Shown here: piece by piece, positions 1 to 64,000 of the stretch | Position numbering within the stretch: the stretch's first letter is position 1 | Layout of the letters: each line of letters starts with the position of its first letter | Assembly: GCF_963921235.1 (NCBI RefSeq) | Contig: NC_086108.1 | Span: 83,826,001 to 83,890,000, forward strand | Source of the DNA: Mobula hypostoma | Lineage: Eukaryota | Direction: 5' to 3' | DNA length: 64,000 nt | Made by a program: the position numbers and the translations under genes | The notes under the pieces: model-generated | The model's input: the letters and a program-made list of their open reading frames with translations, nothing else | What the model was told of the DNA's origin: nothing | Database searches by the model: none

Positions 1-540
1 ATAGACCCACCGTAGATCTCCCAGTGCATCATAGCAGTGATGGAAACTGCTCTATCAGGATTGCAAGAAGATTGCAGAGTGTTGAATTTACTATCCTATC
101 CATTAAAAAGACTAATTTCACCTCCAATGATTCTGTCTGCAGTTCTCACTGCCTTGGGAAGGCAGCCAACGTAACCAAAGACCCTTCCCACCCTGGCCAT
201 CCTCTCTTCCATCAGGCAGAATATACAAAAGTCTGAGAATATGTGTCACTGAAGTCAAGGACAGCTATCCTGCTGTTATATACTGTATGTAACTCATAAA
301 GGAACCTTTTATATGCTAAAGATGAACTCTTCATCTCTCAATCTTTCAATAAAATGCTCTTACGTTTTATTTGCCTACCTGCGCTGAACTTTCTCTGTAG
401 CTGTAACATTATTTTTTGCATTTTTTTAATCTTTTGCACTACCTTGATGTATTTGTGCATGGAATGAACTGTTTGGATGGCATGCAGACCAATGCTTTTC
501 CCTGTATCCCAGTATATGTGACAGTGATAAACCAATTACC
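1..540 (+). mobile_element. Decayed Rex/Babar- or L2-like LINE 3' portion
   Basis: ORF 24..236 contains KDPSHPGHPLF, a motif that recurs in the RT C-termini of the other Rex-like copies here; an AT-rich tail with AATAAA-like signal follows. Confidence 0.55.
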
Positions 541-649
541 TGAAGGAATTGTCATACAACTGTTAGTTTTCAATGCCAGAGAGGTTGTTTATCAGTAACT
601 AACAATTTAACACACCATGCCATCAAAGGACACGGAATGAAAATTTTTA

Positions 650-930
650 TTTTATTTTTATTTAGAGATACAGCCAGAGTAGGCCCTTCCACCCCTTCGA
701 GCTGAGTTGCACAAGCAACCCCCAACAACCCCAATTTAACCTTTGTCTAATGATGGTACAATTTGCAATGACCAATAAACCTACCCAGTGTGTCTCTGGA
801 CTGTGGGAAGAAACTGGAGCACCTAAGGAAAACCCCACACATTCCAGGGTGAGGACGTACAGAGACTTCTGACACAGGACATTGAAATTGAACTCCGAAC
901 TCCACCATCCCAAATTGTAATAGCATTGCA
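650..930 (-). mobile_element. HE1-like V-SINE
   Basis: V-domain-like segment (ggactgtgggaagaaactggagcacc...gaaaacccc on +) plus a CR1-like tail; similar to the copy at 35436. Confidence 0.7.
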
Positions 931-1674
931 CACTTTGTGCACTTTACACTAAGCTGGCTTCTTGTGGTGAGTTGCATTCATTTTTATCACACAGAAAGAT
1001 TAAGTTTAATGTATTTCAATCGAGAGCCAGAAAGCAGTATGTCATGCAAATTGTAGAGGAATGTTTGGACATTTAGCGAAAGGAAACAAAGGTGCCTTCC
1101 AAGTTGTCTTTAAAATACTTTATAGCTAATGTTGTATGCTGAAATGGAGCCAAGTTTCTAATATCAGTTAGCCTTGAGGGATAAATCAGACATGACGGAA
1201 TGGCAGAACAGACTCGATGGGCCAAATGGACTAATTCTGCTCCTATGCCTTCTGGTCTTCTGGTCTTAAAAGGTGAATAAAGGGATCAGAGATTGCACAG
1301 AGACAAACACAGAAAACATATTAAAGGAAAGTAGTATAGGAAAGAGAAGTACAATTACATTATGTTTTGTCTTCCTTACTATTGGGAACTATGTTTAGTG
1401 ATATAAATCTGATTCTTATGAATGTGGGTTTGGACCATTAACTTCAGCTTGGAGCATTGCTCTTATCCTTTAGTAGGATAACAGGGACCTCATAATCTAT
1501 TTCGTTATTACCTTGCACCTTATTGTCTAGCTGCACTGCATTTCCGTGTAAGTATCACACTGTAATAGTTTTCCCTCCTACCACCTAAATGCACTGTTGG
1601 AATTAATTGATATGGATGCAAGATAAGTTTTCACTACTTTGGACGTATGGCAATAATAAACCAAATTACCAATT

Positions 1675-1854
1675 CAACAGGAATTCTGCAGATGCTGGAA
1701 ATTCAAGCAACACACATCAAAGTTGCTGGTGAACGCAGCAGGCCACGCAGCATCTCTAGGAAGGGTCCTGACGAAGGGTCTCGGCCTGAAACGTCGACTG
1801 TACCTCTTCCTAGAGATGCTGCCTGGCCTGCTGCGTTCACCAGCAACTTTGATG
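1675..1854. mobile_element. Fold-back Penelope pLTR-derived mini-element with central hammerhead
   Basis: Inverted arms 1715-1763 and 1806-1854 match 48/49. 1765-1854 matches the Penelope 3' end 53199-53288 at 89/90. Flanking repeats caaattaccaatt (1662-1674) and caaattagcaatt (1855-1867). Confidence 0.9.
1764..1799 (+). ncRNA. Minimal type I hammerhead ribozyme
   Basis: CTGACGA (1768-1774), stem II agg...cct, GAAAC (1788-1792), GTC with predicted cleavage after 1795; stem I ggtc/gact. Confidence 0.85.
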
Positions 1855-2489
1855 CAAATTAGCAATTTATCAGTTTATTAATTCACCAGACTGAATAATG
1901 GCCCTGTACTTGGAAATGTACATTCATCTAAGTCCTGTCTCACTTAAAACATTGCTCAGTAGCTGAAAGGATGAAAGGAATAAATTCTACAGCCAATAAT
2001 AAGAGGACAGTGAATTTTAAAACAAATACAAATTTCCAAGCTTAGTAAGAAGGCTTTCAAAGATCGGGCTCTAAATATCCTCTTCATGCCATGGTTTGGA
2101 AAATCCCCCTGGAGCATCAGACAAGATTATATCATTGCCCAACACTTTTGTCAAACTTTCTTGCTGCAGTGTTATACCTCACCTCCAACTAACGTCCCCT
2201 GGCAGTGGTGATAAACTTCAGGGCCAATGGGCAACTGTTCAATCTACAATCCAGAATCAAGTGTACCCAAACCTCATTAGCTCTTGATGCTTATGTTTGT
2301 AAATCCTTAAAGGTTAAGCCATTGTCATCTTGTTCACTTTAAGATTGTGGGCCCTACATACAATAGCTTCCAAGACCAGCCATCTTAACCAGCTCATCCC
2401 TACTGACCCCCGCTGTTCTCCCACAATTAAGGCTCATGGAGAAAAAGCCTCTCATATATTAGGAGACACTTCTTGGTGAAAGCCTTTAG

Positions 2490-2950
2490 AATCAGAATCA
2501 GGTTTTAATATATAAACAATATATTAAAATTACTAAAACTTACAATATAAAATATTAAAAAAATTAAAAATAGTGAAAAAACAGAGCAAGATCGTGAGGT
2601 ACTATTTATGGATTCATGGACCATTCGGAAATCTGTTGGCAGAAGGGAAGAAAAGTTCCTAAAACATTGAATCTCTGTCTCCAGGCTCCTTCGTCTCCGT
2701 TTTGGTGGTAGCAATGAGAAGAGGGCATATTCTAGGTGGTGGGGTTCCTTCATGATGGGTTGCATCTGAATTACAAATATTTAAGGCAGAGGTAGATAGC
2801 TTCTTGATTGGTCAGGGTATAAAGAGACACAGGGCGAAGGTAGGAGATTGGGGCTGAGAGGAATAATGGATCAGCCATGATGAAATGGTGGAGCAGACTC
2901 AATGAGTCAAATTGCCTTATTCTGCTCCAATATCTTATGGTCTTATGGTC
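2490..2950. mobile_element. Rex-like LINE 3' end (-) followed by CR1 3' end (+)
   Basis: (agaatc)n tail and the peptide EPHHLEYALFSLLP on -; 2775-2950 is a CR1 3'UTR ending ctgctccaatatcttatggtcttatggtc. Confidence 0.6.
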
Positions 2951-3644
2951 ATATTTACTTTTACACACTTTACTACATGATGTGGATTGCTTCCTGGACC
3001 CATAACCTGTGGCTCCCACCAGACTAGAATCAGTGGACCCATCTGCCAAAAGGCTATCTCAACAGCTTTTGCACTTTTGAGTTAGGTGCCAAATGTCCCC
3101 AATCTGATGAGGTGGTGAGTGACGGATACGGCGCCTTCTGTTACCCAGTGGTCTCAGATCCCCATACTCGGGAGCAGAGGAGTGAAAGTCCAACACTCAC
3201 TGAAGACCCAACAGCTGTAAGTCACTGGTTTGACTGGAACGCCAGTCGGTAAGATTAGAATCCGAATCAGATCACTTTATTGCCAGTATGTTAAACATTC
3301 TAGAATTGATGTGGTTTGGTACCAAGCATAAGGCACAGGACAAATCCATAAGAGACAAGACAATAGCAACCAACAATTTACATGTCAGTAGTGCAAACAG
3401 CCACGAGCAATCAACAATTAGCAGAATGGTCACGTGCAAATGTCAATAATCAAACTTAAATAAATGTGAATATATGAACAGACTCAATAATTATCAACAG
3501 GACAAGGAGAGCAGGAAAGACCATTTTCCAGATGTGCGGGGATGGTTAGGGTACTACGCCTGATTGAGTTTTGCTAAGAAACTGGATGGTGACAGACTTG
3601 CAGCTTCTCTGTCAGTTGTTGTTAACAGGCTTGGTCATAAAATC

Positions 3645-4510
3645 CCCACAAAACTAATCAATAAGCTCCAAGACCCAGGCCTCGATACCGCTTTGTCCAA
3701 TTGGATCCTCTATTTCCTTACTTGTAGTCAGTCCGGATTGATGGCAACATCTACTTCACAATCACCATCAGCACAGGTTATCAGAAGGTTGCACGCTTAT
3801 CCTCCTGCTCTACTCATTTTATATTGTGAGATTAAGTACAGCTCCAATGCCATATTTAGGTTTCCTGATACACTACTGTTATTGGCCAAATCAAAGGTGA
3901 CGATGTGTCTTCATACAGAAAGGAGATTGAAAATCTGTTTGAATGGTGCCACAATAACAACCTTTCACTTAACGGCAGCCAAACCAAAGAGCTGATTATT
4001 GACTACGGGAGAGAGAACCAGAGGTCCATGAGCTAGTGCTCATTATGCTGAAGAGGGACAGCAACTTTAAATTCCTTGGCAGATTCAGAATGAAACTAAG
4101 CCATTGACAAACCTCTATAGATGCACAGTGGAGAGTATCCTGACTGGATGCAGCATGGCCTGACATGGAAAGAACAATGCCCAAGAACAGGAAGACTTAC
4201 AAAAAGTGGTGGGTGCAGCCCAGTCCATCAGAGGAAAAGCCCTCCCCACCATTGAGCACATCTGCAAAAAAAAACACCACTAGAAAACTGTATCCAACAT
4301 CAACAGCCCCCATCATCCAGGCCATGTTGTCTTCTCACTGCTGCCATCGGGAATGAGGTTCAGAAACCTCAGTATCCTTACCACCAGATTTAGGAACAGT
4401 TATTACCTTTCAATCATCAGGCTCCTCAAACCTTCACACCTCAACAGTGAACTGATTGCACAATATATGGACCCACTTTCAAGGACTCTACAACTCATGT
4501 TACTAGTATA
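3645..4510 (+). mobile_element. Decayed Rex1/Babar-type LINE RT fragment
   Basis: Peptides PTKLINKLQDPGLDTALSNWIL and TTRFRNSYYLSIIRLL, with frameshifts. Confidence 0.75.
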
Positions 4511-4514
4511 TTTA

Positions 4515-5243
4515 ATGTTGCTAAAACAAAGGAGCTGGTTGTGGACTACAGGAGGAATGGAGAGGGGCTAACCCCTATAGACATCAATGGATCTGGGGTT
4601 GAGAGGGTGAACAGCTTTATGTTCCTCAACATCCACATCACCGAGGAACTCACGTGGTCTGTACACACCAGCTGTGTGGTGAGAAAGCACAACAGCGCCT
4701 CTTTCACCTCAGACGGTTGAGGATGTTTGGTATGGGGCCCCAAATCCTAAGAACTTTCTACAGGGGCACAACTGAGAGCATCCTGACTGGCAGCATCACT
4801 GCCTGGTATGGAAACTTAACCTCCCCTAATCGCAGGTGTCTGCAGAGAGTGGTGCGGACAGCCCAGCGCATCTGTAGTTGTGAACTTCCCATGATTCAGG
4901 ATATTTACAAAGACAGGTGTGAGAAAATGGCCCAAAGGATCATTAGGGACCCGAGTCACCCCAACCACAATCTATTCCAGCTGCTACCATCCGGAAAACG
5001 GTACCACAGCATAAAACCCAGGACCAACAGGCTCCGGGACAGCTTCTTCCACCAGGCCATCAGACTGATTAACTCACATTGATTTGAGTGCACTTCTAAG
5101 TTACATTGACTGTTCTATTTATTATAAATTATTATAAATCACTATGATTGCACATTGCACATTTAGACAGAGTCGTAATGCAAAGATTTTTACTCCCCAT
5201 GTATGTGAAGGATGTAAGAAATAAAGTCAATTCATTCATTCAT
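4515..5243 (+). mobile_element. Younger 5'-truncated Rex1/Babar LINE
   Basis: ORF 4654..5082 (ESILTGSITAWYGN...DPSHPNHNLFQLLPSGKRY...SFFHQAIRLIN); ends aataaagtcaattcattcattcatt. Confidence 0.85.
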
Positions 5244-5736
5244 TATATTTTTTTCTCAGCTCAAGCTGGTAAAACCTGAGGTATAGACATAGCCAAGCAC
5301 ACTCATTTCTCAATTACTAGGAACCTTCAGACTATTCTAGTGGTGGTTAGCATTGTGGCTTTCTGGAGATTTTCATAAATATTGCTGTGTAGACTTACAG
5401 TAATTATATAATGATATTTTGCAGTGACTTTGGAATGATACCAGTTGAAGATACTACCAATTGGAAAAATTATATCCTGTTCATGCTCCATAGTCTTTCA
5501 ATTTCCTCTTCCAATTCAGCATATTTCTAGTGTTTTTCACTCATTGATTTCTGTATGTTAAGCATGTTTGAAATGGCTATATCTATGAAGTAAGTTGTTC
5601 TTGCTTGCTTATCCTGTAATATTGTATCTGGATGGTTATTATGGATTGTTCTGTCTGTAGTAATGAATTGGTATTTATTGGACTCTGCGTCTAAAACTGG
5701 ATCGGGCTTCGATTTGTCGTAAGATATGGTGTCTTT

Positions 5737-6092
5737 TACGAGGGGTGATTGATAAGTTCATGGCCTAAGGTAGAATGAGTCAATTTTAGAAAAGGTAGCA
5801 CATTTATTTTTCCTACATTTACACACCTAGTCCAGCGGTCGTGGAGCATATGGATCCCTTCTTCGTAGAAGTCGGCGTCTTGGACCTCCAGAAGTGGTCC
5901 ACAGCACGAGTGATTGATAAGTTTGTGGCCTAAGGTAGAAGGAGATGAGTTATTAACTTCAAGCTTTCTGCATAATCACTCGAAGAGTTGAACTGTACGT
6001 GCATGTAAGGAGAGCGGTATAATTCATCTCCTATCTTAAGCCACGAACTTATCATTCACCCCTGCTGTGGACCACCTGGAGATCCAAGACGC
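5737..6092 (-). mobile_element. Mariner-derived non-autonomous element with internal inverted duplication
   Basis: TA followed by CGAGGGGTGATTGATAAGT TIR-like end. Minus strand ~5815-5882 encodes QDADFYEEGIHMLHDRWTRCV, matching the mariner C-terminal FYxxGIxxLxxRWxxC. Inverted arms ~5875-5953 and ~6019-6092. Confidence 0.85.
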
Positions 6093-6764
6093 TCTGGTCT
6101 TAGCAAGTTAGTAAATTATCGAACTTACTTTGAACATTGATTTAATTGCTTTAGCTTTACTGATAAAGGAGCATATAATTTCAACGTTCATGTATAGAAG
6201 GTGTGTCAAGGTATAATTTGGTTGTCTCTGGTTTGATCGATACTCTATTTTCGTGGGATTCAGTAAATTATTATTATGATTTATATTTGCAAAGATTGTC
6301 TTCTTTTGCACATTGTTTGTCATTCTTTGTGTAGCTTTTCATTGATTCTGTCGTATTTCTTTGTTCTACTATGAATGCCTGCAAGAAAATGAATCTCGGG
6401 ATAGTATATGGTGACATACAATATATGTACTTTGATAATAGACTTATTTTGAACTTCGAGCTTTAAAATGAGCTTGCAGACAGATATTTGGACACACCAG
6501 TAATGACAAGCACTTTCTCCATCTTCTCTTCATGCAACTTGGGCATAATATTTGGTTCTTTTCTTTCTCGTCACAGTATGCGGCTTCTAAAATGCATGAA
6601 TACTGTTTGTCTCCAACCACTCTCTGGATGCAGATAGTTTGCTGAATTCTCTGCGGCATCATGGAAATGTGACTTTTTCAGGAGGCTGTTCGCAGTAAGC
6701 CACCCCCGTCCCCCGGGTCAGCAGTGTCATTGTGGTTGTTGTAACATCAGCAGAAACGAGAATG

Positions 6765-6821
6765 TGACGTCCACACTCCCGGTCTCTTGTCACCTGCAGC
6801 AGTCCAATTCTGATTTAAAAA
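6765..6821 (+). promoter_or_regulatory. Candidate ptger4c proximal promoter
   Basis: TGACGTCC (CRE-like, 6765-6772), CCAAT (6804-6808) and TTTAAAAA (6814-6821), at the edge of a CpG-rich region about 200 bp before the ATG. Confidence 0.45.
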
Positions 6822-7015
6822 TGAGAGCGCGCTGTGGGCGAGACAGAGAGAGAGAGTCAGCGCACCCGTGAGTGCCGCGGGAGAGCCAGGGAGAGAGCAG
6901 GCAAAGATTTTACCCTTTGAGTGTGTGTCTCTCTCTCTGTGTGCGGGTCCTGGGCAGCCAGATAGCCGGGAATTCACCCTTCGCCTGTGGTTTTAAGCAT
7001 CTTGCTCCGGGGAGA

Positions 7016-7846
7016 ATGTCGGCAGTGATGCTGCCCGAGTCTCTCAACCTTTCGAGCTGGGAAGAAGTTAATGGCACCTCGGCTAATGCCTCTGCAGTGT
7101 CTTTGAACATCAGGTCCAGCCAGGTTATCACCCCGGCCAGCATGTTCGCCGTCGGGGTGGTGGGGAACCTCATCGCCATCGTGGTGCTGTGCGTCTCCAA
7201 GAAGGAGCAGAAGGAAAGCACCTTCTACACCCTGGTGTGCGGACTGGCCGTCACCGACCTGCTGGGCACCTGCTGCACCAGCCCGCTGGTGATCGCCACC
7301 TACTTGACCCAGCAGTGGCCCGGAGGACAACCGCTCTGTCACTTCTTCTCCTTCTCCATGCTCTTCTTCGGCTCGGCCGGCATGACAATCCTGTGCACCA
7401 TGTCCATCGAACGCTACCTGGCCATCAACCACGCCTTCTTCTACAGCCAGTACATCGACAAGGGGATGGCCAGGATAGCTCTGATGGGAGCCTACTTGCT
7501 CAACCTGGTCTTCTGCATCCTGCCCTTCTTCGGTCTGGGGAGGAACGCCAGGCATTTCCCCGGCACCTGGTGCTTCCTGGACTGGCGAGCCAACAGCACG
7601 GTGTGCGCCACCTATACCTACATGTACGGGGGCTTCAGCGCTTTGCTGATCCTGGTCACAGTTCTGTGCAACCTGTGCGTCTGCGCCACCCTCATCAGCA
7701 TGAGGAAGAAGTCCGTGGGGACGGCCACGGGAAGCTCGAGGGGTCGCCGCTTCCCCAACCTAGCCGCGTCCGCCGCCGAGATGCAGATGTTCTGGCTGCT
7801 GGTTTTCATGACCATCGTCTTCCTGGTCTGTTCCATCCCTCTGGTG
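7016..7846 (+). CDS. ptger4c: Prostaglandin E2 receptor EP4-like (EP4c paralog), coding exon 1 (TM1-TM6)
   Basis: EP4 signatures GVVGNLIAIVVL, KKEQKESTFYTLVCGLAVTDLLGT, ERYLAINH, PGTWCF, CSIPLV. Phase-0 donor GTG|GTAAGC at 7846/7847, the conserved prostanoid-receptor intron. HFFSFSMLFFGSAGM resembles fish ptger4c rather than canonical PTGER4 (from memory). Confidence 0.92.
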
Positions 7847-8204
7847 GTAAGCAAGGCAGGGCGAGCAAGGGAAATAAAAGGCGGCAAGGAACAGTGGAGA
7901 GCTTCTGCCTGACTACGAATGGAAAAAGCTTTCCACTGCCTTGAGTACGAAGGGGTACCGGGCAGATTTAGAAGTGCGAACTTCGTTGACTTTCTAGCCA
8001 GACAAAAAGGAACAAACTTTTCATTCAGGTTTTATTTCTGCATTTAAAGTCATTTATCCCGTGTCACTTTTCGCTTAAAAATTAATTTAAGACATTTTCA
8101 AATTGTCTTTTTTCACAGTTTTTAATCTGTTAAGTATTGGTCCTTCGGTATGATGGGACTGATCTTAAGTAGACATCAGTATGGTGGGACCGATCTTAAA
8201 TGGG

Positions 8205-9033
8205 CATATAAATGACAGATGGAATACAGTGCCGGGAAGTGTACGGTCATGCACTTTGGTAGAAGAAATGAAATAGCTGACTATTTTCTAAATGGAGAGA
8301 AAATACAAAAAGAACTGAGGCATAAAGGGACTTGGGAGCCCTTGTGCAGAATCCCCTAAAAGTTAATTTGTAAGTTGAGTCTGTGGTGAGGAAATGCAAC
8401 ACTAGTATTCATTTTAAGAGGACTAGAATATAAAAGTAAGGATGTAATGTTGAGGCTTTATAAAGCACTAGTGAGGCCTACTGTGAGTAGATTTGGGCCC
8501 TTTATCTCAAAAGGAATGTGCTGCAACTGGAGAGAGTTCAAAGGAGGTTCACAAAAATGATTTCAGGATTGAATGGCTTGTCATATGAAGAGTGTTAGAT
8601 GGCTCAGGGCTTGTATTCACTAGAATTAATAAGAATGAGAGCTCTCCTCATTGAAACCAATCAAGTAGTGAAAGTCCTTGATAGAGTGGATATGGTGAAG
8701 ATGTTTCTTGTGGTAGGAGTGTCTAAGACCAAAGAACACAGACTCAGAATAGAGGGGTGGACTTTTGGAATGGAGATGAGGAGGATTTCCTTAGCCAGAG
8801 AGTGGTGAGTCTGTGGAATTCTTTGCCACAGGCAGTTGTGGAGGCCAAGTCTTTATGTATATTTAAGGCAGAGATTGATAGATTCTTGATTGGTCAGGGC
8901 ATGAAGGGACATGGGGAGAAGGCAGGAGATTGGGGCTGAGAGGAAAATTGGATCAGCCATGATGAAATGGAGGAGCAGACTCGATGGGCCAAAGAGCTTA
9001 ATTCTGCTCCTTTATCTTATGGTCTTATGGTCT
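8205..9033 (+). mobile_element. 5'-truncated CR1 (HER1-like) LINE in the ptger4c intron
   Basis: RT C-terminal peptides (SQRVVSLWNSLPQ); 3' tail ctgctcctttatcttatggtcttatggtctt. Confidence 0.85.
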
Positions 9034-9606
9034 TAATATCTGGTGTTTCAGGAAACAAATAGATTGCTGGCCATTGACTTGGACTTCAGCTAGAAATGCT
9101 CTGCTATGGACAGCATTATTGTGGGAAAGCGCATTCTGTTTCATTCCCCACTGACGCTGCCTGACTAGGCATTTCCAGCACTCTGTGACTTCAACCAGAA
9201 CACTCAAAGTCAATTGCTTTAAATAGAATTGCCACTTGCCAAATTTATATTTGTGAATATCTGACATAAAGATCTTTGAGATAAAATGAGTGTGGTTTTT
9301 GATGGATTATTTTGGTAAATAAACCACTGAACTCCACTTTGAAAACCATTAGCACTTGCTAAATCATGTGGCAAAAGGGCCGCTGCCTATCTATCATAGC
9401 AGGACTTGTAAAAGGCCAAAGTATTGTCAAAGTCAAAATAAGTTCATTATCAATATATGTATATGTCACCATATACCAGCTTGAAATTCATTTTCTTGCA
9501 AGCATTTAAAGGAAAATAAAGAAATACAATAGAATTTACAAAAAACGATACAAAAATAAAAACTGCAAACAACCAATGACAACAAATAGTTGTGCAAAGA
9601 ATATAT

Positions 9607-11065
9607 AGGACACGTTGGGACCAGTACATTTTGGCTCAATTAAGCAGCTGCCTCAATTAGCCAAAGTTTCGTAGAAATAGTTAAAAAGGTATAAAAAGGA
9701 TAAACTACTGTCTAACTGAGTAACAAATTAGGTATTTAAATGAAATACAGAACACATTAGAGCACTACCAATACTACTACAGTACTATAAAATTGTGTAT
9801 TAGTTCCTAATAGTTATCGATGGATGAATTTAGTATAAGCTGCCATGTTCCTTTGATTGACTGTAAATGAACAAAATCAGCACAGACACCTAGTATAGAA
9901 AATAGACTGCCTTTATTAATACTATCAGCATATGTATCCTCAAAATCTTCATTTTCATTGTAACATTCAAGATGATTGTCGATACCTTCAGATTTTTTTG
10001 TAGTTCCTAACTTGCTGAAGCAGGGAAATTGTTTCATTTTCATTCCTGGCCATCCCTGGCATCTTCAAGCCTGGATGCTTGAAACTGCTTTGAGCAAAAT
10101 AGTTCTGAGTTGCCCTACTGCTTATTTGTCACCAACTATCAGTTACGAAAATCACTGTTTTTTGAAGACACAGAACTGTCGCTATTTTAAAAATGTTCAC
10201 TCTAAACATGGTGTAATGAGCCAAGTGCCACATGAGTGAATGAGCCTAACTGCAGTCAGCAACAATCTACTGTCCAATTAAGTGGCAAGTGTCCCAGCCA
10301 AATGGAGGCAGTGGGGTCCGGGCTGGAGAGTGAGGAATGAGCCAATATACGGCCCTTACTAGAGTGGACTTGCTAGTGATTCAATCCTCCAGAACAGAGG
10401 GGAGGCAGTCAAGGTGGAGCCTGGGCCTGGGCCAGAGAATGAGGCAATATCTGAGGTCTGATCAATTTAAGTGCCGGGCTGAATTAAGAATGTGGGAGCC
10501 AGACCCGAGAGCGTACTGAAGCAACAGGGTCCAAGTCTGAGAGCAAAGAACGACCCAATGTTGGGACGATTTAAGCACTGGGCCAGATTGGAAAGGTCAG
10601 GTTGTTGGGCCCAGAGGCAAGGGATGGACCAGTTCAACTCACTGCTCCACAACATTCACTTGGTTCCACACTGAACTGAGGCTGTGGCCTACTCTTGGAT
10701 CAGCTGCAGTGATGCCTGGCTTTATGCCTGTGGATGAACTCACTTTTGTAAACTTCAGTCCTGAATGTAATTTGCTTACTTTTATTGTTTGCACAATTTG
10801 TTTTTTTTTAATTTTCTCTGCACATTGGGGGTTTTACAGTCTTCTTTTTCAAAGGGTTCTATTGGGTTTCTTTGTTTTGTGGCTGTCTGTAAGGAGATGA
10901 ATCAACTTTGTGTAAAATATATATACTTTGATAATAAATTTGTTTTGAACTTCGAGCTTTGAACAGTGAATCTCAAATATTTTCTCGACTAGTTTTTGAG
11001 TTTAAGAGATGTCCCAAATAAGCATCTGTCCCAATTGACTAAAGGCCCAAGTAACGAGACTAGAA
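9607..11065 (-). mobile_element. Tigger/pogo-like DNA transposon remnant, interrupted by a retroposon at ~10300-10960
   Basis: Sub-terminal repeats gggaccagtacattttggctcaattaag and tgtcccaaataag...gtcccaattg; acidic peptide GIDNHLECYNENEDFED in ORF 9807..10043(-). Confidence 0.5.
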
Positions 11066-11454
11066 CCCTTAGGAACACGGCAAAGGAAGTGTTATGTAAC
11101 ATACCAAATCTATGCAAGTGGTGGAAAATGGTGTCTGCCACCATAATTTCTAAATAGATCCTTACAGGAATTGCACTTAAATCATTAATCTTCTCCTCAG
11201 AGCCGTTGTACATGTTCTGGATTTTCTATTAGCATTTTAAAGTTCTTTTAACAAAATAAAGCAGGGCTAAAGCTCCAGTAATGGATCTTATTCTAAGTAA
11301 GGAGCTTAGTTCATCAAGTCAATAACAGGCAAAGCTGGAAATATCCAACAGGTTTATCAGAATCAATGAAGAAGGAAGTGAGTCATATTTCAGATCTGAG
11401 TTTCTGTCAGTCAGGAAAAATTTGCTGGCAACCAACGACTGAAGAAATAGTGAA

Positions 11455-11957
11455 ACTTAGAACATATAATATTACAGCACATTACAGGCCCTTTGGCCCA
11501 TAATGTTGACCTTTTAACCTACTCTAAGATCAATCTAACCCTTCCCTCCTACATATCCCTCCATTTTTCTATCATCCATGTTCCTATCTAAGAGATTCTT
11601 AAATGCTCCTAATGTATCTGTCTCTACCACTACCCATGGCAGGGTGTTACACGCACACACCACTCTCCACTCTCCATATAAAGAACTGACATCTCCCTAT
11701 ACTTTTCACCAATCACTTTAAACTTATGGTGTCCTGCATCAGCCACATCTGCCCTAGGATAAAACCTCTATCTATCTGCTCTATCTACGCCTCTTAACAT
11801 CTTGTACATCTCTATCACGTCACCTCTCATCCTCCTTTGCTCCAAAGAGAAAAGCCTTAGTTTGTTCAACCTCTCCTCATAAGACATGTCCTGTAGTTCA
11901 GGCAGCATCCTGGTAAATCTCCTCCGCACCCTTCTTAAAGTTTCCACGTCCTTCCAG
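11455..11957 (-). mobile_element. CR1 3' fragment in the intron
   Basis: ORF 11768..12055 contains RRFTRMLPEL..MSYEERL..L.LFSLEQRRMRGD. Confidence 0.85.
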
Positions 11958-12105
11958 GGCAATGGAGGATGACACCATTTTCCACAGTACTGCAGCGTTT
12001 TGGTTATTGTGTAAGGGAAGTGACCTTTGCCAGTGTAAAACAAATTTGACTGCATATTGAGACATGTATCCTACATTAACATATTTGTTTTCTTTCTCTA
12101 TTCAG

Positions 12106-12717
12106 ATACGCATTTTCATTAATCAGCTGTATGGCCCAGCTCAGATCCTGGCGGGGGAGCAACTGGATTACCGAGGTGACCTTCTAGCCATCCGTTTTGC
12201 CTCCTTCAATCCAATCCTGGATCCCTGGGTGTACATCCTTTGCCGGAAAAAGCTCCTTACCCTGGGATGCGAACGGCTGAAGCGAACAGTAGGCGTCGCA
12301 AAAGATGGCCAAGCCCGCAGGGTGGGGTGGGTAAGCAGCCAGCAGACACCACTGTCATGTGCCAATAGCTACGCCTCACTACAAGCAAAAGACAAACCTG
12401 AGCCACAACACAGAGAAGCCGGTGAGAGGTCTGGTGCCGTGACACGATCTTTCACAGACTTCACAAGGCAGCAGGTGTGGCAGGCTGGGCCTCACCCTTT
12501 TAGCATCCCTCATGACAACCAGGTCTGCCCCACCAAGTCGCACTTTGAGACCTCTCCACAGACCAAGGCCATCCTATGCACAGTTCTGCAGGAATCTACG
12601 ATGCCAGATGTCGGAGCTCAAAACAACATTATTCTAAGTGAGGAGGGGAGAACATTTGACATTTTGAATTGTAGTTTCAGTACACCTTCATCATGCACAA
12701 CAGAAAAAACTATTTAA
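12106..12717 (+). CDS. ptger4c: EP4-like receptor, coding exon 2 (ECL3, TM7, C-tail)
   Basis: Polypyrimidine tract then ttcag|ATA CGC; IRIFINQLY...DLLAIRFASFNPILDPWVYIL; ends EKTI* (human EP4 ends EKCI). In frame with exon 1, total 480 aa. Confidence 0.92.
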   Translation: MRIFINQLYGPAQILAGEQLDYRGDLLAIRFASFNPILDPWVYILCRKKLLTLGCERLKRTVGVAKDGQARRVGWVSSQQTPLSCANSYASLQAKDKPEPQHREAGERSGAVTRSFTDFTRQQVWQAGPHPFSIPHDNQVCPTKSHFETSPQTKAILCTVLQESTMPDVGAQNNIILSEEGRTFDILNCSFSTPSSCTTEKTI

Positions 12718-15700
12718 AATGGAAGACATTTTATACAGAGTATTTATTTATAGACTTTACTGGGAGTCAGTTTTATTTCTAGCACAGAAATTGCTCCTGC
12801 TCTTTCAATTAAATGGTGCCCTGAGCAATGAGGCAAGGTTATGTGGATATACCAAAAATATTCATCATCGTAATGAATCTTAGGGTCCTCTTCTGAAATG
12901 CACTCAAATCAGTCAATTTCTAAGTTACAAATATCTGAGGCTAATAACACTTAGGGGTCTGTTTTAATTTGCATTGTCTGTCATTTGTGAAATAGAATTG
13001 ATCTTAATTTAGAGCTGATAATCCTACCTTCACATTAATCTTGGTAATATAATCAGTGGCATTATAAAAGATAGCCACTGTTTGACAACCTCTGTGCCAA
13101 TTCACATTTACACTCTGTGAACAGTTCATTATACAGCTTGGGGCCAATTCATTTCAGCACTATGACACTGGCCAGTCATTTCCCAGAGATGGATGTGGAA
13201 AAGGATCAAGGCAAAATATGTTTGATATTACTTCTATGGGGACAGGAGGAATATGAGTAATCACCCAGACTACCACATGAATAGTACAGGCTATTGATAC
13301 CCTTATCCTACACTAATGCATCATCAGGATTATGCTGTTCCTCTCTTTATTATCTGAGATTCTAACAGACCTCAACTGAACCAGTCTCGTTTGGCTCCCT
13401 CATATTAGAATCACAGAGTCATAGAAAAGTACGGCACAGAAACAGGCCCTATCAAGTCCATGCCAATCCATTTAAGCTGCCTAGTTCCATCATATGCCCC
13501 ACTTGTGCTGGCACCTCATTCCACACTCTTGCGACCCTCTGAGTGAAGAAGATTCCCGTCATGTTCCCCTTAAACATTTCAACCTTTCACTCTTAACCTA
13601 TGACCTCTAGTTGTTGGCCCATCCAACCTCAGTAGAACTAATGTTAATCAGGTTCAAACTTGCTGCTGTTTTCTGTTCAAAAACTATCTCACTAAAACTC
13701 AAGATCCATCTGATAATGTCTTATTTCCAAAACGCTGAAATTTCACTAATGATAAAAATGGAATGTCAACTTTTTTTTTAAGATTGACTAATATTCTCAT
13801 CCAGTCAATCATCAGTGTACAAAAGTAACAAAGTGAAATTAAACAGCATAGTTTTATAACATTGTTATCGTAATAGTGTAAAGTTTTATAACAATTTGTC
13901 TGGAAACAATCCAAGGCTCCAAGGCTTCAGAACCAAAAGGTAACACTAAACTACTGTTCACCGTCATTAGTCAGCTCTCGTCAGAAACAGGCACTATAGT
14001 AGTAGACGAACACCATCCCAAGCTTTATCAAAAAGCTGTCAACATCAACTGTATTCAAATACTATCATGCCTTAGCAGCAACTGATGATACATTAGCTTG
14101 TAAACTCTATCCAGAACATAAATGTTAACATTTCTGATTTTGAGTAAGGGTCTATATTCAGAGTGGCACGCCTGACTCCTGGCTGTTTTAATATCTTTTT
14201 TACCTTTCATGTCTACAGTATTTGTACTTATTTGTACTTCTAAAATGTTGCTAACAACACATCAGATCAGCAGGCCAGTACTTCCCAGCTCATATTACAA
14301 GACCTGTTATTCATTACTGTGTAGCCCAATCCAGAGGCAGTACTGAGCAGTAATCGAATACTTACCTGGGTCATGTGAGAGATTGGCAGAAGACCAGAAT
14401 ATCAATACAATATAACCCACACCAAGCACTGGCACTGGGCCAGCAATCAGACACCTTTCAGGTGGTACCAATAAAGGGTTTTATCCTGCTGTGTTAATAT
14501 AATCCAGCACAATCTAGTGATTGGACCAACTGGAAGAAGCAGAAATATTGTGAATACTTAACAAATCCTGGGAAGCAACAAGTCTGAATCAAAACATATT
14601 GTTTTTCTTCAGACACTCTCCACCTCCCTCCAGAATTATTGCCCTACTTGAAATGACAGAAAAGTCACCCACATCTAAGTGTTACCCACCAAGTGGTCAC
14701 AAGAGAGTAAATATTATACCAAATTATATGAAAAAGTTCTCAATTTTCTCTTCAGTGTGTTTGGTGGCATTAATATTCAGGAGCATTCCTTTGTACTGCG
14801 ATCAGCTCCTTCTAAGTCGAGGACAGGCCTCAAATGAAGCTGGTAGGTTGCCAAACTTCAAGCAATCATGAAGTCATACAGCACAGAAATAGGCCTGTTG
14901 GCCAATATGTACATGCCAGTCCATCAATAACACTAATCCCATCCATCAGGAATTGGTCCGCAGCCTTCTAATGCTTTGGCTCATGTGTTCATGTAGATAT
15001 CTGGTAATCGAATCCATTCCTCGTGTCATGCTATCCATTCACCTGTGATATAACCTATCACTATCAGCCATCAAAATCTTGATATGCTCAAGTGGTCATG
15101 AATTCTTCCAGTAATTCAGTTTTCAGTTCTTAATGGCAATGCCTGAAATCTTTTCAGCTTGACTGAAATCAGGATGCCAGGATTTTGGAATTTGCACACA
15201 GCGACTGGCCTACGCTCCACAGCATATCCAAGTTTTAACTGACAATCCTAGAACTGCAGGACCAACAGCAATTACATCCTTGAAAAACAAATGTTTATTA
15301 TTTACCTGCAGTTTATGAATAATTTATGGTTATTTCCTCAGTGATCAATAATTCCATTGTAAATGTGGTCTGAGTGTAAATATAATTATCGGTCACTTGC
15401 ACTGCATGATTGGAAGGGTGAATATGTCTGCAAATATTTCTTAAGTTAATTATGTAAAGTATTTTTACATAAAGAGATTTAAAAATAAAGAAATCCATTG
15501 CTGTTAGCAGCAATTTATTTTTAATTTTCCTAAGACGAACTTAAAAAGCAAAGACGTAATGCAGAATCAGAATCAGGTTTAATATCACTGGCATACGACG
15601 TGAACTTTGTTGAGTTTGCAGCAGCAGCACAATACAATATATAATAATAGAGAAAAAGACTGTGAATTACAGTAAGTATGTATTAAATAGTTAAATTAAG

Positions 15701-15727
15701 TAAGTAGTGCAAAATTAGAAATAAAAA

Positions 15728-16265
15728 AGGCTTTATAAGGCATTGGTTAGATTGCACTTGGAGTATTGCGAGCAGTTTTGAGCTTCTCATCTAGGACAGG
15801 ACATGCTGGCATTGAAAAGGGTCGTAAGGAGATTCACAGGAATGATCTCAGCAAAGAAAGGATTAATGTATCAGGAGTGTTCGATGGCTCTGGGCCTGAA
15901 CTTGCTGGAATTTATTTCATTGAAGCCCACCAAATATTTGAAGGCCTAGATAGAGTGGATATGAATGTATGGTGGATGAATCTAGGACCAGAGTGCACAA
16001 CCTCAGAGTAGAGAGATGTCCATTTGGAACAGACATGAAGAGAAATATTTAGCCAAATGGTGCTGAATCTGTGAAATTTATTGCCATAGACAGCTGTGGA
16101 GATCAAGTCATTGGGTACATTTAAAGTGGAGGTTGATAGCTTTTTAATTAGTAAGGGTGTCAAAGGCAGAAGAAAGGGGATGAGGTGGAAAAGAAATCAG
16201 CCACGATTGAATAGCAGAACAGGCCCAATGAGCCAAATGGCCTAACTCTGTTCCTCTGCCTTAAG
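15728..16265 (+). mobile_element. Decayed CR1 3' fragment
   Basis: Similar to the other CR1 RT C-termini and 3'UTRs in the window. Confidence 0.7.
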
Positions 16266-16449
16266 TCTAACTTCAGTGAAACCAATTCACTAGATAGAAT
16301 GATAGGTACAGAATGTAATTTGTAGCCCCTCAAGCCTGTTCTGCAATTCAGTTAGGAAATTGCTGGTGTATATCCCAACTTTATTTTCCTGCCTTGACCT
16401 AGTAACACTTAAAATCCATGCATCACAAAGGCATGTCAATGTGAGATAT

Positions 16450-17715
16450 AAACCTACCGACACCCACGGCTATCTTGACTATACCTCATACCACCCTGTC
16501 GCCTGTTAAAATGCAATTCTCTTTCTCATTTGCTTCATCTGCGCTGCATCTGTTCCCCGGGTAGCTTTCCTTGCCAGGACATCCTCCTCCTTCAAAGAAC
16601 AGGGCTTTTCATCCTTCACCTTTGGAGCTGCCCTCACCCATATCTCCTCCATTTCCTGGCCATCCATTCTCATCCCATCTTCCCGTTGCCTGAACAGGGA
16701 TAGAGTTCCTCTTGACCTCACCTACCACACCTTGAGCGTCCACATCTGGCATATCATTTTCCACAATTTTTGCCATTTTCAATGGGGCCCTACATCGAAC
16801 ACATTTTTACCTCTCCCACCTCCATCTTCCACAGGGATCTCTCCCTCCATGATTCCCTTGTCCATTTGCCCTGCTCCATTTATCTCCCTCCGGCCACTTA
16901 TCCCTACAAGTGGAAGAAGTGCAACACCTGCCCATTCACCTCCTCCCTCAGCTCCATTTGGAACCTCAAACAATACTTCCAGGTGAGGCATTACTTCACC
17001 TGCAATCTGTTGGGGTCACCTACTGTATTGTGTGCTCATGATGCGGCCTCCCCTACTTTGGTGACACCCGATGAAGGTTGAGGGTCCCCTTTGTCGAGTA
17101 CCTTTGATCCATATGCAAAAAGCAGGATTTCCTGGTGGACAACCATTTTAATTCCGATCTCCATCCCATTCCGACATGTCGGCCTTCTCTACTGCAATGA
17201 TGAGGCCACTTTCAGGTTAGAGGAACAACACCTCATATTCCATCTGGGTGGCCTCCAACCTGATGGCATGAACATCAATTTCTCCAACTTCTGGTCATTT
17301 TCCCTCATCTCCCTTCCCTCTTCTCCAGTTCCCCATTCTGCCCTCCCTCTTACCTCGTTTCTTCTCTTCGTCTATCTATCATCTCCCCCAGGTGCCCCTT
17401 CCCCTGCCCTTTTTTCCATGGTCCACATTCCTCTCCTACCAGATTCCTGCTTCTCCGGCCCTATTCCTCCTATCATCCCCTGGCTTCTTTCTTCATCCCC
17501 TCTCTCCCACCCACCAGGCTTCACCTATCACCTTCTAGCTTCTATTCCTTGCCCTCTCCCACCTTCTTATGCTGGCTTCTTCACCCTTCCTTTCCAGCCC
17601 AAAATATCAGCTGTTTATTCATTTTCATAGATGCTTCCGGACCTGCTGAGTTCCTCCAGCATTTTGTGTGTGTGTTGCTCTGGATTTCCAACATCTACAG
17701 AATCTCCTGTGTTTA
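16450..17715 (+). mobile_element. Decayed Penelope (Neptune) fragment with pLTR; hammerhead core deleted
   Basis: KWKKCNTCPF and LEEQHLIFHLGGLQPDGMNINFSNF are homologous to 51601..52917; pyrimidine-rich 3'UTR and pLTR tail. Confidence 0.85.
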
Positions 17716-18032
17716 TCAATATGAGATTTTAACTTTTGGGTTCACAGGTCCTCTAAGGCCTTTTGGGTAGAATGTTCAGATCCCAACTGTTATTTATGTG
17801 AAGCGGGGTATCATGAGATTGCCATGAAGAGCCCACTCTAAAGTGAAGCATATGCTAAATTGTTCCACTTTCACCAGAGAAAACATTTTTCTCCATCTTA
17901 CTTATGCAAACTATCTATCATCTTAAAAACCCCACTTAATCTTAATCTTTTAAACTATTTAAACTATCTATCATCTTTAAAACCTCACTTAGTTTGTCCT
18001 TTAATCTTTTAAGGAATACAATCATTATCTAT

Positions 18033-18110
18033 ACCAAGGGTTCCTAACATGGGGTAAATGGACCCCTCGGTTAATGCTAGGGGTCCATGGCATAAAAAAG
18101 GTCGGGAACC
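18033..18110. mobile_element. Short hAT-type MITE
   Basis: Ends caagggttcctaac ... aggtcgggaacc resemble CAGGGGTTCCCAAC-type TIRs. Confidence 0.55.
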
Positions 18111-19263
18111 ATCATTCCTCAGCATTTAGCCATTTAACCCCAGAAACATTTTTCTGAATCTTTGATTATTAAATTTAAAACTCATCTTGAGAAATTGCAT
18201 AGCAGGCTATGGAACAATGGCTAGTAACTGGGATTAGTTTAGACATAGTGGGCTGGAGTTCTTGTTTTGGTGATGTTTGACACCATGGTAGAAATCAGCA
18301 TTCAGTTCCTTATGAGTGTAGGAAGCAACACCAATACAGTGACTGATGTACAGAAAAAAAGTTGAGAGGGGGGTCCAGGTAGGTTTAAATAGAATTGCTC
18401 AATGATTATGATAATGAGATAGGCATCACTCAGGTCCATGTGAGTTCCCATTGCCGCACATTAGATTTGAAGAAAGAGAGTGAGAGACGGAAGTTGAAAT
18501 AGAAAATGTCCCTAAACCGCTGACCTCCACGCGACTCCCAAAACCATCCCTACAAACTTAAAAAACAACTAGCGCTGAGCTACGACCTTGACAGACATTG
18601 CAGCCCAGTGCCATCTCGACCGGTTCTGTGTTTGAGGAATGTACACAGGCTGAAACAACACATCTACTGAATTAGAAACTCCCAAACAGTCATGATTGAA
18701 TGCTTTGGATGGAAGCTCTGCTGAAGCTAACTCACAGCCAATTTTAAAATTGTTCAGGGAGAGGAAACTTAACTTGAAATTAGCTTCCTATCATGATGTT
18801 CTGGAGTAACAAAAAAGGTCAAATCTATTTTGATTATTTAAGCTTTGGGTAATTTTGACATTGTGCTCGTTTGATATCGTTCATTCAGTGTATCTAATGT
18901 TTGGCAGTTTATATTGTACTGTTTTATTTTGGGTGAATTAGTCTGATAGCTGGATACATTTAATGGGTTCTGTATGAATCAGTAACTCCATTAGTACAGG
19001 CTATGCTATACAGGCTTAATAATTGGTATTTGATGGTTTCTACATTGGCTGGTGCTTCAGTAGATTGGTTCTAAACGAGTTCTATGCTTTTTCAAGTTCT
19101 GTATTGATTTTAGGTGTAGAATGGTTAGCTTTATACTGTCGAGATTCCATGAGGGGTAGGTAGGTTGCATGTTTGATGAATTTTTGTCTTCCCTCATTGG
19201 GTAGCAGAGACAGTAACGAGTTTAGCATCATACAGTAACATTGATACTAACTGGACTATTTTG

Positions 19264-19366
19264 AGTCCTGCTGAGGGTTTTGGACCAAAACATCAACTGT
19301 TTATTCTTTTCCATAGATGTTGCCTGGCCTGCCTGAGTTCCTCCAGCATTTTGTGTGTTTTGCTTG
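19264..19366 (+). mobile_element. Solo Penelope pLTR with degenerate hammerhead
   Basis: agtcctgctgagggttttggaccaaaacatcaactg...gatgttgcctggcctgcctgagttcctccagcattttgtgtg. Confidence 0.75.
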
Positions 19367-22300
19367 AGTTAACAGAAACCCTAACTGAGAAAACATCCAG
19401 AGAAGAAATGGAATTGAATAGTTAGTGACACAGTTTGAAACACATAATTGGGGAGAAAGAAACTTGTGGGATGATTTTTATTTCAACCTCCCTGCACTGT
19501 CAGTAAACAAGTAGAGCATTTGAAAATGCAAACTAATTGTTGTTACTAATGTGAATGAATCAGCCAATTCATTCCACCAGGTGGCAATCATCTACACTAC
19601 AAGTTGTTTACAAAGCTAAAAGGTTTGTTTTAGAAAATAAATGTTAAAATTTACAATGTTGAAGGGTGAAAGCTAGCAAGGGGAAAAACAGCAGCCAGCA
19701 ACTTGAGTGCAATTGAAAGACAAATCCACAAAGGTTATAGTTTGTAACTTGTTTGAATTGCCTAAAATTGCTTATCAGAAGCAACTCAACCAGCAATGTT
19801 GTCATAGGATCATTCAGTTAATTGTAAGTACAAGTGGCAGGAAGAAATGGGCATCTTGGGTGGAAGAAGATCCTGCTATCTTTCCTAAAATGAGTCCCTA
19901 GCAGAAGACTTTACAAGTCCTTGGGATAAACTCAGTGGAAACATCATGAAGGTAAAGGTCAAAGATTTTTAAGGTTGTGAAAAGAAGGGAGAATCTCTTC
20001 CAACAAGTAGACTGTAAACACACTGAACTAACTTTGTTGTAACATGCAGAAATGTCCCTGGTTCAGTCTTTGGTCTGCATGGCTTTTGATCTTAGCTGGA
20101 TTGAAAATGGCTTCTTGTATGAAGTATGCTTGTAAATGTTCAGATCAAGAGGAGTGTCTGTTACGTCTGGGGTTAAGGGACTGGATCTTTTCAAAACAGC
20201 AGTAAAGGAGAAAAAGAAAAAAGTATTGTCATTAATGAAATGTGTATTCCCATGCCAGATCACTAAGAGCATGTTTTTAAAATCCACCTGAAAGACAATA
20301 TCCTGAGGCTGGATATGGGACAGTACATTTCCCCCATAGGAGAATCTGGAGCCAACAGTCATTGTTTTAAAAGTAAGTGGATGGCATTTTTTTCCCTCTA
20401 AGGATTAGCTTATTTTGGTACTCACTTCAGGTGGTAGAGGAAGCAGAGAATTCAAATATTCCTAAGACAAAGTACATAGATTCTTAGTGCTGAGGGAGAG
20501 TTATCATTAAATTGACAGCTTGCTAATAGTTCAAAAACAAAGAAATTTGATTTAAAATGTTACTAATAACACTTTTTTGAAGTAAATTGTGGTAAACTAT
20601 CACAGCAAACAACGAAGAGGTGAGTGAAGGCAAAGTGAATTCGAGAGATGAGCCATGTTGGTGTGTAGCGTTATTGACACACGTGGAGTTGGGGCTGTGC
20701 TAGTTAGAGTGAATGATTTACAGAGGAGCAGTCAAAGCAGAGAATTCAGATACCTGTCCAACTAACCCGGGTGTGAGGGTGGATCCGATTTGATGAGGTC
20801 GGGAAAGGGTTTTTTTAACAGCAAAATCTAGGCCCAAAGTGAATCGCTGGACGGTGTGTTCTAGGCCCTGAGAGATTCGCTGAAGCAGACCCCGGTCCTA
20901 ATGCGAGGTACAATCCACTGTTCAAGCAATTTAAATGCCGGCCCAGATAGACTGGGAGCTCCTCTCCCCATGATGCTGAGGCTGCGAGACTGCCCCGGCT
21001 GCTGTGCTTCGTGTCTGCGAACTTTGCAATGATTTGCGCCGCTAATATGATGAACTGAATACCAAGGGCCTACTCCAGGCTGCTCCATAGATTTGGATCC
21101 AAGGACTCAATTTGGATTGGAATGCTGCTGTTGCTTGCTTCCATTGTTTGAATGATTTGTATTTTTTTCTCTCGTTCTTTGTGCATTGGGGGTTGGACTT
21201 TTATATCTTTCTTTCAGTGAGTTCTTTTGAGCTTCTTGCTTTGCGGTTGCCTGTAAGCAGATAAATCTCAGGGTTGTATAATTTATGCATACCTTGATAA
21301 TAAATGTTCTTGAATCTTACTGAATGATGAAAGTAAGCTCATTAGGCTGAGTGATTCTTAATTCAGATCTAATTATTGCCTCACTGCTCTGGCTATTGGT
21401 TACATCTGTTTCTCTTCCTGGCTTATTCCATCAGTTGAATAGTTCATTGAATTAGTTCATTGAAATGAATTGTAAAAATAGTATTCTCTGTGGTGTCTGC
21501 TGTGACGATTTGGAGTCGGCTTCCTATGCCAGGATAGCATCCAGTTACAGAGCCAAAGTAAACACCTCTTGTTATTTGACTGTCATTCCTTCAGCTGAAA
21601 ATTCAACTTTGGGAATAGCAAGCATTGGGTGGGTTCCAGCCTCCACCCTCCCTGGCTGGCTGCTCAGCTGGTTATTGGCAAAATGGAGAAAAATGTCATT
21701 TGTTCAACATTCTGCGAGCCAACACTGAAACCAAAGTAAGACCAGGACCAACATTGCCTCTTTTGTTTTAAACAGCAAATTGATTCCCCTCAAATTATTG
21801 ACATGACTTGTGGTTGGTGCCCCATATCAGTCACTATGGTAACCCACTGGCCAAAGCTTCTCAACCCAAAGACCTATATACCCGCACAGTTTTCTGGCTG
21901 CTATCCAATCCTCAATCCAAGCCAGTACATTATCCCCAATGTATGGACTTTAATTTTGTTAAATAACCCAATCTGACACTTTATGAAGGGCTTGAAATTT
22001 CATATACTGTATATCATGTCAAAAACTTTATCTATGCTTTGGAATGAATACCTCAAAATCAGATTTGTCCCATAATTTCCCCTGTGCATGTTCACATCGG
22101 CTCTATCCAACCCTATTATCTTCCCGCAGATGCTGGAAATCTGAACTGGGAACAACATGACCTTCTGAGAGGGTGAAATACTAAACTGACAATTTAAAAT
22201 CAATTAATCAGATTAACCTTTGTCTATGTAATGTATTGCTGATGTCTGTAGAGTGTAGTTTATTCTGGCCAGCTTGATGTCTGCAGAGTGTGAAATATGC

Positions 22301-22468
22301 TAACCATCTTAGACATGCCAGAAAATGTAACATTCAAGGAGGTGGAGATGCAGAGAAGGCAGATTCTGGAATCCAGAGTGCAGGACAACGGGATGGAAGA
22401 ACTCACTGGGTTAAGCAGCATCTGGTGAGAGGTTTGGAGGGTAGGGTTGAGACTCTAATGCAGGGTCT

Positions 22469-25400
22469 GTAGAATTAGATAGCATTCCTGCAGGGTTAGT
22501 GTTTTGCTCAGGGTGTCAGATGTGGGAATCCTGGGAGACCTCCAGCCTCCCTCATGGCCACATCTGCGCCAGGTGCACCGAGATGCAGCTCCTCAGAGAC
22601 CGTGTTAGGGATCTGGAGGCAGCTTGATGACCTACTGCTTATCAGGGAAAGTGAAAAGTTGATAGACAGGAGCTACAGGGAGGTGGTCATCCCTAAGGTA
22701 CAGGGGTCAGAAAACTGGGTGACTCTCAGGAGTGGGAAGGAAAATGCCCAAATAGTGGAGAGCACACCTGTGGCTGTCCCCCTCGGCAACAAATATCTTG
22801 TTCTGGATGCTGTTGAGGGGGATGACCTGACAGGGGATGCCCACGGTGACTGGGTCTCTGGCACTGAGCCTGGGGCTGTTGTGCAGGAGGGAAGGAGGGA
22901 GAAGAGGAATGCAGTAGTCATAGGGGATTCCATAGTCAGGGGAACGGACAGGAGATTCTGTGAGCCTGATAGAGATACCCACATGGTGTGTTGCCTCCCA
23001 GCTGCCAGGGTATGGGATGTCTCGGATTGGGTCCAGAATATTTTGAAGGGAGAGGGCGAGCAGCCAGTTGTCTTGGTACATGTTGGTACCAATGACATAG
23101 ATAGGAGAAGGGAGGAGGTCCTGAAGAGAGATTTCCGGGAGTTAGGAAGAAAGCTGAGAAGCAGGACCTCCAGGTTAGTAATCTTGGGATTGCTACCTGT
23201 GCCACGTGCTAGCGAGGGCAAGAGTAGTCGGATCAGGCAGATGAATGCGTGGCTGAGAGACTGGTGTAGGGGGCAGGGCTTCAGATTCTTAGATCATTGG
23301 GATCTCTTCTGGGGGAAGTATGACCTGTTCAAAATGGATAGGTTACACCTGAACCCGAAGGGGACTAATATCCTGGTGGGAAAGTTTAATAGAGCTGTTA
23401 GGGAAGGTTTAAACTAATTTGGCAGGGGGATAGAAACCAGAATGATAGAACGGAGGAAGGGGAAAACAGAAATAAATCTAAGATAGAGAGCGGTAAAGAT
23501 GTCAGGAAAGATAGGCAGGTGATGGGGCAAATTTGTAGCCATTGGGATGAGTTGCAGTGCAATTAAGTTGCAGTGAAATCAAAATGAAAAGTACCAAATA
23601 CTGGTCTTAAGGTGTTAAACTTAAATGCACGCAGCATAAGGAATAAAGTGGATGATCTTATTGTACAGCTACAGATTGGCGGGTATTATATTGTGGCCAT
23701 CACTGAGACGTGGCTAAGGATGCATGTCTCTGGGAGCTGAACATCCAAGGATACGAGGTGTATCGGAATGATAGGAAGGTAGGCAAAGGGGGTGGTGTGG
23801 CTTTACTGGTAAGAAATGATATCAAATCATTAGAAAGAGGTGACATAGGATCTGAAATGCAGAATCTTTATAGGTTGAGCTAAGAAATCGCAGGGGTAAA
23901 AGGACCCTGATGGCAGTTATATACAGGCCTCCAAACAGCTGCAGTGATGTGGACTACAAATTACAACAGGAAATAGAAAAGGCTTGTCAGAAGGGCAGTA
24001 TTATGATAATTGTGGGGGATTTCAACATGGGAGTGGATTGAGAAAATCAGGTCGGCACTGGATCTCAAGAGAGAGAATTTGTAGAATGTCTATGACTTGG
24101 CTTTTTAGAACAGCTTGTTGTTGAGCCCACTAGGGGATCGGCTGTACTGGATTGGGTATTGTGCAATGAACCAGAGGTGATTAGAGAGATTGAGGTGAAG
24201 GAACCCTTAGGAGGCAGTGATCATAACATGATTGAGTTCACTGTGAAAGCCAAAATCCGATGTGTCGGTATTTCAGTGGAGTAAATGAAATTATAGTGGC
24301 ATGAGTGAGGAACTGGCCAAAGTTGACTGGAAAGGGACACTGGCAGGAAGGACGGCAGAGCAGCAGTGGCTGGAGTTTATGCGAGAAGTGAGGAAGGTGC
24401 AAGTCAGGTATATTCCAAAAAAGAAGAAATTTTTGAAAGGAAAAAGCATGCAACCATGGCTGACAGGAAAAGTCAAAGCCAAAGTTAAAGCAAAGGAGAG
24501 GGCATACAAGGAAGCAAAAATTAATGGGAAGACAGACGATTGGGAAGTTTTTAAAAGCTTACAAAAGGAAACTAAGAAGGTCATTAAGAGGGAAAAAATG
24601 AACTATGAAAGGAAGCTAGCAAATAATATCAAAGAGGATACTAAAAGCTTTTTCAAGTATATAAAGAGTAAAAGACAGGTGAGAGTAGATATAGGACCAA
24701 TAGAAAATGATGCTGGAGAAATTGAAATGGGAGACAAGGAGATGGCGGAGGAACTGAACTGGTATTTTGCATCAGTCTTCACTGAGGAAGACAGCAGTAT
24801 ACCGGACACTCAAGGGTGGCAGGGAAGAGAAGTGTGCGCAGTCACAATTATGACAGACAATGTACTCAGGAAGCTGAATAGTCTAAAGGTAAATAAATCT
24901 CCCGGGCCAGATGGAATACACCCAAGTGTTCTGAAGGAAGTAGCTGTGGTTCTGGAGGACTGGAAGATTGCAAATGTCACTCCGCTATTTAAGAAGGGGG
25001 TGAGGAAGCAAAAAGAAAATTATAGACCTGTTAGCTTGACATCGGTGGTTGGGAAGTTGTTGGAGTCGATTGTCAAGGATGAGGTTACGGAGTACCTGGA
25101 GGCAACTGAGAAGATAGGCAGAACTCAGCATGGTTTCCTTAAAGGAAAATCCTGCCTGACAAACCTATTACAATTTTTTGAGGAACTTACAAGTAGGCTA
25201 GACAAGGGAGATGCAGTGGATATTATATATTTGGATTTTCAGAAGGCCTTTGACAAGGTGCCACACATGAGGCTACTTAACAAGATAAGAGCCCATGGAA
25301 TTACGGGAAAGTTACATACGTGGATAGGGGTTGGCTGATTGGCAGGAAACAGAGAGTGGGAATAAAGGGATCCTATTCTGGTTGGCTGCCAGTTACCAGT

Positions 25401-26403
25401 GGTGTTCCACAGGGGTCCGTGTTGGGGCTGCTTCTTTTTACATTGTACATCAATGATTTGGATTATGGAATAGATCGCTTTGTGGCTAAGTTTGCTGATG
25501 ATACGAAGATAGGTGGAGGGGCCGGTAGTGCTGAGGAAACAGAGAGTCTGTAGAGAGACTTGGATAGATTGGAAGAACGGGCAAAGAAGTGGCAAATGAA
25601 ATACAATGTTGGAAAGTGTATGGTTATGCACTTTGGCAGAAGAAATAAACGGGCAGACTACTATTTAAATGGGGAGAGAATTCAGTGTTCTGAGATGCAA
25701 CGGGACTTGGGAGTCCTCGTGCAGGATACCCTTAAGGTTAACCTCCAGATTGAGTCGGTGGTGAAGAAGGCGAATGCAATGTTGGCATTCATTTCTAGAG
25801 GGATAGAGTATAGGAGCAGGGATGTGATGTTGAGGCTCTATAAGGCGCTGGTGAGACCTCACTTGGAGTACTGTGAGCAGTTTTGGTTTCCTTATTTAAG
25901 AAAGGATGTGGTGACGTTGGAGAGGGTACAGAGTAGATTCACTAGAATGATTCCAGGAATGAGAGGGTTAACATATGAGGAACATTTGTCCACTCTTGGA
26001 CTGTATTCCTTGGAGTTTCGAAGAATGAGGGGGGACCTCATAGAAACATCTCGAATATTGAAAGGCATGGACAAAGTTGTTTCCCATGGTGGGGGAGTAT
26101 AGTACGAGAGGGCATGACCTAAGGATTGAAGGGTGCCCATTCAGAACAGAGTTGCGAAGAAATATCTTTAGCCAGAGGGTGGTGAATCTATGGAATTTGT
26201 TGCCACGGGTGGCAGTGGAGGCCAAGTCATTGGGTGTATTTAAGGCAGAGATTAGTAGGTATCTGAGTAGCCAGGGCATCAAGGGTTATGGTGAGAAGGC
26301 GGGGGAGTGGGACTAAATGGGAGAATGGATCAGCTCATGATAAAATAGCAGAGCAGACTTAATGGGCTGAATGGCCAACTTCTGCTCCTTTGTCTTATGG
26401 TCT
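22469..26403 (+). mobile_element. Near full-length CR1 (HER1-like) LINE, ORF2 disrupted
   Basis: Esterase ORF1, APE region (~23600-24240, ttaaatgcacgcagcata), RT motifs KSPGPDGIHP, YLDFQKAFDKVPH, GVPQGSVLG, KFADDTK; 3' tail tgtcttatggtct. Confidence 0.95.
22554..23417 (+). CDS. CR1 ORF1, SGNH/GDSL esterase-like
   Basis: VIGDSIVRG, VHVGTND and DRLHLN blocks; open over 287 aa. Confidence 0.85.
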   Translation: MATSAPGAPRCSSSETVLGIWRQLDDLLLIRESEKLIDRSYREVVIPKVQGSENWVTLRSGKENAQIVESTPVAVPLGNKYLVLDAVEGDDLTGDAHGDWVSGTEPGAVVQEGRREKRNAVVIGDSIVRGTDRRFCEPDRDTHMVCCLPAARVWDVSDWVQNILKGEGEQPVVLVHVGTNDIDRRREEVLKRDFRELGRKLRSRTSRLVILGLLPVPRASEGKSSRIRQMNAWLRDWCRGQGFRFLDHWDLFWGKYDLFKMDRLHLNPKGTNILVGKFNRAVREGLN

Positions 26404-26589
26404 CAATCTGAAACACCAACTATTCCCCTCAACATGCTGAGTTCCTTTAGCAGTTTTTGTTTATTCCAGGTAATAAAACTTTGATTGCACAGCAGTCATC
26501 TTCCTTCCCACATGGACAAACTTGTTTATCTTTGTTCATTCATAAGACCTCTGATGTCCTCTAAAACTTTGTCCATTTCCATTTCCCTG

Positions 26590-27070
26590 ACGCCAACAGG
26601 CTTGTCTTTGCTATTTAAAGCTCCATCCTTAATGTGATGGTCCAAGAACACTGTCTGTCTTCCTGAAGCGGAGCCCCAACCAGTTCTCCACCAACAACAC
26701 AGTCAATCACCTGGCTAAACTTGTTCTTGCATTTGAACAACCTCTCCTTCAACATTGTTCACTCTCTCAAGAACAAAGGTGTAGCTGTGGGCTTTTTGTG
26801 GCATATGTCAAAGTTTTGTTTGAATCTTATCCAGACCCACTCCTGCTCTTTCTTTCTCCCTCTGCATCAATGATTACCTTGTTGCTGTTTCCTGCATTTG
26901 TGCGGAATTAGAAAAGTTTATTTACTTATTGATTTCAGTTTCCACCGTGCTGTTCCCTCTACATGGTTGATTTCTGGATCTCTGTCTCCATCTCAGGAGA
27001 TGAGCTAGCTACTAACGTCCATTACAAGTCTACCAACACCCGCAGATTTGCTAACTACACTTCGTCCAAC
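26590..27070 (+). mobile_element. Old Penelope RT fragment
   Basis: ISVSISGDELATNVHYKST resembles the region after PFLD in 51601..52917. Confidence 0.6.
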
Positions 27071-27339
27071 CCTGCTGTTGTGACTGTGAACGAAGTCATC
27101 GGAGAGACACTGAAGCTAGTGGTTCCTGTACCAGCTGCTGTGCTGAACTGGCTCCTTGGCTGTGGACTCACTTTAGAGGCTCTACAGCTCGTGTTCTGTG
27201 TTGTTTGTTTACTTTTTTCACTGTTTGCACAACTTGTTCTTTTCACCCACACATTGTTGTGTGGGTTCTATTGTGTTTCTTTGTTTTGTGGCGGCCTGCA
27301 AGAAGAAAAATCACAAGGCTATATGTGGTATGCATAATC

Positions 27340-28140
27340 AAGGAGATCAGAGCAAAGTCAAGATGGCGCTTGTACCTTCGGAAACAGCTCTATTTCTATC
27401 TTTGATATCTTTTTTTTTCCTTTTCAAGGTTCTTTTGAAGACCCTGACCTGGAGTTACACTCTGACTTCGGTTCCTTGCAGGAATGGGACCTGATCTGAG
27501 GGCCTCATGACCAGCCACTTTTTGATATCCCAAGAACGCGGCCTGGAAGATTAGCGCATGTTCAGGGTGCCCGATCTTCGTGGCTCTGGAGACAGGCTGA
27601 TTCAAGGCCTGTGCCCCTGACCGGGGTGTCACAAGAGAACAGAACATTGGGTTAGCTGCCGGCCATGTGTCAAGAGACCTGAGCCGTTCCAGGGCCTATT
27701 GTCTGGGCGCAGAGATTGGAAAAAGCAACGTAACAGGCTTTTAAGATCCTACATCAGTGAGTTATTCTGTTATGTCTCCCCTCTCGCTGTGAAACGGGAC
27801 TACCTCTTTTTCCCTTAATAGGGAGAGAGAGAGAGCCGCATTACTGGGTGAACGAGTAGTCTTTGTGGTACTGCAAGTCTGTTTATTGATGCTTTGTTGT
27901 ACGCTTGAGTGCTCAGTGGAGGGTGCTGATGCTTTTTTTTGCTGGTGAGGGAGTGGTCATTGCCTTGTTGCTGCTTGTGTGTGGGAGGGAGAGTTGGGGG
28001 GGACTTTGGGGTTCTAACATTTAACTGTCATTCATTCTTTGGGCACTCCTGTTTCCGTGGATGTTTGTGAAGAAAAAGACTTTCAGGATGTATATAGTTT
28101 ACATTTCTGACGTTAAATGTACTTGTTGAACCTTATTGAA
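27340..28140 (+). repeat. Unclassified non-coding retroposon-like repeat
   Basis: Starts near caagatggcgc (YY1-like LINE 5' motif) and ends ...ttaaatgtacttgttgaacc; lies inside another retroposon tail. Confidence 0.4.
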
Positions 28141-31100
28141 CATAGTTTGATAATGTATTTTGAACTTTATATTTTGAATTGTAATACTTTTATTAATAGT
28201 AAAGCCTTGAATAAATGACAGGACATCCATTTTCATTTAGGTCCATAAATATTGTTATAATTCATTAATGATGATCTCTGCTCAAAATTATCATGACGTG
28301 CAAGAGAATTTTGTACAAGAATATCCATTTGGGTGCATGTTCTCAAAAACGACTTTGTCCTGCGTGACTTCGTTCTAGACCAGCCCTGGTTGAGACTTTG
28401 AAGTTATGCAGAACAAAGGAGAGCTTTCAATGCCAAGCAACCATCCAGCACCCTTTTACACAAACCCCATTCTAAAGCCATTTTTATTCTCCTTGTTTTT
28501 TTTTCCCATCACCTCCCTTCAGATTTTGCCAGTCACCAACACAGGTAAGAATAGCTTATTAACCTCCTATTCTGGAGTGTGGGAGGGAACCAGTGTACCA
28601 AGGTTCAATGCCATCTGGAGTTTTCAAGTTTCTCCTGTGACCTTGTGGCTTTCCTCTGACTGTTTCCTCCCAAATCCCAAATGTTGACAGGTTGGTAAGT
28701 TGCAGGTCTAATCTGGGGTATGGCAGTATTCTGTTCCTGAGAACTGTCCATAATACGAAGCACTAGAACTTGGGTCACTGGAGATGTAAGGAAGCAGATC
28801 TCCTTGTTTGTCCCCTAGTAGAGACTGGCTTGAAGGGCCAGGAACTGGGCAATTACAGACGTGAGGTCTAGACGTGCATTAGGGGTGATATTAACTGTTT
28901 CACCGAATAACCAGCAAGATCTAACCCATTATTTTCTGTTGTGAAGAAGAAACTGGGGAGAAGTGTAATGGGGGGGGGGGGAATCTGATTGAATAAATAT
29001 CATGTGATCATTAGAACCTGGAATTTAAATTTGTGGTGTGTCCAGAGAGACTTGTGTCCATTCTGGGATAGCTCGCTCACCGACCCCTCAGCTCTCACCT
29101 GTGGCCCCCCCCATACGTTGCTTTGACAGGTGGGCTGAACCAGGTGCAGGTAGCCAATGGCCTCATACCCTCGTGAGATAGGGACATGCTTGTCCTAGCC
29201 TGCAAAGTCGGCTCCGGTGGACTGGTTGGATGAGATCTGCAGTGAGATCCAGCAGGTAGGTAGGTGGTACTGCACTGCTCCATGGAGAATGAAGAGACAG
29301 AAGACATCATAGCATCCACTGTAACCACGTAAGACCCCAGTTTGTGATGCTTGTTTGTATCACTGGATCTGAATTTCTAAGGTTGAGGGAGTGGAACTGG
29401 CCCGGTGCAATGGCTTTTCCACTTTTTGAAAACTCCCACATGGGTTTCCTGTTATTGTCGGACTTGATTGACAACCATTCACATTTTTCATATTTAACAT
29501 TTTTACAGTCTCATAATTTGCTTCATGAAGTAGGTCACCCAGCCTGATCTCCAGGGGGATTGAGTTCAAAGACTTGCCCAGACTGTGCATGAGAGTATTC
29601 ATGTTTTATGGACTCTGACTTTTGCTTCAGAGGCCCCATATTTGGAAATTTGATGCTACAGAGCTATGCTGTTACTGCCAGCCAGCAAGAAACCCTCTGA
29701 GACTGCTAGAGAAATATGAATACATACTGTCTTCTTCCATTCTAGCATTTGGGGACATGCTCAGCACATGTTGCCGGAAATCAGATGCAAATCTGTCCTC
29801 TTGATCCTTCCCATGAGAAAATTGCATGGTTAACACAAGAAAAAGCCATAATTTGTAAATGAGGTTGTTGTGAAAGCACTTGCCTGGAATTGACTAAAAC
29901 TGCTGGAAACGGCAGGTGGTAGAAAAACACCTGTAAAACAAAGGACTGGTTTGTTTTGGGGGTTTACAAAGTTTTATCTCTGGAAGATGGTTTTTGCATC
30001 CAACCCAGTTTGAACTGATCTGTCTATGAAAGGCTTAAGTTAATGTGAAATGATCACTGTCAAAATCATGTGATTTTTGTTCTGTAATCACAGTCATTTT
30101 ATCCCCGCTGGCTTTAAAAACTTTCGAATGCCAAGTAGGAGGTTGTTCTGTTGCAGTTTCAGCACAATGAAAACACTTGCACTGCAATGATCACTTTCCA
30201 GTGATGTTTGACTTTTCAATGATTGGGGGGAACCCATAGCAGGCAGGGAGGGCTCTTGGCCCAAAACGACGAATGTTTGTTCCCAGACTTGCTGAGTTCC
30301 TCAAGCATTGTATGTGTGTTGCTTGCATTTGTAAACCCTCTCTCACAATCGTTTCAGTACATCTTAAAGTGCTTATCAGAAATGAAGTATTTCTGATGTA
30401 CAGTCCCAATTCAATGGATGAAGAAAATGAACCGAACTATGACAAACAGCCATGTGACCTTGACCTAATGATTTCCTGATGTTGATTAATTTTCTTTAAA
30501 CTTTTCATTCCGCTGCACTTGTCTCAAGAGCCCTTTTTCAGGATTTGTGCCTGTTCTCCACGAGCCTCACTCTGTCCTATCAATGAGGTGGTTTATTGAA
30601 GCTACTTTAAAGCAAATGCTTGGAACTTTTACACAAAGTCTTTTGTGGCAGCTTTTTTCTGGTGATTCTCACCCTTACCTTGGCATTGTTTTGTTTTCCA
30701 TAGAGTACATGCAGTTTCAATTTTTTTAAACCTGATCCCTTCACTGACCCCTGTGCACCTCACATCACCATTGCCACCTGAAATCACATTTCTCACCTAT
30801 GACTCCCAGTGCTCAATTATTCCCATTGATGAGCTGTATGAACATGATTTATATTGGGTAAAAGGTTATTCACATGGCTAACATTCCCGCCAGCACTAAT
30901 CAGAATCAGGCTCGCATGGTTTCATGGAATCTGGAAACTCGTGGGTTTGGTACCCAAGTTATGTGTCACATTGAGGCAGCCAAGCTACATATATATTCAA
31001 TTAGCACAGAGAAAAACAAACTCTGCACTGAAAAATACATAGATAACATTTGTATATTAAATATGCACGAAGTGATTAAATGTCAATAAAATCAGCGTGG

Positions 31101-32209
31101 GGAAATCCAACTGTTCGGTTATCCTGTTTGCCTTCACTAGAGGGCGCCAAAGTATTAAAAGTCCCACACAAGTTGCACAAAGAGCGTCAAACTATACATC
31201 CAATGATAAATTTTAAGAAGCATCGCCTAAAAATGTTAAATATTTTTCACCTCATACAGTGAAAGTAGTAATCATAGACAGCTATGTAGCACAGTTGATT
31301 TGTACTTGTAGAAGAAACTTTTTTGAAAAGGAATTGGTAAGCAAGGTGTTAAAAGAGTGAGTAGGTTTGCAAAGTAGAACGAAAATGATAGCACTAAATA
31401 CATTCGAACATTACACCTTGTAGTACCTTCAAAGTGGGGGGGGGGGTGAGATTTAAAAAAAAATAGCAAGATGAGTTTTAACCAGTATTAACTCATTAAT
31501 TTGCCTGATATTTATCTGGAGGCAGGCAAGGGGAAGAAGAATCTGAGCTCACTGCACCTGCTTTGTCGAGGCTAATACAGATAACCTTATTACACATGTA
31601 CCAAGGTACAGTGAGCAACTTTGCATGCCATCCACACAGATCATTTCACTACAACAGTGCATTGAGTTACTACAAGGGAGAGCAATAAGAGATGGCAGAA
31701 TAATGTGTTACAGTTATAGAGAAAGTGCAGTTGGACAAGAAGGTACAAGAAAATGGCAAGGTAGATTGTTCCAGTGAAGAATCTATTTAACCCATTGATT
31801 TGAATATTAGACTGTGTAGACCCAGTTTATACTGTACTTCATACTTTTGCACTCATTTTTAACATGCCAAAAATTTATTTGACCAGATGTTAGATTAGTT
31901 GTCAGAACTTTTATGGGTGTCAGGTTTCATAAAAATACCAGTAGGTTCATTAATTTGATTAACACATAAACATACTATTTAAACAGCTTTATGGCTCCAT
32001 GAGGTTCTTTGTTTAGATGTTACCCATGGGTGCCAAATTTATTTTTATATTGTTGACAACTACATCAAAGCGCACATTTAATTCTCAGTTGACAGGCTGA
32101 TACAGTTTTGGTTTTTTATTGCCTCATACACAGAGGTACAGTGAAAAAATTGTGCCATTCATGCAGATCACAGTGCATTGAGCTAGAATAAGCTCAGACA
32201 ATAACAAAG

Positions 32210-32386
32210 CAACAATCACAACATGCTGGAGGAACTCAGCGGACCAGGCAGCATCCGTGGAAACAATCAGTCAACGTTTCGGGCCGGAACTCTTCAATCA
32301 TTTCCACGGATGCTACCCGACCTGCTGAGCTCCTCCAGCGTGTTGTGAGTGTTGCTTTGACCCCAGCATCTGCAGGGTATTTTGTG
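32210..32386. mobile_element. Fold-back pLTR mini-element with perfect 15-bp TSD
   Basis: TSD cagacaataacaaag at 32195-32209 and 32387-32401. Arms 32206-32263 and 32301-32358 match about 50/58. Central minus-strand degenerate hammerhead tgattgaagagttccggcccGAAACGTTgactg. Confidence 0.88.
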
Positions 32387-33569
32387 CAGACAATAACAAA
32401 GTTCAATGAAGTGTAAAAGCCACCAAAAAGGTGCAACACCAGCATCTGCCGTGTGTGCCCTGCTGACTTGACACTAGTGTTGCCAAGCAGAGTTAAACCA
32501 TCTCTTAACTGTGACACTTACAATCCACTCAGCACTCACCAGCTCAGCACTTCAAGGCTGTGTGCATACCAGTTGCTCACGGAACAGGTTTGCATTGCTA
32601 GGTATTACTGGAGGCTGGCATACCTGCCAGGATAAGCAGAGGAGACAGCAGAATATAAATGGATGCAGAAATATTTACCTTCTCTTGCCTGCCCTGTGAT
32701 TTAGTAAGATAGTTCTGCTCCCACTGTCACTTGTGCAACCATTCTTGGGCAGGTAGAAAATAAATGTACACAACATTCTATAAGCAATCTCACCAGGATC
32801 CAACATAATTAGAATATGGAACATAGAACAGTACAGGCCCTTCAGCCCACATTGTTGTGCTGACCTTTAATCCTACGCCAAGGTCAATATAACAATTTCT
32901 TCTCACATTGTCCTCAATTTTTCCTTCATCTATGTGCCTATCTGAGTCTCTTAAAAGTCCCTAATGTATCTGCCTCTACCACTGTTCTTAGCAGCATGTC
33001 TATGCATCTACCAACCAGTGTTTTAAAAAAAACTTGTCTCTGACTCCCTCTAGTTATGACCTGTCCACCCAAAACTAACCCTTTCAATCCTACTGTTTTC
33101 TATTAACCACACCAGTATGTTAAGCCCAACAAAATGTGATCTGAATTTTACTTCGGTGTTCTACGTGCTGCCTTTATTGAAGGCTATTTGAGAGTGTGAA
33201 TACATAATATCTAGATTGCCCTCACCTATTCTGCCAGAAAATAAACAAATTTATCAAATAAAATTCCCTTTCAAAAGTCCCTGTTGATTTTGCCCAACTC
33301 TCAATTAGTTTCTGACTGCACTATTTTTACTCCCCAGTACTGAAATCGGTTTTAAGTGTCCTCATTTTTTTCTATCCCTTTCTTAGCCCACCTATCTTCC
33401 ACCCTACCCCTCATGCAAGTAGTGGAATTAGATTTACTACTGAATTGTCTCTGAATAGTTCGAGAATCTATGAAATTCCGGTGGAAATGCTGGTTGTCAT
33501 CTTCCACCTCCGTAGTCACCTCCTGAAAAACTTGGGATGCAGATTGTCAGTAGAAAAAAACCACCAATT

Positions 33570-34845
33570 ATGGTAAATATATAGTATACAGTTTTTAAAT
33601 TTGTGTATATATAGCAAAATTAGAAATTGAAAACGTAGTGAGGTGGTGGTCATGAGTTCAATATCCATTCAGATATCAGCTGGCAGAGGGGAAGAAGCTG
33701 TTTCTGAGTCATTGAGTGTGTGCCTTCAGGCTTCTGTACCTCCTACCTGATGGCAGCAATGAGAAAAAGGCATGACCTGGGTGATGGGGGTCCTTAATGA
33801 TGGATGCCACCTTTATGAGGCATTGCTCCTTGAAGATGTCCTGGATACTATGGAGGCTAGTGCCCACAATGGAACTAAGATTACAAATCTCTGCAGTTTA
33901 TTTCAATCCCGTGCAGTAGCTCACTCCCCTCCACCCAGACAGTGATACAGCTAGTCATCTGATTTGAGTTAAATAAGATGGTTTCCTTCTGATTCTTGTT
34001 TAAATGGATTTGAGTTGGCGGATTGATGTTTTTCTTTTATGGAAGCTTGTATGGCGTATAGCTCCAGGGTTGTGCTCCCAATGGGTTTTTTTGTTTTTTT
34101 TTGTTAGCAGGGTTTTTTTTGTTTTAGTTAGTATGGGTTCTTTTTTTCCCTTAAAATATTCTTAACACTTCATTTTTTCTTATTATTGATATATTCAGCT
34201 TTGTTTTATCAATTATTAGGTAATTTAATTCTTCATTATACATATTGACATGTTGACTTGATTACCTTAATGTATTTTTTGTTGATCTTTAATAATAATT
34301 AATAAAAAAAAATTTTAAATGAAAAAATACAGCTAGTTAGAATGCTCTTCACAGAACATATGTAGAAATTTGCCAGTCTTTGGTGACATACCAAATCTCC
34401 TCAAACTCAATGAATCATAACTGTTGTTTTGTCTTTGTAGCTGTATTGATATTTTGGATCCAGGATAGATCCTCAGAGATGCCTCACACTTTCCAATCTG
34501 ATCCCCCGATGAGGACTGGTGTTTGTTCCCTCATCTTATCCTTCCTGAAGTCCACAATCAATTCTTTGGTCTTACTGACATTGTGTGCAAGATTGTTGTT
34601 GCAACACCACTTAACTAGCTGATGTATCTCGCTCCTGTACACCCTCTCATTACCATCTGAAATTCTGCCAACAATAGTTGCATCGTCAGTAAATTTATAG
34701 ATGGTGTTTGAGCTGCGCAGTTGTGGGTGTAGAGAGAGTAGAGCAGTGGGCTAAGCACACATTCCTGAGGTGCGCCATTGTTGAATGTCAGTGATGTTAT
34801 TTCTGATTCACACAGATTGTCATCTGCCAGTTAGGAAGTCAAGGA
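33570..34845 (-). mobile_element. Decayed Rex/Babar-like LINE
   Basis: Minus-strand homology to the other Rex-like RT copies; interrupted by an L1 3' end. Confidence 0.6.
33956..34326 (+). mobile_element. L1 3'UTR and poly(A) insertion
   Basis: T-rich UTR, aataaaaaaaaa tail, 11-bp TSD atacagctagt (33945-33955 and 34327-34337). Confidence 0.75.
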
Positions 34846-35435
34846 TGTGCTTTCTGCAGGGATCGCTCTCTCCGTAAATCCCTTGTCCATTCATCCCTCC
34901 ACACTGATCAACCTCCTGGCACTTAGCCATGCAAGCAGATAAAAAGAAAAAGTGCTACACCTTCCCATTCACCACCTCCCTCGCCACCATTCAGGGCAGA
35001 AACCAGTCTTTCCAGGTTGGGCAACACTTCACCTGTGAGTCTGTCAGGGTCGCCTAAACGCAAGGAATTTAAATCCAAATCAACACACACAAACTGCTGG
35101 AGGAACTCAGCAGTCTGGCAGCATTCACAAACAATGAACAGTATATATCTCAGGCTGAGACCCTTCTTCAGGACTGGAATGGAAGAGGGAGGATGCAGAA
35201 TATAAAGGTGGGGGGAAGAGGAAAAAGCATATCTGGAAGGTGACAGGTGAAGCCAGGTGGGTGGGAAAGGTAAAAGGCTGGACAGGAAGGAATCTGATAG
35301 GGTAGGAGAATGGACCATAGGAAAAGGGGCACCAGAAGGAAGTGATAGGCAATTGAGAAGAAGTAAGAGGCCAGAGTGGGAAATAGAAGAAGTGGGGAGG
35401 TAGGAAACTTTTTTACCAGAAGGAGAAATTGATAA

Positions 35436-35720
35436 GGGCAGCACAGTAGTGTAGTGGTTAGCACAACACTCTACAGCACCAATGACTCAGGTTCAATACC
35501 TGTCACTGCTGTAAGGAGTTTGTATGTTCTGTGTGTGACCATGTGGGTTTCCTTCAGGTCACCGGTTCCCTCCCACATTACAAAGATGTCCCAGTCAGAA
35601 GGTTAATTGTTCATTGTAAATTGTCCTGTGATTAGGCTAGGATTAAATTGGGAGTTGCTGGGTGGCACCGGAAGGGGCTACTCCTCGCTGTATGTCAATG
35701 AGTAAACAAATAAACAAATA
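35436..35720 (+). mobile_element. HE1-like tRNA-derived V-SINE
   Basis: A box (tagtgtagtgg), B box (ggttcaatacc), V domain (gtgggtttcc...ctcccaca), (aaat/aaac)n tail. Confidence 0.8.
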
Positions 35721-36059
35721 TTCATACCATCAGGTTGGCAGGAACCCAGATGGAATATAAGGTGTTGTTCCTCCACCCTGAGGGTTGCCTCATCCTGGCA
35801 CAAGAGGAGACAAACATATCTGAATGGAAATGGGAATCGCAATTAATATGTTGGTCCAGCAGGAAGTTCTGCTTTAGGTGGATCGATGAAGCAGTCCATA
35901 TTTTACGATGGGTCTCACCAATGTAGAGGAGGCCGCATCGGGAGCACCAGATACAACAGACGACCCCAGCAAATTTGCAGGTGAAGTGTTGCCTCACTTG
36001 GATGGACTGTTAGGGGCTCTGAACGGAGGAGGTGCATGGGCAGGTGTAGCACTTTAGCC

Positions 36060-38262
36060 TCTTAGACCATAAGATATAGGAGCAGACTTAGGCCATTTGG
36101 CCCATTGAGTCTGTTCCACATTCAATCATGGGCTGATCCAATTCTTCCAGTCATCCCCGCTCCTCTGCGTTCACCCCATACCCCTTGATGCCCTGGCTAA
36201 TCAAGAACCTATCTATTTCTGCCTTAAATACACCCAATGACTTGTCCTACACAGCCACTCGTGGCAACAAATTCCACAGATTTACCATCCTCTGACAAAA
36301 GTAATTTCTCCACATCTCAGTTCTAAAAAGACATCCTTCAATCTTGAAGTCATGTCCTCTTGTCCTAGAATCCCCTACCATGGGCAATAAAGTCCCATTT
36401 TTTAAAAATTATTTTTTAAGCCTTCTATGACTGATGTAGTTTTTAAACAATGGGAAATATTGGGCATTTCATGTTTCCGGGATCTATTTGTGGGAGGAAG
36501 TCTTTCTTCATTCGAACAATTGTCAACTAAATATAGTTTACCAAAAACCCATTTTTTTCGGTACTTACAAATTAGAGATTTTCTGCGATCTCAATTACAT
36601 ACGTTTCCCAATAGTCCTGATAAGAACATATTAGATGAAATTCTTAATATGAAATCATTCTATAATGGTTCAATATCCAATATTTTTGATATGTTGTTGG
36701 GAATAAGAAATGATTCTTTAGACAAAATTAAAAACCTTTGGGAACAAGATTTACAGACCTCAATTTCAGAAGAAACTTGGAATGAGATTTTTAAATTGGT
36801 TAATACTTCATCATTATGTGCTCGTCATTCCCTTCTACAATTTAAAGTGGTTCATAGGGCTTATATGACCAAGGATAAGTTATCTCGTTTTTATATGGAT
36901 ACATCTCCCTACTGTGATAGGCGTAACAATGGAGAAGCTTCATTTATTCATATGTTTTGGACGTGCCCAAGTCTTGGAAAATATTGGAAGGAAGTATTCC
37001 AAACTTTTTCTGTACTCTTTAAAGTAAATTTTAAGTCTAATCCTTTGACTGCCCTATTTGGTATTGTTGGAAGGAAAGATATCATTTTGAAGACATCTGA
37101 TCTGCACATTCTGGCTTTTATCTCTCTTACAGCCAGGAGGGCGCTCTTGTTTAAATGGAAGGATGCTGTTTCGCCTAATCATGCTCAGTGGTTACGGGAT
37201 GTTATGGCATACCTAAATTTAGAAAAGATTTGTTGTTCAATTTCTGAATCTAACCAAAATTTTCAAAATTTGTGGGGGCCGTTTTTTAATTATTTTCATA
37301 ATCTTTGACTTCTTGTTAAAGTACTGAAGTTGGTTAATAGCATATTTTATTATCTGAGAAGTTTTTTTTCTTTTTTTTCCCTAACAGCTTCGACTTTGGT
37401 AGTGGGTGTAGATCTTTTTTTTTAAATAAAATTGTATACACGAATTAATCTAATCTATATGAAAATAGAGTAAGGAGTTCGTTAATGTGATTCAATATAC
37501 TGTATCTGGTATTATTATATTTTTTTTGTTTTATAATATGTATTCTCTTGGACTCTGTATTCTTCTATATAGAAATCAATAAAAAAATATGGGAAGAAGA
37601 AAGAAAGGGAAATAACGTTGCCATATCTAATCTGTTCAGGTCTTTTAACATTCTGAATGTTTCAATGAGATCTCGCCTCATTCTTCTGAACTCCAGGGAA
37701 TACAGCCCAGGAGCTGCAAGACGTTCCTCATACGGTAACCCTTTCATTCCTGGAATCATTCTCGTGAATCTTCTCTGAACCCTCTCCAATGTCAGAATAT
37801 CCTTTCTAAAATAAGGAGCCCAAAACTGCACACAATACTTCAAGTGTGGCCTCAGGAGTGCTTTATAGAGCCTCAACATCACATCCCTGCTCTTATATTC
37901 TATACCTCTAGAAATGAATGCCAACATTGCATTCGCCTTCTTCACAACCAACTCAACCTGGAGGTTAACCTTTAGGGTATCTTGCACAAGGACTCCCAAG
38001 TCCTTTGCATCTCTGCATTTGAATTCCCTCCCCATTTAAATAATAGTCTGCCCGTTTATTTCTTCCACCAAAAAGCATGACCGTACACTTTCCAACGTTG
38101 TATTTCATTTGCCACTTCTTTGCCCATTCCCCTAAACTATCTAAGTCTCTCTGCAGGCTCTCTGTTTCCTCAACACTACCCACTCCTCCACCTATCTTTG
38201 TATCATCGCCAAATTTAGAAACACATCCATTAATACCGTAGTTCAAATCATTCATATACATC
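36060..38262 (-). mobile_element. 5'-truncated CR1, interrupted by L1
   Basis: ORFs 37565..38035 and 37965..38435 (-) are CR1 RT C-terminus; 3' tail agaccataagatataggagcaga at ~36064. Confidence 0.9.
36391..37606 (+). mobile_element. L1-clade LINE 3' fragment (ORF2 C-terminus, 3'UTR, poly(A))
   Basis: ORF 36427..37308 (293 aa) with LQFKVVHR and SPYCDRR...HMFWTCP zinc knuckle; imperfect TSD gggcaataa / gggaaataa. Confidence 0.88.
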
Positions 38263-40552
38263 GTATCTCTTGCAGGGATAAGTACCTGGAGGCTGATTAG
38301 TGAGAAGGAAGAAATGGACCAGGGAGTCAGAGAGGGTGTGACCCTTGTGGAAAGTATGTGGAAGATAAAATTATATTTAGTGGTAGGCTCCCTTTGGAGA
38401 CGGAGAAGTTGCGGAGAACGATGTGTTGGGTGCAAAGGCTCACAGGGTGGTAGATATGAGTAAGGTGGTGGGAAGATGGGGTGAGCGCGGATGTCTGGGA
38501 AATGGAGGAGATGCAGGTGGGGACGGTATCAACAGTGGAGGATGGGAAACTGTCCTTTAAAGAAGGTCGACATCCTACTGTTGTTTGCTTCAATTGTTTG
38601 TATGATTTTTAATGTTTTTCTCTTGTGCATCAAGTGTTGGTCTTTAATTTTCATTTTTCTTCTTTAATTGGGTTCTTTCAGGTTTCTTGCTTTGTGGCTT
38701 CCCATGAGCAAGCAAATCTCAAGGTTGTATAATTTATACATTCTTTGACAATAAATAAGTCTTGAATCTCTGACGTCATAAGATATAGGAGCAGCTTTAG
38801 GCCATTAGGCCCTTTGAGTCTGCTCCACCATTCAATCATGGCTGATCCTTTTCTCCCCCCCACTCCTCAGCCCCAGTCCCTGGCCTTCTCCCTATGACCT
38901 TTGATGCCATGTCCAGTCAAGAACCTATCAAGCTCTGCCTTAAATTTACCCATAATCCTGGCTTGCACGGCTGCCTGTGGTAATCAATTCCACAAATTCA
39001 CCACCCTCTAGCTAAAGAAATTCCTCTCCTGAAAAGCCTCATCCTGAGGACAGAGGTGGCGAAAACAAAGGAACTGAGAAAAAGGAATAGCATTTTTATG
39101 GGAGACAGGGTGGGAAGGGGTCTAGTCAAGATAACCATGGGAGTCAGTAGGTTTATAAAAGATATCAGTTGACAATCTGTCTCCAGAGATGGAGACAGAG
39201 ATCGAGAAAGGGGATGTGTCAGAAATGAACCAAGTGAATTTAAGGGCAAGGTTGATGAAATTGATGACTTCAGCATGGGTGCCTGAAGCAGCACCAATTC
39301 AGTTGTCAACATAGCAGAGGAAGAGTTTGGGAATATTCCCAGAGAAGGCTTGGAACATGGACTATTCTATGTAGCCAACAAAAAGGCAGGCATAGCTGGG
39401 GCCCATGTAAGTGCCCAGGGCTACCCCTTGAGTCTGGAGAAAATGGGCAGACTGAAAGGGGAATTGAATATGAGGACCAGTTCCACCAGATGGAGAAGGG
39501 TGGTGGTGGTGGAGGGGAACTGATTGGGTCTGTGTTAATAAAGAAGCAGAGAGCTTTAAGACCTTCTTGAAGGGGGGATATAAGTGTCTAGGGACTCGCC
39601 ATCCATGGTAAAAATGAGGTGGTCTGGGCCAGGTAATTGAAAGTTAGTGAGGAGATTGAGAGCATGAGATGTTCGTGAGTGTAGGTGGGAAGGGACTGAA
39701 CTAAGGGGGAGTTGAGGAACAAGGACACAAATTCAGTGGGGCAGGAGCAGGCAGAGACAATTGGTCTACACAAACAGTCAGGCTCTTTGATCTTGGGTGG
39801 GGGTGAAAGCGAACAGTGTGAGGTAAAGGAACTATGAGCCTGGTGGCAGCGGGGATAGGAGTTCTCCAGTGTTGATTTATTGTTGCTCCTGGTACAGCCG
39901 CCTCTGCATCAGTGAGACCCGACGTAGATCTGGGGAACACGTTGTCAAGTACCTTCGCTCGGTCTGCAACGAGCAGTATGTCCCGGTGGCCAATCATTTT
40001 AATTCCACTGCCCGTTCCCATTCCCACATATCGGTTATTGCCTCCTCTACTGCCTCGATGAGGCTGGAGAAGCAACACGTCGGTCCATTGCCTCCTCTAC
40101 TGCCTCGATGAGACTGGGTAACCTCCAACCTGATGGCATGAACAGCGATTTCTCCATCTTCCAGTAATTTCCCCCCTCTTTTTTCCCATTTGCCATTCTT
40201 GCTTCCCTCACCCCTTCTCTTTGCCTCACTTGCCTATTACATCCGTCTGGTACCCCGCTCCTTCCTTTTCTCCTCTTATAATAATTTATTTTGTTCAGCA
40301 CGACATTGTAGGCCAAAGGGCCTGTCCAGTGCTGTCCTATACTATGCTCTCCCATGGTCCACTCTCCTCTCCTATCAGATTCCTTCTGCTCCAGCCCTTT
40401 ACCTTTTCCATCTGTAATCTCCCAGGTTCTCACTTCACTCTCCCTCCCTCACCCACCTGCCTTCCCCCTCGCCTGGTTTCACCTACCACCTTCTAGCTGG
40501 TCCTCCTTCCCCTCCCCCCCCCACCTTTATTCTGGCCTCTTCCCCCCTTGTC

Positions 40553-40588
40553 ACTCCTGATGAATGGTCTCTGCCTGAAACGTCGGCT
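40553..40588 (+). ncRNA. Hammerhead with intact core but weakened stems
   Basis: CTGATGA (40557-40563) ... GAAAC GTC (40577-40584) in a Penelope pLTR. Confidence 0.6.
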
Positions 40589-41031
40589 CTTTATTCCTCT
40601 CCATAGACGCTGCCTGGCCCGCTGAGCAGTTTCACCTCTGGCGTTTTGTGTGTGTTGCTATGGATATCTTTGCCAGGCCCTAGCAACTGTTTCTCTGGTT
40701 TCCCACAAGGCCCTGGGATACGATTGGTCAAGTGCTGGAGATTTATCCACAGTTATTCACTTAGGACCACCAGCACCTCTTTCGGTAATGTGGATGTGTT
40801 TCAAGAGTTCATTATTCTTTCCCCTGAATTCCTTAGCTTCCATGACCTTCTCCGCAGTAAATACAAATGAGGTAATTTAAAACCTTGCTCATCTCCTTTG
40901 GCTTCACATATAGATGATCCTATTGATCCTGATAAAGGTACTATTTTCTCCTTGGTTGTCCTTTTGCTGTTGATATATTTATAGAATCTCATGGATTTGT
41001 CTCTCCTCTTATCTGGCAAGGCTATTTTGTA

Positions 41032-41202
41032 AACAAGAGAATATCTGCAGATGCTGGAAATCAAAGTAATTTACACAAAATGCTGGAGGAGGTCAGCAGG
41101 CCAGTGGGAATCAGTAAACAGTCGAAATTTCGGGCCACATAATGCAAAACTCTTCATCAGGCCTGGCCTACTGAGTTCCTCCAGCATTTTCTGTGTATTA
41201 CT
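41032..41202. mobile_element. Fold-back pLTR mini-element with perfect 14-bp TSD
   Basis: TSD aaggctattttgta at 41018-41031 and 41203-41216. Minus-strand CTGATGA...GAAAT TTC gactg; inverted arm gcctggcctactgagttcctccagcatttt. Confidence 0.88.
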
Positions 41203-41285
41203 AAGGCTATTTTGTATCCTCTCTTTACCCTCCTGATTTCCCTCTCAGAGCCTTGCACTCAAGGGAATTACTTGATCAAAATATG

Positions 41286-41392
41286 AGTTCTGATGAAGGG
41301 TTTCAGCCGGAAACGTCCACCGTTAACTCTTTTTCACAGATGCCGCCTGGCCTGCTGAGTCCCTCCAGCATTTTGTTTGTGTTGCTCAGATT
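41286..41392 (+). mobile_element. Solo pLTR with intact hammerhead core
   Basis: CTGATGA (41290-41296), agggtttcagccg, GAAACGTC (41310-41317); stem I mutated. Confidence 0.75.
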
Positions 41393-42058
41393 TACTTACC
41401 CCTGCTGCCTAAATATATGCTTCCTTTCTCCTTTCCAGAACTAGTTAGAGCTATATTATCATTGCTGAGGATAACTGGAGCCTCAATGTGCTTTGTGAAC
41501 AAGGGTTCCCTGGGTTGTGACTGATTGATTAAAAATTAGCTATATGCCAACTGTAACTGGGAAATATAAAGGTCTTTATTCACACTGTAAACACTCAGGA
41601 GAGAGTCTATCAGAACCACTTTGAATCTTCATTACTGCTGTCTTTTCTGAAAGGTTCAGGGCACAAACTCCAGACACCCAAAATACACATACCCTTTTTG
41701 TTACAGTGTTGAGAGAGAGAGTTTTATACTCAAGGCAACTCAAATGTTAAGTCACAAAATAGATCTCTCATGAACTCTGCATTATGTGGCAGAGATGTGC
41801 CTTTAATGATGTGTTTTACAAGAGATGGTCACTTAGTGCCTTCCCTGATCTCAGTCTAAAGGTTTTAATGATCAATGATTAACATGAACATCTAGTCTGA
41901 GTTCTGAAACTAGATGTTTGTTCATTTCCATGAATGACGTCTGACCTGCTGAGTTCCTCCAGCACTTTGTGTCTGTAACATTCTCACAAGTGAATCGGTT
42001 TCACTAGCCTTAAGGTATCAGTTGAAGTTAAATTGTTGAACAAGTTTTATTTTCTGAA

Positions 42059-42200
42059 CACAGATTTCTGCAGATGCTGGGAAACCATAGCAACACACAC
42101 AAAATGCTGATGAAGGGTCTCACCCCAAACATCAGCTGTTTATTCTTTTACATAGATGCTGCCTGCCTGCTGAGTTCCTCCGGCATTCTGCGTGTCTGGC
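42059..42200. mobile_element. Fold-back pLTR mini-element
   Basis: Reverse pLTR arm fused through 'ctg' directly to CTGATGA (42107-42113); G12 position mutated. Probable TSD tttattttctgaa (42046-42058) / tttatcttctgaa (42214-42226). Confidence 0.75.
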
Positions 42201-42690
42201 AATGTGTTTAGTCTTTATCTTCTGAAGGCTGGTTCTGATTTGGATCTGCGGTATTCTATCCCTAACACCCTGATCTGCCATGCTCTCAAAAAGAAACAGA
42301 CTGGCCCTGAACTCTGTTTCACTTTGGAAAGAGATGTGAGTGTTAAATATGAGCTGTTGCATTTGATAGCCGTTATTGGTAGGCAAGAGATGGACATGTA
42401 TTTTACAATGTCTGGAATAGTGGAGCTTATCAGTTAAACCCCCAGGAAGATATACAAGTGGAAGTAAACATCCTCTGCTATACAAGCAGAGGTCTAAAGA
42501 ACAAAAGGAGGAAATAATGGTGAACAGTTATCACTTACAGGTTAGTCCCTAGCTGGGACTTTTTTGGAAAAATTGGTGAGGGGGAATTTGAATATCTAAA
42601 ACTATAATACATATGTCTACATACTTGAACATAGAATTGTACTGGACAGTTCAGATACTTAATTTCACATAGTTGTGCTGACCCATACCC

Positions 42691-42908
42691 TACTATCCTT
42701 TGGCCTTAACAGTCACATACTTGCAGATACTGACTGCAATGTTTCAATGGTAATCCTGATCATCTTCCTCAAGCACCAGCTAGTCAAATGATATTCTCCG
42801 CCCCACCCCCCTTTGGCCAATTTGTGCCTGAGAAAGATGGATGTGTTACCGTTGAAACGTTGCAATCAGTATCTGTAAGTATGTGACTGTTAAGGGCAAA
42901 GGATAGTA
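42691..42908. repeat. ~85-bp inverted repeat with a degenerate hammerhead in each arm (second family)
   Basis: Arms 42691-42776 and 42824-42908; the outer 63 bp match 58/63. Arm consensus gtgcCTGAGGAagatgg...ccrttGAAACGTTgca. Confidence 0.75.
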
Positions 42909-43837
42909 TGGATAGATTTGATAACCAGTCACAAAGCTTCCGTAGTCAGTGTTGACTTTTCAATCTACTCTAAAATCAATCTAGTCCTTCATAACCCTCC
43001 ATTTTTCTTTCATCCACGTGCCTGTCTCTGAGTTTCTTAAATGTCCCTAATTTATCTGCCTCTACCCCCACATCTGACAGTGTAGTCTAAACACCTACTA
43101 CTGTGGGGGAGGAAGCAAATCTACCTCTATGGTTTCTTCCAATCACCTTAAAATTTTGCCCCCTGTGTTAGCCATTTCCACCAGGGGGAAAAGGTTTCTA
43201 GCTGTCCACTCTATGCTTCTTATCACCTTGTACACCTCTCATCCTCCACTCCAAAGTGGGTCGCCCTAGCTTTCTCAGACGGCGCCAGCAAACTATGCAA
43301 CCAGCGGCGACGTCCTTCAGACAGATGTAGCTTTGTGAACTTTTGCTACTTTCAAGTATAATTCTACCAGTAAGCTGAATGCAATTGGAACCAGTGATTT
43401 GCAGTTTGGTGTGTGTTTTCAATGAGATGAGAGCAGAAGGCCAGCAGGTGTTCGGCACTGTCTGCCTGTGCTTGAAAGGTCTCCCTCTAGATTGCTGATG
43501 CCAGAGAGTTGAGTCTTAGGCAGGGTTTAATCAACGTGGTCTTTCAATTGGACTCTGCAGCTCATGTTATGTGCTTTGTGTTTCTGATTACACCTTTCAT
43601 TTTGATGGCGATTTTGATTGGGGCGGATTGGCTCCACAGCCTGCAGCCCATGATAGACAGCGCTGAACTGAACTGAAATTATCTAAAGTAAACTGAACAT
43701 TCCTAGACTGCTTCAAAGCTCTGTGGTTTGATGGTTAATATTCTGTGTGGTTTTTTCTTGTTTATTTGCTGTTTGTGCAATTTGTTCTTTTTTGCACGTT
43801 GGGTGTTTAATGTTTTCTGTGAACGGGATGCACGGTA

Positions 43838-45197
43838 TAGAAACATAGAAACATAGAAAATAGGTGCAGGAGTAGGCCATTCGGCCCTTCGAGCCTGCAC
43901 CGCCATTTATTATGATCATGGCTGATCATCCAACTCAGAACCCCGCCCCAGCCTTCCCTCCATACCCCCTGACCCCCGTAGCCACAAGGGCCATATCTAA
44001 CTCCCTCTTAAATATAGCCAATGAACTGGCCTCAACTGTTTCCTGTGGCAGAGAATTCCACAGATTCACCACTCTCTGTGTGAAGAAGTTTTTCCTAATT
44101 TCGGTCCTAAAAGGCTTCCCCTCTATCCTCAAACTGTAACCCCTCGTTCTGGACTTCCCCAACATCGGGAACAATCTTCCTGCATCTAGCCTGTCCAATC
44201 CCTTTAGGATCTTGTACGTTTCAATCAGATCCCCCCTCAATCTTCTAAATTCCAACGAGTACAAGCCCAGTTCATCCAGTCTTTCTTCATATGAAAGTCC
44301 TGCCAACCCAGGAATCAATCTGGTGAACCTTCTTTGTACTCCCTCTATGGTAAAGATGTCTTTCCTCAGATTAGGGGACCAAAACTGCACACAATACTCC
44401 AGGTGTGGCTCACCAAGGCCTTGTACAACTGCAGTAGTACCTCCCTGCTCCTGTACTCGAATCCTCTCGCTATAAATGCCAGCATACCATTCATCTTTTT
44501 CACCGCCTGCTGTACCTGCATGCCCACTTTCAATGACTGGTGTATAATGACACCCAGGTCTCGTTGCACCTCCTCTTTTCCTAATCGGCCACCATTCAGA
44601 TAATAATCTGTTTTCCTATTTTTGCCACCAAAGTGGATAACTTCACATTTATCCAACATTAAATTGCATCTGCCATGAATTTGCCCACTCACCCAACCTA
44701 TCCAAGTCACCCTGCATCCTCTTAGCATCCTCCTCACTGCTAACACTACCACCCAGCTTCGTGTCATCCGCAAACTTGGAGATGCTGCATTTAATTCCCT
44801 CATCCAAGTCATTAATATATATTGTAAACAACTGGGGTCCCAGCACTCAGCCTTGCGGTACCCCACTAGTCACCGCCTGCCATTCTGAAAAGGTCCCGTT
44901 TATTCCCACTCTTTGCTTCCTGTCTGCTAACCAATTCTCCACCCACACCAATACCTTACCCCCAATACCGTGTGCTTTAAGTTTGCACACTAATCTCCTG
45001 TGTGGGACCTTGTCAAAAGCCTTTTGAAAATCCAAATATACCACATCCACTGGTTCTCTCCTATCCACTCTACTAGTTACATCCTCAAAAAATTCTATGA
45101 GATTCGTCAGACATGATTTTCCTTTCACAAATCCATGCTGACTTTGTCCGATCATTTCACCGCTTTCCAAATGTGCTGTTATCACATCCTTGATAAT
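43838..45197 (-). mobile_element. Relatively young 5'-truncated CR1
   Basis: YLDFQKAFDKVPH, GVPQG, KFADDTKLGG; (aaacatag)n 3' microsatellite; few frameshifts. Confidence 0.92.
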
Positions 45198-45639
45198 CAT
45201 TTCCCTGTCTCGTGGCTATCTGTGGGAAGACCCATGTCAGGATTGTATATTGCATACATACTGATAATAAATGTACTTTGAATCTATCCTCATGAAACAC
45301 ACTCACTAATCCAGGTAGCTTCCTGGTAAACCTCTCCAGGACCCTTTCTAAAGCTTCTTCATCTTTTCTATAATGAGGGGCAGGAACTGAACATAATATT
45401 CTAAGTGTGGTCTAACCAGAGTTTTGTAGAGCTACAACATTACCTTGTGTATCTTGAACTCAATCCTCCAACTAAAGCAGGCCAACACACAATAGATCTT
45501 GAGAGATCTACGAACATGAACCCGACATCCCTCTGTTCCTCCACACTGCCCTTAACCCTGTATTCTGCCTTGAAATTTGAAGTTAGTATAATTGATGGCA
45601 CCATTTACAATTTACTTTGAGGAACCCACTTGCTTCAGT

Positions 45640-46352
45640 TATACTGGTGCCCAAGAAGAACACGGTAATCTGCCTCAATGATTATCATCCAGTAGCACTT
45701 GTATCTATGGTGGTAAAGTGCTTTGAAAGGTTGGCAGAGAGAGTCGGTAACTTTAAATTCCTCAGCGTATCGTTTCAGAGGATCTAGCAAGTACGTGCCA
45801 TAGCAATGAAAGCATGGGAGCATCTCTAAGTTCTTTACTAGTCTGCAAAGGTTCAGCATGTCATCTAAAAGTGTGACAAATTTGTATAGATGTGGGATGG
45901 GGAGTATATTGACTGGTTGCATCAGAGGTTGGTATGGAAACATCAATACTCTTTTGGGGGGGGGAAGTAGTGGATACAACCCAGTCCATCACAGGTTTAA
46001 AAACCCTCCCCGTCACTGAGCACACCTACATGGAGTGCTATCGCAGGACAGTGGTATCCATCAAGGACCCCCACCATCCAGGCCACGGTCTCTTCTCACT
46101 GCTGCCAGTAAGAAGGAGGTACAGGAATCTCAAGGTCCACACTACTGGATTCAGGAATAGTTATTACTCCTCAACAATCAGGCTCTTGAACAGAGGAATA
46201 ACTTCACTTGCCCCATCACTGAACTGTTTCCACAACTTATGGACTCACTTTCAAAGGCTCTTCATTTATTTTTTTTTTGTATTTACCGTGAATCTTAGGG
46301 TTGTATATGGTGACATATATATATACTTACATAATAAATTTATTTTGAACGT
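45640..46352 (+). mobile_element. Decayed Rex/Babar-type LINE
   Basis: KDPHHPGHGLFSLLP..RRYRNLKVHTTGFRNSYY in ORF 45934..46368. Confidence 0.75.
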
Positions 46353-46664
46353 TGAAAATGGCCAATGAGTTGGGCAGAACTTGGTATACAGTATCAATCC
46401 ATGCTTGGTATAATTACTTCCACAGCTCCTCTTCGGTCTGCACATTGCATCAATGCTTCAGAGTTGCTTCCTGACTTCCCATCTGTTCAATAAAGAAGGT
46501 GCATTCCAGATATTTGGGATAGCTCTGCAGTGCTGTGTGCAGATGAGAAAGTGACTTGTAGGGTCCACCTCCTACTCGAGAGCTTCTGAAAAGTAAGCTC
46601 AAGTGCCCTATCGAAGCAACAGAATGAACAATCAGACACTGATTGAATTTTAACTAGTTTAAAC

Positions 46665-48665
46665 CAGAATCGCTAGGGGGTGGGAACTGAACTGAAGGGA
46701 TGGAGGAAGGGGCTGTTGGCTCACAAATGGAGAAAGCTTGTAGGCAGTGTGAGGAGGAGGATAGGCAGGTGATAGAGAAGGGATGCACTCAGACCGATGG
46801 TTTGAGATGTGTCTATTTTAATGCAAGAAGCATCGTGAACAAAGCAGATGAACTTAGAGAGTGCATCAGTACTTGGAGCTATGATGCTGTGGCCATTACA
46901 GAGACTTGGACAGCTCAGGGGCAGGAATAGTTACTTAGAGTACCAGGCTTTAGATGTTTCAGAAAGGACAGGTAGGGAGGCAAAAGAGGTGGGGGCGTGG
47001 CTCTGCTGATCAGAGATAGTGTCACAGCTGCAAAAAAGGAGGAAGTCAGGGAGGGATTGTCTACTGAGCCTCTGCGGGTGGAAGTTAGGAACAGGAAGAG
47101 GTCACTAACTCTACTGGGTGTTTTTTATAGACCACCCAATAGTAACAGGGACACCGAGGAGCAGATAGGGAAACAGATTCTGGAAAGGTGTAATAATAAC
47201 AGGGTTGTTGTGGTGGCAGATGTTAATTTCCCAAATATTGATTGGCATCTCCCTACAGCAAGGTGTTTAGATGGGGTAGAGTTTGTTACATGTGTTCAGG
47301 AAGGTTTCCTGACAATATGTAGATAAGCCTACAAGAAGAGAGGCTGTATTTGATCTTGTATTGGGAAATAAACCTGGTCAGGTGTCAGGTCTCTCAGTGA
47401 GAGAGCATTTTGGAGATAGTGATCACAATTCTATCTCCTTTACCATAGCATTGGAAAGGGATAGGAACAGACAAGTTAGGAAAGTGATTATTTGGAGTAA
47501 AGGAAAATATGAAGCTATCAGGCAGGAACTTGGAAGCATAAATTGGGAACAGATGTTCTCAGGGAAATGTACGGCAGAAATGTGGCAAATACTCAGGGGA
47601 TACTTGAATGGCGTTTTGCATAGGTACATTCCAATGAGATAGGGAAAGGATGGTAGGGGACCTGTTCTCTTCGTGATTTTTATAAATGACCTGGATGAGG
47701 AAGTGGAGGGTTGGGTTAGTAAATTTGCTGATGACATAAAGGTTGGGGGTATTGTGGATAGTGTGGAGGGCTGTCAGAGGTTACAGCGGGACATCGATAG
47801 GATGCAAAACTGGGCTGAGAAGTGGCAGATGGAGTTCTACACAGATAAGTGTGAGGTGGTTCATTTTGGTATGTCAAATATGATGGCAGAATATAGTATT
47901 AATGGTAAGACTTTTGGCAGTGTGGAGGATCAGAGGGATTTTGGGGTCCAAGACTATAGGACACTCAAAGTAGCTGCACAGGTTGACTCTGTGGTTAAGA
48001 AGGCATACAGTGCATTGGCCTTCATCAATCGTGGGATTGAGTTCAAGAGCTGAGAGGTAATGTTACAGTTATATAGGATCCTGGTCAGACCTCACTTGGA
48101 GTACTGTGCTTAGTTCTAGTCACCTCACTACAGGAAGGATGTGGAAACTATATAAAGAGTGCAGAGGAAATTTCAAGAATGTTGTCTGGATTGGGGAGCA
48201 TGTCTTATGAGAATAGGTTGAGTGAACTTGGCCTTTTCTCCTTGGAGCAGCGGAGGATGAGAGGTGACCTGATAGAGGTGTATAAGATGATGAGAGGTGA
48301 CCTAATAGAGGTGTATAAGATGATGAGAGGCATTGATCGTGTGGATAGTCAGAGGCTTTTTCTCAGGGCTGAAATGGCTAACACAAGAGGGCACAGATTT
48401 AAGGTGCTTGGAAGTAGGTACAGAGGCGATGTCATGGGTAAGATTTTTTTAATGCAGAGAGTGGAGAGTGTGTGGAATGGGCTGCCAGCGACGGTGGCGG
48501 AGGCTGATACAACAGGGTCTTTTAAGAGACTCCTGGGTAGGTACATGGAGCTTAGAAAAATAGAGGGCTATGGGTAACCCTAGATAATTTCTAAAGTAAG
48601 TACATGTTTGGCACGGCATTGTGGGCTGAAGGGCCTGTATCATGCTGTAGGTTTTCTATGTTTCT
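46665..48665 (+). mobile_element. CR1 with large internal deletion
   Basis: APE domain (YFNARSIVNK, VAITETW, FYRPPNS, SDHNSI) joined at ~47657 to RT (FINDLD, KFADD); tail ttttctatgtttct. Confidence 0.9.
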
Positions 48666-49139
48666 GTGTCTCCCAAAAGCAGCAATTTGTTTTGCAAAGC
48701 AAGTTGAATAAGAGAGTTTAATGTTCATCAATGAAATGTCTGTACACCTTCAAGCCTACTTCTTTTGCTTGGTGTATTTTTGTAAATGATTAATATCAAT
48801 ACTTACTCCCATACATAGCTGATTGTGGTCCACAGTTATAACTCAGATCAACCCACTTCCATTCCATTAATGAATCCTTTATTTCCACATGTAGCAGAGG
48901 AAGGGTAGACATCAACCAAAGTTCAAATATATTGCTTGCCTGAGAATGGATGGTGATTACTTGGCAGCTAATCTTTAGAAGTTGAATAAGAACAGACTTG
49001 CACATCAAAGAACCCCTGGCTTTTAAATAGAATGAGAAAATTGTCACATTAAGGTATGCCTCCACAAAAAAGATGATGCACATGCCAGCCAGCACTCCAC
49101 TCCCAAGTGAGAGGTGTCCGTGGATAGGCAGTCATCCAT

Positions 49140-49256
49140 CCTTGTTGCTCAGTGCTGTCAAGTCGCTGTTTACTCATGGTGACCCTATGGATAGTGTAGT
49201 TGTCGACAGGTTTTCATGGCGGATACGGAAGTAGATTGCCAGGCCTTTGCTTCCTC
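49140..49256 (-). mobile_element. RTE-clade (BovA-like) 3' end fragment
   Basis: aagtcg...actcatggtgaccctatgga...atacggaagtagattgcc resembles RTE/BovA tails (recognised from memory). Confidence 0.45.
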
Positions 49257-50440
49257 CTTAGCGGAGGGGGAAAAAAAAGATGACCTTCCTCTTATGGCAG
49301 TGTTTCCTTGTCCAGCCACTGCAAAGAGTTTGGGGTAAGGTTTCAGAGAGCAAACACAAGAAAGCAGATGTGGATGAAATCTTTTCAAAATGAGGAAGGA
49401 TTTGTTTAAATACAACAAATTACACAACGAAGTTGATTGATATTTTGTTATGTTTAAACATATCATTGTTTAACATTCATCCAGGCCAATGAAAAGCACA
49501 GCAGTTTAGTTAACTAATTAATTTAGAAATGAGAAGCATATGCATGAAACAAACCACTGGTGAAAATAAAGCAAAATAAATTCCTGCTGATCTTACGATA
49601 TCATCACATTACTCCAGCCGGAAGTACACAATGGGGAATACTGAAGTTTCCAGCTATTTGGAAGAGTGTGATGACCTAAAATGCAGGATAAATGTACCTT
49701 CCTATTATAAAGTAGGCAATGCTTGAAATTTTCAGCAGGTCACCGGCATCAATGGAGAAACTAACAGAATTAAAACTTCCAGTTGTCTTGTAACAACTGA
49801 ATCAGATTTAATATTGCTGGCATATATTGTGAAATTTGTTATAATAAAGCTATACAATAGGAAAGACAAACATTTAAATTAAATATTTAGTGCAAAGAGA
49901 CAGCAATAAAAAAAGAAACAAAAATAGCGTGGTAGTGTTCATGGGTTCGTTGTCCATCCAGAGATCCGGCAGCAGAGAAGAAGCTGTTCCTAAAAAGTGT
50001 GTGTCCCCTCGGGCTTCTGTCCCACCTCCGTGAGGGTAGTAAAGAGAAGTGGGCATGTCCTGGGTGATGGGGGTCCTTCATAATGGGTGTTGCCTTTTAA
50101 AGATGTCCTCGATGCTGGGGAGTTAAGTGCCCATGATGAATTTAAAACTAAGATTATGCCCATGATGGAGCTGACTGAGATTTTGTTTGTAGCTAGAGAC
50201 TTTCTAAAACACACCCCACATTATTAACCACTTTAAAAGTTTCAATACATAAATTGCAATTAAAGTTAGTCGATATAATTATTAATCGACCGTCACTGGA
50301 AAAATAAATGCATAGGAATTGGGGCTTTGCATCAACTAACATCATGCTCAGCCAATTTAAATACAATCAATCTCGCTCTCCATAATCTGATTACTCATCC
50401 TACATCAGAGAAGCCGATAAAAGTATGGTGGGAGAAGGTT

Positions 50441-52917
50441 ATCGCCTCCACAATTAGTCTGGCTGCAGCTTCTCCACAAACTGCCACCGTCTCCCCTTCC
50501 CCCACCACCACTCTGCAATCCCGTCTCTCTCAGATCCCACTGTCAGCTCCTGGGTCCTCAGAGGCTCCACCTTCCTCTCACCCCAACCCTCCCCTCTCCA
50601 CTGACACACCCAGCCTCCCCCCTCCCCCCTCCCCCTCTGATCCCAGCTCTCATCCGTGCCGGGTCTTTACCATCCCCTCCGACCTTCAACTGTCGGAGGC
50701 AGAACGCTCTGTTCTCAGTAAGGGCCTCACGTTTGTCCCCCTTCGCCCACACCTCAGCGAGTTCCGTGTTCACCATGACGCGGAACTGTTCTTCCGTCGT
50801 CTCCGTCTCCGAGCCTACTTCTTCGGCAAGGACTCTTCCACCCCCACCGATGACCCCTTCTCCCGTCTTCAACCCTCCTCCTCTTCATGGACACCCCGCT
50901 CTGGTCTTCTGCCTGCTCTGGATCTCTTTATCGCTAACTGCCGGCGGGACATCAACCGTCTCGACTTCACCGCACCTTGTTCCCATTCCAACCTCACTCC
51001 TTCGGAACGCTCTGCTCGCCACTCCCTCCGCACTAATCCTAACCTTATTATTAAACCCGCTGATAAAGGGGGTGCTGTTGTAGTCTGGCGTACTGACCTC
51101 TGCCTTGCCGAGGCACAGCGACAACTCGCGGATACCTCCTCTTATTTACCCCTCGATAGTGACCCCACTAAGGAGCACCAGGCCATTGTCTCCCACACCA
51201 TCACCAACTTTATCCGCTCAGGGGATCTCCCATCCACTGCTACCAACCTTATAGTTCCCACACCTCGCACTTCCCGTTTCTACCTCCTACCCAAGATCCA
51301 CAAACCTGCCTGTCCTGGCAGACCTATTGTCTCAGCTTGCTCCTGCCCCACCGAACTCGTTTCTGCATACCTCGACACGGTTTTATCCCCCCTTGTTCAA
51401 TCCCTTCCGACCTATGTTCGTGACACTTCTCACGCTCTTAAACTTTTCGATGATTCTAAGTTCCCTGGCCCGCACCGCTTCATTTTCACCATGGATGTCC
51501 AGTCCCTATATACTTCCATCCCCCATCAGGAAGGTCTCAAAGCTCTCCGCTTCTTTTTGGATTCCAGACCTAATCAGTTCCCCTCTACCAAGTCCGTCTA
51601 GTGGAATTAGTCCTTACTCTTAATAATTTCTCCTTTGGCTCCTCCCACTTCCTCCAAACTAAAGGTGTAGCTATGGGCACCCGCATGGGTCCGAGCTATG
51701 CCTGCCTTTTTGCCGGCTTTGTGGAACAATCTATGTTCCGAACCTATTCTGGTATCTGTCCCCCACTTTTCCTTCGCTACATCGACGACTGCATTGGCGC
51801 TGTTTCCTGCATACATACTGAGCGCGTTGACTTTATTAACTTTGCCTCCAACTTTCACCCTGCCCTCAAGTTTACCTGGTCCATTTCCGACACCTCCCTC
51901 CCCTTTCTAGATCTTTCTGTCTATATCTCTGGAGACAGCTTATCTACTGATGTCTACTATAATAAGCCTACTGACTCTCACAGCTATCTGGACTATTCCT
52001 CTTCTCACCCTGTCTCTTGCAAAAATGCCATCCCCTTCTCGCAATTCCTCCGTCTCTGCCGTATCTGCTCTCAGGATGAGGCTTCTCATTCCAGGACGAG
52101 GGAGATATCCTCCTTTTTTTTTAAAGAAAGGGGCTTCCCTTCCTCCACCATCAACTCTGCTCTCAAACGCATCTCCCCCATTTCACGCACATCTGCTCTC
52201 AGTCCATCCTCCCGCCACACCACTAGGAATAGGGTTCCCCTGGTCCTCACCTACCACCCCACCAGCCTTCAGGTCCAACATATTATTCTCCGTAAATTCC
52301 GCCACCTCCAACAGGATCCCACCACTAAGCACATCTTTCCCTCCCCCCGCCCCCCTGCTTTCCACAGGGATCGCTCCCTACGCGACTCCCTTGTCCATTC
52401 ATCCCCCCCCCCCCCATCCCTTCCCACCGATCTCCCTCCTGGCACTTATCCTTGTAAGCGGAACAAGTGCTACACATGCCCTTACACTTCCTCCCTTACC
52501 ACCATTCAGGGCCCCAGACAGTCCTTCCAGGTGAGGCGACACTTCACCTGTGAGTCGGCTGGGGTGATATACTGCGTCTGGTGCTCCCGATGTGGCCTTC
52601 TATATATTGGCGAGACCCGACGCATACTGGGAGATCGTTTTGCTGAACACCTACGCTCTGTCCGTCAGAGAAAGCAGGATCTCCCAGTGGCCACACATTT
52701 TAATTCCATATCCCATTCCCATTCTGACATGTCTATCCACGGCCTCCTCTACTGTAAAGATGAAGCCACACTCAGGTTGGAGGAACAACACCTTATATTC
52801 CGTCTGGGATATTCCGTCTGGGATATTCCGTCTATTCCGTCTGGGATATTCCGTCTATTCCGTCTGGGTAGCCTCCAACCTGATGGCATGAACATTGACT
52901 TCTCTAACTTCCGCTAA
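50441..52917 (+). pseudogene. Penelope RT/GIY-YIG ORF broken by one frameshift near 51590
   Basis: ORFs 50327..51601 and 51601..52917 are consecutive halves of one protein. Confidence 0.9.
52795..52868 (+). repeat. Tandem microduplication (atattccgtctggg / attccgtct units), net +60 nt
   Basis: Read directly; the native C-terminus GSLQPDGMNIDFSNFR* stays in frame. Confidence 0.9.
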
Positions 52918-53197
52918 TGCCCCACCTCCCCCTCGTATCTCATCCGTTATTTGTATACACACATTCTTTCTCTCACTCGCCTTTTTCTCCCTCTGTCCCT
53001 CTGACTATACCCCTTGCCCATCGTCCGCGTTCTCCCCCTTTTCCTTCTCCCCAGACCTCCTGTCCCATGATCCTCTCATATCCCCTTTGCCAATCACCTG
53101 TCCAGCTCTTGGCTCCATCCCTCCCCCTCCTGTCTTCTCCTACCATTTCGGACCTCCCCTCCCACTTTTAGATCTCTTACTAGCTCTTCCTTCAGTT

Positions 53198-53233
53198 AGT
53201 CCTGACGAAGGGTCTCGGCCTGAAACGTCGACT
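53198..53233 (+). ncRNA. Minimal type I hammerhead ribozyme in Penelope pLTR
   Basis: agtc-CTGACGA (53202-53208)-agggtctcggcct-GAAAC-GTC (cleavage after 53229)-gact; palindromic ACGT stem III. Confidence 0.88.
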
Positions 53234-53309
53234 GTACCTCTTCCTAGAGATGCTGCCTGGCCTGCTGCGTTCACCAGCATCTTTGATGTGTGTTGCCACC
53301 ATCCTGTGG

Positions 53310-53965
53310 GTTTTCACTCGCTGATTTTAATTGCTGTGTTTGCCAGTATGCGTACACTAACACACCGATTACACCGGCCGGCAGACGAGGTAAATACCTA
53401 CCTTGGGTTTGACTGACACTCGCTCACGTGGTTTAAATATTGGTGTCGAATCAAGTGGATATCGGAACTGATCAGGCGAAATAGTCTCCGCAAGTAAGTA
53501 AAACACCTACTAGTAGTAACTGCGTTCGAAAGTTTGCCGAACTCCAGGTGTGTGCAGTTTCGCCCCTGAGATGATAGGATAAATTTGTAATCAACTTTTC
53601 CGTCTCGGTGGGCCCAATAATCTTGAGGTTCCAATCGCTAAATACATAAGGGAGATTGCCCTGGCTTTCCTGTTCTTCCCCACTGAGCCTCCAAAAATGG
53701 ATCCGTCCACGTACCTCAAGGTACAGTAAGTGCAATTGCGGATCACACTCAATTGCGTATTTATTTTAAGTATGCATCTGTCCCGGGGGCGTGTAACCAG
53801 CACTTTAACCAGATTTAATTTTAATGTTAATGCAAATAAGATCCCCGAGTAGCAAAACTATTTGAAAATAAATTGCAGAAATTATAACGGTTCACCTAAA
53901 TCTTCGAATCCGAGATTAACCGTCATCTTAAAATAGCTTCGCCTCCAACTGCAAAATAAATCCGA
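53310..53965. promoter_or_regulatory. CpG-undepleted segment (candidate non-methylated island)
   Basis: About 30 CpGs (manual count) in ~650 bp of moderate GC, versus strong depletion in 55-62 kb. Confidence 0.4.
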
Positions 53966-56900
53966 GAATCTTTGTGACTTCTATCACAAGCTTGTAATTT
54001 AGAGGATTATAAACCATTCCTTAAATTCTATTACCTTTTAAATTTTGCAAGAATAATCCACTAGGTGGTGAATTTGCCTTTTGGCCGCAGCTACAGAAGT
54101 CAAATAACCAGTTTAGTCAACATCAGGTTTATTATTACCGACATGCGTTGGGAAATATGTTTTGCAGCAGCAGTATATTGCAATACATAAAAGAAAATTA
54201 CTAGAAGTCACAATAAGAAATATATTTAAAAAGCAGTGCAAAAAGTCAGGTAGTCATGGTTTTTGTTTACTAAGATGGCGCGCAGAATAGCAACCCTTTT
54301 TCGTGCAGCTCCTTGATTTGAAACGTTGGAACAATTTTGCTCCTAAAACCAGAACTGTAAATATAAATCCCACTTAAGTGTATAGACAAGGACCTCAATC
54401 ACCAAGGCATAGGAAGGCTAGAGACCACATACTAATAACTGGAGTTTAGCATAAATAAATAGTTGATTTGTGTGGCCACAGAGGCTGTTTCTTTGCTATA
54501 TGATTCCACAACCCAGATGTACCGTAATTCAGTTTTGCACAAATTACATTGTCCTTCCAATGTGGAACCATGTTGGAATTGAGAACCAAGTTCAAAGTAA
54601 TCTAAGCTCTGTGATCCATTGACTCAGTGGGACGGAGAGCAAAAGATATCTGTGCAGTCTGTATTTGGGTATTTTGGAGTAAATTGTTTTTCTCAGATCC
54701 CTCTTTCTGATGAATATCCAACTATTATTTCTTTTATCAGTTTTTTTCAAACCAAAGTCAAAGCGATCTTGGGTACTTGAAATCTAATAACAAATGACCT
54801 GTTTGCATTGCTGATGTAAACAGTTAACAATCCTTTCAGATTTGACACATTATTACATCTTGAATCCAGTTGGTGGTACTGCAGGGGAGTGAATGGAGGG
54901 GGGGTGCCTAAAATCCCAATTAGATATTGTTACTTAACATGATGTTCCATGGTCCAATTTCTGGGTGGGTAGAAGAGCTGCAGTGTTGTTTCCTATGCTG
55001 TGGATGATCACTGTGCATGTTGCCTATCAGTTGGCATTGTTTGAAGGCAAAATTTTTAAATTCATGGCTGAGTAAGGAGAGAATAGCTTGGGATCAAGCA
55101 TAAGACTCGTCTGTAGTAGCTATGACACTGAAGCAATTCCAGTGATGGTAGTTAATGTCCCACAGGAAAAGAACAAATCAGGTGGTAGATGTAAATTGAC
55201 ATTGTTTCTTTGCGTTTTTCCGATGATGCTTTGGAATTAAGGCTTGTGGAATCTGCCCACAGATTTTAAGATGTATTTTCTGTTTATGGCTACACTGTTA
55301 CTGAATCAGCTTCAGATTAATCTTGGAAGCCCATCCATAAGAGATCTTCCACAGGAGAATTCCTCTTTATATTCTCCCGCACAGAAATATGGTAAATTCT
55401 ATCAAATTTGGACTAGGGAATAAATAGGGAGGCAGGATCTGCATTTTGGGAAGGTTCCCAAGGTAAATGTTGTAGAAGCTGGCTTTTTCTTTGGTAAAAT
55501 ATTTTCTGACAAAATGTTCTGTCAGCTTTTTATTGGAAATTTGATTTAGCAATACAGGAGTCCAACATATCTGGGATCTGCACACCTCCTTTCCAATGCT
55601 TGGATTTCCAGCATCTGCAAATTTTCTCTCGTTTGTGATTGGATCACATCTCCTTTTCCAAATGCTCAGCAGGTTCATTTGAATGTGCTTACACACTTGT
55701 TTATTTTCTCCCCAGGAAGTCTGTGCTAAACACAGTTTTAAGGACCCAGTCCAGAAATCTTGCCAGACAGCCCTTAGGAATCACAATCTCCGGATTTATT
55801 TGTAAAGTCTGGTGAAGGAGAAGGGCAATGAGCAATTTAGAGAAGTGTCTTAGTCGGAAGGGGAAAAGTTAATTGGGAAGAGGGGGCAGCTGCTGGAGTG
55901 AGTAAGAAGATGTGAGGAGGCGAAGGCAATTTAAGCCAAAAAAAACTTTGTATCCTGTCAAAGTCTCAGTTTAAAGGAAAGGGTAGCCAAGGTAATGGGT
56001 GGGGTGAATGATAAGAAAAATGGATTGGCGAAGGCCAGTTATTCTTGAGGTGCACAGTGGAGATGGGATGCATCTTGGGTTGCTGGTAGGAGTGGGAGGA
56101 AATTGCATAAGAACTGCCTATATTCTTCTAATGCTCTTTACACACAAAGAGTCAGGGGACTGAAAATGGTAAATGCTCTGGCCTTTGATTTTAAAAGAAC
56201 AATCAAAGACAAGTCCAGCCACCACAGGCTGTTCAAAAACTCTTCAGTCTCCAAAGGTTTTCTTGTCATGCAGTGAATGAGATTTTAAACGAATCATTTC
56301 ACCTTGTGAAGCAGAAATAATGAGAATAGTCAAACTCTTTGCATAGTATCACAAAATTTATTTGAAATATCTTAAAATACTGCTTTGGAAAAGCTTTGTT
56401 TTACAGAGGTTTAGTGTTGACATTCTGCATGATTGAGATTAAATTACATTATTTTTAAAAAATGCTGTCAGAGACATGGCCCCACATTTCACTTCAAATA
56501 AATAGGATCTTATATCTGAAAAAGGATGAGGTTGATAAAAAATAAATAAATAACTTAACTATAATAAATATTTTGCCTAATAAGTTTCTTTAATGCAAAG
56601 AGATGCATAGCATCCAACATGGCTGGCTTGTGCTCAAGACAACTATTAGAATTGTTTGTACACGTGAGCAAATTTATTGGTGGTCTTTTGGCTTAATGAT
56701 TCTCACAGGCCATTCACTTCATTGGAGCCTTTTTAAAACAGACCCTTTTCTGTTGAGAGTGAATTCATATGCATTTGGAAGTCTTAGAGATGATATGAGC
56801 TTCAGTATTGGATTCAACTGTTAACCTGTTTCATTTGTACACATTCCCATCGAAGGGGCAAAGATCAAATCTCGTACCAGACACGGCATTTGAGCATGAA

Positions 56901-59312
56901 TTTGCTAAAGATGTGTTTTACCTGAATGATCCTTCAAATGACAGACTGATTGTGGAAATGCAAGTCCATTAACCAATGCTAATGTACATGTTACAATATT
57001 TATTGAGGGGTGGGGAAACAAAGGGATCATTTTATGATTATATAGTGATAGGGTCTCTTGTAGTGGGATAAGACTTTTATCCTTTCCATGTTTTAGTTCA
57101 AAGTCCATTATATCGAAGATGCAAAAAATGTTTCTGGGTAGAAAACGCTACAGGGAGAATGACAGGGTTATTTAAAGCTGAGGCACCTAATGTCTTGTAC
57201 AACTGCCCACAGCCAGTCACTAACTAATAATAACACAGGCCATGAGCCATGTGTCTGTCCAGAGCAAGCACTGAATGATCACATAAGAAAACAAAAACTG
57301 TAATCAGGTTTTTCAAGTGTACCAGTAAATGGGAATTCCCTTTGGTAGGTTTCAGATCATTTCACTAAATTGTGATAACTGTAGCACCCTTGTGACTAAT
57401 ATACCCCACACTAAGTTAATTGGGGTGGAATTCAATTTTGGTAGCAGCTCAAAAGTCACAGGCCACATTCCACACCTTGCCTAATATTTTCATTTATTGA
57501 CATGTGGCGATAATGGCCACTTGCCTGCCTTTGATTTTTGTGTCACCACAATTTGCAGCCCAGCACTATTAATCAGACTTCCCTCATTCCTTTGCAACTA
57601 GCTGAACTTGAATTCAACATACATTTTGTCTTTGCAGTTAGAGACTGTCCATGTCACCAGAAACAATGAGGAAGCTGCTTTACAGCATAGTCAAATTACT
57701 GAAATACAGATTAGTATTTTGGGAGTCTTGTATTTTTGATCTTTAGTCTTTTAACCTACTGGCAATCCAACAATTATCTCTTGAACCTTCACTGGCTTTT
57801 TCAAAGAGTGAACCTGTCTGCCTTTTCTCATTCCTTATTTGTGGTTTATCATTTTCATAAGGATCAATTTAATATGGGTTAGGGAGTGGAATTATTTTTA
57901 CAGCGTGGCTCTAGAAATTTTTATATTATCCGTTGAGAATTTTGATCTGGTTTGCTGTCTGTAGAAACTTGCTTATTGAAAATTACTGCCACAGTTGATA
58001 TCATTACACTCTGCAATTAATTCATCTTGTGTGACACTAAGTTTCTGGTGGGTATAAGGCACTGTACAAACCTAAACGTTCCTGTATTTTTTTTACTCAC
58101 ACCGATAGAGCATTTTATTTTTGTCTATGCCATAAGCCAAACTTGTATATGACAGAAAAGTGACTTGAAATTTGGTACCAAAACAAATTTCATGTCTTAG
58201 TCACGAATGTGGAAAAAGTCCGAGACGAAGTCATTTATGGAGAAAATAAACTACAGTCAGATATGAGGACCATCAATTTTAATCACTCCACTACTGACCT
58301 AATGCAGTGAAAGCCACAAGATCTAGGCGTTACTACTTATCCTCTCGTTCCTTTGAAAGCAAGTCCTTTGAGTCTTCCATTGTGGCTTCCAGTATCTTTG
58401 TTGATAACAATACCATTAAGTGCTCTGGAATGCTTTACAGTATTGACTGCTATAAAAATGCGAAGTTTTCTTTATTAATTTAGTCTCCTTTGTTCCTTGG
58501 AGTCATGCCACAATAATGCCAAATTTAAAAAGAAACGGGTGATATTCATTAAGGATCAGTGTGCACTAAAGAAACCACCAATGTTTGGCAACCATTTAAA
58601 AATGTCCAACATGGCCACTTTGCTCAGTGAAGTTTTACAAAAATTCACCCAAGCTGCTCACTAATGTCCATAGTTCTGATGAATTTCATGAGACCAACGT
58701 TTGTCATTATTTGCTCAAGGATTTTAACTAAAAGTATTGCATTCTCCTTTTGATGTTCACTCCTGCTTAAGTCCAGTGCACCAAAAATCTCGGGAACACA
58801 AGTTGTCTGATAATATTGTACTTGGTTTGCACTAATAACCAAAGATTTTCTGAGTCAAAGGTTTCACAGCCTATCTAAAAATATACATATATAAAATATT
58901 TACTGATGGAGTTAACTAACTAAGGAGTCACTTCTATTCCATCATTTCCAGTGAGATGGATTACAGAACTATCAAATCATCGAAGATGTTTTCTTTGTTC
59001 TGGTAAGTTATTTTTAATGGGCAGTCCCTCAGTATTGAGGATGATTTGTGTTTCCACTCTGATCTTTGGGCTCGCTAGCTTCTTCAGAGCCCATTGTTCA
59101 CAGATAGGGCAGGGAGCCTAATTCACAGGGAGGGTGGGCTGTTTGGGAAGTGGTATTAAAGCTTGGGTGAACTAATAACAACATCCTCTCCCAGGACTGG
59201 GGCCCTAGCTACACTCAGTCTTGGCCTGCACCAGATTCCCAGAGATGTATGCCTCTGTAGAGGTGGCGATAACCAGAGAGAGGAGGGGGGAAAAGGAATG
59301 AAGGGTGTGTTC

Positions 59313-59446
59313 AAAAACATAAGAGATTCTGCAGATGCTGCAAATCCGGAGCTATAGATGCAAAATGCTGGAGGAACTCAGCAGGTTAGGCAGCATCTAG
59401 GGAGAGGAATAAACAGTCAATGTTTTGGGCTGAGACCCTTCAATAG
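59313..59446 (-). mobile_element. Solo Penelope pLTR with degenerate hammerhead; a decayed V-SINE follows to ~59720
   Basis: Reverse complement reads ctattgaagggtctcagcccaaaacattgactg...gatgctgcctaacctgctgagttcctccagca. Confidence 0.75.
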
Positions 59447-62400
59447 AAGTGTGTAACTGCTACCCGGACAGCACCAAATCTTCCTGTGACCATATAGATT
59501 TCCCCTGGGCGCCATTGTTTCCTCCTTCACCCCAAGAAATGCGGGTTGGGAGGTTAAACTAACTGCTGTAAATTGCCCCTAGTATGTTGCTAAGTGGTAA
59601 CATCTAGGGAGAATTGAAGAGAATGTAGAGAGGTTTTTTAAAAATAAAAATTGATTCATGTACTACTAGCATAAATGGATGGTTGATAGTGACTATAGAC
59701 TAGACGGCCAATTTCTGTACTACATTTTTCTGAGACTCCGTTAGTTTAACCTGTTTGACTTTCACAGGGATTAACCAACTGGCAAGCTGCCTCTGATGAC
59801 TTGCACATACTCCAGTTGGACCTCAAACTGAAAGTTTAATTTCTTGGATAAACTGTCCCATTTTAAAGGCAGAAGAGGGCTGATACTGGATAAGGTTCTG
59901 TATTCAGACTGATTTATTTCACTGTAACCTCATACCTAACAAACCAAAAGGGAAAATTGTATTCAAAGACTATAATTAACAGCCATTACCTTTATTTATA
60001 TAGGTGATGAAGAAATCCTGACTATTTAAAATGCGTTCCTGTTATTGATGCTCAGACTTTGCTCATTTTGGAAGAACAGCTCTCTTGGATGTGAGCCATT
60101 GAACACTGGAGAGTTGGACTTAAGATTTTTAGATGATAAAGATGATTCTGGAAACAGCGCACAATCCTTCCACAAAAAGACTAACCAACTGTGTTAATAT
60201 TGGTGGGTTGTTAGGGGAGGGGTGGAATGGATGTAACTATCCAGAATCTTTTTTTCTTCATATACAATATACAACTGCAAATGATCTACAAGTGGTGCAA
60301 TATGGTAAGTAATTGAACTTAACAATTCTCTCATGATTTATAACATTCAGAATGAGGTTATATCAATTTTGTTTTAGGGTTCAGATTATAATCTGCTGGT
60401 GTTTTGTAAGAGTTGAGTGAATGTAAGTTTAACCAAATTATTTCATGAATGTGTAGATACAGTACACATCAGGTATAATGCAACTTAAGAGCAAAACAAC
60501 AGATTGATAAGATGGAGAATAACAGGAGTAGTCAGAAGTGATAAGGTTAAAAAAAAACTGGGAAAATTTCTGGAATTATCTTTGAGATCAACACGAATTA
60601 GTTTCATATTGTCCATCTGGATAGAGATTTCAGCAAAACAAAATCCACAGAAGTTGGGCTTTAAGTTAACACACTGTGGAAAATGTAGTTAGTATATGTC
60701 AGTTGAATTGTTGCAATAAATAACACGTGGATGAGAATTTGAAGTTTACATGTAAGGATGATTGTGAGAATAGGTCAGGAGTAACACCAAGTATTTCAGG
60801 GCGATGTTGAGTTGGAAGAACTGTTCCATTTGACATAGTATTAATAGCATTCTGTTTTTCTCATAAATATGTTCTCAAATTGGCTGTGTTCCTGTAAGGA
60901 TAATAATCATCGCTCATTTATAGAAACAAGAATCACGAATGCTAAAATTTCTAAAACAAATACATCTGAAATCCTTAGCAAACTTTTTAACAGATGGATA
61001 AGCATTTTTAAAAACATAGCTTAAGCCCTTAAGTATATGAATTTTTTGTCTTTACATTTCAGGCTAAGCAGACTTGAAAGTAAATTTTGAAATTTCTCAC
61101 TAAGGAGGTGTTAGATTTATCCTGAACTGAAGAATCATATGTGCAAGATGACCTGTAGAATAAAAGGAGGGCATTTGACATATTTGGGTCCTTCTGCAAT
61201 CCTCAGAATACTAACCACTGGGATAATATTATAACAATATAGTCATGTATGTTTACTGTCTGTTGATTTGATGAATAGGTCTGTATCAGTAATATTTTCT
61301 TTATCTGATTAGAGTGTACACACAATTAGAAGTTCTAAGTGACCCTGGGCATAGAAAAAGTTTGTTTTACTATTTTGGAATGAGAGTTGGCCTTGCCTTT
61401 TCTATTCTTTATGCATTGCACACCTTGTAACTGATTTACCTTTGCTTTACTTTGAAGAAGTTAGATGAGCATTGTGTTGAAAAGCGGCAATATGGTTAAT
61501 ACCATGTCAGATGAATGATTATTATTAATGAGTAACTGCATGAAGGTGCATCTCTCCACACAGCTTGTAGATGCAAATAATCAGAGATCCACACCACGTG
61601 CTTCTCAATTAATAGTCCCCGAATAAGATGGGCCTGGATTAATTATTCCCTAATGATTCGATGGAGGACAATACCAGCATAGTCTGGTCTTTGGAAACCG
61701 AGGGGGTGGGGGGGGGGTGCGTGGACTAGCAATCTCTCCAACCACTTACGCTGGATGGAAAGGAGCAGAAAAAAAATCTAAATAAACCAAAACTAGGGAG
61801 CTTTGGTAAATTTTTGTATGAAGTCTAAATACATAAAAATGCACATTTGCATATATTTCTCCTCTGGTTAACAGTATTGCTAACTACAGATTAACAGGTT
61901 AACAGGAGTATTGCTGACTACTGGAGCTGTATCCAAGATGCACACTAAATATCGGGACGGAATGTGGTGGTAGAGTCAGTGTTCTGGAACATCCTCTGTT
62001 CTTCTGAAACAATGCAATTCATTCTTTTCTATAAACTCCCTATATTTTATTTTACAATTTCATGCGTTTTCTTCAGTAAGAACTTTGAGAATTCTACAGC
62101 ATCATTCCTTTGGGAGTTAGCACAAATTCATTGAGGTAAATGTGCTTTTGCCTTTTTAAAAAAAACACTCTGCATTCAATTAAGTGAAGTGTTGGGCAGT
62201 CAATATGCTTAAAGTCACTTTTAGATTGAGTACCACTTTCTCAGCTCTATTTTCAGGATTACTGCGTGAATGTTCTTGATTATAAGATATTTGTTATAAA
62301 AATATGCTTTACTTAAGGATAATTCTGGTTTTTCTTGGAAAAAACCATTTACAACTTTCACAAGTCATTGGTGTGCTTTTTGCATATTCCATTTGGAAGG

Positions 62401-62895
62401 TTTCTCTTTGAAATGTTGCACGTCCTTTTCCTGACAAAATGAAAATGTTGTTTTCTGTTGCATTAGCTCCACACAATTAATTTTTTTTATTGTTGTTGCA
62501 AGGAATACTTCATTGGTTCATTCCTGTCATCCTGATGTGGCAACATTTTCTTTTGAGCAATGTCACATACGCTTGCAATGCTGAAAGCCCTCACATTACT
62601 GTTTGGGAAATGGATCCAATATCAGGTTACTTCAGGTTGATGAAGAAGTTTCAGAAATAGTGGCACAAGCCGGAGCTAAGTGTTCTTGGTACAATTGATC
62701 CAAATCAATTACTCCAATGTTTCAATCAGATTGAAAGTGCAGATCGCGCACTTATTCCCATCCTTCCTAATGCCCAAATAATAGACCACCATCTTGTTAT
62801 TGTCAAGATAGCGTTGTTCAGCCCTGGTGCCCTTTGTGGCACATTGTTCCTTCACCTCAAAAACCACCGTACTTGCATATGATGCAAAGTTTCCA

Positions 62896-63344
62896 TCATC
62901 CCAAACACTTGCATTCAACTGCAGAAAAGTTCATGAGTGTGTGCCATTTGTTTTTCACGTCTAGAAAGGTTACATCATCGTACTTGATTGGTCGACAGCA
63001 TGGGCTACGGGTCACCTTCTCATGCTTCCTTAAACGGATCTCTTTATTCTTGAGCAGATTGGACAAGGTAAGGTCATAATTTGTCCGGGAGCGTGCACAG
63101 CTTCCACTGCAGTATTTGAAGAGTACGACCTCTTCTGATTCATACCCAAGTCCTAGACTTCTAACTTTGACTGTCTGGCTGTTAATCTGACATCCTCTGT
63201 TTGATCGGTTTGATTCTCTCTGCTTGTTTCTGCGTGAACCACTTGAAGGCATTGTACCTTGAAGCGAAGCCCCGGGCGAACGCTGATGACGGTTTTGTAG
63301 ATCCTCAGCAGGTGCTCCCGGTCTGTCTGAAGTTGGAGTTGCAT
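62896..63344 (-). CDS. ARTN: Artemin-like GDNF-family ligand, last coding exon
   Basis: Acceptor tgtgcag|AT (phase 1) at 63345/63344; furin site RHQR|SP; seven-Cys knot with LGLG, FKYCSGSC, CCRP. ARTN-like traits: SQxxxVRxLGLG, 7-residue CCRP-to-FxD spacing, DVxxxWxT, C-terminal CxCLG. Upstream exons were not found in the window. Confidence 0.85.
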
Positions 63345-63807
63345 CTGCACAAGATGGAACATCAAGTTAATACGAAACCTTAGCTTCCGTTCTTTTGATA
63401 GTATGGTTCCCAGACGAGCTTGTTTAGATGATTCAATGCTTTGCAACAAACCAGTACAAAGGACAAAAATAGAAAACGATTCTCTTCATAGCAAAAATCG
63501 TGGGAGTCTCACTACAAGTCAACAAAATAAAAACATTTAAGCATATTACAAATGGACTGTTTTAAACATTAATAACCCTACTGGAGACATATTTGTCTTG
63601 CAGCATGATAAATCTTGAATTTGACATTTTTCCCTGTTTCCTTAATTTTTGTTACCTCTTTCTCATTGTCTTCACAATAATTTCTGCATAGCTGAGAGGA
63701 GAGGTGCCTAAAATCTTTTTGGTCTCTGGACTATAGCCAAATGAATGCTTTCCTCTGATTTTAACCAAATCCGATGCTAGATGCAGGTTCCCCTGAAGTT
63801 TCTGATT

Positions 63808-64000
63808 CTACGCTGTGGCCACTTTATTAGGTACACCTGTACACCTCGTTAATGCAAACATCCAGAAACTCAATGCATAAAAGCTTGTAGACATAGTCAA
63901 TAGGTTCATTGTTGTTCAGACCAAACATCAGAATGGGGAAAAAATGTAATCTACAGTAAGTGATTTGACCATGGAATGGTTCTTGGTGCCAGATGAGATG
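63808..64000 (+). mobile_element. Tc1-like transposon 5' end in the ARTN intron
   Basis: gtggccactttattaggtacacc TIR-like sequence and a degenerate MGKKCxLSDFDxGMxxGAR N-terminus. Confidence 0.7.

Follow-up and report, generated by a model that had tools for sequence, protein, structure and literature searches.

A short hairpin at the left of the window, by which we mean the whole 64,000-nucleotide stretch of Mobula hypostoma DNA that was analysed (contig NC_086108.1, positions 83,826,001 to 83,890,000), holds a complete hammerhead ribozyme motif in its loop. This raises the question of whether the hairpin is a mobile non-coding unit that propagates itself, as a preliminary description had proposed, or a product of insertion by the Penelope-like element whose 3′ end it resembles.

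Boundaries and composition of the insertion

Recomputing the hairpin reproduced the geometry described previously, with inverted arms at 1715–1763 and 1806–1854 that are complementary at 48 of 49 positions around a 42-nt loop (1764–1805); the best inverted pair here scores 46, with the runner-up at 8. The claimed descent from a Penelope pLTR also holds, as 1765–1854 and the parent 3′ end at 53199–53288 are identical at 89 of 90 positions, and so does the flanking direct repeat, in which 1662–1674 and 1855–1867 agree at 12 of 13. A contig of a related organism (organism C) has the empty site, passing from 1661 directly to 1855 (flanks of 110 and 455 letters), which makes the repeat a true target-site duplication of 13 nt with one mismatch, and the insertion itself 1675–1854. 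These 180 bases consist of two outward-facing, head-to-head copies of the Penelope pLTR end. The left arm is in truth 89 nt long (1675–1763), longer than the 49-nt arm described earlier, because 1675–1714 is an antisense pLTR 'tail' that is missing from the right arm. When distance from the tail end is counted in a natural locus, L048, and written d, the left arm spans d9–d97, the right arm d138–d49 and the hammerhead d139–d104, with the cut between d108 and d107. The features are as follows.

1662–1674, no strand: target-site duplication, left copy, 13 nt (12/13 match to 1855–1867; empty site in organism C)
1675–1763, minus strand: inverted, 5′-truncated Penelope pLTR end, 89 nt, d9–d97, which stops short of the hammerhead (sequence comparison)
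1675–1714, minus strand: one-sided 40-nt pLTR 'tail', left arm only (sequence comparison; the tail as a concept is taken from PMC3846280 and PMC8557442)
1760–1767, plus strand: arm-to-arm junction, 8 nt (sequence; same junction in 12 places, on different haplotypes)
1764–1799, plus strand: minimal type I hammerhead motif (sequence against the consensus in PMC4209133)
1765–1854, plus strand: sense 5′-truncated pLTR end, 90 nt, d138–d49, without tail (89/90 to 53199–53288)
1855–1867, no strand: target-site duplication, right copy (sequence; empty site in organism C)
50487–53296, plus strand: Penelope-like element of the same family as the hairpin, 5′-truncated and frameshifted, with RT region, C-terminal GIY-YIG and a 3′ pLTR without tail (ORFs; GIY-YIG match; 5′ boundary by copy comparison)
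53198–53233, plus strand: the same minimal hammerhead, here within its native pLTR (sequence comparison)

The junction at 1760–1767 is a repeat of 1773–1780, and its nucleotide 1764 substitutes for an A of the parent. It probably arose by joining at microhomology, with a few templated nucleotides inserted: the two ends would have annealed at GAAG, been extended by 4 templated nucleotides and re-annealed at GTC.

Canonical endonuclease-positive Penelope-like units, according to PMC3846280 and PMC8557442, contain an inverted 5′-truncated copy, a one-sided tail of 30–40 bp and a target duplication. The hairpin has each of these, with an inverted 5′-truncated neighbour copy (1675–1763 antisense, 1765–1854 sense), a tail at one end only (1675–1714) and a target-site duplication; its pLTR parentage, by the 89/90 match to 53199–53288, is from an element with RT and, at its C terminus, GIY-YIG. 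Like canonical units, its family has partial tandems elsewhere. Unlike them, the hairpin's copies are cut to ~90 nt, which is a matter of degree and leaves no ORF between the two. Judged by sequence comparison, the layout follows the pattern described for Penelope insertions, at its minimum size, and is ordinary; on the same basis, the hammerhead in one arm is the family's usual motif.

Within the parent ORF (50487–53296), the C-terminal GIY-YIG match has E = 7e-4, below the Pfam cut-off, and Pfam returned no RT match; the translation does show DKG and YIDD motifs. The 3′ end of this ORF carries short local tandem duplications (52802–52870, ~48 extra nt) that other copies do not have. Just after the Penelope 3′ end lies a CpG-rich, promoter-like stretch (53300–53800) with possible splice donors on both strands and no Pfam match. 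The window also holds older Penelope ends of related subfamilies, 70–85% alike, at 17627–17714, 30288–30330, 32207–32375, 35078–35221, 40555–40624, 41031–41386, 42063–42204, 55597–55635 and 59315–59441, two of which retain the hammerhead core (at 40557 and 41290) and, like young copies, end in a truncation near d137–139. A weak Rfam match to MIR2118_2 at 32223–32341 proved to be a Penelope fold-back and not a microRNA.

Copies across the genome and the question of a mini-family

The 3.5-Gb genome contains 23,512 exact matches to one 43-mer taken from the tail arm. Our sample was the 100 that come first along contig C1, chosen without regard to junction; 11 copies ran past the reference and were dropped, leaving 89, which divide into 45 two-armed copies and 44 that are one-armed or unresolved. 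Sampled arm lengths range from ~70 to more than 900 nt, and target duplications accompany 40 of the 45 two-armed copies (11–19 nt) and 25 of the 44 others (8–17 nt). Junctions between two arms are diverse and include overlaps, blunt joins and short insertions. The hammerhead lies whole in the loop in two of the 45, on both arms in 20, on neither in nine and in between in 14. A gapped short-hairpin pattern gave 2,055 matches; in many of the 100 listed, the junction falls inside the ribozyme core. Tandem pLTR–ORF copies occur in the family as well, and at 4 of 30 loci the tail continues into shared ORF-start sequence. At two places on contig C1 (G000:C1:46047318-46048224 and 52912327-52912650), tail ends recur on one strand with ~440-nt and 293-nt spacing; these may be pLTRs arrayed head to tail, as in retrozymes.

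A non-coding hairpin family that propagated itself in the manner of retrozymes or MITEs, with the ribozyme in its loop, would show a common junction, common ends and a common haplotype in many copies. The hairpin's junction is indeed not unique in the genome, with three matches to an exact 31-mer and 12 to a looser pattern, and one copy, L231, carries the same rare left-arm variant as the hairpin. L231, however, has a different tail allele and a different stem II allele, and belongs to another subfamily. Only 12 same-junction copies stand against 23,512 tail arms, and they are not one lineage: they carry three alleles at d90, have differing outer ends, separate target duplications and no common flanks, and bear the tail on the left arm in seven cases and on the ribozyme (right) arm in five. 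Since these copies differ in subfamily, ends and tail side, the junction recurs and does not define a mini-family.

Comparison with non-LTR retrozymes points the same way. These elements (bioRxiv 10.64898/2026.07.22.740005; see also PMC7229834) are, like the hairpin, non-coding, hammerhead-bearing and derived from Penelope pLTRs, but they are built of head-to-tail tandem units with at least two hammerheads, whereas the hairpin is a single head-to-head unit that has one hammerhead motif, on its plus strand, and forms no tandem array. The proposal of a self-propagating mobile unit is not supported, given the wide variation of the junctions and the mixed origin of the 12 same-junction copies; such a hairpin family is largely refuted, and we regard it as barely conceivable. 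It had also been suggested that unique junctions in every genomic copy would leave the hairpins as one-off truncation products. In substance this is what was observed, although the junction here is recurrent and not strictly unique. The hairpin is almost certainly a one-off Penelope insertion.

Hammerhead motif, age and gene setting

The complete minimal hammerhead reported for the loop is present by sequence, with CUGACGA, GAAAC-GUC and the stem I strands GGUC/GACU. Its parts are stem I (1764–1767/1796–1799), the core (1768–1774), an extra A, stem II (GGGU/GCCU, 1776–1779/1784–1787) and GAAA (1788–1791), and the predicted cut, read off the sequence, falls after C1795. Stem III is palindromic and has no loop, and can therefore form only between two molecules. 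The hairpin minus strand has no hammerhead motif, and an Rfam scan of the window yielded no hammerhead (two matches at E ≤ 1, neither of them a hammerhead), as expected of a minimal motif.

Metazoan hammerheads of Penelope-like elements, as described in PMC4209133, share with the hairpin the CUGANGA and GAAA core, one extra nucleotide before stem II (between 9 and 10.1), a short stem I, a loop-less stem III that is palindromic at 15.2–16.2, and the possibility of forming stems I and II. The hairpin departs from that consensus in having a 4-bp stem II, an outer G–U pair in stem I that was made by the junction, and a G1776–U1787 wobble where the consensus has G10.1–C11.1. This wobble is the family majority, found in 73 of 90 sampled arms, with the C allele in 16 of 90. 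The same source describes single scattered motifs and opposite-strand pairs 100–700 bp apart.

It had been proposed that the long stem would lock stem I in place. The folding model does not support this: nearest-neighbour predictions, made for RNA free of Mg2+, dimers and protein, give a stem I pairing of 0.00–0.01 in the hairpin, with stem II at 0.86–0.96 and the catalytic core paired with itself (UGACG/CGUCG), and a hammerhead-shaped monomer costs 7.5 kcal/mol. For the parent pLTR, the modelled stem I pairing is 0.72–0.77 if the RNA begins at 53194, and 0.00 with longer upstream sequence. The hairpin hammerhead is thus predicted by the model to be inactive as a monomer. Dimeric cleavage of minimal Penelope-like hammerheads was reportedly described in a 2017 study.

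The insertion differs from the majority alleles of the family at one position in 179 nt (left arm 1/89, right arm 0/90), in line with the recent origin claimed for it. It is young also in being absent from organism C, whose flanks are ~6–8% different from the window. A contig of related organism B crosses the right junction with 28 letters within the element, under the 31-letter threshold, and suggests that the insertion is common to that organism.

Another possibility is that the hairpin was inert at its origin and later gained a role, as a cis-acting ribozyme or a source of dsRNA or small RNA. A 346-aa open frame at 6872–7909 on the plus strand, with a 7tm_1 domain and with prostaglandin E2 receptor EP4 as its nearest relative (E = 4e-86, PDB sequences), places a PTGER4-like coding frame ~5 kb downstream of the hairpin, on the same strand as the hammerhead. 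The ribozyme core is intact, and a 49-bp stem would be predicted to form if the hairpin were transcribed. Youth alone would predict an intact core, however, and the absence of the hairpin from organism C speaks against a role acquired over time. The predicted fold also buries the core. Furthermore, cleavage of single minimal hammerheads was undetectable in PMC4209133, and the Anolis hammerhead was cleaved solely with the element's protein, and was dispensable for insertion, in PMC11167929. We consider a later-gained role, for example for the PTGER4-like gene, very improbable. A Pfam scan over the window plus the 20 kb that precede it, which took in 150 of 217 unmasked frames and would miss short exons, found no host exon upstream of the hairpin. 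Elsewhere, a TGF-beta family exon with artemin as its nearest relative (E = 2e-28) lies at 62899–63366 on the minus strand, and pieces of an LTR-retroelement integrase, RNase H and a Tc1-like transposase lie upstream of the window (L222:7973-8629, L223:221-571, L223:5429-6040).

The one-sided tail and the route of insertion

How a single insertion could acquire two opposed arms and one tail can be judged from the wider set of copies. All 45 two-armed copies have a second arm without a tail. Exactly one tail is likewise present in all 40 two-armed copies picked by junction and not by tail (28/28, a set of 30 loci minus one duplicate and one one-armed copy, and 12/12), and it may sit on either arm (12 versus 16 and 5 versus 7). 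The exception to this rule is L017 (G000:C66:43204379-43204551), one of 30 top matches, which has tails on both arms, carrying different subfamily alleles. Additionally, the arm without the tail extends inward beyond the tail arm by more than 5 nt in 18 of the 45 copies, and in the hairpin, so that neither arm contains the other.

These observations bear on a different route to the same one-off Penelope insertion, in which the second arm arises by fold-back or self-priming and resolution of the intermediate by the endonuclease leaves the tail on one side. A target-primed cDNA that simply folds back cannot put the tail on the shorter-reaching arm, and fold-back of this kind sits poorly with the occurrence of one junction with the tail on either arm and with insertions whose arms come from different subfamilies. 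The arms of one insertion do usually agree at subfamily sites (246/281, compared with 60% between loci), as a fold-back copy would also give; 14 of the 45 junctions are near-symmetrical (within 5 nt), and many junctions are formed at self-complementary stretches, hammerhead stem I being one example (57 of the 100 listed, by hand count). Fold-back on an antisense template was proposed for rotifer Penelopes in PMC3846280, and formation of the tail by resolution is suggested in PMC8557442; a possible variant in line with both papers has a two-tailed hairpin intermediate that is then cut asymmetrically. On balance we consider the fold-back route unlikely.

Arms of one insertion differ in 9 of 149 subfamily-site cells, where mutation would be expected to give 2.4–3.7 (P = 0.0007–0.013), and this excess indicates that some insertions had two templates, a signal carried by few loci, as only L062 differs at two sites. 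The converse idea, of one RNA molecule for both arms, drew an uninformative comparison, with rare non-CpG variants held in common in 1/61 cases within and 12/2424 between loci. Together, the tail rule, the finding that neither arm contains the other and the arm differences favour two cDNAs, one primed from each of the opposite strands of the target.

The inner ends of the arms are concentrated: d130–149 (window equivalents ~53188–53207) holds 58 of 134, a density of 2.9 per position and five to eight times that of the neighbouring stretches (0.34 and 0.6). This pile-up coincides with the hammerhead's 5′ edge, not with its cut. A TCAGTT stretch at the pile-up resembles an initiator, and for Drosophila Penelope PMC8557442 reports a start site inside the pLTR. 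Splicing was considered as a source of the d138 ends and rejected, since four one-armed d138 copies enter the target duplication directly, with 0–2 extra letters, which leaves no upstream exon.

Arms that start exactly at the hammerhead cut site number 235, compared with 64 and 41 one base to either side. Among the 100 listed, hand counting gives 57 that begin CAG and 13 that begin CGA, both kinds being joins between arms at GACT or GAC microhomology. A fossil signal of in vivo cleavage was therefore not retained, because the remainder scales to ~80, a modest excess at most, and a cleaved template joined through stem I would look alike. The recurrent junction that uses hammerhead stem I (GACT) as microhomology (L141–L170; ~57% of the 235, as judged from the 100 listed) has given rise to many separate insertions whose loop contains a hammerhead in full.

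As a full explanation of the hairpin, it is quite probable that a single insertion event took place in which the enzyme primed synthesis on the two nicked strands of the target and microhomology joined the two short cDNAs that resulted; double priming, taken separately as the route of this insertion, we hold to be reasonably likely. The element's enzyme would prime reverse transcription from both nicked strands, one strand starting at the tail-end site and the other at an inner site ~35–40 nt away. Most cDNAs would halt just 5′ of the hammerhead, perhaps by run-off at the RNA 5′ end, and two such short, 5′-truncated cDNAs would then join by microhomology. The ribozyme would stand in the loop only because the left cDNA halted early, at d97, while the right one reached d138.

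This double-priming scheme has a biochemical counterpart in Poseidon of Anolis carolinensis. According to PMC11167929, its purified enzyme both cuts the two strands and extends them, synthesis beginning at two sites with the tail between them, and the protein is modelled as dimeric. Poseidon and the hairpin's family are alike in that the tail is delimited by two end points separated by ~35–40 nt, with the tail end ~120 nt beyond the point where stem II starts. That work was done in vitro and concerns neither inverted insertions nor start-site coupling. Weighing against the scheme, Frangieh et al. found the start site in vitro to be alike between strands, although coupling lay outside their tests.

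The Anolis enzyme needs RNA to ORF +172 while starting at +111–118 (PMC11167929), so that a template requires ~55 nt past the start sites. Neither strand of the hairpin has the sequence found after the tail in the family's tandem copies, and the strand that has the tail in sense lacks the hammerhead. By analogy with Anolis, the missing family sequence predicts that the copy was dead on arrival, unable to move again.

The hairpin locus belongs to a population of tens of thousands of Penelope ends in this genome, and its ribozyme-in-loop shape is a minority outcome (2/45) of variable truncation. More tentatively, these stump insertions may be a fossil record of coupled double priming by a dimeric enzyme, which would have one subunit at each of the start sites bracketing the tail and, where it begins within the 5′ pLTR, would run off at the RNA 5′ end just upstream of the hammerhead. 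We found no proposal of coupled double priming for Penelope inversions in the literature searched, which consisted mostly of papers outside subscription. The counts bear on how Penelope-like elements make inverted, one-tailed insertions, a process called undefined in PMC8557442, and, if the suggestion is true, coupled priming and run-off would together account for a tail on one side only, for arms inverted head to head and for the lone hammerheads found genome-wide.

Follow-up and report, generated by a model that had tools for sequence, protein, structure and literature searches.

The 64,000-nt stretch of the Mobula hypostoma genome analysed here (contig NC_086108.1, positions 83,826,001 to 83,890,000; hereafter the window) carries several short elements composed of two opposed pLTR arms of Penelope-like origin. 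In a preliminary description they were taken for a retrozyme-like, non-autonomous family, and the locus thus raises the question whether these fold-backs multiply as units or are produced one at a time from a Penelope-like element (PLE).

Penelope-like pieces in the window

A profile scan of the window detected 20 pLTR arms at 15 loci, slightly more than the dozen or so hammerhead-derived loci noticed at first (Table 1). All four head-to-head pairs (E1 to E4) of the preliminary description were confirmed, together with the flanking direct repeats of 13-15 bp, two perfect and two with one mismatch, and the four solo pLTRs at 19264, about 30250, 41286 and 59313 are all present. The fifth element, E5, proposed to be split by a CR1, is plausible in that the halves of its sense arm on either side of the CR1 are colinear, but the search for its target-site duplication (TSD) gave none convincing. 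The same search gave none convincing for the solos at 19264, 30250, 41286, 41900 and 59313, and the PLE copy at 50.5-53.3 kb is flanked by a 7-10-bp repeat at chance level only. As a null for the TSDs, 150 random position pairs were searched with a generous window, of which 4 matched the score of E1 and E4 and 1 matched that of E2 and E3. The description of the pairs as hairpins holds for E1, E2 and E3, which fold far better than shuffled sequences (z -15.7, -9.6 and -6.6, respectively), but not for E4, which is hardly a hairpin, shuffles of its part 42075-42212 folding just as well (z 0.23).

E1 is a real insertion with its own target-site duplication. In run X20, from a related species, a contig of 606 nt joins window position 1661 directly to 1855 and thereby skips 193 bp, i.e., E1 plus one repeat, giving an exact empty site. 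Since the flanking repeat is single at this orthologous site, it is a true TSD, and the outcome named beforehand as refuting, an empty site showing otherwise, did not occur for E1. Another run, X19, stops at 1661 and resumes at 1910 with no join listed, and was not counted as an empty site; no empty allele of E1 was found among the listed pieces of run X1.

Table 1. Fold-backs and other Penelope-like pieces in the window (element coordinate 0 is the point where tailless arms usually end)
Feature	Position	Strand	Remarks
E1 left TSD	1662..1674	.	13 bp, 1 mismatch to right copy; single copy at the related species' empty site
E1 inverted tail-bearing arm	1675..1763	-	element coordinates +34 to -58; 96% to the 53.2-kb pLTR
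E1 tailless arm	1765..1854	+	starts at -95, preceded by one extra G; 99% to the 53.2-kb pLTR
E1 hammerhead core	1768-1795		in tailless arm; predicted cut after 1795; sole complete minimal hammerhead among the mini-elements
E1 right TSD	1855..1867	.	
3' end of longer, older PLE copy	17503..17715	+	tailed
Solo pLTR arm	19262..19367	+	older family
E5, probable old fold-back	22345..26470	.	tail arm about 22345-22454 (minus); tailless arm 22455-22468 + 26404-26470 (plus)
CR1-type LINE	22469-26403		interrupts E5
Solo pLTR arm	30248..30328	+	decayed
E2 TSD	32195-32209 / 32387-32401		15 bp, perfect
E2	32210..32386	.	older pLTR family; left, tailless inverted arm; right, tail arm; hammerhead core cut
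3' end of longer, older PLE copy	35069..35265	-	
3' end of longer, older PLE copy	40464..40667	+	
E3 TSD	41018-41031 / 41203-41216		14 bp, perfect
E3	41032..41202	.	left, tail arm (41032-41160, minus); right, short tailless arm
Solo pLTR arm	41284..41390	+	hammerhead core letters, stem I broken
Short solo pLTR arm	41915..41978	+	absent from the preliminary description
E4 TSD	42046-42058 / 42214-42226		13 bp, 1 mismatch
E4	42059..42213	.	left, short tail arm; right, tailless arm; short overlap at join
Neptune-type PLE copy	50487..53296	+	5'-truncated, frameshifted; tailless 3' pLTR; hammerhead core 53202-53229
Tail-only fragment	55597..55636	+	possible 12-bp TSD, 1 mismatch; absent from the preliminary description
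Solo pLTR arm with tail	59314..59452	-	

Source element and its hammerhead

The arms of the fold-backs are the 3' end of an element encoding a reverse transcriptase (RT) and an endonuclease (EN). An unbroken frame of 1043 residues was found in two of nine long copies; this single ORF carries the RT and a GIY-YIG endonuclease at the C-terminus, together with the DKG and CCHH motifs, the set that characterizes EN+ PLEs, although its Pfam matches (RVT_1, E 3e-5; GIY-YIG, E 1e-3) both lie below the Pfam cut-offs. The tail is the beginning of this frame, continuous with the ORF start, and the source element has the partial tandem that forms the pLTRs. A protein search returned no named reference proteins, the best named match being an uncharacterised shark protein (71%). 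In the linker that joins RT to EN we identified a Zn-finger, C-x4-C-x2-C, that fits the CX2-5CxxC form of the Neptune clade; such a finger is common to Neptune and Nematis but absent from Penelope and Poseidon. Because of this finger, and because only Neptune and Poseidon have been reported among the PLE clades of vertebrates, the source element appears, from its sequence, to be a Neptune.

The origin of the mini-elements as retro-products of Neptune-type PLEs, with pLTR arms and genuine TSDs, rather than as DNA-transposon MITEs, was borne out. Their partnership with the particular copy at 50.4-53.3 kb stands for E1 alone, of which the arms are 96-99% identical to the pLTR of that copy; E2, E3, E5 and the long arm of E4 are 71-84% identical to it and belong to older pLTR families. 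Even for E1, this copy is of the same family and yet an impossible source of the tail.

A descriptor scan of both strands of the window detected exactly two complete minimal type I hammerheads, at 1768 (E1) and at 53202 (the 3' end of the PLE copy), each predicted to have the conserved core, stems I and II and a palindromic stem III. The proposal of a hammerhead at the junction of all four pairs was therefore not confirmed, core and stems being complete only in E1 and broken in E2 to E4: E3 retains the core letters but lacks stem I, and in E4 the GAAA of the core is mutated to CAAA. An Rfam scan gave no match to a hammerhead family, and a sub-threshold miRNA match of E2 merely reflects its hairpin. 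Among 19 hammerhead sequences, stem I was paired at 76% and stem II at 93%, with no two-sided change and not above shuffles; an outer stem of -48 to -41 with the tail is paired, again with compensatory change absent, and the fold of the 5' region of one copy was not significant (z -1.8). The motif is the same as that published for pLTR hammerheads: a base is bulged ahead of stem II, stem III is palindromic and loopless, and stem I is short. A published hammerhead survey already describes pairs of motifs on opposite strands, 100-700 bp apart, as well as many lone motifs from truncated PLEs; its accessible text makes no mention of elasmobranchs, and here, in difference from it, most copies are broken and no compensatory changes were found among the 19 sequences.

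The ends of the arms pile up at -95 (3231 pattern matches versus 1269 at -92), where 16 of 20 inspected cases were true ends. This position is the 5' edge of the ribozyme, on the 5' strand of its stem I, and not its cut site. Ribozyme cleavage was rejected as the origin of the arm ends, with no excess at the cut site (827 versus 733 one base away) and with 8 of the 12 inspected cut-site pattern matches being point changes. Splicing was likewise rejected as the cause of the -95 ends: AG precedes them, but the sequence upstream of the inspected cases was flank or inverted arm, with no shared exon. An extra G derived from a cap is not general at these ends. The hammerhead is likely a passenger within the pLTR that does not determine where the junction falls.

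Fold-backs and jump-back units in the genome

The young core was matched against the genome, and its first 100 matches, which correspond to 90 consecutive loci, served as an unselected sample of young copies. Both 3' ends were visible in 36 fold-backs, and exactly one tail of about 40 nt was present in 36 of the 36 (binomial p 3e-11 versus 0.5), the outer ends being offset by 33-63 nt. TSDs of 11-19 bp surrounded 34 of them, with 13-14 bp in 22 of these 34. The lengths, 112-2596 bp, grade continuously into kilobase inverted copies, and the 36 pairs of junction coordinates are all distinct. In a second sample of 664 kb covering all ages, 19 close pairs were found, all of them head-to-head; after inspection 17 had one tail, one had two and one had none, and L270 may be a further two-tail pair, so that older copies do break the one-tail rule, which is a rule of these two samples. 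Two pairs called two-tailed by the profile, E4 and one neighbour, were over-extended into the TSD and counted as one-tail. Roughly 100,000 short fold-backs are estimated for the genome.

The tailless arm reached further 5' in 20 of the 36 young pairs and the tail arm in 10. Neither arm is thus a subset of the other, and one arm was not simply copied from the other. In the remaining six the inner ends are equal, with a palindromic or overlapping tip, a form that snap-back of one cDNA fits too. Minor alleles are common to both arms in 57 of 79 comparisons (72%) versus 20% in shuffles, none of 2000 shuffles reaching 72%, and an identical rare jump junction occurs in both arms at five loci (L232, L237, L239, L252 and L345). 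The allele sharing could also reflect a single active subfamily at a time, or later conversion between the arms. L237 and L239 differ in their ends and flanks but have the whole inverted structure in common, at 96% over 622 bp, which could be remobilisation.

Elsewhere in the genome, retrozyme-like units are present as direct tandems that show end-to-end jumps at copy-specific ends. In 5 of 29 such jump-back units the final 5' end coincides within 2 nt with the copy's own jump point (-96, -97, -118, -129 and -139), against 0.75 expected (p 0.0005).

Proposed priming of both arms and comparison with known systems

Considering the subfamily alleles and private junctions that the two arms share, the pile-up at -95 and the end-to-end jumps, we favour two target-primed cDNAs on one linear RNA. 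It is quite probable, in our judgement, that each fold-back is a one-off dead end, flanked by a TSD and made of two opposed Neptune-type ends, for which both cut ends of the target primed on the same RNA. The endonuclease would cut both strands 13-15 nt apart, as the TSDs suggest; two-strand cutting was shown in vitro for a lizard PLE (PMC11167929). One end would start internally near 0 and the other near +38, at start sites that have been published, leaving exactly one tail, the pattern observed. Both cDNAs may then run off or stall at the 5' end of the RNA just upstream of the hammerhead, mostly near -95 where the pile-up is seen, and their two 3' ends would be joined, presumably by repair, via the short homologies or few extra bases found at the junctions. 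Solos would result where only one end gives cDNA.

The retrozyme-like family of the preliminary description, whose members the Neptune protein would re-insert as transcribed units, appears very improbable, even though non-autonomous PLE derivatives have been published. It could draw on the junction of E1, which nine of the 30 best matches repeat, each with the identical extra G, on two junctions seen twice among 12 loci chosen by one pattern, and on the structure common to L237 and L239. Yet a genome scan revealed no family junction: that of E1 occurs exactly in 3 matches versus 65,433 matches to the core, and its nine copies are spread over four subfamily haplotypes at about the chance rate (about 7 expected per 50,000 fold-backs). 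The unselected sample, with its 36 private junctions and its continuum up to 2.6 kb, is against a fixed repeated unit. Furthermore, both outer ends lie at reverse-transcription start sites, which re-copying of a unit would not regenerate; the fold-backs stop at the tail and do not include the downstream region that one tested PLE needs as template (PMC11167929); and most ribozymes are broken. DNA-transposon MITEs would share the small size, terminal inverted repeats and high copy number, but the arms are of variable length, asymmetric by one tail and taken from an RT-endonuclease element, and neither MITEs nor chance neighbours among solo pLTRs agree with pairs that are invariably head-to-head inside one TSD with an exact empty site; this reading we regard as refuted for practical purposes.

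Snap-back of a single cDNA by self-priming, or a template switch, could also make the inverted arm, the far end then being joined to the target. Allele sharing would follow automatically, the six equal inner ends and several palindromic tips agree with it, and self-priming was proposed for palindromic junctions of rotifer PLEs (PMC3846280). But 20 of the 36 tailless arms hold sequence absent from the tail arm, and the tail arm always has sequence absent from the tailless one, so that snap-back needs a later deletion in most cases; it also leaves unexplained that the end of the second arm coincides with a reverse-transcription start site and shows target microhomology, and we consider it improbable. 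More serious, although still rather unlikely, is the variant that accepts dual priming but takes the -95 pile-up to mean that, on a long or circular RNA, a structure or a protein blocks synthesis at the hammerhead, rather than that the RNA physically ends there. The 5' strand of stem I is exactly where the ends accumulate, and many full-length copies continue far beyond the end of the unit, which a circular or tandem template would produce (model in PMC4209133). Against a block, stops within -81 to -130 are seen in only 4 of 25 long copies on the second pass versus 52 of 89 arms on the first (Fisher p 2e-4, a comparison possibly affected by selection for processive enzymes), and the 5' ends of the jump-back units return to their own jump points above expectation.

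Together, these observations might be read as fossil evidence on the second half of retrotransposition by Penelope elements, a wider account that we put forward tentatively, as possible rather than probable. With one linear RNA as template, a two-site enzyme would prime from both ends of a cut staggered by 13-15 nt, each end using one site; the RNA 5' ends would be molecule-specific, with a mode about -96 at an initiator-like motif on the edge of the hammerhead, and the 3' ends often short, about +180 to +245. A jump from the RNA 5' end to its own 3' end could then write a two-hammerhead direct tandem in one step. If true, animal retrozymes would be born in this way, and the fold-back minis would be run-off siblings from the same reaction.

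The architecture itself is the already published insertion form of PLEs. As described for EN+ elements (PMC8557442, PMC3846280), the canonical unit has an inverted 5'-truncated copy and a 30-40-bp tail at one end; our fold-backs likewise have an inverted, variably 5'-truncated pLTR head-to-head with a direct one, a tail at one end that is the ORF start, and a TSD enclosing the entire unit, present once at the empty site of E1. With the architecture known from the literature and the elements apparently dead ends, the family claim carries little weight; the added value is mechanism rather than architecture. Here most inverted units are 110-300 bp with TSDs of 13-15 bp, versus 8-10 bp in the rotifer examples (PMC3846280), the number of short fold-backs is estimated at about 100,000, and the one-tail frequency and the template sharing have been quantified.

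The Poseidon of Anolis carolinensis in vitro (PMC11167929) agrees in that two internal start sites flank the tail, both target strands are cut and extended, and insertion does not require the hammerhead; RNA ends are absent from the ribozyme cut site there, and the RNA ends proposed here likewise lie elsewhere. It is of a different clade, the linker Zn-finger being present in our element. In the available text of that paper the inverted structure is not derived and end-to-end jumps are not described; Frangieh et al. observed that the two strands did not differ in start site in vitro, whereas a strict one-tail rule needs different sites for the two ends. Animal non-LTR retrozymes, reported from one chondrichthyan genome (PMC7229834; 10.64898/2026.07.22.740005), are likewise non-coding, pLTR-related and hammerhead-bearing with larger TSDs. 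As described, they are direct tandems of a fixed unit with at least two hammerheads on the same strand, whereas the fold-backs are inverted, share no junction and have at most one predicted working core (one in E1, none in E2 to E5); the retrozyme layout is much closer to that of the jump-back units of this genome. A literature search, in which subscription journals were little covered, found no elasmobranch fold-back PLE ends, one-tail rule, dual priming or PLE end-to-end jumps.

For annotation, roughly 100,000 such hairpins per genome could be mistaken for MITEs or miRNA precursors, as the sub-threshold miRNA match of E2 illustrates. For mechanism, the origins of inverted and tandem PLE units and of retrozymes are open questions in the literature, and tens of thousands of young copies offer countable predictions (one tail per unit, one template for both arms, run-off ends and self-jumps) that are testable in the existing in vitro PLE system. 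In twin priming of L1, both cleaved strands prime on one RNA, giving a 5' inversion; the second primer anneals upstream and the two parts do not overlap. In the fold-backs, the same 3' end is instead present in both arms, each begun at one of two fixed start sites that lie about 40 nt from each other.

Paired pLTR arms and the empty site at E1

The four short fold-backs E1-E4, each a head-to-head pair of pLTR arms (the 3' end of a Neptune-type Penelope-like element, PLE), were all found where the preliminary description had placed them. We compared four public DNA runs with window 1280-2400. Run X20, from a related species, gave one 606-nt contig, of which bases 1-110 correspond to window 1552-1661 and bases 111-606 to window 1855-2341. 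This is an exact empty site without the 180-bp E1 and without one 13-bp repeat, and therefore the repeats are target-site duplications (TSDs), as had been proposed, at least for E1. In X6, a run from a closer species, the right junction of the insertion was present.

Features of the window and jump-back units elsewhere in the genome
Feature	Location	Structure	Flanking direct repeat
E1	1675-1854	antisense then sense pLTR arm	13 bp, 1 mismatch
E2	32210-32386	antisense then sense pLTR arm	15 bp
E3	41032-41202	antisense then sense pLTR arm	14 bp
E4	42059-42213	antisense then sense pLTR arm	13 bp, 1 mismatch
CR1-type LINE	22469-26403	near-complete; GDSL-esterase frame and RT frame	same 5 bases on both sides
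Local repeated duplications	52800-52870	endonuclease-coding end of Penelope copy	
7TM receptor, rhodopsin family	6872-7912 and 12061-12717	two coding stretches; Pfam 7tm_1 match for 6872-7912	
TGF-beta-like domain	62896-63366, minus strand		
Jump-back units	L228, L229, L238, L242, L243, L247, L336, L343, L362 and others (contig C1)	direct tandems	

Within the window, a profile built from natural copies identified 20 pLTR arms, distributed over 15 loci, slightly more than the claimed dozen or so hammerhead-derived loci; reversed sequence gave none. The single design proposed for all elements held only in part: a complete minimal hammerhead was present only in E1 and at 53202, not in E2-E5, and the hairpin of E4 was not significant. 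The probable fifth element, E5, carries a sense arm colinear on either side of the CR1-type LINE but no TSD; the LINE sits inside its hammerhead. E1 lies about 5 kb upstream of the 7TM receptor stretches, which resemble a prostanoid EP4-type receptor; the TGF-beta-like domain resembles a GDNF-family ligand.

Junction diversity and tail number

The E1 junction was the same in 9 of the 30 best matches to E1, a set selected by the query; these 9 copies belong to four subfamily haplotypes, and chance recurrence is expected at about 7 per 50,000 fold-backs. Searched as an exact 24-base string, the junction is present 3 times in the 3.48 Gb genome, against 65,433 occurrences of a 25-base pLTR core. 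For an unselected young sample we took the 100 core matches that come first along the genome, which fall into 90 loci. Both 3' ends are visible in 36 fold-backs; the other loci are 44 solos, of which 29 lack a tail and 15 have one, 6 loci with an internal inversion and 4 truncated at the border of the fetched stretch. The 36 fold-backs carry 36 different junction pairs, measure 112-2596 bp (<300 bp in 28), and in 34 cases have TSDs of 11-19 bp (13-14 bp in 22). The suggested non-autonomous, retrozyme-like family was thus not upheld: the fold-backs are real but ordinary in kind, a useful mechanistic record rather than a new family. Against their being by-products, L237 and L239 share a 622-bp inverted structure (96% identity, both junctions) with unrelated flanks and different outer ends, by either remobilisation or repeated joining at microhomology. 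In the pairs L318/L319 and L115/L184 the sequence upstream of the arm matches as well, so these loci were probably duplicated together with the flank, not separately inserted.

Each of the 36 young fold-backs has exactly one tail, a ~40-nt extension. Taking 0 as the usual end of tailless arms, tailless ends fall between -23 and +4 and tail ends between +31 and +47; microhomology to the target is short (means of 1.6 and 1.1 nt, respectively, taken without a control). In 664 kb chosen regardless of content and covering all ages, 19 of 19 close arm pairs were head-to-head; inspection left 17 with a single tail, one with two and one without any. Among 30 loci of an older family, all four short fold-backs with both ends have one tail; a further, long pair possibly carries two. 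The spread part of this sample (400 kb) holds 11 pairs and 54 additional arms; scaled up, these small counts give a rough estimate of 96,000 for short fold-backs and 565,000 for all loci per genome.

Formation of the two arms

According to Frangieh et al. (PMC11167929), a lizard PLE protein cuts and extends both strands, beginning on the RNA at two internal sites, one on either side of the tail; RNA downstream of these sites is required and ribozyme cleavage is dispensable. A fold-back would then be two cDNAs, one per target end, each from its own start site, and the structures observed are consistent with this. Neither arm is copied from the other, because the 5' reach is further for the tailless arm in 20 of the 36, for the tail arm in 10, and equal in 6. 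Both arms come from one template, since minor alleles are common to them in 57 of 79 comparisons (20% in shuffles) and a rare internal jump is identical in both at five loci; time-structured activity could mimic the allele sharing. Against the two-cDNA origin stand the two-tail and no-tail exceptions, six symmetric tips among the 36 and, in the same lizard source, a start site without strand bias in vitro. The 5' ends fall in -88 to -106 for 17/36 tailless and 6/36 tail arms; tail arms stop short more often, as if made second, displacing the first cDNA.

Ribozyme cleavage was rejected as the origin of the junction: genome-wide, the cut site shows no excess of ends (827 vs 733 one base away). 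The 5' ends of arms are concentrated between -100 and -93 (20/116 arms), and genome-wide 3231 pyrimidine-preceded starts lie at -95 vs 1269 purine-preceded at -92; 16 of 20 inspected -95 starts were true ends. In element coordinates stem I begins at -95, the cut product at -64, and the tail ends at about +38. The hammerhead noted at the junction is therefore explained by cDNAs that terminate within the ribozyme or a little upstream of it, not by its cleavage. Judged by the lizard PLE, which belongs to a different clade, minis are likely unusable as templates, because they stop at the tail, without the downstream region.

Source element, direct tandems and known forms

The Penelope copy at 50.5-53.3 kb, whose non-autonomous partners the elements were said to be, starts at 50487 without the 5' ~780 bases, is split into two frames and lacks a tail; it is therefore a sibling rather than a source. 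Of the elements, only E1 is of its family (96-99% identical), the others (71-84%) representing older families. An unbroken 1043-residue frame, found in 2 of 9 long copies fetched (L257 and L260), suggests recent activity of the source family. It begins inside the pLTR end, continues through the tail, and encodes a DKG, an RT core, a C-x4-C-x2-C linker and a GIY-YIG domain with CCHH, by published definitions. Among named homologues a shark protein ranks first (71%); assignment to Neptune is inferred from linker and vertebrate host rather than a tree. Four long copies (L235, L332, L348, L361) form a structural subfamily that has spread, with an identical internal duplication (+924 back to +713).

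Immediately beyond the tail lies a motif with 734 matches; the first 70 of these, in genome order, represent 69 loci. At 33 the sequence continues for at least 700 bases, at 4 it behaves otherwise, and at 32 it runs 79-689 bases (183-244 in 20) before jumping back to the 3' region, giving direct tandems. Each mini unit runs from the pLTR through the tail and ~100-250 bases of 5' region before its jump back, and TSDs are frequent; 30 junctions are distinct, two of them seen twice, and 6 of 16 units checked have two hammerhead-like cores on one strand. L243 and L336 show two identical jumps in succession.

The final 5' end coincides within 2 nt with the copy's own jump point at 5 of 29 loci (27 jump-backs whose 5' start could be measured and two longer jumpers; 0.75 expected, p 0.0005). 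On a second pass long copies seldom stop in -81 to -130 (4/25, vs 52/89 arms on the first pass, p 2e-4), although selection for processive enzymes may contribute. These sequence patterns favour linear RNAs whose 5' ends are real and specific to each molecule, and on which end-to-end jumps occasionally occur. At L343, L358 and L357 the inverted arm also ends at the copy's own jump point. Fly Penelope has an internal promoter; with an initiator-like motif at -96, transcription might plausibly start nearby. Many full-length copies extend hundreds of bases beyond the unit end, so tandem or circular templates also exist. The sense arm of L232 (1374-1822, element orientation; 12-bp TSD) is exactly one permuted mini-unit round (-83 round to -84), the product expected if a circular template were copied a single time. 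The separate loci L245 and L246 have the +208 to -167 junction in common, together with a private deletion, which suggests that one mini unit or more was recopied.

In a literature search of limited coverage, we found neither a description of elasmobranch fold-back PLE ends nor, for PLEs, any mention of a one-tail rule, of dual priming or of self-jumping. Hammerhead pairs on opposite strands, spaced 100-700 bp, were already noted in 2014 (PMC4209133). The fold-backs share inverted pLTR, one-sided tail and TSD with the insertion form given in PMC3846280 and PMC8557442. Retrozymes, as outlined in PMC7229834 and 10.64898/2026.07.22.740005, are PLE derivatives built as direct tandems, a layout matched here by the jump-back units, whereas the fold-backs are inverted.

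Follow-up and report, generated by a model that had tools for sequence, protein, structure and literature searches.

A Neptune-type element and its short copies

The window, a 64,000-nt stretch of the Mobula hypostoma genome, contains a young Penelope-like element (PLE) together with short and long copies of its pseudo-LTR. Element positions are numbered from the C of the hammerhead core CTGA (CUGA in RNA) as 0, which puts the predicted cut after +27. The element and its 3' features are as follows.

50487..53296, plus strand: Neptune-type PLE, young, family A; 5'-truncated at element position +855 and ending at +94
52918..53197, plus strand: pyrimidine-rich 3' UTR or pseudo-LTR body, whose end comprises a branch-like motif, a pyrimidine tract and a pair of YAG steps, the A of these lying at -8 and -4
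53198..53234, plus strand: minimal type I hammerhead motif; stem I 5' strand -4 to -1, core at 53202, predicted cut after 53229

Judged by its architecture, the element is probably an endonuclease-bearing (EN+) PLE of Neptune type. A single ORF, starting near +170, encodes a reverse transcriptase (RT) in which DKG and YIDD motifs are visible and, at the C terminus, a GIY-YIG endonuclease; in the 50487..53296 copy this frame is broken by a frameshift. A Pfam profile search of the element protein matched GIY-YIG (E=7e-4; 20.2 bits, slightly below the curated cut-off of 22.6) and left the RT domain unmatched. Between the two domains, the 51574-52917 frame carries C-x4-C-x2-C, an instance of the CX2-5CxxC linker named as a feature of endonuclease-bearing PLEs in the relevant sections of PMC8557442. 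Partial tandems in which hammerhead and tail continue into the ORF (loci L008 and L189) form pseudo-LTRs, whose extents run from -2 to beyond -1250, and copies are accompanied by an inverted partner, truncated on its 5' side, one end carrying a tail of 30-40 bp. The domain order, cysteine linker and partial tandems are common to the Neptune-clade elements as portrayed in sections of PMC8557442 and PMC3846280, as are the inverted 5'-truncated partner, the pseudo-LTR hammerhead, the target duplications and a 36-nt tail, mostly at one end only.

An Rfam scan of the 64-kb window gave no matches. The motif nevertheless has the CUGANGA / GAAA / NUH core and 4-5 bp stem I of minimal PLE type I hammerheads, an extra base preceding stem II and a palindromic ACGU; stems I and II form in predicted folds, and stem I of family A is predicted to be able to extend to -7. 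Earlier-described minimal PLE hammerheads likewise combine a short stem I, an extra base before stem II and a palindromic ACGT replacing stem III, and occur mostly as single motifs. Their authors regarded single motifs as truncated elements and proposed circular templates, leaving the truncation points unmapped.

The ends of the other copies in the window were placed by aligning the arms to real genomic copies. Entries marked as counter-examples depart from clustering of 5' ends at the core.

1675..1854, head-to-head insertion: minus arm +38 to +126 (1763-1675), extra G, plus arm -3 to +86 (1765-1854); 13-bp target duplication with one mismatch
17183..17713, plus strand (ends approximate): old long copy, internal deletion removing the core; counter-example
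19264..19363, plus strand: single short copy, -4 to +96, mutated core
22385..22510 (ends approximate), head-to-head relic, very degraded: minus arm identifiable, plus arm uncertain
32205..32386, head-to-head insertion, family C: minus arm +5 to +95, plus arm +33 to +122; target duplication of about 15 bp
35078..35392, minus strand: old copy with at least 227 nt upstream of the core (35171); counter-example
40350..40660, plus strand: old copy with at least 195 nt upstream of the core (40557); counter-example
41030..41203, head-to-head insertion: minus arm beginning at the core (41160) and reaching +128, with an insertion in stem II, plus arm +53 to +94; 14-bp target duplication
41286..41393, plus strand: single short copy, -4 to +104
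41915..41975, plus strand: degraded short copy whose start is at +31; counter-example
42064..42190, head-to-head insertion: plus arm beginning at its core (42107) and sharing CTG with the partner, minus arm starting at about +68 to +76 and reaching +120
42688..42911, head-to-head insertion from another family, whose motif resembles a minimal hammerhead: minus arm from -4 (42776), plus arm from near -16 (42812)
59314..59446, minus strand (low end approximate): single short copy, degraded core (0 to +5) to +129

A sequence-only reading of the window had placed the 5' ends of these arms within 0-4 nt of the core. The clustering is real, and its spread is wider, from -8 to +8. The arms at 19264 and 41286 do start 4 nt before the core, both at -4; the arm assigned to 1764, 3-4 nt before the core, begins at 1765 (-3) after an extra G at 1764. 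Starts at the core were likewise borne out at 42107 (0, with CTG common to the inverted partner), at 41161 on the minus strand (-1/0, 41160/41161) and near 59446 (about 0 to +5, core degraded). The minus arm at 32300 lies near the core as proposed but starts at +4/+5, inside it, and has lost CTGA. For the relic, in which an arm had been put at the core near 22455, the minus arm is recognisable but the plus arm was missed by the anchor search. Both arms of the 42691-42908 hairpin were said to stop 4 nt upstream of their cores; this holds for the minus arm (-4) but not for the plus arm, which we place near -16 because 24 of its 40 best other genomic matches share sequence from -17 to -15 onward. 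That reading also left out four copies reaching far into the UTR (cores 53202, 40557 and 35171, and the deleted copy near 17600), the partner arms starting at +38, +33, +53 and +68 to +76, and the 41915 copy, which starts at +31.

5' ends pile up at the edge of the hammerhead

We examined 160 stretches of 10 kb taken at fixed steps (1.6 Mb in total). In one round of alignment, 19 of 457 candidate anchors could not be aligned and were dropped. Young arms were those of families A and C with at least 88% identity (86 of 111 such arms). Further loci came from the first 20 usable places of one genome search and 20 new places of another. Between -8 and +8, 24 of the 70 young arms at risk start (2.4% per nt), as against 14 of 46 from -390 to -11 (0.10% per nt; p=3e-19). 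With paired arms merged into single events the figures are 22/69 and 9/47, a per-base ratio of 37 (p=2e-20). The narrower interval of the sequence-only reading, -4 to 0, holds just 9 of 60 young arms. Only one of 46 starts between -20 and -9, giving the distribution a sharp upstream edge with a downstream shoulder, which extends to about +20; 5 of 82 start from +21 to +44. The mode lies at -4/-3, with family A also showing -8/-7. In the sections of PMC8557442 and PMC3846280 on the Neptune clade, 5' truncation is frequent and a preferred point goes unmentioned, whereas here about one-third of young events fall in a 17-nt interval. Scaled from 309 arms in 1.6 Mb, 76 of them in the peak, the genome would hold about 670,000 such ends, of which about 165,000 have an apparent start from -8 to +8.

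A genome-wide search for the exact 24-nt core with purines in place of the element's TT at -11 and -10 gave 4,278 matches. Of 100 listed matches tallied by hand, 21 palindromic joins and one local duplication were set aside; among the rest, 21 start at -4, 18 at -3, 7 at -8, 5 at -7, 5 at -9, 3 at -6, 4 at -5, 4 at -2, 8 at -1 and 3 at 0. These cores also bear on whether poor alignment of the pyrimidine-rich upstream UTR creates the peak, the refutation that the sequence-only reading itself had named. Old family B does align poorly upstream, and pyrimidine-rich sequence precedes 4 of its 35 peak arms. Among young peak arms, however, only 2 of 24 have at least 70% pyrimidines upstream (the element has 73-90%), and 13 of 24 adjoin a mapped inverted arm. 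An artefact is thus ruled out in the young families and is very improbable overall.

Starts from -9 to -6 occur in 4 of 16 family A arms and in none of 26 from families B and C (p=0.016); the upstream satellite follows the extra YAG of family A. Three simple candidates were rejected. A cap-templated G would give an excess of G before A-4, but the preceding base among the 100 listed matches is A in 9, G in 8 and C in 4. A lariat stop should leave a sharp peak close to -19, the position of the branch-like A, and none is seen there. A fixed cDNA length fails since arms ending at +93 and at +129 peak at one coordinate (median 1.5 for each, with 24 and 16 arms; p=0.81). Compared with SINEs transcribed by polymerase III, the 5' ends range from -9 to +20, junctions are mostly unique and a B box was not seen by eye.

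Paired arms and the cleavage site

The 3' ends of the arms fall at two fixed places, +93 and +129. Head-to-head insertions, often bounded by a target duplication, combine one arm of each kind in 49 of 52 pairs (one insertion counted twice); target duplications also flank 16 of 52 single arms, as against 0-2 in shuffles. Starts at +26 to +30, around the predicted cut, were found in none of 158 young arms at risk in all sets together and in none of 78 in the fixed-step sample, which is compatible with an excess of up to about 4%. Since sequence on either side of the GUC site is retained in the copies, which end downstream of it and do not start there, the template was uncleaved or religated. The earlier proposals that both sides are retained and that reverse transcription crosses the site are thus upheld: copying begins at +93 or +129 and passes the cut.

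At loci L116 and L127, nothing separates the -4 and -8 starts from the target duplications, which border them directly or overlap them. Short direct re-copies of +1 to +8 appear at several junctions (L054, L213, L148 and L205), and direct jumps lead from -3 to -6 to +296, +303, +1304 and -384, in agreement with the suggestion that RT switches template at the 5' edge of the ribozyme. Among 39 young inverted junctions, the longer arm starts between -9 and +8 in 16; where the partner lies beyond -35, the shorter arm does so in 1 of 11, which is suggestive of dependence between paired arms.

Such junctions could arise if a quasi-palindrome near 0 let the cDNA fold back or anneal to its partner, ending copying and making inverted pairs. 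The commonest junction (21 of the 100 listed matches, for which the purine filter enriches) joins -3 to +2 through three shared bases, many pairs have both arms between -7 and +9, and rotifer Penelope inverted junctions with palindromes are described in the part of PMC3846280 that deals with them. Inverted microhomology at the peak is, however, only 1.5 times that elsewhere (2.9 versus 2.0 sites per base), far below the 24-37-fold excess of starts; an inverted partner is absent from 11 of the 24 young peak arms; predicted cDNA hairpins are equal or stronger at other positions; and the different 3' sites in 49 of 52 pairs fit two primings better than one folded cDNA. The quasi-palindrome shapes the shoulder and leaves the edge unexplained; as the cause of the pile-up it is improbable.

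Possible causes: a run-off end, a fold or a splice site

Our preferred reading, held tentatively at somewhat less than even, is that the 5' ends pile up at -4/-3, and in family A also at -8/-7, because uncleaved RNAs begin at those adenosines. Priming by the element protein would be internal, one DNA end using +93 and the other +129; RT would copy about 100-135 nt and then run off at the 5' end of the RNA. Microhomology would then join the ends, with a loss of 0-15 nt or the addition of short templated patches, and RT would sometimes jump instead to another part of the element RNA. The RNA 5' end would most likely be a polymerase II start at a pyrimidine-A initiator. An ordinary mRNA beginning at -4 should make full-length copies stop there too, so a second template class is assumed: longer than one unit and with no end here, it would give the long copies and random-length pseudo-LTRs, and may be a tandem read-through or a circle made by a dimeric ribozyme.

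In favour of run-off are the sharp upstream edge with its downstream shoulder and the fixed position rather than fixed length. The same motif stops copying in 3 of 36 copies when met on a second pass, after a full unit, as against 32 of 104 on the first (p=0.007). The satellite that tracks the family A YAG, the duplications abutting the -4 and -8 starts, the re-copies and the jumps point the same way. Against it, an RNA 5' end at -4 or -8 is deduced from DNA copies, with no excess of G as a copied cap, and the pass effect weakens within one subfamily (3/19 first versus 3/36 second pass, p=0.41) and with both anchored sets together (p=0.07). Poseidon in vitro, in the experiments of PMC11167929 on priming, supports run-off: it primes internally at two tail-flanking sites and extends both DNA strands.

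The sequence-only reading held instead that the ribozyme fold sets element length. A hammerhead held by the element protein beside the priming site might stall or release RT, at the priming copy only, or the bound fold might stop 5'-to-3' decay and so shield the RNA, leaving its end at the edge of stem I. This is possible but less likely than run-off. Moving 3' to 5', RT would meet stem I at about +32 and have unwound it by -4, yet no pile-up lies at +21 to +44. A stop to XRN1 decay would place RNA ends upstream of the fold, but the modes lie inside the stem I 5' strand. The edge does coincide with that strand in three families, and the predicted extension of stem I to -7 in family A means that a fold edge could also yield the satellite. 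Pooled second-pass copies cross the motif freely, although the within-subfamily comparison is not significant. In the biochemical sections of PMC11167929, the Poseidon hammerhead folds and cuts with protein only, which would limit any fold effect to the first pass; 5' truncations of the template shortened the product, suggesting copying to the template end. Control of length by the fold is thus weakly supported and doubtful.

The AG steps at -8/-7 and -4/-3 might instead be 3' splice acceptors: RT would copy a spliced RNA roughly as far as the junction between exons before aborting or being joined, and long copies would come from unspliced or circular RNA only. Ahead of the core stand a branch-like motif, a pyrimidine tract and AG, and the tally of listed starts at -2 to -4 and -6 to -9 also fits the consensus for first exons, which have G or AG at their ends. 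Tandem arrays on two contigs join +303 (just before GT) exactly to -6 (just after AG); no listed piece among contigs assembled from 6 of the 17 listed sequencing runs bridges this +303|-6 junction. The D. virilis Penelope has its start site 120 nt upstream of the intron end, and the latter coincides with helix I at its 5' end (PMC2377424, PMC4209133), favouring an acceptor here and arguing against run-off. The copies, however, start without shared first-exon sequence, partners and target duplications adjoin directly, 5 of 7 loci compared use non-GT-AG joins, and the AG at -4/-3 is already needed for stem I pairing. We consider splicing unlikely.

Relation to known elements

Retroviral minus-strand strong-stop DNA is primed internally about 100 nt from the RNA 5' end, runs off and then jumps or aborts. 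Under run-off the copies here would work like it, except that they have no tRNA primer, integrase or true LTR and the short products are integrated.

The element and its hammerhead motif are not new, and neither is the finding that copying crosses the cut site. The Poseidon element of Anolis carolinensis, in the experiments of Frangieh et al. 2024 (PMC11167929) on substrates, mainly used unprocessed RNA; as here, two internal priming sites bound the tail, both strands are extended and no ends lie at the cut site. Poseidon belongs to another clade, and its ORF begins inside the hammerhead rather than near +170. Its main text, in the sections on these products, does not report a 5' pile-up, on which supplementary figure S2 might bear; in our literature searches, no publication was found to describe 5' ends that cluster at the hammerhead.

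The copies bear on two questions treated in PMC8557442 and PMC11167929, how PLE pseudo-LTRs and inverted partners arise and what the hammerhead does. They provide a base-level record in which two priming sites are each used once per inverted insertion and the cut site is unmarked. An end point present on the first pass and weak on the second points to two kinds of template, and 5'-end mapping makes the question of linear versus circular template testable. More speculatively, and on balance unlikely, the minimal hammerhead may be a dimer-gated switch. Transcripts with two motifs would be cut and circularised to give long copies and random-length pseudo-LTRs, while those starting at the motif's 5' edge would stay linear and give strong-stop-like insertions of 100-135 nt, with priming at +93 and +129 from the two DNA ends. 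Retrozyme-like tandem arrays would be seeded by jumps at this RNA end or by back-splicing of the -6 to +303 segment.

Tandem arrays of 310 nt, each unit with a hammerhead, occur on contigs C2 and C50, and the short copies in the window are not tandem. The arrays fit the non-LTR retrozymes, small non-autonomous PLE derivatives (bioRxiv 10.64898/2026.07.22.740005); unlike those, most short copies here are dispersed singles or head-to-head pairs.

A young Penelope-like element and its coordinates

The window carries a young Penelope-like element with reverse transcriptase (RT) motifs, a C-x4-C-x2-C linker and a weak GIY-YIG match. Its hammerhead motif is minimal, and an Rfam scan gives no match there.

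50487-53296: young Penelope-like element
53198-53234: minimal hammerhead motif

We set coordinate 0 at the C of CTGA, with predicted cleavage after +27. Tandem copies, which repeat with a period of ~3.5 kb, show how the unit is laid out: after the hammerhead come the 3' end at +93, a tail reaching +129, an ORF beginning at ~+170 and a pyrimidine-rich UTR, followed by the next hammerhead. The end of the endonuclease frame in the window element contains a stutter of ~14-24 nt in short repeats (52800-52866).

5' ends cluster at the hammerhead core

Upstream ends were sampled across the 3.48 Gb assembly in 160 stretches of 10 kb, spaced at fixed intervals along 14 large contigs. Arms (single copies or halves of head-to-head pairs) were detected by their +45 to +95 part only, so that detection is independent of the upstream end. 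Across all loci 438 of 457 candidates aligned, 309 of them within the sample: 93 of family A, 18 of family C and 198 of the old family B. Of the 111 family A and C arms, 86 are young (at least 88% identity). Starts fell between -8 and +8 in 24/70 young arms at risk (2.4% per nt), compared with 14/46 between -390 and -11 (0.10% per nt). The flanking intervals gave 1/46 (-20 to -9), 7/77 (+9 to +20) and 5/82 (+21 to +44), and the peak is thus a sharp edge plus a shoulder. With young arms merged into 75 events the peak/upstream ratio is 37 (p=2e-20); the -8 to +8 interval was picked post hoc, and correction for ~26 possible windows leaves significance unchanged. The clustering of 5' ends is therefore real. 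The sequence-only reading had placed these ends 0-4 nt from the core; the sharp edge near the core holds, but only 9 young sampled arms begin between -4 and 0.

Within the window, six start sites from that reading are confirmed with small offsets: 1765 (-3), 19264 and 41286 (both -4), and 42107, 41160 and 59446 (all about 0). Near 32300 the arm instead begins in the core at +4/+5, and site 22455 is too degraded for a start call. Both arms of the hairpin at 42688-42911 had been thought to stop 4 nt upstream, but only one begins at -4; among the top 40 other matches, 24 extend the second to about -16. This hairpin is a head-to-head insertion and belongs to a fourth family with a hammerhead, which none of the retrieved loci carries and which has 210 first-look candidates genome-wide. 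The window also holds four long copies and five arms beginning at +31 to +76 that had not been listed. Target duplications of 13-15 bp flank three window hairpins, each of which is therefore one insertion.

The chance that the peak is an alignment artefact is practically nil. Pyrimidine-rich upstream DNA, the suspected source of misalignment, adjoins only 2/24 young peak arms, and 13/24 adjoin a mapped inverted arm. In addition, 4,278 exact 24-nt cores show a purine at both -11 and -10, positions that are TT in the intact element; a reversed-pattern control gave 0 matches. We tallied by hand the 100 matches listed of these 4,278, all on contig C1, with chance and microhomology matches included among the apparent starts.

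Apparent starts among the 100 listed core matches
Position: -9, -8, -7, -6, -5, -4, -3, -2, -1, 0
Matches: 5, 7, 5, 3, 4, 21, 18, 4, 8, 3
Remainder: one local duplication and 21 palindromic joins, a class that the filter favours

Published descriptions (PMC8557442, PMC11167929, PMC3846280 and PMC6431247) already cover the element type, its motif, its tail and the inverted partner, and the clustering is a new quantitative signature of this known type. In the openly accessible literature, figure S2 of PMC11167929 excepted, searches yielded no report of 5' ends clustering at the hammerhead.

Copying crosses the cleavage site

Of the 158 young arms at risk, not one begins at the cut site (+26 to +30). 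The 3' ends of arms are concentrated at +93 and +129/130, and copying therefore crosses the cut site, as the sequence-only reading had proposed. The element of Frangieh et al. 2024 agrees in this respect: that paper (PMC11167929) gives unprocessed RNA as the main substrate, finds that reads do not end at the cut site, and describes internal priming at two tail-bounding sites with both DNA strands extended. A fixed cDNA length was rejected, since +93 and +129 arms peak at one position (median start 1.5 for both; n=24 and 16; p=0.81), and among short +129 arms of all families 30/66 begin between -8 and +8 compared with 13 where a fixed length predicts. In head-to-head pairs, 49/52 combine one +93 end with one +129 end (one insertion counted twice), which would fit two primings, one per DNA end. 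This count quantifies the single-ended tail described by Craig et al. 2021 (PMC8557442).

Repeat encounters with the hammerhead

That a fold-dependent block or decay stop sets the 5' ends is rather unlikely. An advancing RT would first encounter the fold at about +32, yet starts do not pile up there. In copies spanning the tail-to-ORF junction, the motif is encountered twice. Among 49 of them (query's own locus omitted), 36 reach +10 on this second pass, and only 3/36 stop between -9 and +10, one by a direct jump, compared with 32/104 on the first pass (p=0.007), a contrast that is real in the pooled data and not yet matched, the second-pass sets being the youngest copies with tandem neighbours included. 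By subset, first-pass stops against the second pass were 21/62 for fixed-step family A (p=0.006), 8/23 for the window subfamily (p=0.017), 3/19 for the youngest subfamily (p=0.41) and 11/42 for both anchored sets (p=0.07). Palindrome fold-back as the main cause is highly improbable: inverted microhomology is just 1.5-fold more available at the peak, and predicted cDNA hairpins there are no stronger than elsewhere.

Sequence marks at the edge

Two YAG steps precede the core in family A (A at -8 and -4) and one does in families B and C (A at -4); correspondingly, 4/16 family A arms start between -9 and -6 compared with 0/26 B plus C arms (p=0.016). We take both steps to resemble polymerase II initiator and splice acceptor consensus. 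Among the 100 listed core matches, cap-derived G before starts showed no excess. Target duplications flank 16/52 single arms, compared with 0-2 in ten shuffles, and at two genomic loci, L116 and L127, the duplications reach 3 bases into the arms, at the -4 and -8 starts, leaving no gap. This disfavours a copied first exon. A splice acceptor at the edge is improbable. The splice reading is kept alive by Drosophila virilis Penelope, in which the start site is at 371 and the intron at 416-491 (PMC2377424), with the intron end at helix I (PMC4209133).

We propose, with somewhat less than even confidence, that the template would be an uncleaved RNA that begins at A-4 or A-8 and is internally primed twice; RT would run off the RNA 5' end, the ends then being joined by microhomology, and long copies would come from templates longer than one unit. 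Directly observed are the 3' and 5' end positions, arm pairing, target duplications, lack of a cut-site mark, and jumps. Several junctions contain short direct re-copies of +1 to +8, which resemble the templated insertions of polymerase theta joining; such joining would also yield a ~15-nt shoulder.

Jumps and tandem arrays

Direct joins connect -4 to +1304 (locus L280), -3 to -384 (L078) and about -13 to +294 (L263). A gapped pattern search found 11 joins at 7 loci.

C2:157816542-157817623 (L313): +303 to -6 joins, 310-nt tandem arrays of the -6 to +303 segment
C50:58412476-58412836: the same joins and arrays
C12:116733776, C22:61153127, C52:61311350, C66:21228903, C18:106247449: +296 joins

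The two array contigs have 4 and 2 junctions of +303 to -6. Position +296 is joined to -4 at three loci (identically), to about -7 at a fourth and to -19 at a fifth; in L260/L261 about +304-307 is joined to upstream positions. RNA ends or landings may recur in the +294 to +307 region. The +303 to -6 join sits exactly before GT and after AG, the GT resembling a U12-type donor. It may be a back-splice (a candidate circle) or an end-to-end template jump, and the donor-like letters may be coincidence, since they are part of ORF coding. The 310-nt arrays fit PLE-derived retrozymes as described in bioRxiv 10.64898/2026.07.22.740005. Elsewhere, L150:7380-7640 carries the terminal segment as a 130-nt direct tandem, its second arm running from -35 directly after the first 3' end.

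Other features of the window

The window contains vertebrate-type genes (Pfam 7tm_1 and TGF-beta matches) and other repeats.

5741-6075: MITE-like element with inverted repeats, from another family; L117 and L082 hold related copies
6872-7912 and 12061-12717, + strand: rhodopsin-family receptor, two exons (Pfam 7tm_1 for the first)
22500-26102, 37565-38528, 43935-45215 and 47643-48577: several decayed copies of LINEs, of which one has a first ORF of esterase type (Pfam GDSL-like)
62896-63366, - strand: TGF-beta-domain exon

We take the receptor to be of the prostaglandin E receptor EP4 type, the TGF-beta-domain exon to resemble the GDNF family and the LINE copies to be CR1/L2-like.

Follow-up and report, generated by a model that had tools for sequence, protein, structure and literature searches.

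A fold-back insertion with two damaged hammerhead motifs in Mobula hypostoma, likely a Penelope-like product of a second dispersed family

What left two hammerhead motifs on opposite strands of one hairpin, at positions 42691..42908 of a 64,000-nucleotide stretch of the Mobula hypostoma genome (NC_086108.1, 83,826,001 to 83,890,000; hereafter the window), and do the two form a paired device? We read the locus, with a probability of about 0.88, as a dead fold-back insertion of ~266 bp with an 8-bp target-site duplication (TSD), belonging to a second dispersed family and likely produced by a Penelope-like element (PLE) reverse transcriptase (RT) from two internal starts ~32 nt apart. The window also holds a rhodopsin-family receptor ORF (6872-7909), which we take to be PTGER4-like, a TGF-beta-family exon (62896-63363), presumably of GDNF, and a main PLE family with ORF pieces at 50279-52917 (weak GIY-YIG match, E 7e-4, below cut-off) followed by a minimal hammerhead at 53202. 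The end of this main family is present in 10 pieces in the window including the query copy (blastn), with 3' ends 67 and ~99 nt past the cut site. An Rfam match to MIR2118_2 at 32223-32341 (E 0.001, far under the gathering score) is a fold-back hairpin of the main family and a false miRNA call.

An earlier note on this DNA, made from the letters alone, had described arms of ~85 bp around a 47-nt spacer, and both measurements hold: 42688-42776 (minus strand) aligns with 42824-42911 at 77 of 90 identical columns, the remainder being 10 substitutions (7 of them transitions) and 3 gap columns, the ungapped core of the inverted repeat is 66 nt by repeat search, and 47 nt separate the two GTGC starts. 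The motif sequences quoted there were also found in the window. The hairpin is real, but its proposed extent of 42691..42908 was too short, as the element spans ~42683 to ~42948; the spacer, too, is mostly family sequence entering from both sides, with a unique part of ~20 nt (42792-42811). The insertion lies inside the tail of an older LINE, presumably CR1-type, whose 3' end (42619..43239, from flank matches to in-window paralogs) it interrupts. The left LINE flank matches 32803-32876 and 11455-11523, and the right flank 32857-33011, 11504-11813 and 48598-48307, the last of which overlaps an ORF (48077-48577) just downstream of an RVT_1 match at 47643-48050 (E 7.6e-7, 0.1 bit under the cut-off). 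When each flank is aligned on its own, the two fall on the same LINE-tail paralog (32820-33010) and overlap at its positions 38-45, which indicates an 8-bp target duplication and therefore places the insertion at ~42683-42948. The two TSD copies, 42675..42682 and 42949..42956, are 7/8 identical. The termini that they bound are complementary at 4 of 15 bases, i.e. without inverted repeats, because the right copy carries 32 extra bases (42917-42948) that are absent on the left.

The family was mapped with the stretch 42590-42950 at 80% likeness in four of 24 sequencing runs, in which 308 (X1, organism A), 286 (X5, organism B), 11 (X10, organism D) and 23 contigs (X16, organism A, RNA only by guess) were aligned, counts that include some matches to the flanking LINE; organisms C and E-J, with small word shares, were left out. 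An end of this stretch was overrun by 83 of the 308 X1 contigs. Summed depth in X1, itself no copy number, is 13.1 on the filler between the arms and reaches 3493 on the right arm, from which we infer hundreds of copies; it drops steeply toward the 5' side and climbs toward the outer end. Among the clusters listed, beyond which there are 211 further loose-end entries, loose ends of contigs gather at a proximal site, 42915-42919 (9 contigs in X1, 18 in X5, 3 in X10 and 4 in X16), and at a distal site, 42948-42949 (27 in X1, 24 in X5 and 4 in X16). The agreement among these loose ends is only 0.43-0.46 (X1, X5), which indicates unrelated flanks, and since the distal cluster lies 2 bases from the end of the mapped stretch at 42950, that boundary rests on the LINE-flank alignment instead. 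The family thus has two 3' ends ~32 nt apart, 55-58 and 87-88 nt past the predicted cut site. Upstream loose ends, with a median length of 128 nt, share sequence beside the arm, so the family extends upstream.

Four parts make up the insertion. An inverted, 5'-truncated partner copy without the tail (42683..42791, minus strand) is delimited by arm alignment, with its outer 5 nt fitting the family poorly and 5 X1 contigs aligning inward to 42791. It is followed by a unique C-rich filler (42792..42811), at single-copy depth in the X1 bin 42798-42810, and by a direct copy of the pLTR body up to the proximal 3' end (42812..42916, plus strand), delimited by loose ends and by one X5 contig aligning at 42812-42917. 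The last part is the 32-nt one-sided tail (42917..42948, plus strand), delimited by loose ends and by the LINE flank, which resumes at 42948/42949. Other fold-back joints of the family have inner breakpoints at 42718, 42722, 42732, 42747, 42751, 42753 and 42770. The left junction is present in organisms B (5 other letters in 134 bases) and D (4 in 172), together with a shared 8-nt deletion, so that the insertion is older than the splits among A, B and D; the whole hairpin core is common to two organisms, and in B the filler has 5 substitutions and 4 added C within 42797-42810. The 8-nt deletion at 42689, with several flank substitutions (42683-42700), separates B and D from A and is usable as a phylogenetic marker. 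Coverage in X16 is confined to 42824-42950 and comes from other copies, leaving the unique parts uncovered, and therefore says nothing on expression of the locus. Family-like patterns had no match in viral contigs or in a first metagenome scan, a relaxed metagenome scan gave two loci, both of unrelated families, and the second family was not among 209 pattern-collected loci (best E 0.2, among the matches listed).

The motifs were located with a descriptor (no more than one mismatch in each core box, at least 3 Watson-Crick pairs in stem I, at least 4 pairs in stem II) that was written with the motif already known, and that matches four sites on both strands of the 64 kb, namely 1768+ and 53202+ (main family), 42828+ and 42772-, the two arms not being independent. 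On order-2 Markov simulations of the window it gave 0 matches in 12 and 2 matches in 100. The right-arm motif, of minimal type I (42824..42864, plus strand), has a stem I of 3 bp and a stem II of 5 bp including two G-U pairs, with a predicted cut after 42861 at a GUU triplet; the left-arm motif, also of minimal type I (42735..42776, minus strand), has a stem II of 4 bp only. Each arm was said to carry its own core mutations, and it does, G8->A on the right and C3->U with G16.2->A on the left; intact CUGANGA and GAAA boxes with an NUH site are absent from both. The further claim that a consensus restores the core is borne out by the family, with C3 and G8 in the loose-end consensus of X1 (39 contigs, agreement 0.72), X5 (32) and X10 (3), giving CUGAGGA. 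The arm-specific U3 and A8 are missing from the family variant rows, and a few other copies may share these core changes, with placement bias as an alternative. One fold-back joint (42770->42846) belongs to another locus of the second family, with hammerheads in both inverted arms and present in organisms A and B, whose printed motif also has U3.

Compared with metazoan PLE minimal hammerheads as described in the accessible part of Cervera and De la Pena (2014; PMC4209133), which occur in pairs, one on each strand, at distances of 100-700 bp, the motifs here share the CUGANGA core, the unpaired base before stem II, an ACGU palindrome in place of stem III and the opposite-strand pairing. They differ from these in a stem I of 3 bp, in core mutations in both copies and in having G10.1-U11.1 rather than the conserved G10.1-C11.1 pair: both arms have U at position 11.1, and the family contigs show no C there at a frequency of 10% or more. 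A count of G10.1-C11.1 pairs among the collected hammerheads was discarded, as the search pattern itself imposes the pair and the count proves nothing. In X1, the family palindrome varies at 42858 (C>T, 47%) and 42859 (G>A, 33%), which is CpG decay, and the few within-family variants of stems I and II, each in a single contig, are consistent with the same process. An ATG in stem II, from which the ORF of PAc (Poseidon of Anolis; PMC11167929, accessible text) starts and stays open, was considered and rejected: the matching frame here stops at 42884-42886, and three of the contig sequences shown singly carry a C there, a sign of CpG decay.

The minimum-energy fold of the right arm shows stems I and II, at an ensemble frequency of 0.07 (z 0.82), and that of the left arm is not the hammerhead fold (z -0.03); these z-scores, and that of the downstream part (0.83), are insignificant, so folding energy backs neither the hammerhead nor the body-tail helix described below. 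The whole hairpin folds at -133.9 kcal/mol (z -14.8), and by this model a read-through RNA would fold to a long hairpin burying both hammerheads. Because the motifs are on opposite strands (sense and antisense), the two cannot form a parallel dimer, which minimal hammerheads are thought to need. For the ancestral family we predict that a working minimal hammerhead, either dimer-type or protein-assisted, is likely. No hammerhead family was matched by Rfam in the whole window at E<=1, a search that is uninformative since it also missed the intact main-family motifs.

The earlier note had gone on to infer a second hammerhead-bearing family, of Penelope or retrozyme type, with the main fold-back architecture. 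The second dispersed family and its main-family layout stand, as does the statement that its downstream sequence is unlike the main family (no blastn similarity outside the 8-nt core box, best E 0.34); the retrozyme option does not, as there is no tandem array. Both families have a minimal hammerhead, copies in fold-back arrangement, a pair of 3' ends spaced 32 nt and a predicted 8-bp body-tail helix with its 3' strand starting at tail base 10, while the main family has 10 pieces in the window against one locus of the second. The features of a PLE that are present here are the inverted 5'-truncated partner, the one-sided 32-nt tail with its two 3' ends, the 8-bp TSD and the pLTR hammerhead. 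Similar structures appear in the accessible parts of published accounts, with an inverted pLTR, an 8-10 bp TSD and a 31-bp one-sided tail in Pen2a_Av (PMC3846280), a tail of 30-40 bp and an inverted pLTR in PMC8557442, and the same typical PLE insertion structure in PMC8969392. The inverted, 5'-truncated head-to-head partner, 8-bp TSD and 30-40 bp tail are thus shared with canonical EN+ PLEs (Penelope/Poseidon, Neptune; PMC3846280, PMC8557442, accessible text), in contrast to which both copies here are only ~110-140 nt and have no ORF.

A further correspondence is with PAc (Frangieh et al., 2024; PMC11167929), for which the available text places the tail between two internal RT start sites, so that two 3' ends frame the tail as they do here, with RT starting in a stem-loop. 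The main RT start of PAc lies 111-118 nt into the ORF and its cut site at 26, i.e. 85-92 nt past the cut, compared with 87-88 for the distal end here; the PAc ribozyme needs protein, and its cleavage is dispensable for insertion in vitro. Non-LTR retrozymes (preprint 10.64898/2026.07.22.740005, accessible part) are likewise short, non-coding repeats related to PLEs and bearing a type I hammerhead, and are defined by head-to-tail tandem units, none of which is found here. This candidate was rejected, since the locus holds no array and none of the 14 listed joints runs head to tail, although contigs can collapse arrays. No ORF was found in the 266-bp unit, all three arm frames containing stops, and a protein search with one arm frame, which is weak evidence, gave no RT or GIY-YIG candidate; since no RT-GIY-YIG ORF, the feature that defines PLEs, was found, membership is judged from structure. 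The layout is already known, and the insertion is an ordinary, dead one of PLE type, which adds a second, lower-copy PLE family to a cartilaginous-fish genome. Nothing relevant on shark or skate hammerheads or PLEs was found in the literature searched, subscription papers being outside the search.

By analogy with the anole PAc, a GIY-YIG endonuclease would have nicked both strands 8 bp apart in the old LINE tail, and RT would have copied pLTR RNA from the distal start to give the copy with tail and from the proximal start to give the tail-less inverted copy. Both cDNAs would have stopped 12-33 nt upstream of the hammerhead and then been joined head to head through the ~20 nt of filler. The two start sites, read in the light of PAc, suggest two RT events. 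The hammerhead pair is a by-product of where copying stopped and not a paired device, because the motifs are on opposite strands, a core base is lost in each, and a hairpin would form over both in read-through RNA.

Three other explanations were weighed against this reading. The unit could be a PLE derivative that is not autonomous and resembles a SINE or retrozyme; it would never have encoded an ORF and would have been moved in trans by a different PLE, perhaps that of the main family. The lack of an ORF in the unit or by protein search, the steep 5'-ward fall of family depth, a tail-pairing helix whose geometry the main family shares and the report, in the accessible text of PMC3846280, that pLTR sequences suffice for trans mobilisation would all fit; yet the locus shows no tandem array, the 14 joints listed include none that is head-to-tail, and the upstream loose ends show the family continuing in that direction. 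We consider this derivative unlikely; it shares the PLE mechanism and differs in autonomy only.

Far less probable is a MITE with hAT-like DNA-transposon terminal inverted repeats and a hammerhead likeness arising by chance, for which the long inverted arms, the short spacer and the 8-bp TSD could be cited, as an 8-bp TSD also fits hAT DNA transposons. That the arms might prove to be such repeats had been named beforehand as what would refute the hammerhead family, and the comparison came out against them, with 4/15 complementarity between the TSD-bounded termini and a 32-nt tail on one side only. Moreover, just 44 of the 308 X1 contigs can be placed twice, the inner breakpoints are variable, depth climbs toward the outer end and the motif is rare by chance, so that the MITE reading is largely refuted. 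Least probable of all is that selection has kept the paired hammerheads as an exapted, functional element in cis, either for cleavage in both directions or as a regulatory hairpin. Although the left junction is common to three organisms and the whole hairpin core to two, a neutral insertion that predates a split of ~2-4% divergence accounts for this, and selection is argued against by the core substitution in each arm, the differences between arms at 10 of ~87 aligned positions, the 8-nt deletion at 42689 in B and D, and a hairpin that buries the motif.

Within the PLE insertion, the part that may be new is a predicted helix between body and tail. The sole perfect Watson-Crick stem of at least 6 bp between them is one of 8 bp, pairing 42882-42889 with 42926-42933; its 5' strand starts 21 nt past the cut site, and tail base 10 is the first of its 3' strand. 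In the main family the corresponding helix, likewise of 8 bp, starts at +19 and again at tail base 10, and 4 of its 8 pairs are changed on both strands (sites at 1675-1755 on the minus strand, 17629-17696 and 59333-59398). The tail-shuffle P for any such stem is 0.028 for the second family and 0.009 for the main one. For comparison, other minimal hammerheads were collected by pattern (at least 211 matches in at least 209 loci); among the matches listed, 33 passed with a stem I of at least 3 and a stem II of at least 4, 168 that clearly failed were used as controls and 10 intermediates were left out, leaving, after one passing locus proved too short, 32 loci in 19 families.

With the 5' window (16-24) fixed beforehand and the 3' window (55-80) picked after seeing the comparator data, a perfect stem of at least 7 bp was found, among the matches listed, in 5 of the 19 unrelated families, where dinucleotide shuffles give an expectation of 1.09 (P 0.0014); counted by locus, the figures are 6/32 versus 2/168 controls. 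Allowing one G-U pair raised this to 7 of 19 families (2.45 expected), and wider, post-hoc windows to 9 of 19 (4.13 expected), again among the matches listed. Comparator loci with the helix are L001, L015, L021, L039 and L043; L001 and L039 share stem sequence, as do L015 and L043, so these positives are not independent. Among the matches listed, five passing loci have the end of a PLE-type endonuclease just upstream (tblastn), several have fold-back arms ending 42-53 nt past the cut, and similarity among family members often breaks off at +47 to +57, ahead of the helix 3' strand, which is expected if that strand sits in an optional tail. The strict stem is absent from 14 of the 19 families among the matches listed, some of which have no tail and at least two of which are probably chance prokaryotic or phage matches.

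It is possible, though we hold it only tentatively and at somewhat less than even odds, that the helix is a second conserved RNA element of PLE pLTRs across animals besides the hammerhead, acting as an RT docking and initiation signal that would fix both starts and the 30-40 bp tail. Such a signal would consist of a 7-9 bp helix with its 5' strand ~20 nt past the cut and its 3' strand ~7-13 nt into the tail, so placed that the proximal RT start would fall inside the helix loop and the helix would end ~15 nt before the distal start. The stem-loop at the RT start of PAc may be the same helix. The helix could bear on how the PLE RT picks two internal starts and on why the tail is 30-40 bp, and since it is kept in position and not in sequence, a direct mutational test is possible in the PAc in vitro system. 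No description of the helix as conserved across PLEs was found in the literature searched (subscription papers, Repbase and Dfam being outside the search), and it is not described in the accessible parts of PMC6765202, PMC2377424 and the retrozyme preprint 10.64898/2026.07.22.740005.

Several minor observations accompany these results. A perfect splice-donor-like GTAAGT at 42875-42880, 14 nt past the cut site, is the family majority sequence, and the main family has an acceptor-like pyrimidine tract and AG at a comparable position; introns can occur in PLE pLTRs, and both signals may be chance. An ATG at 42908 is followed by 13 open codons through the tail (to 42948), a frame that chance gives about half the time; in rotifer Pen2a, according to the accessible text of PMC3846280, the first ORF residues are encoded by pLTR and tail. 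Contigs binned as bacterial MAGs, of the series CBDDTI... (L010, L012, L014, L026, L060) and CBDBCZ... (L028, L036, L050, L051, L054, L055, L058, L066), carry animal-type minimal hammerheads of several families, five with a PLE endonuclease end upstream, and likely contain eukaryotic host DNA. On the 4.9-kb contig CBDHCQ010000006.1, L039 and L040 are near-identical minimal hammerheads in opposite orientation ~1.6 kb apart, forming a longer fold-back PLE unit. Locus L002, on an AT-rich eukaryotic metagenome contig, has an intact minimal hammerhead with a GUU site (1973-2007) beside a repeat-rich ORF of 780 aa (2516-4858), which we take to be TPR-like.
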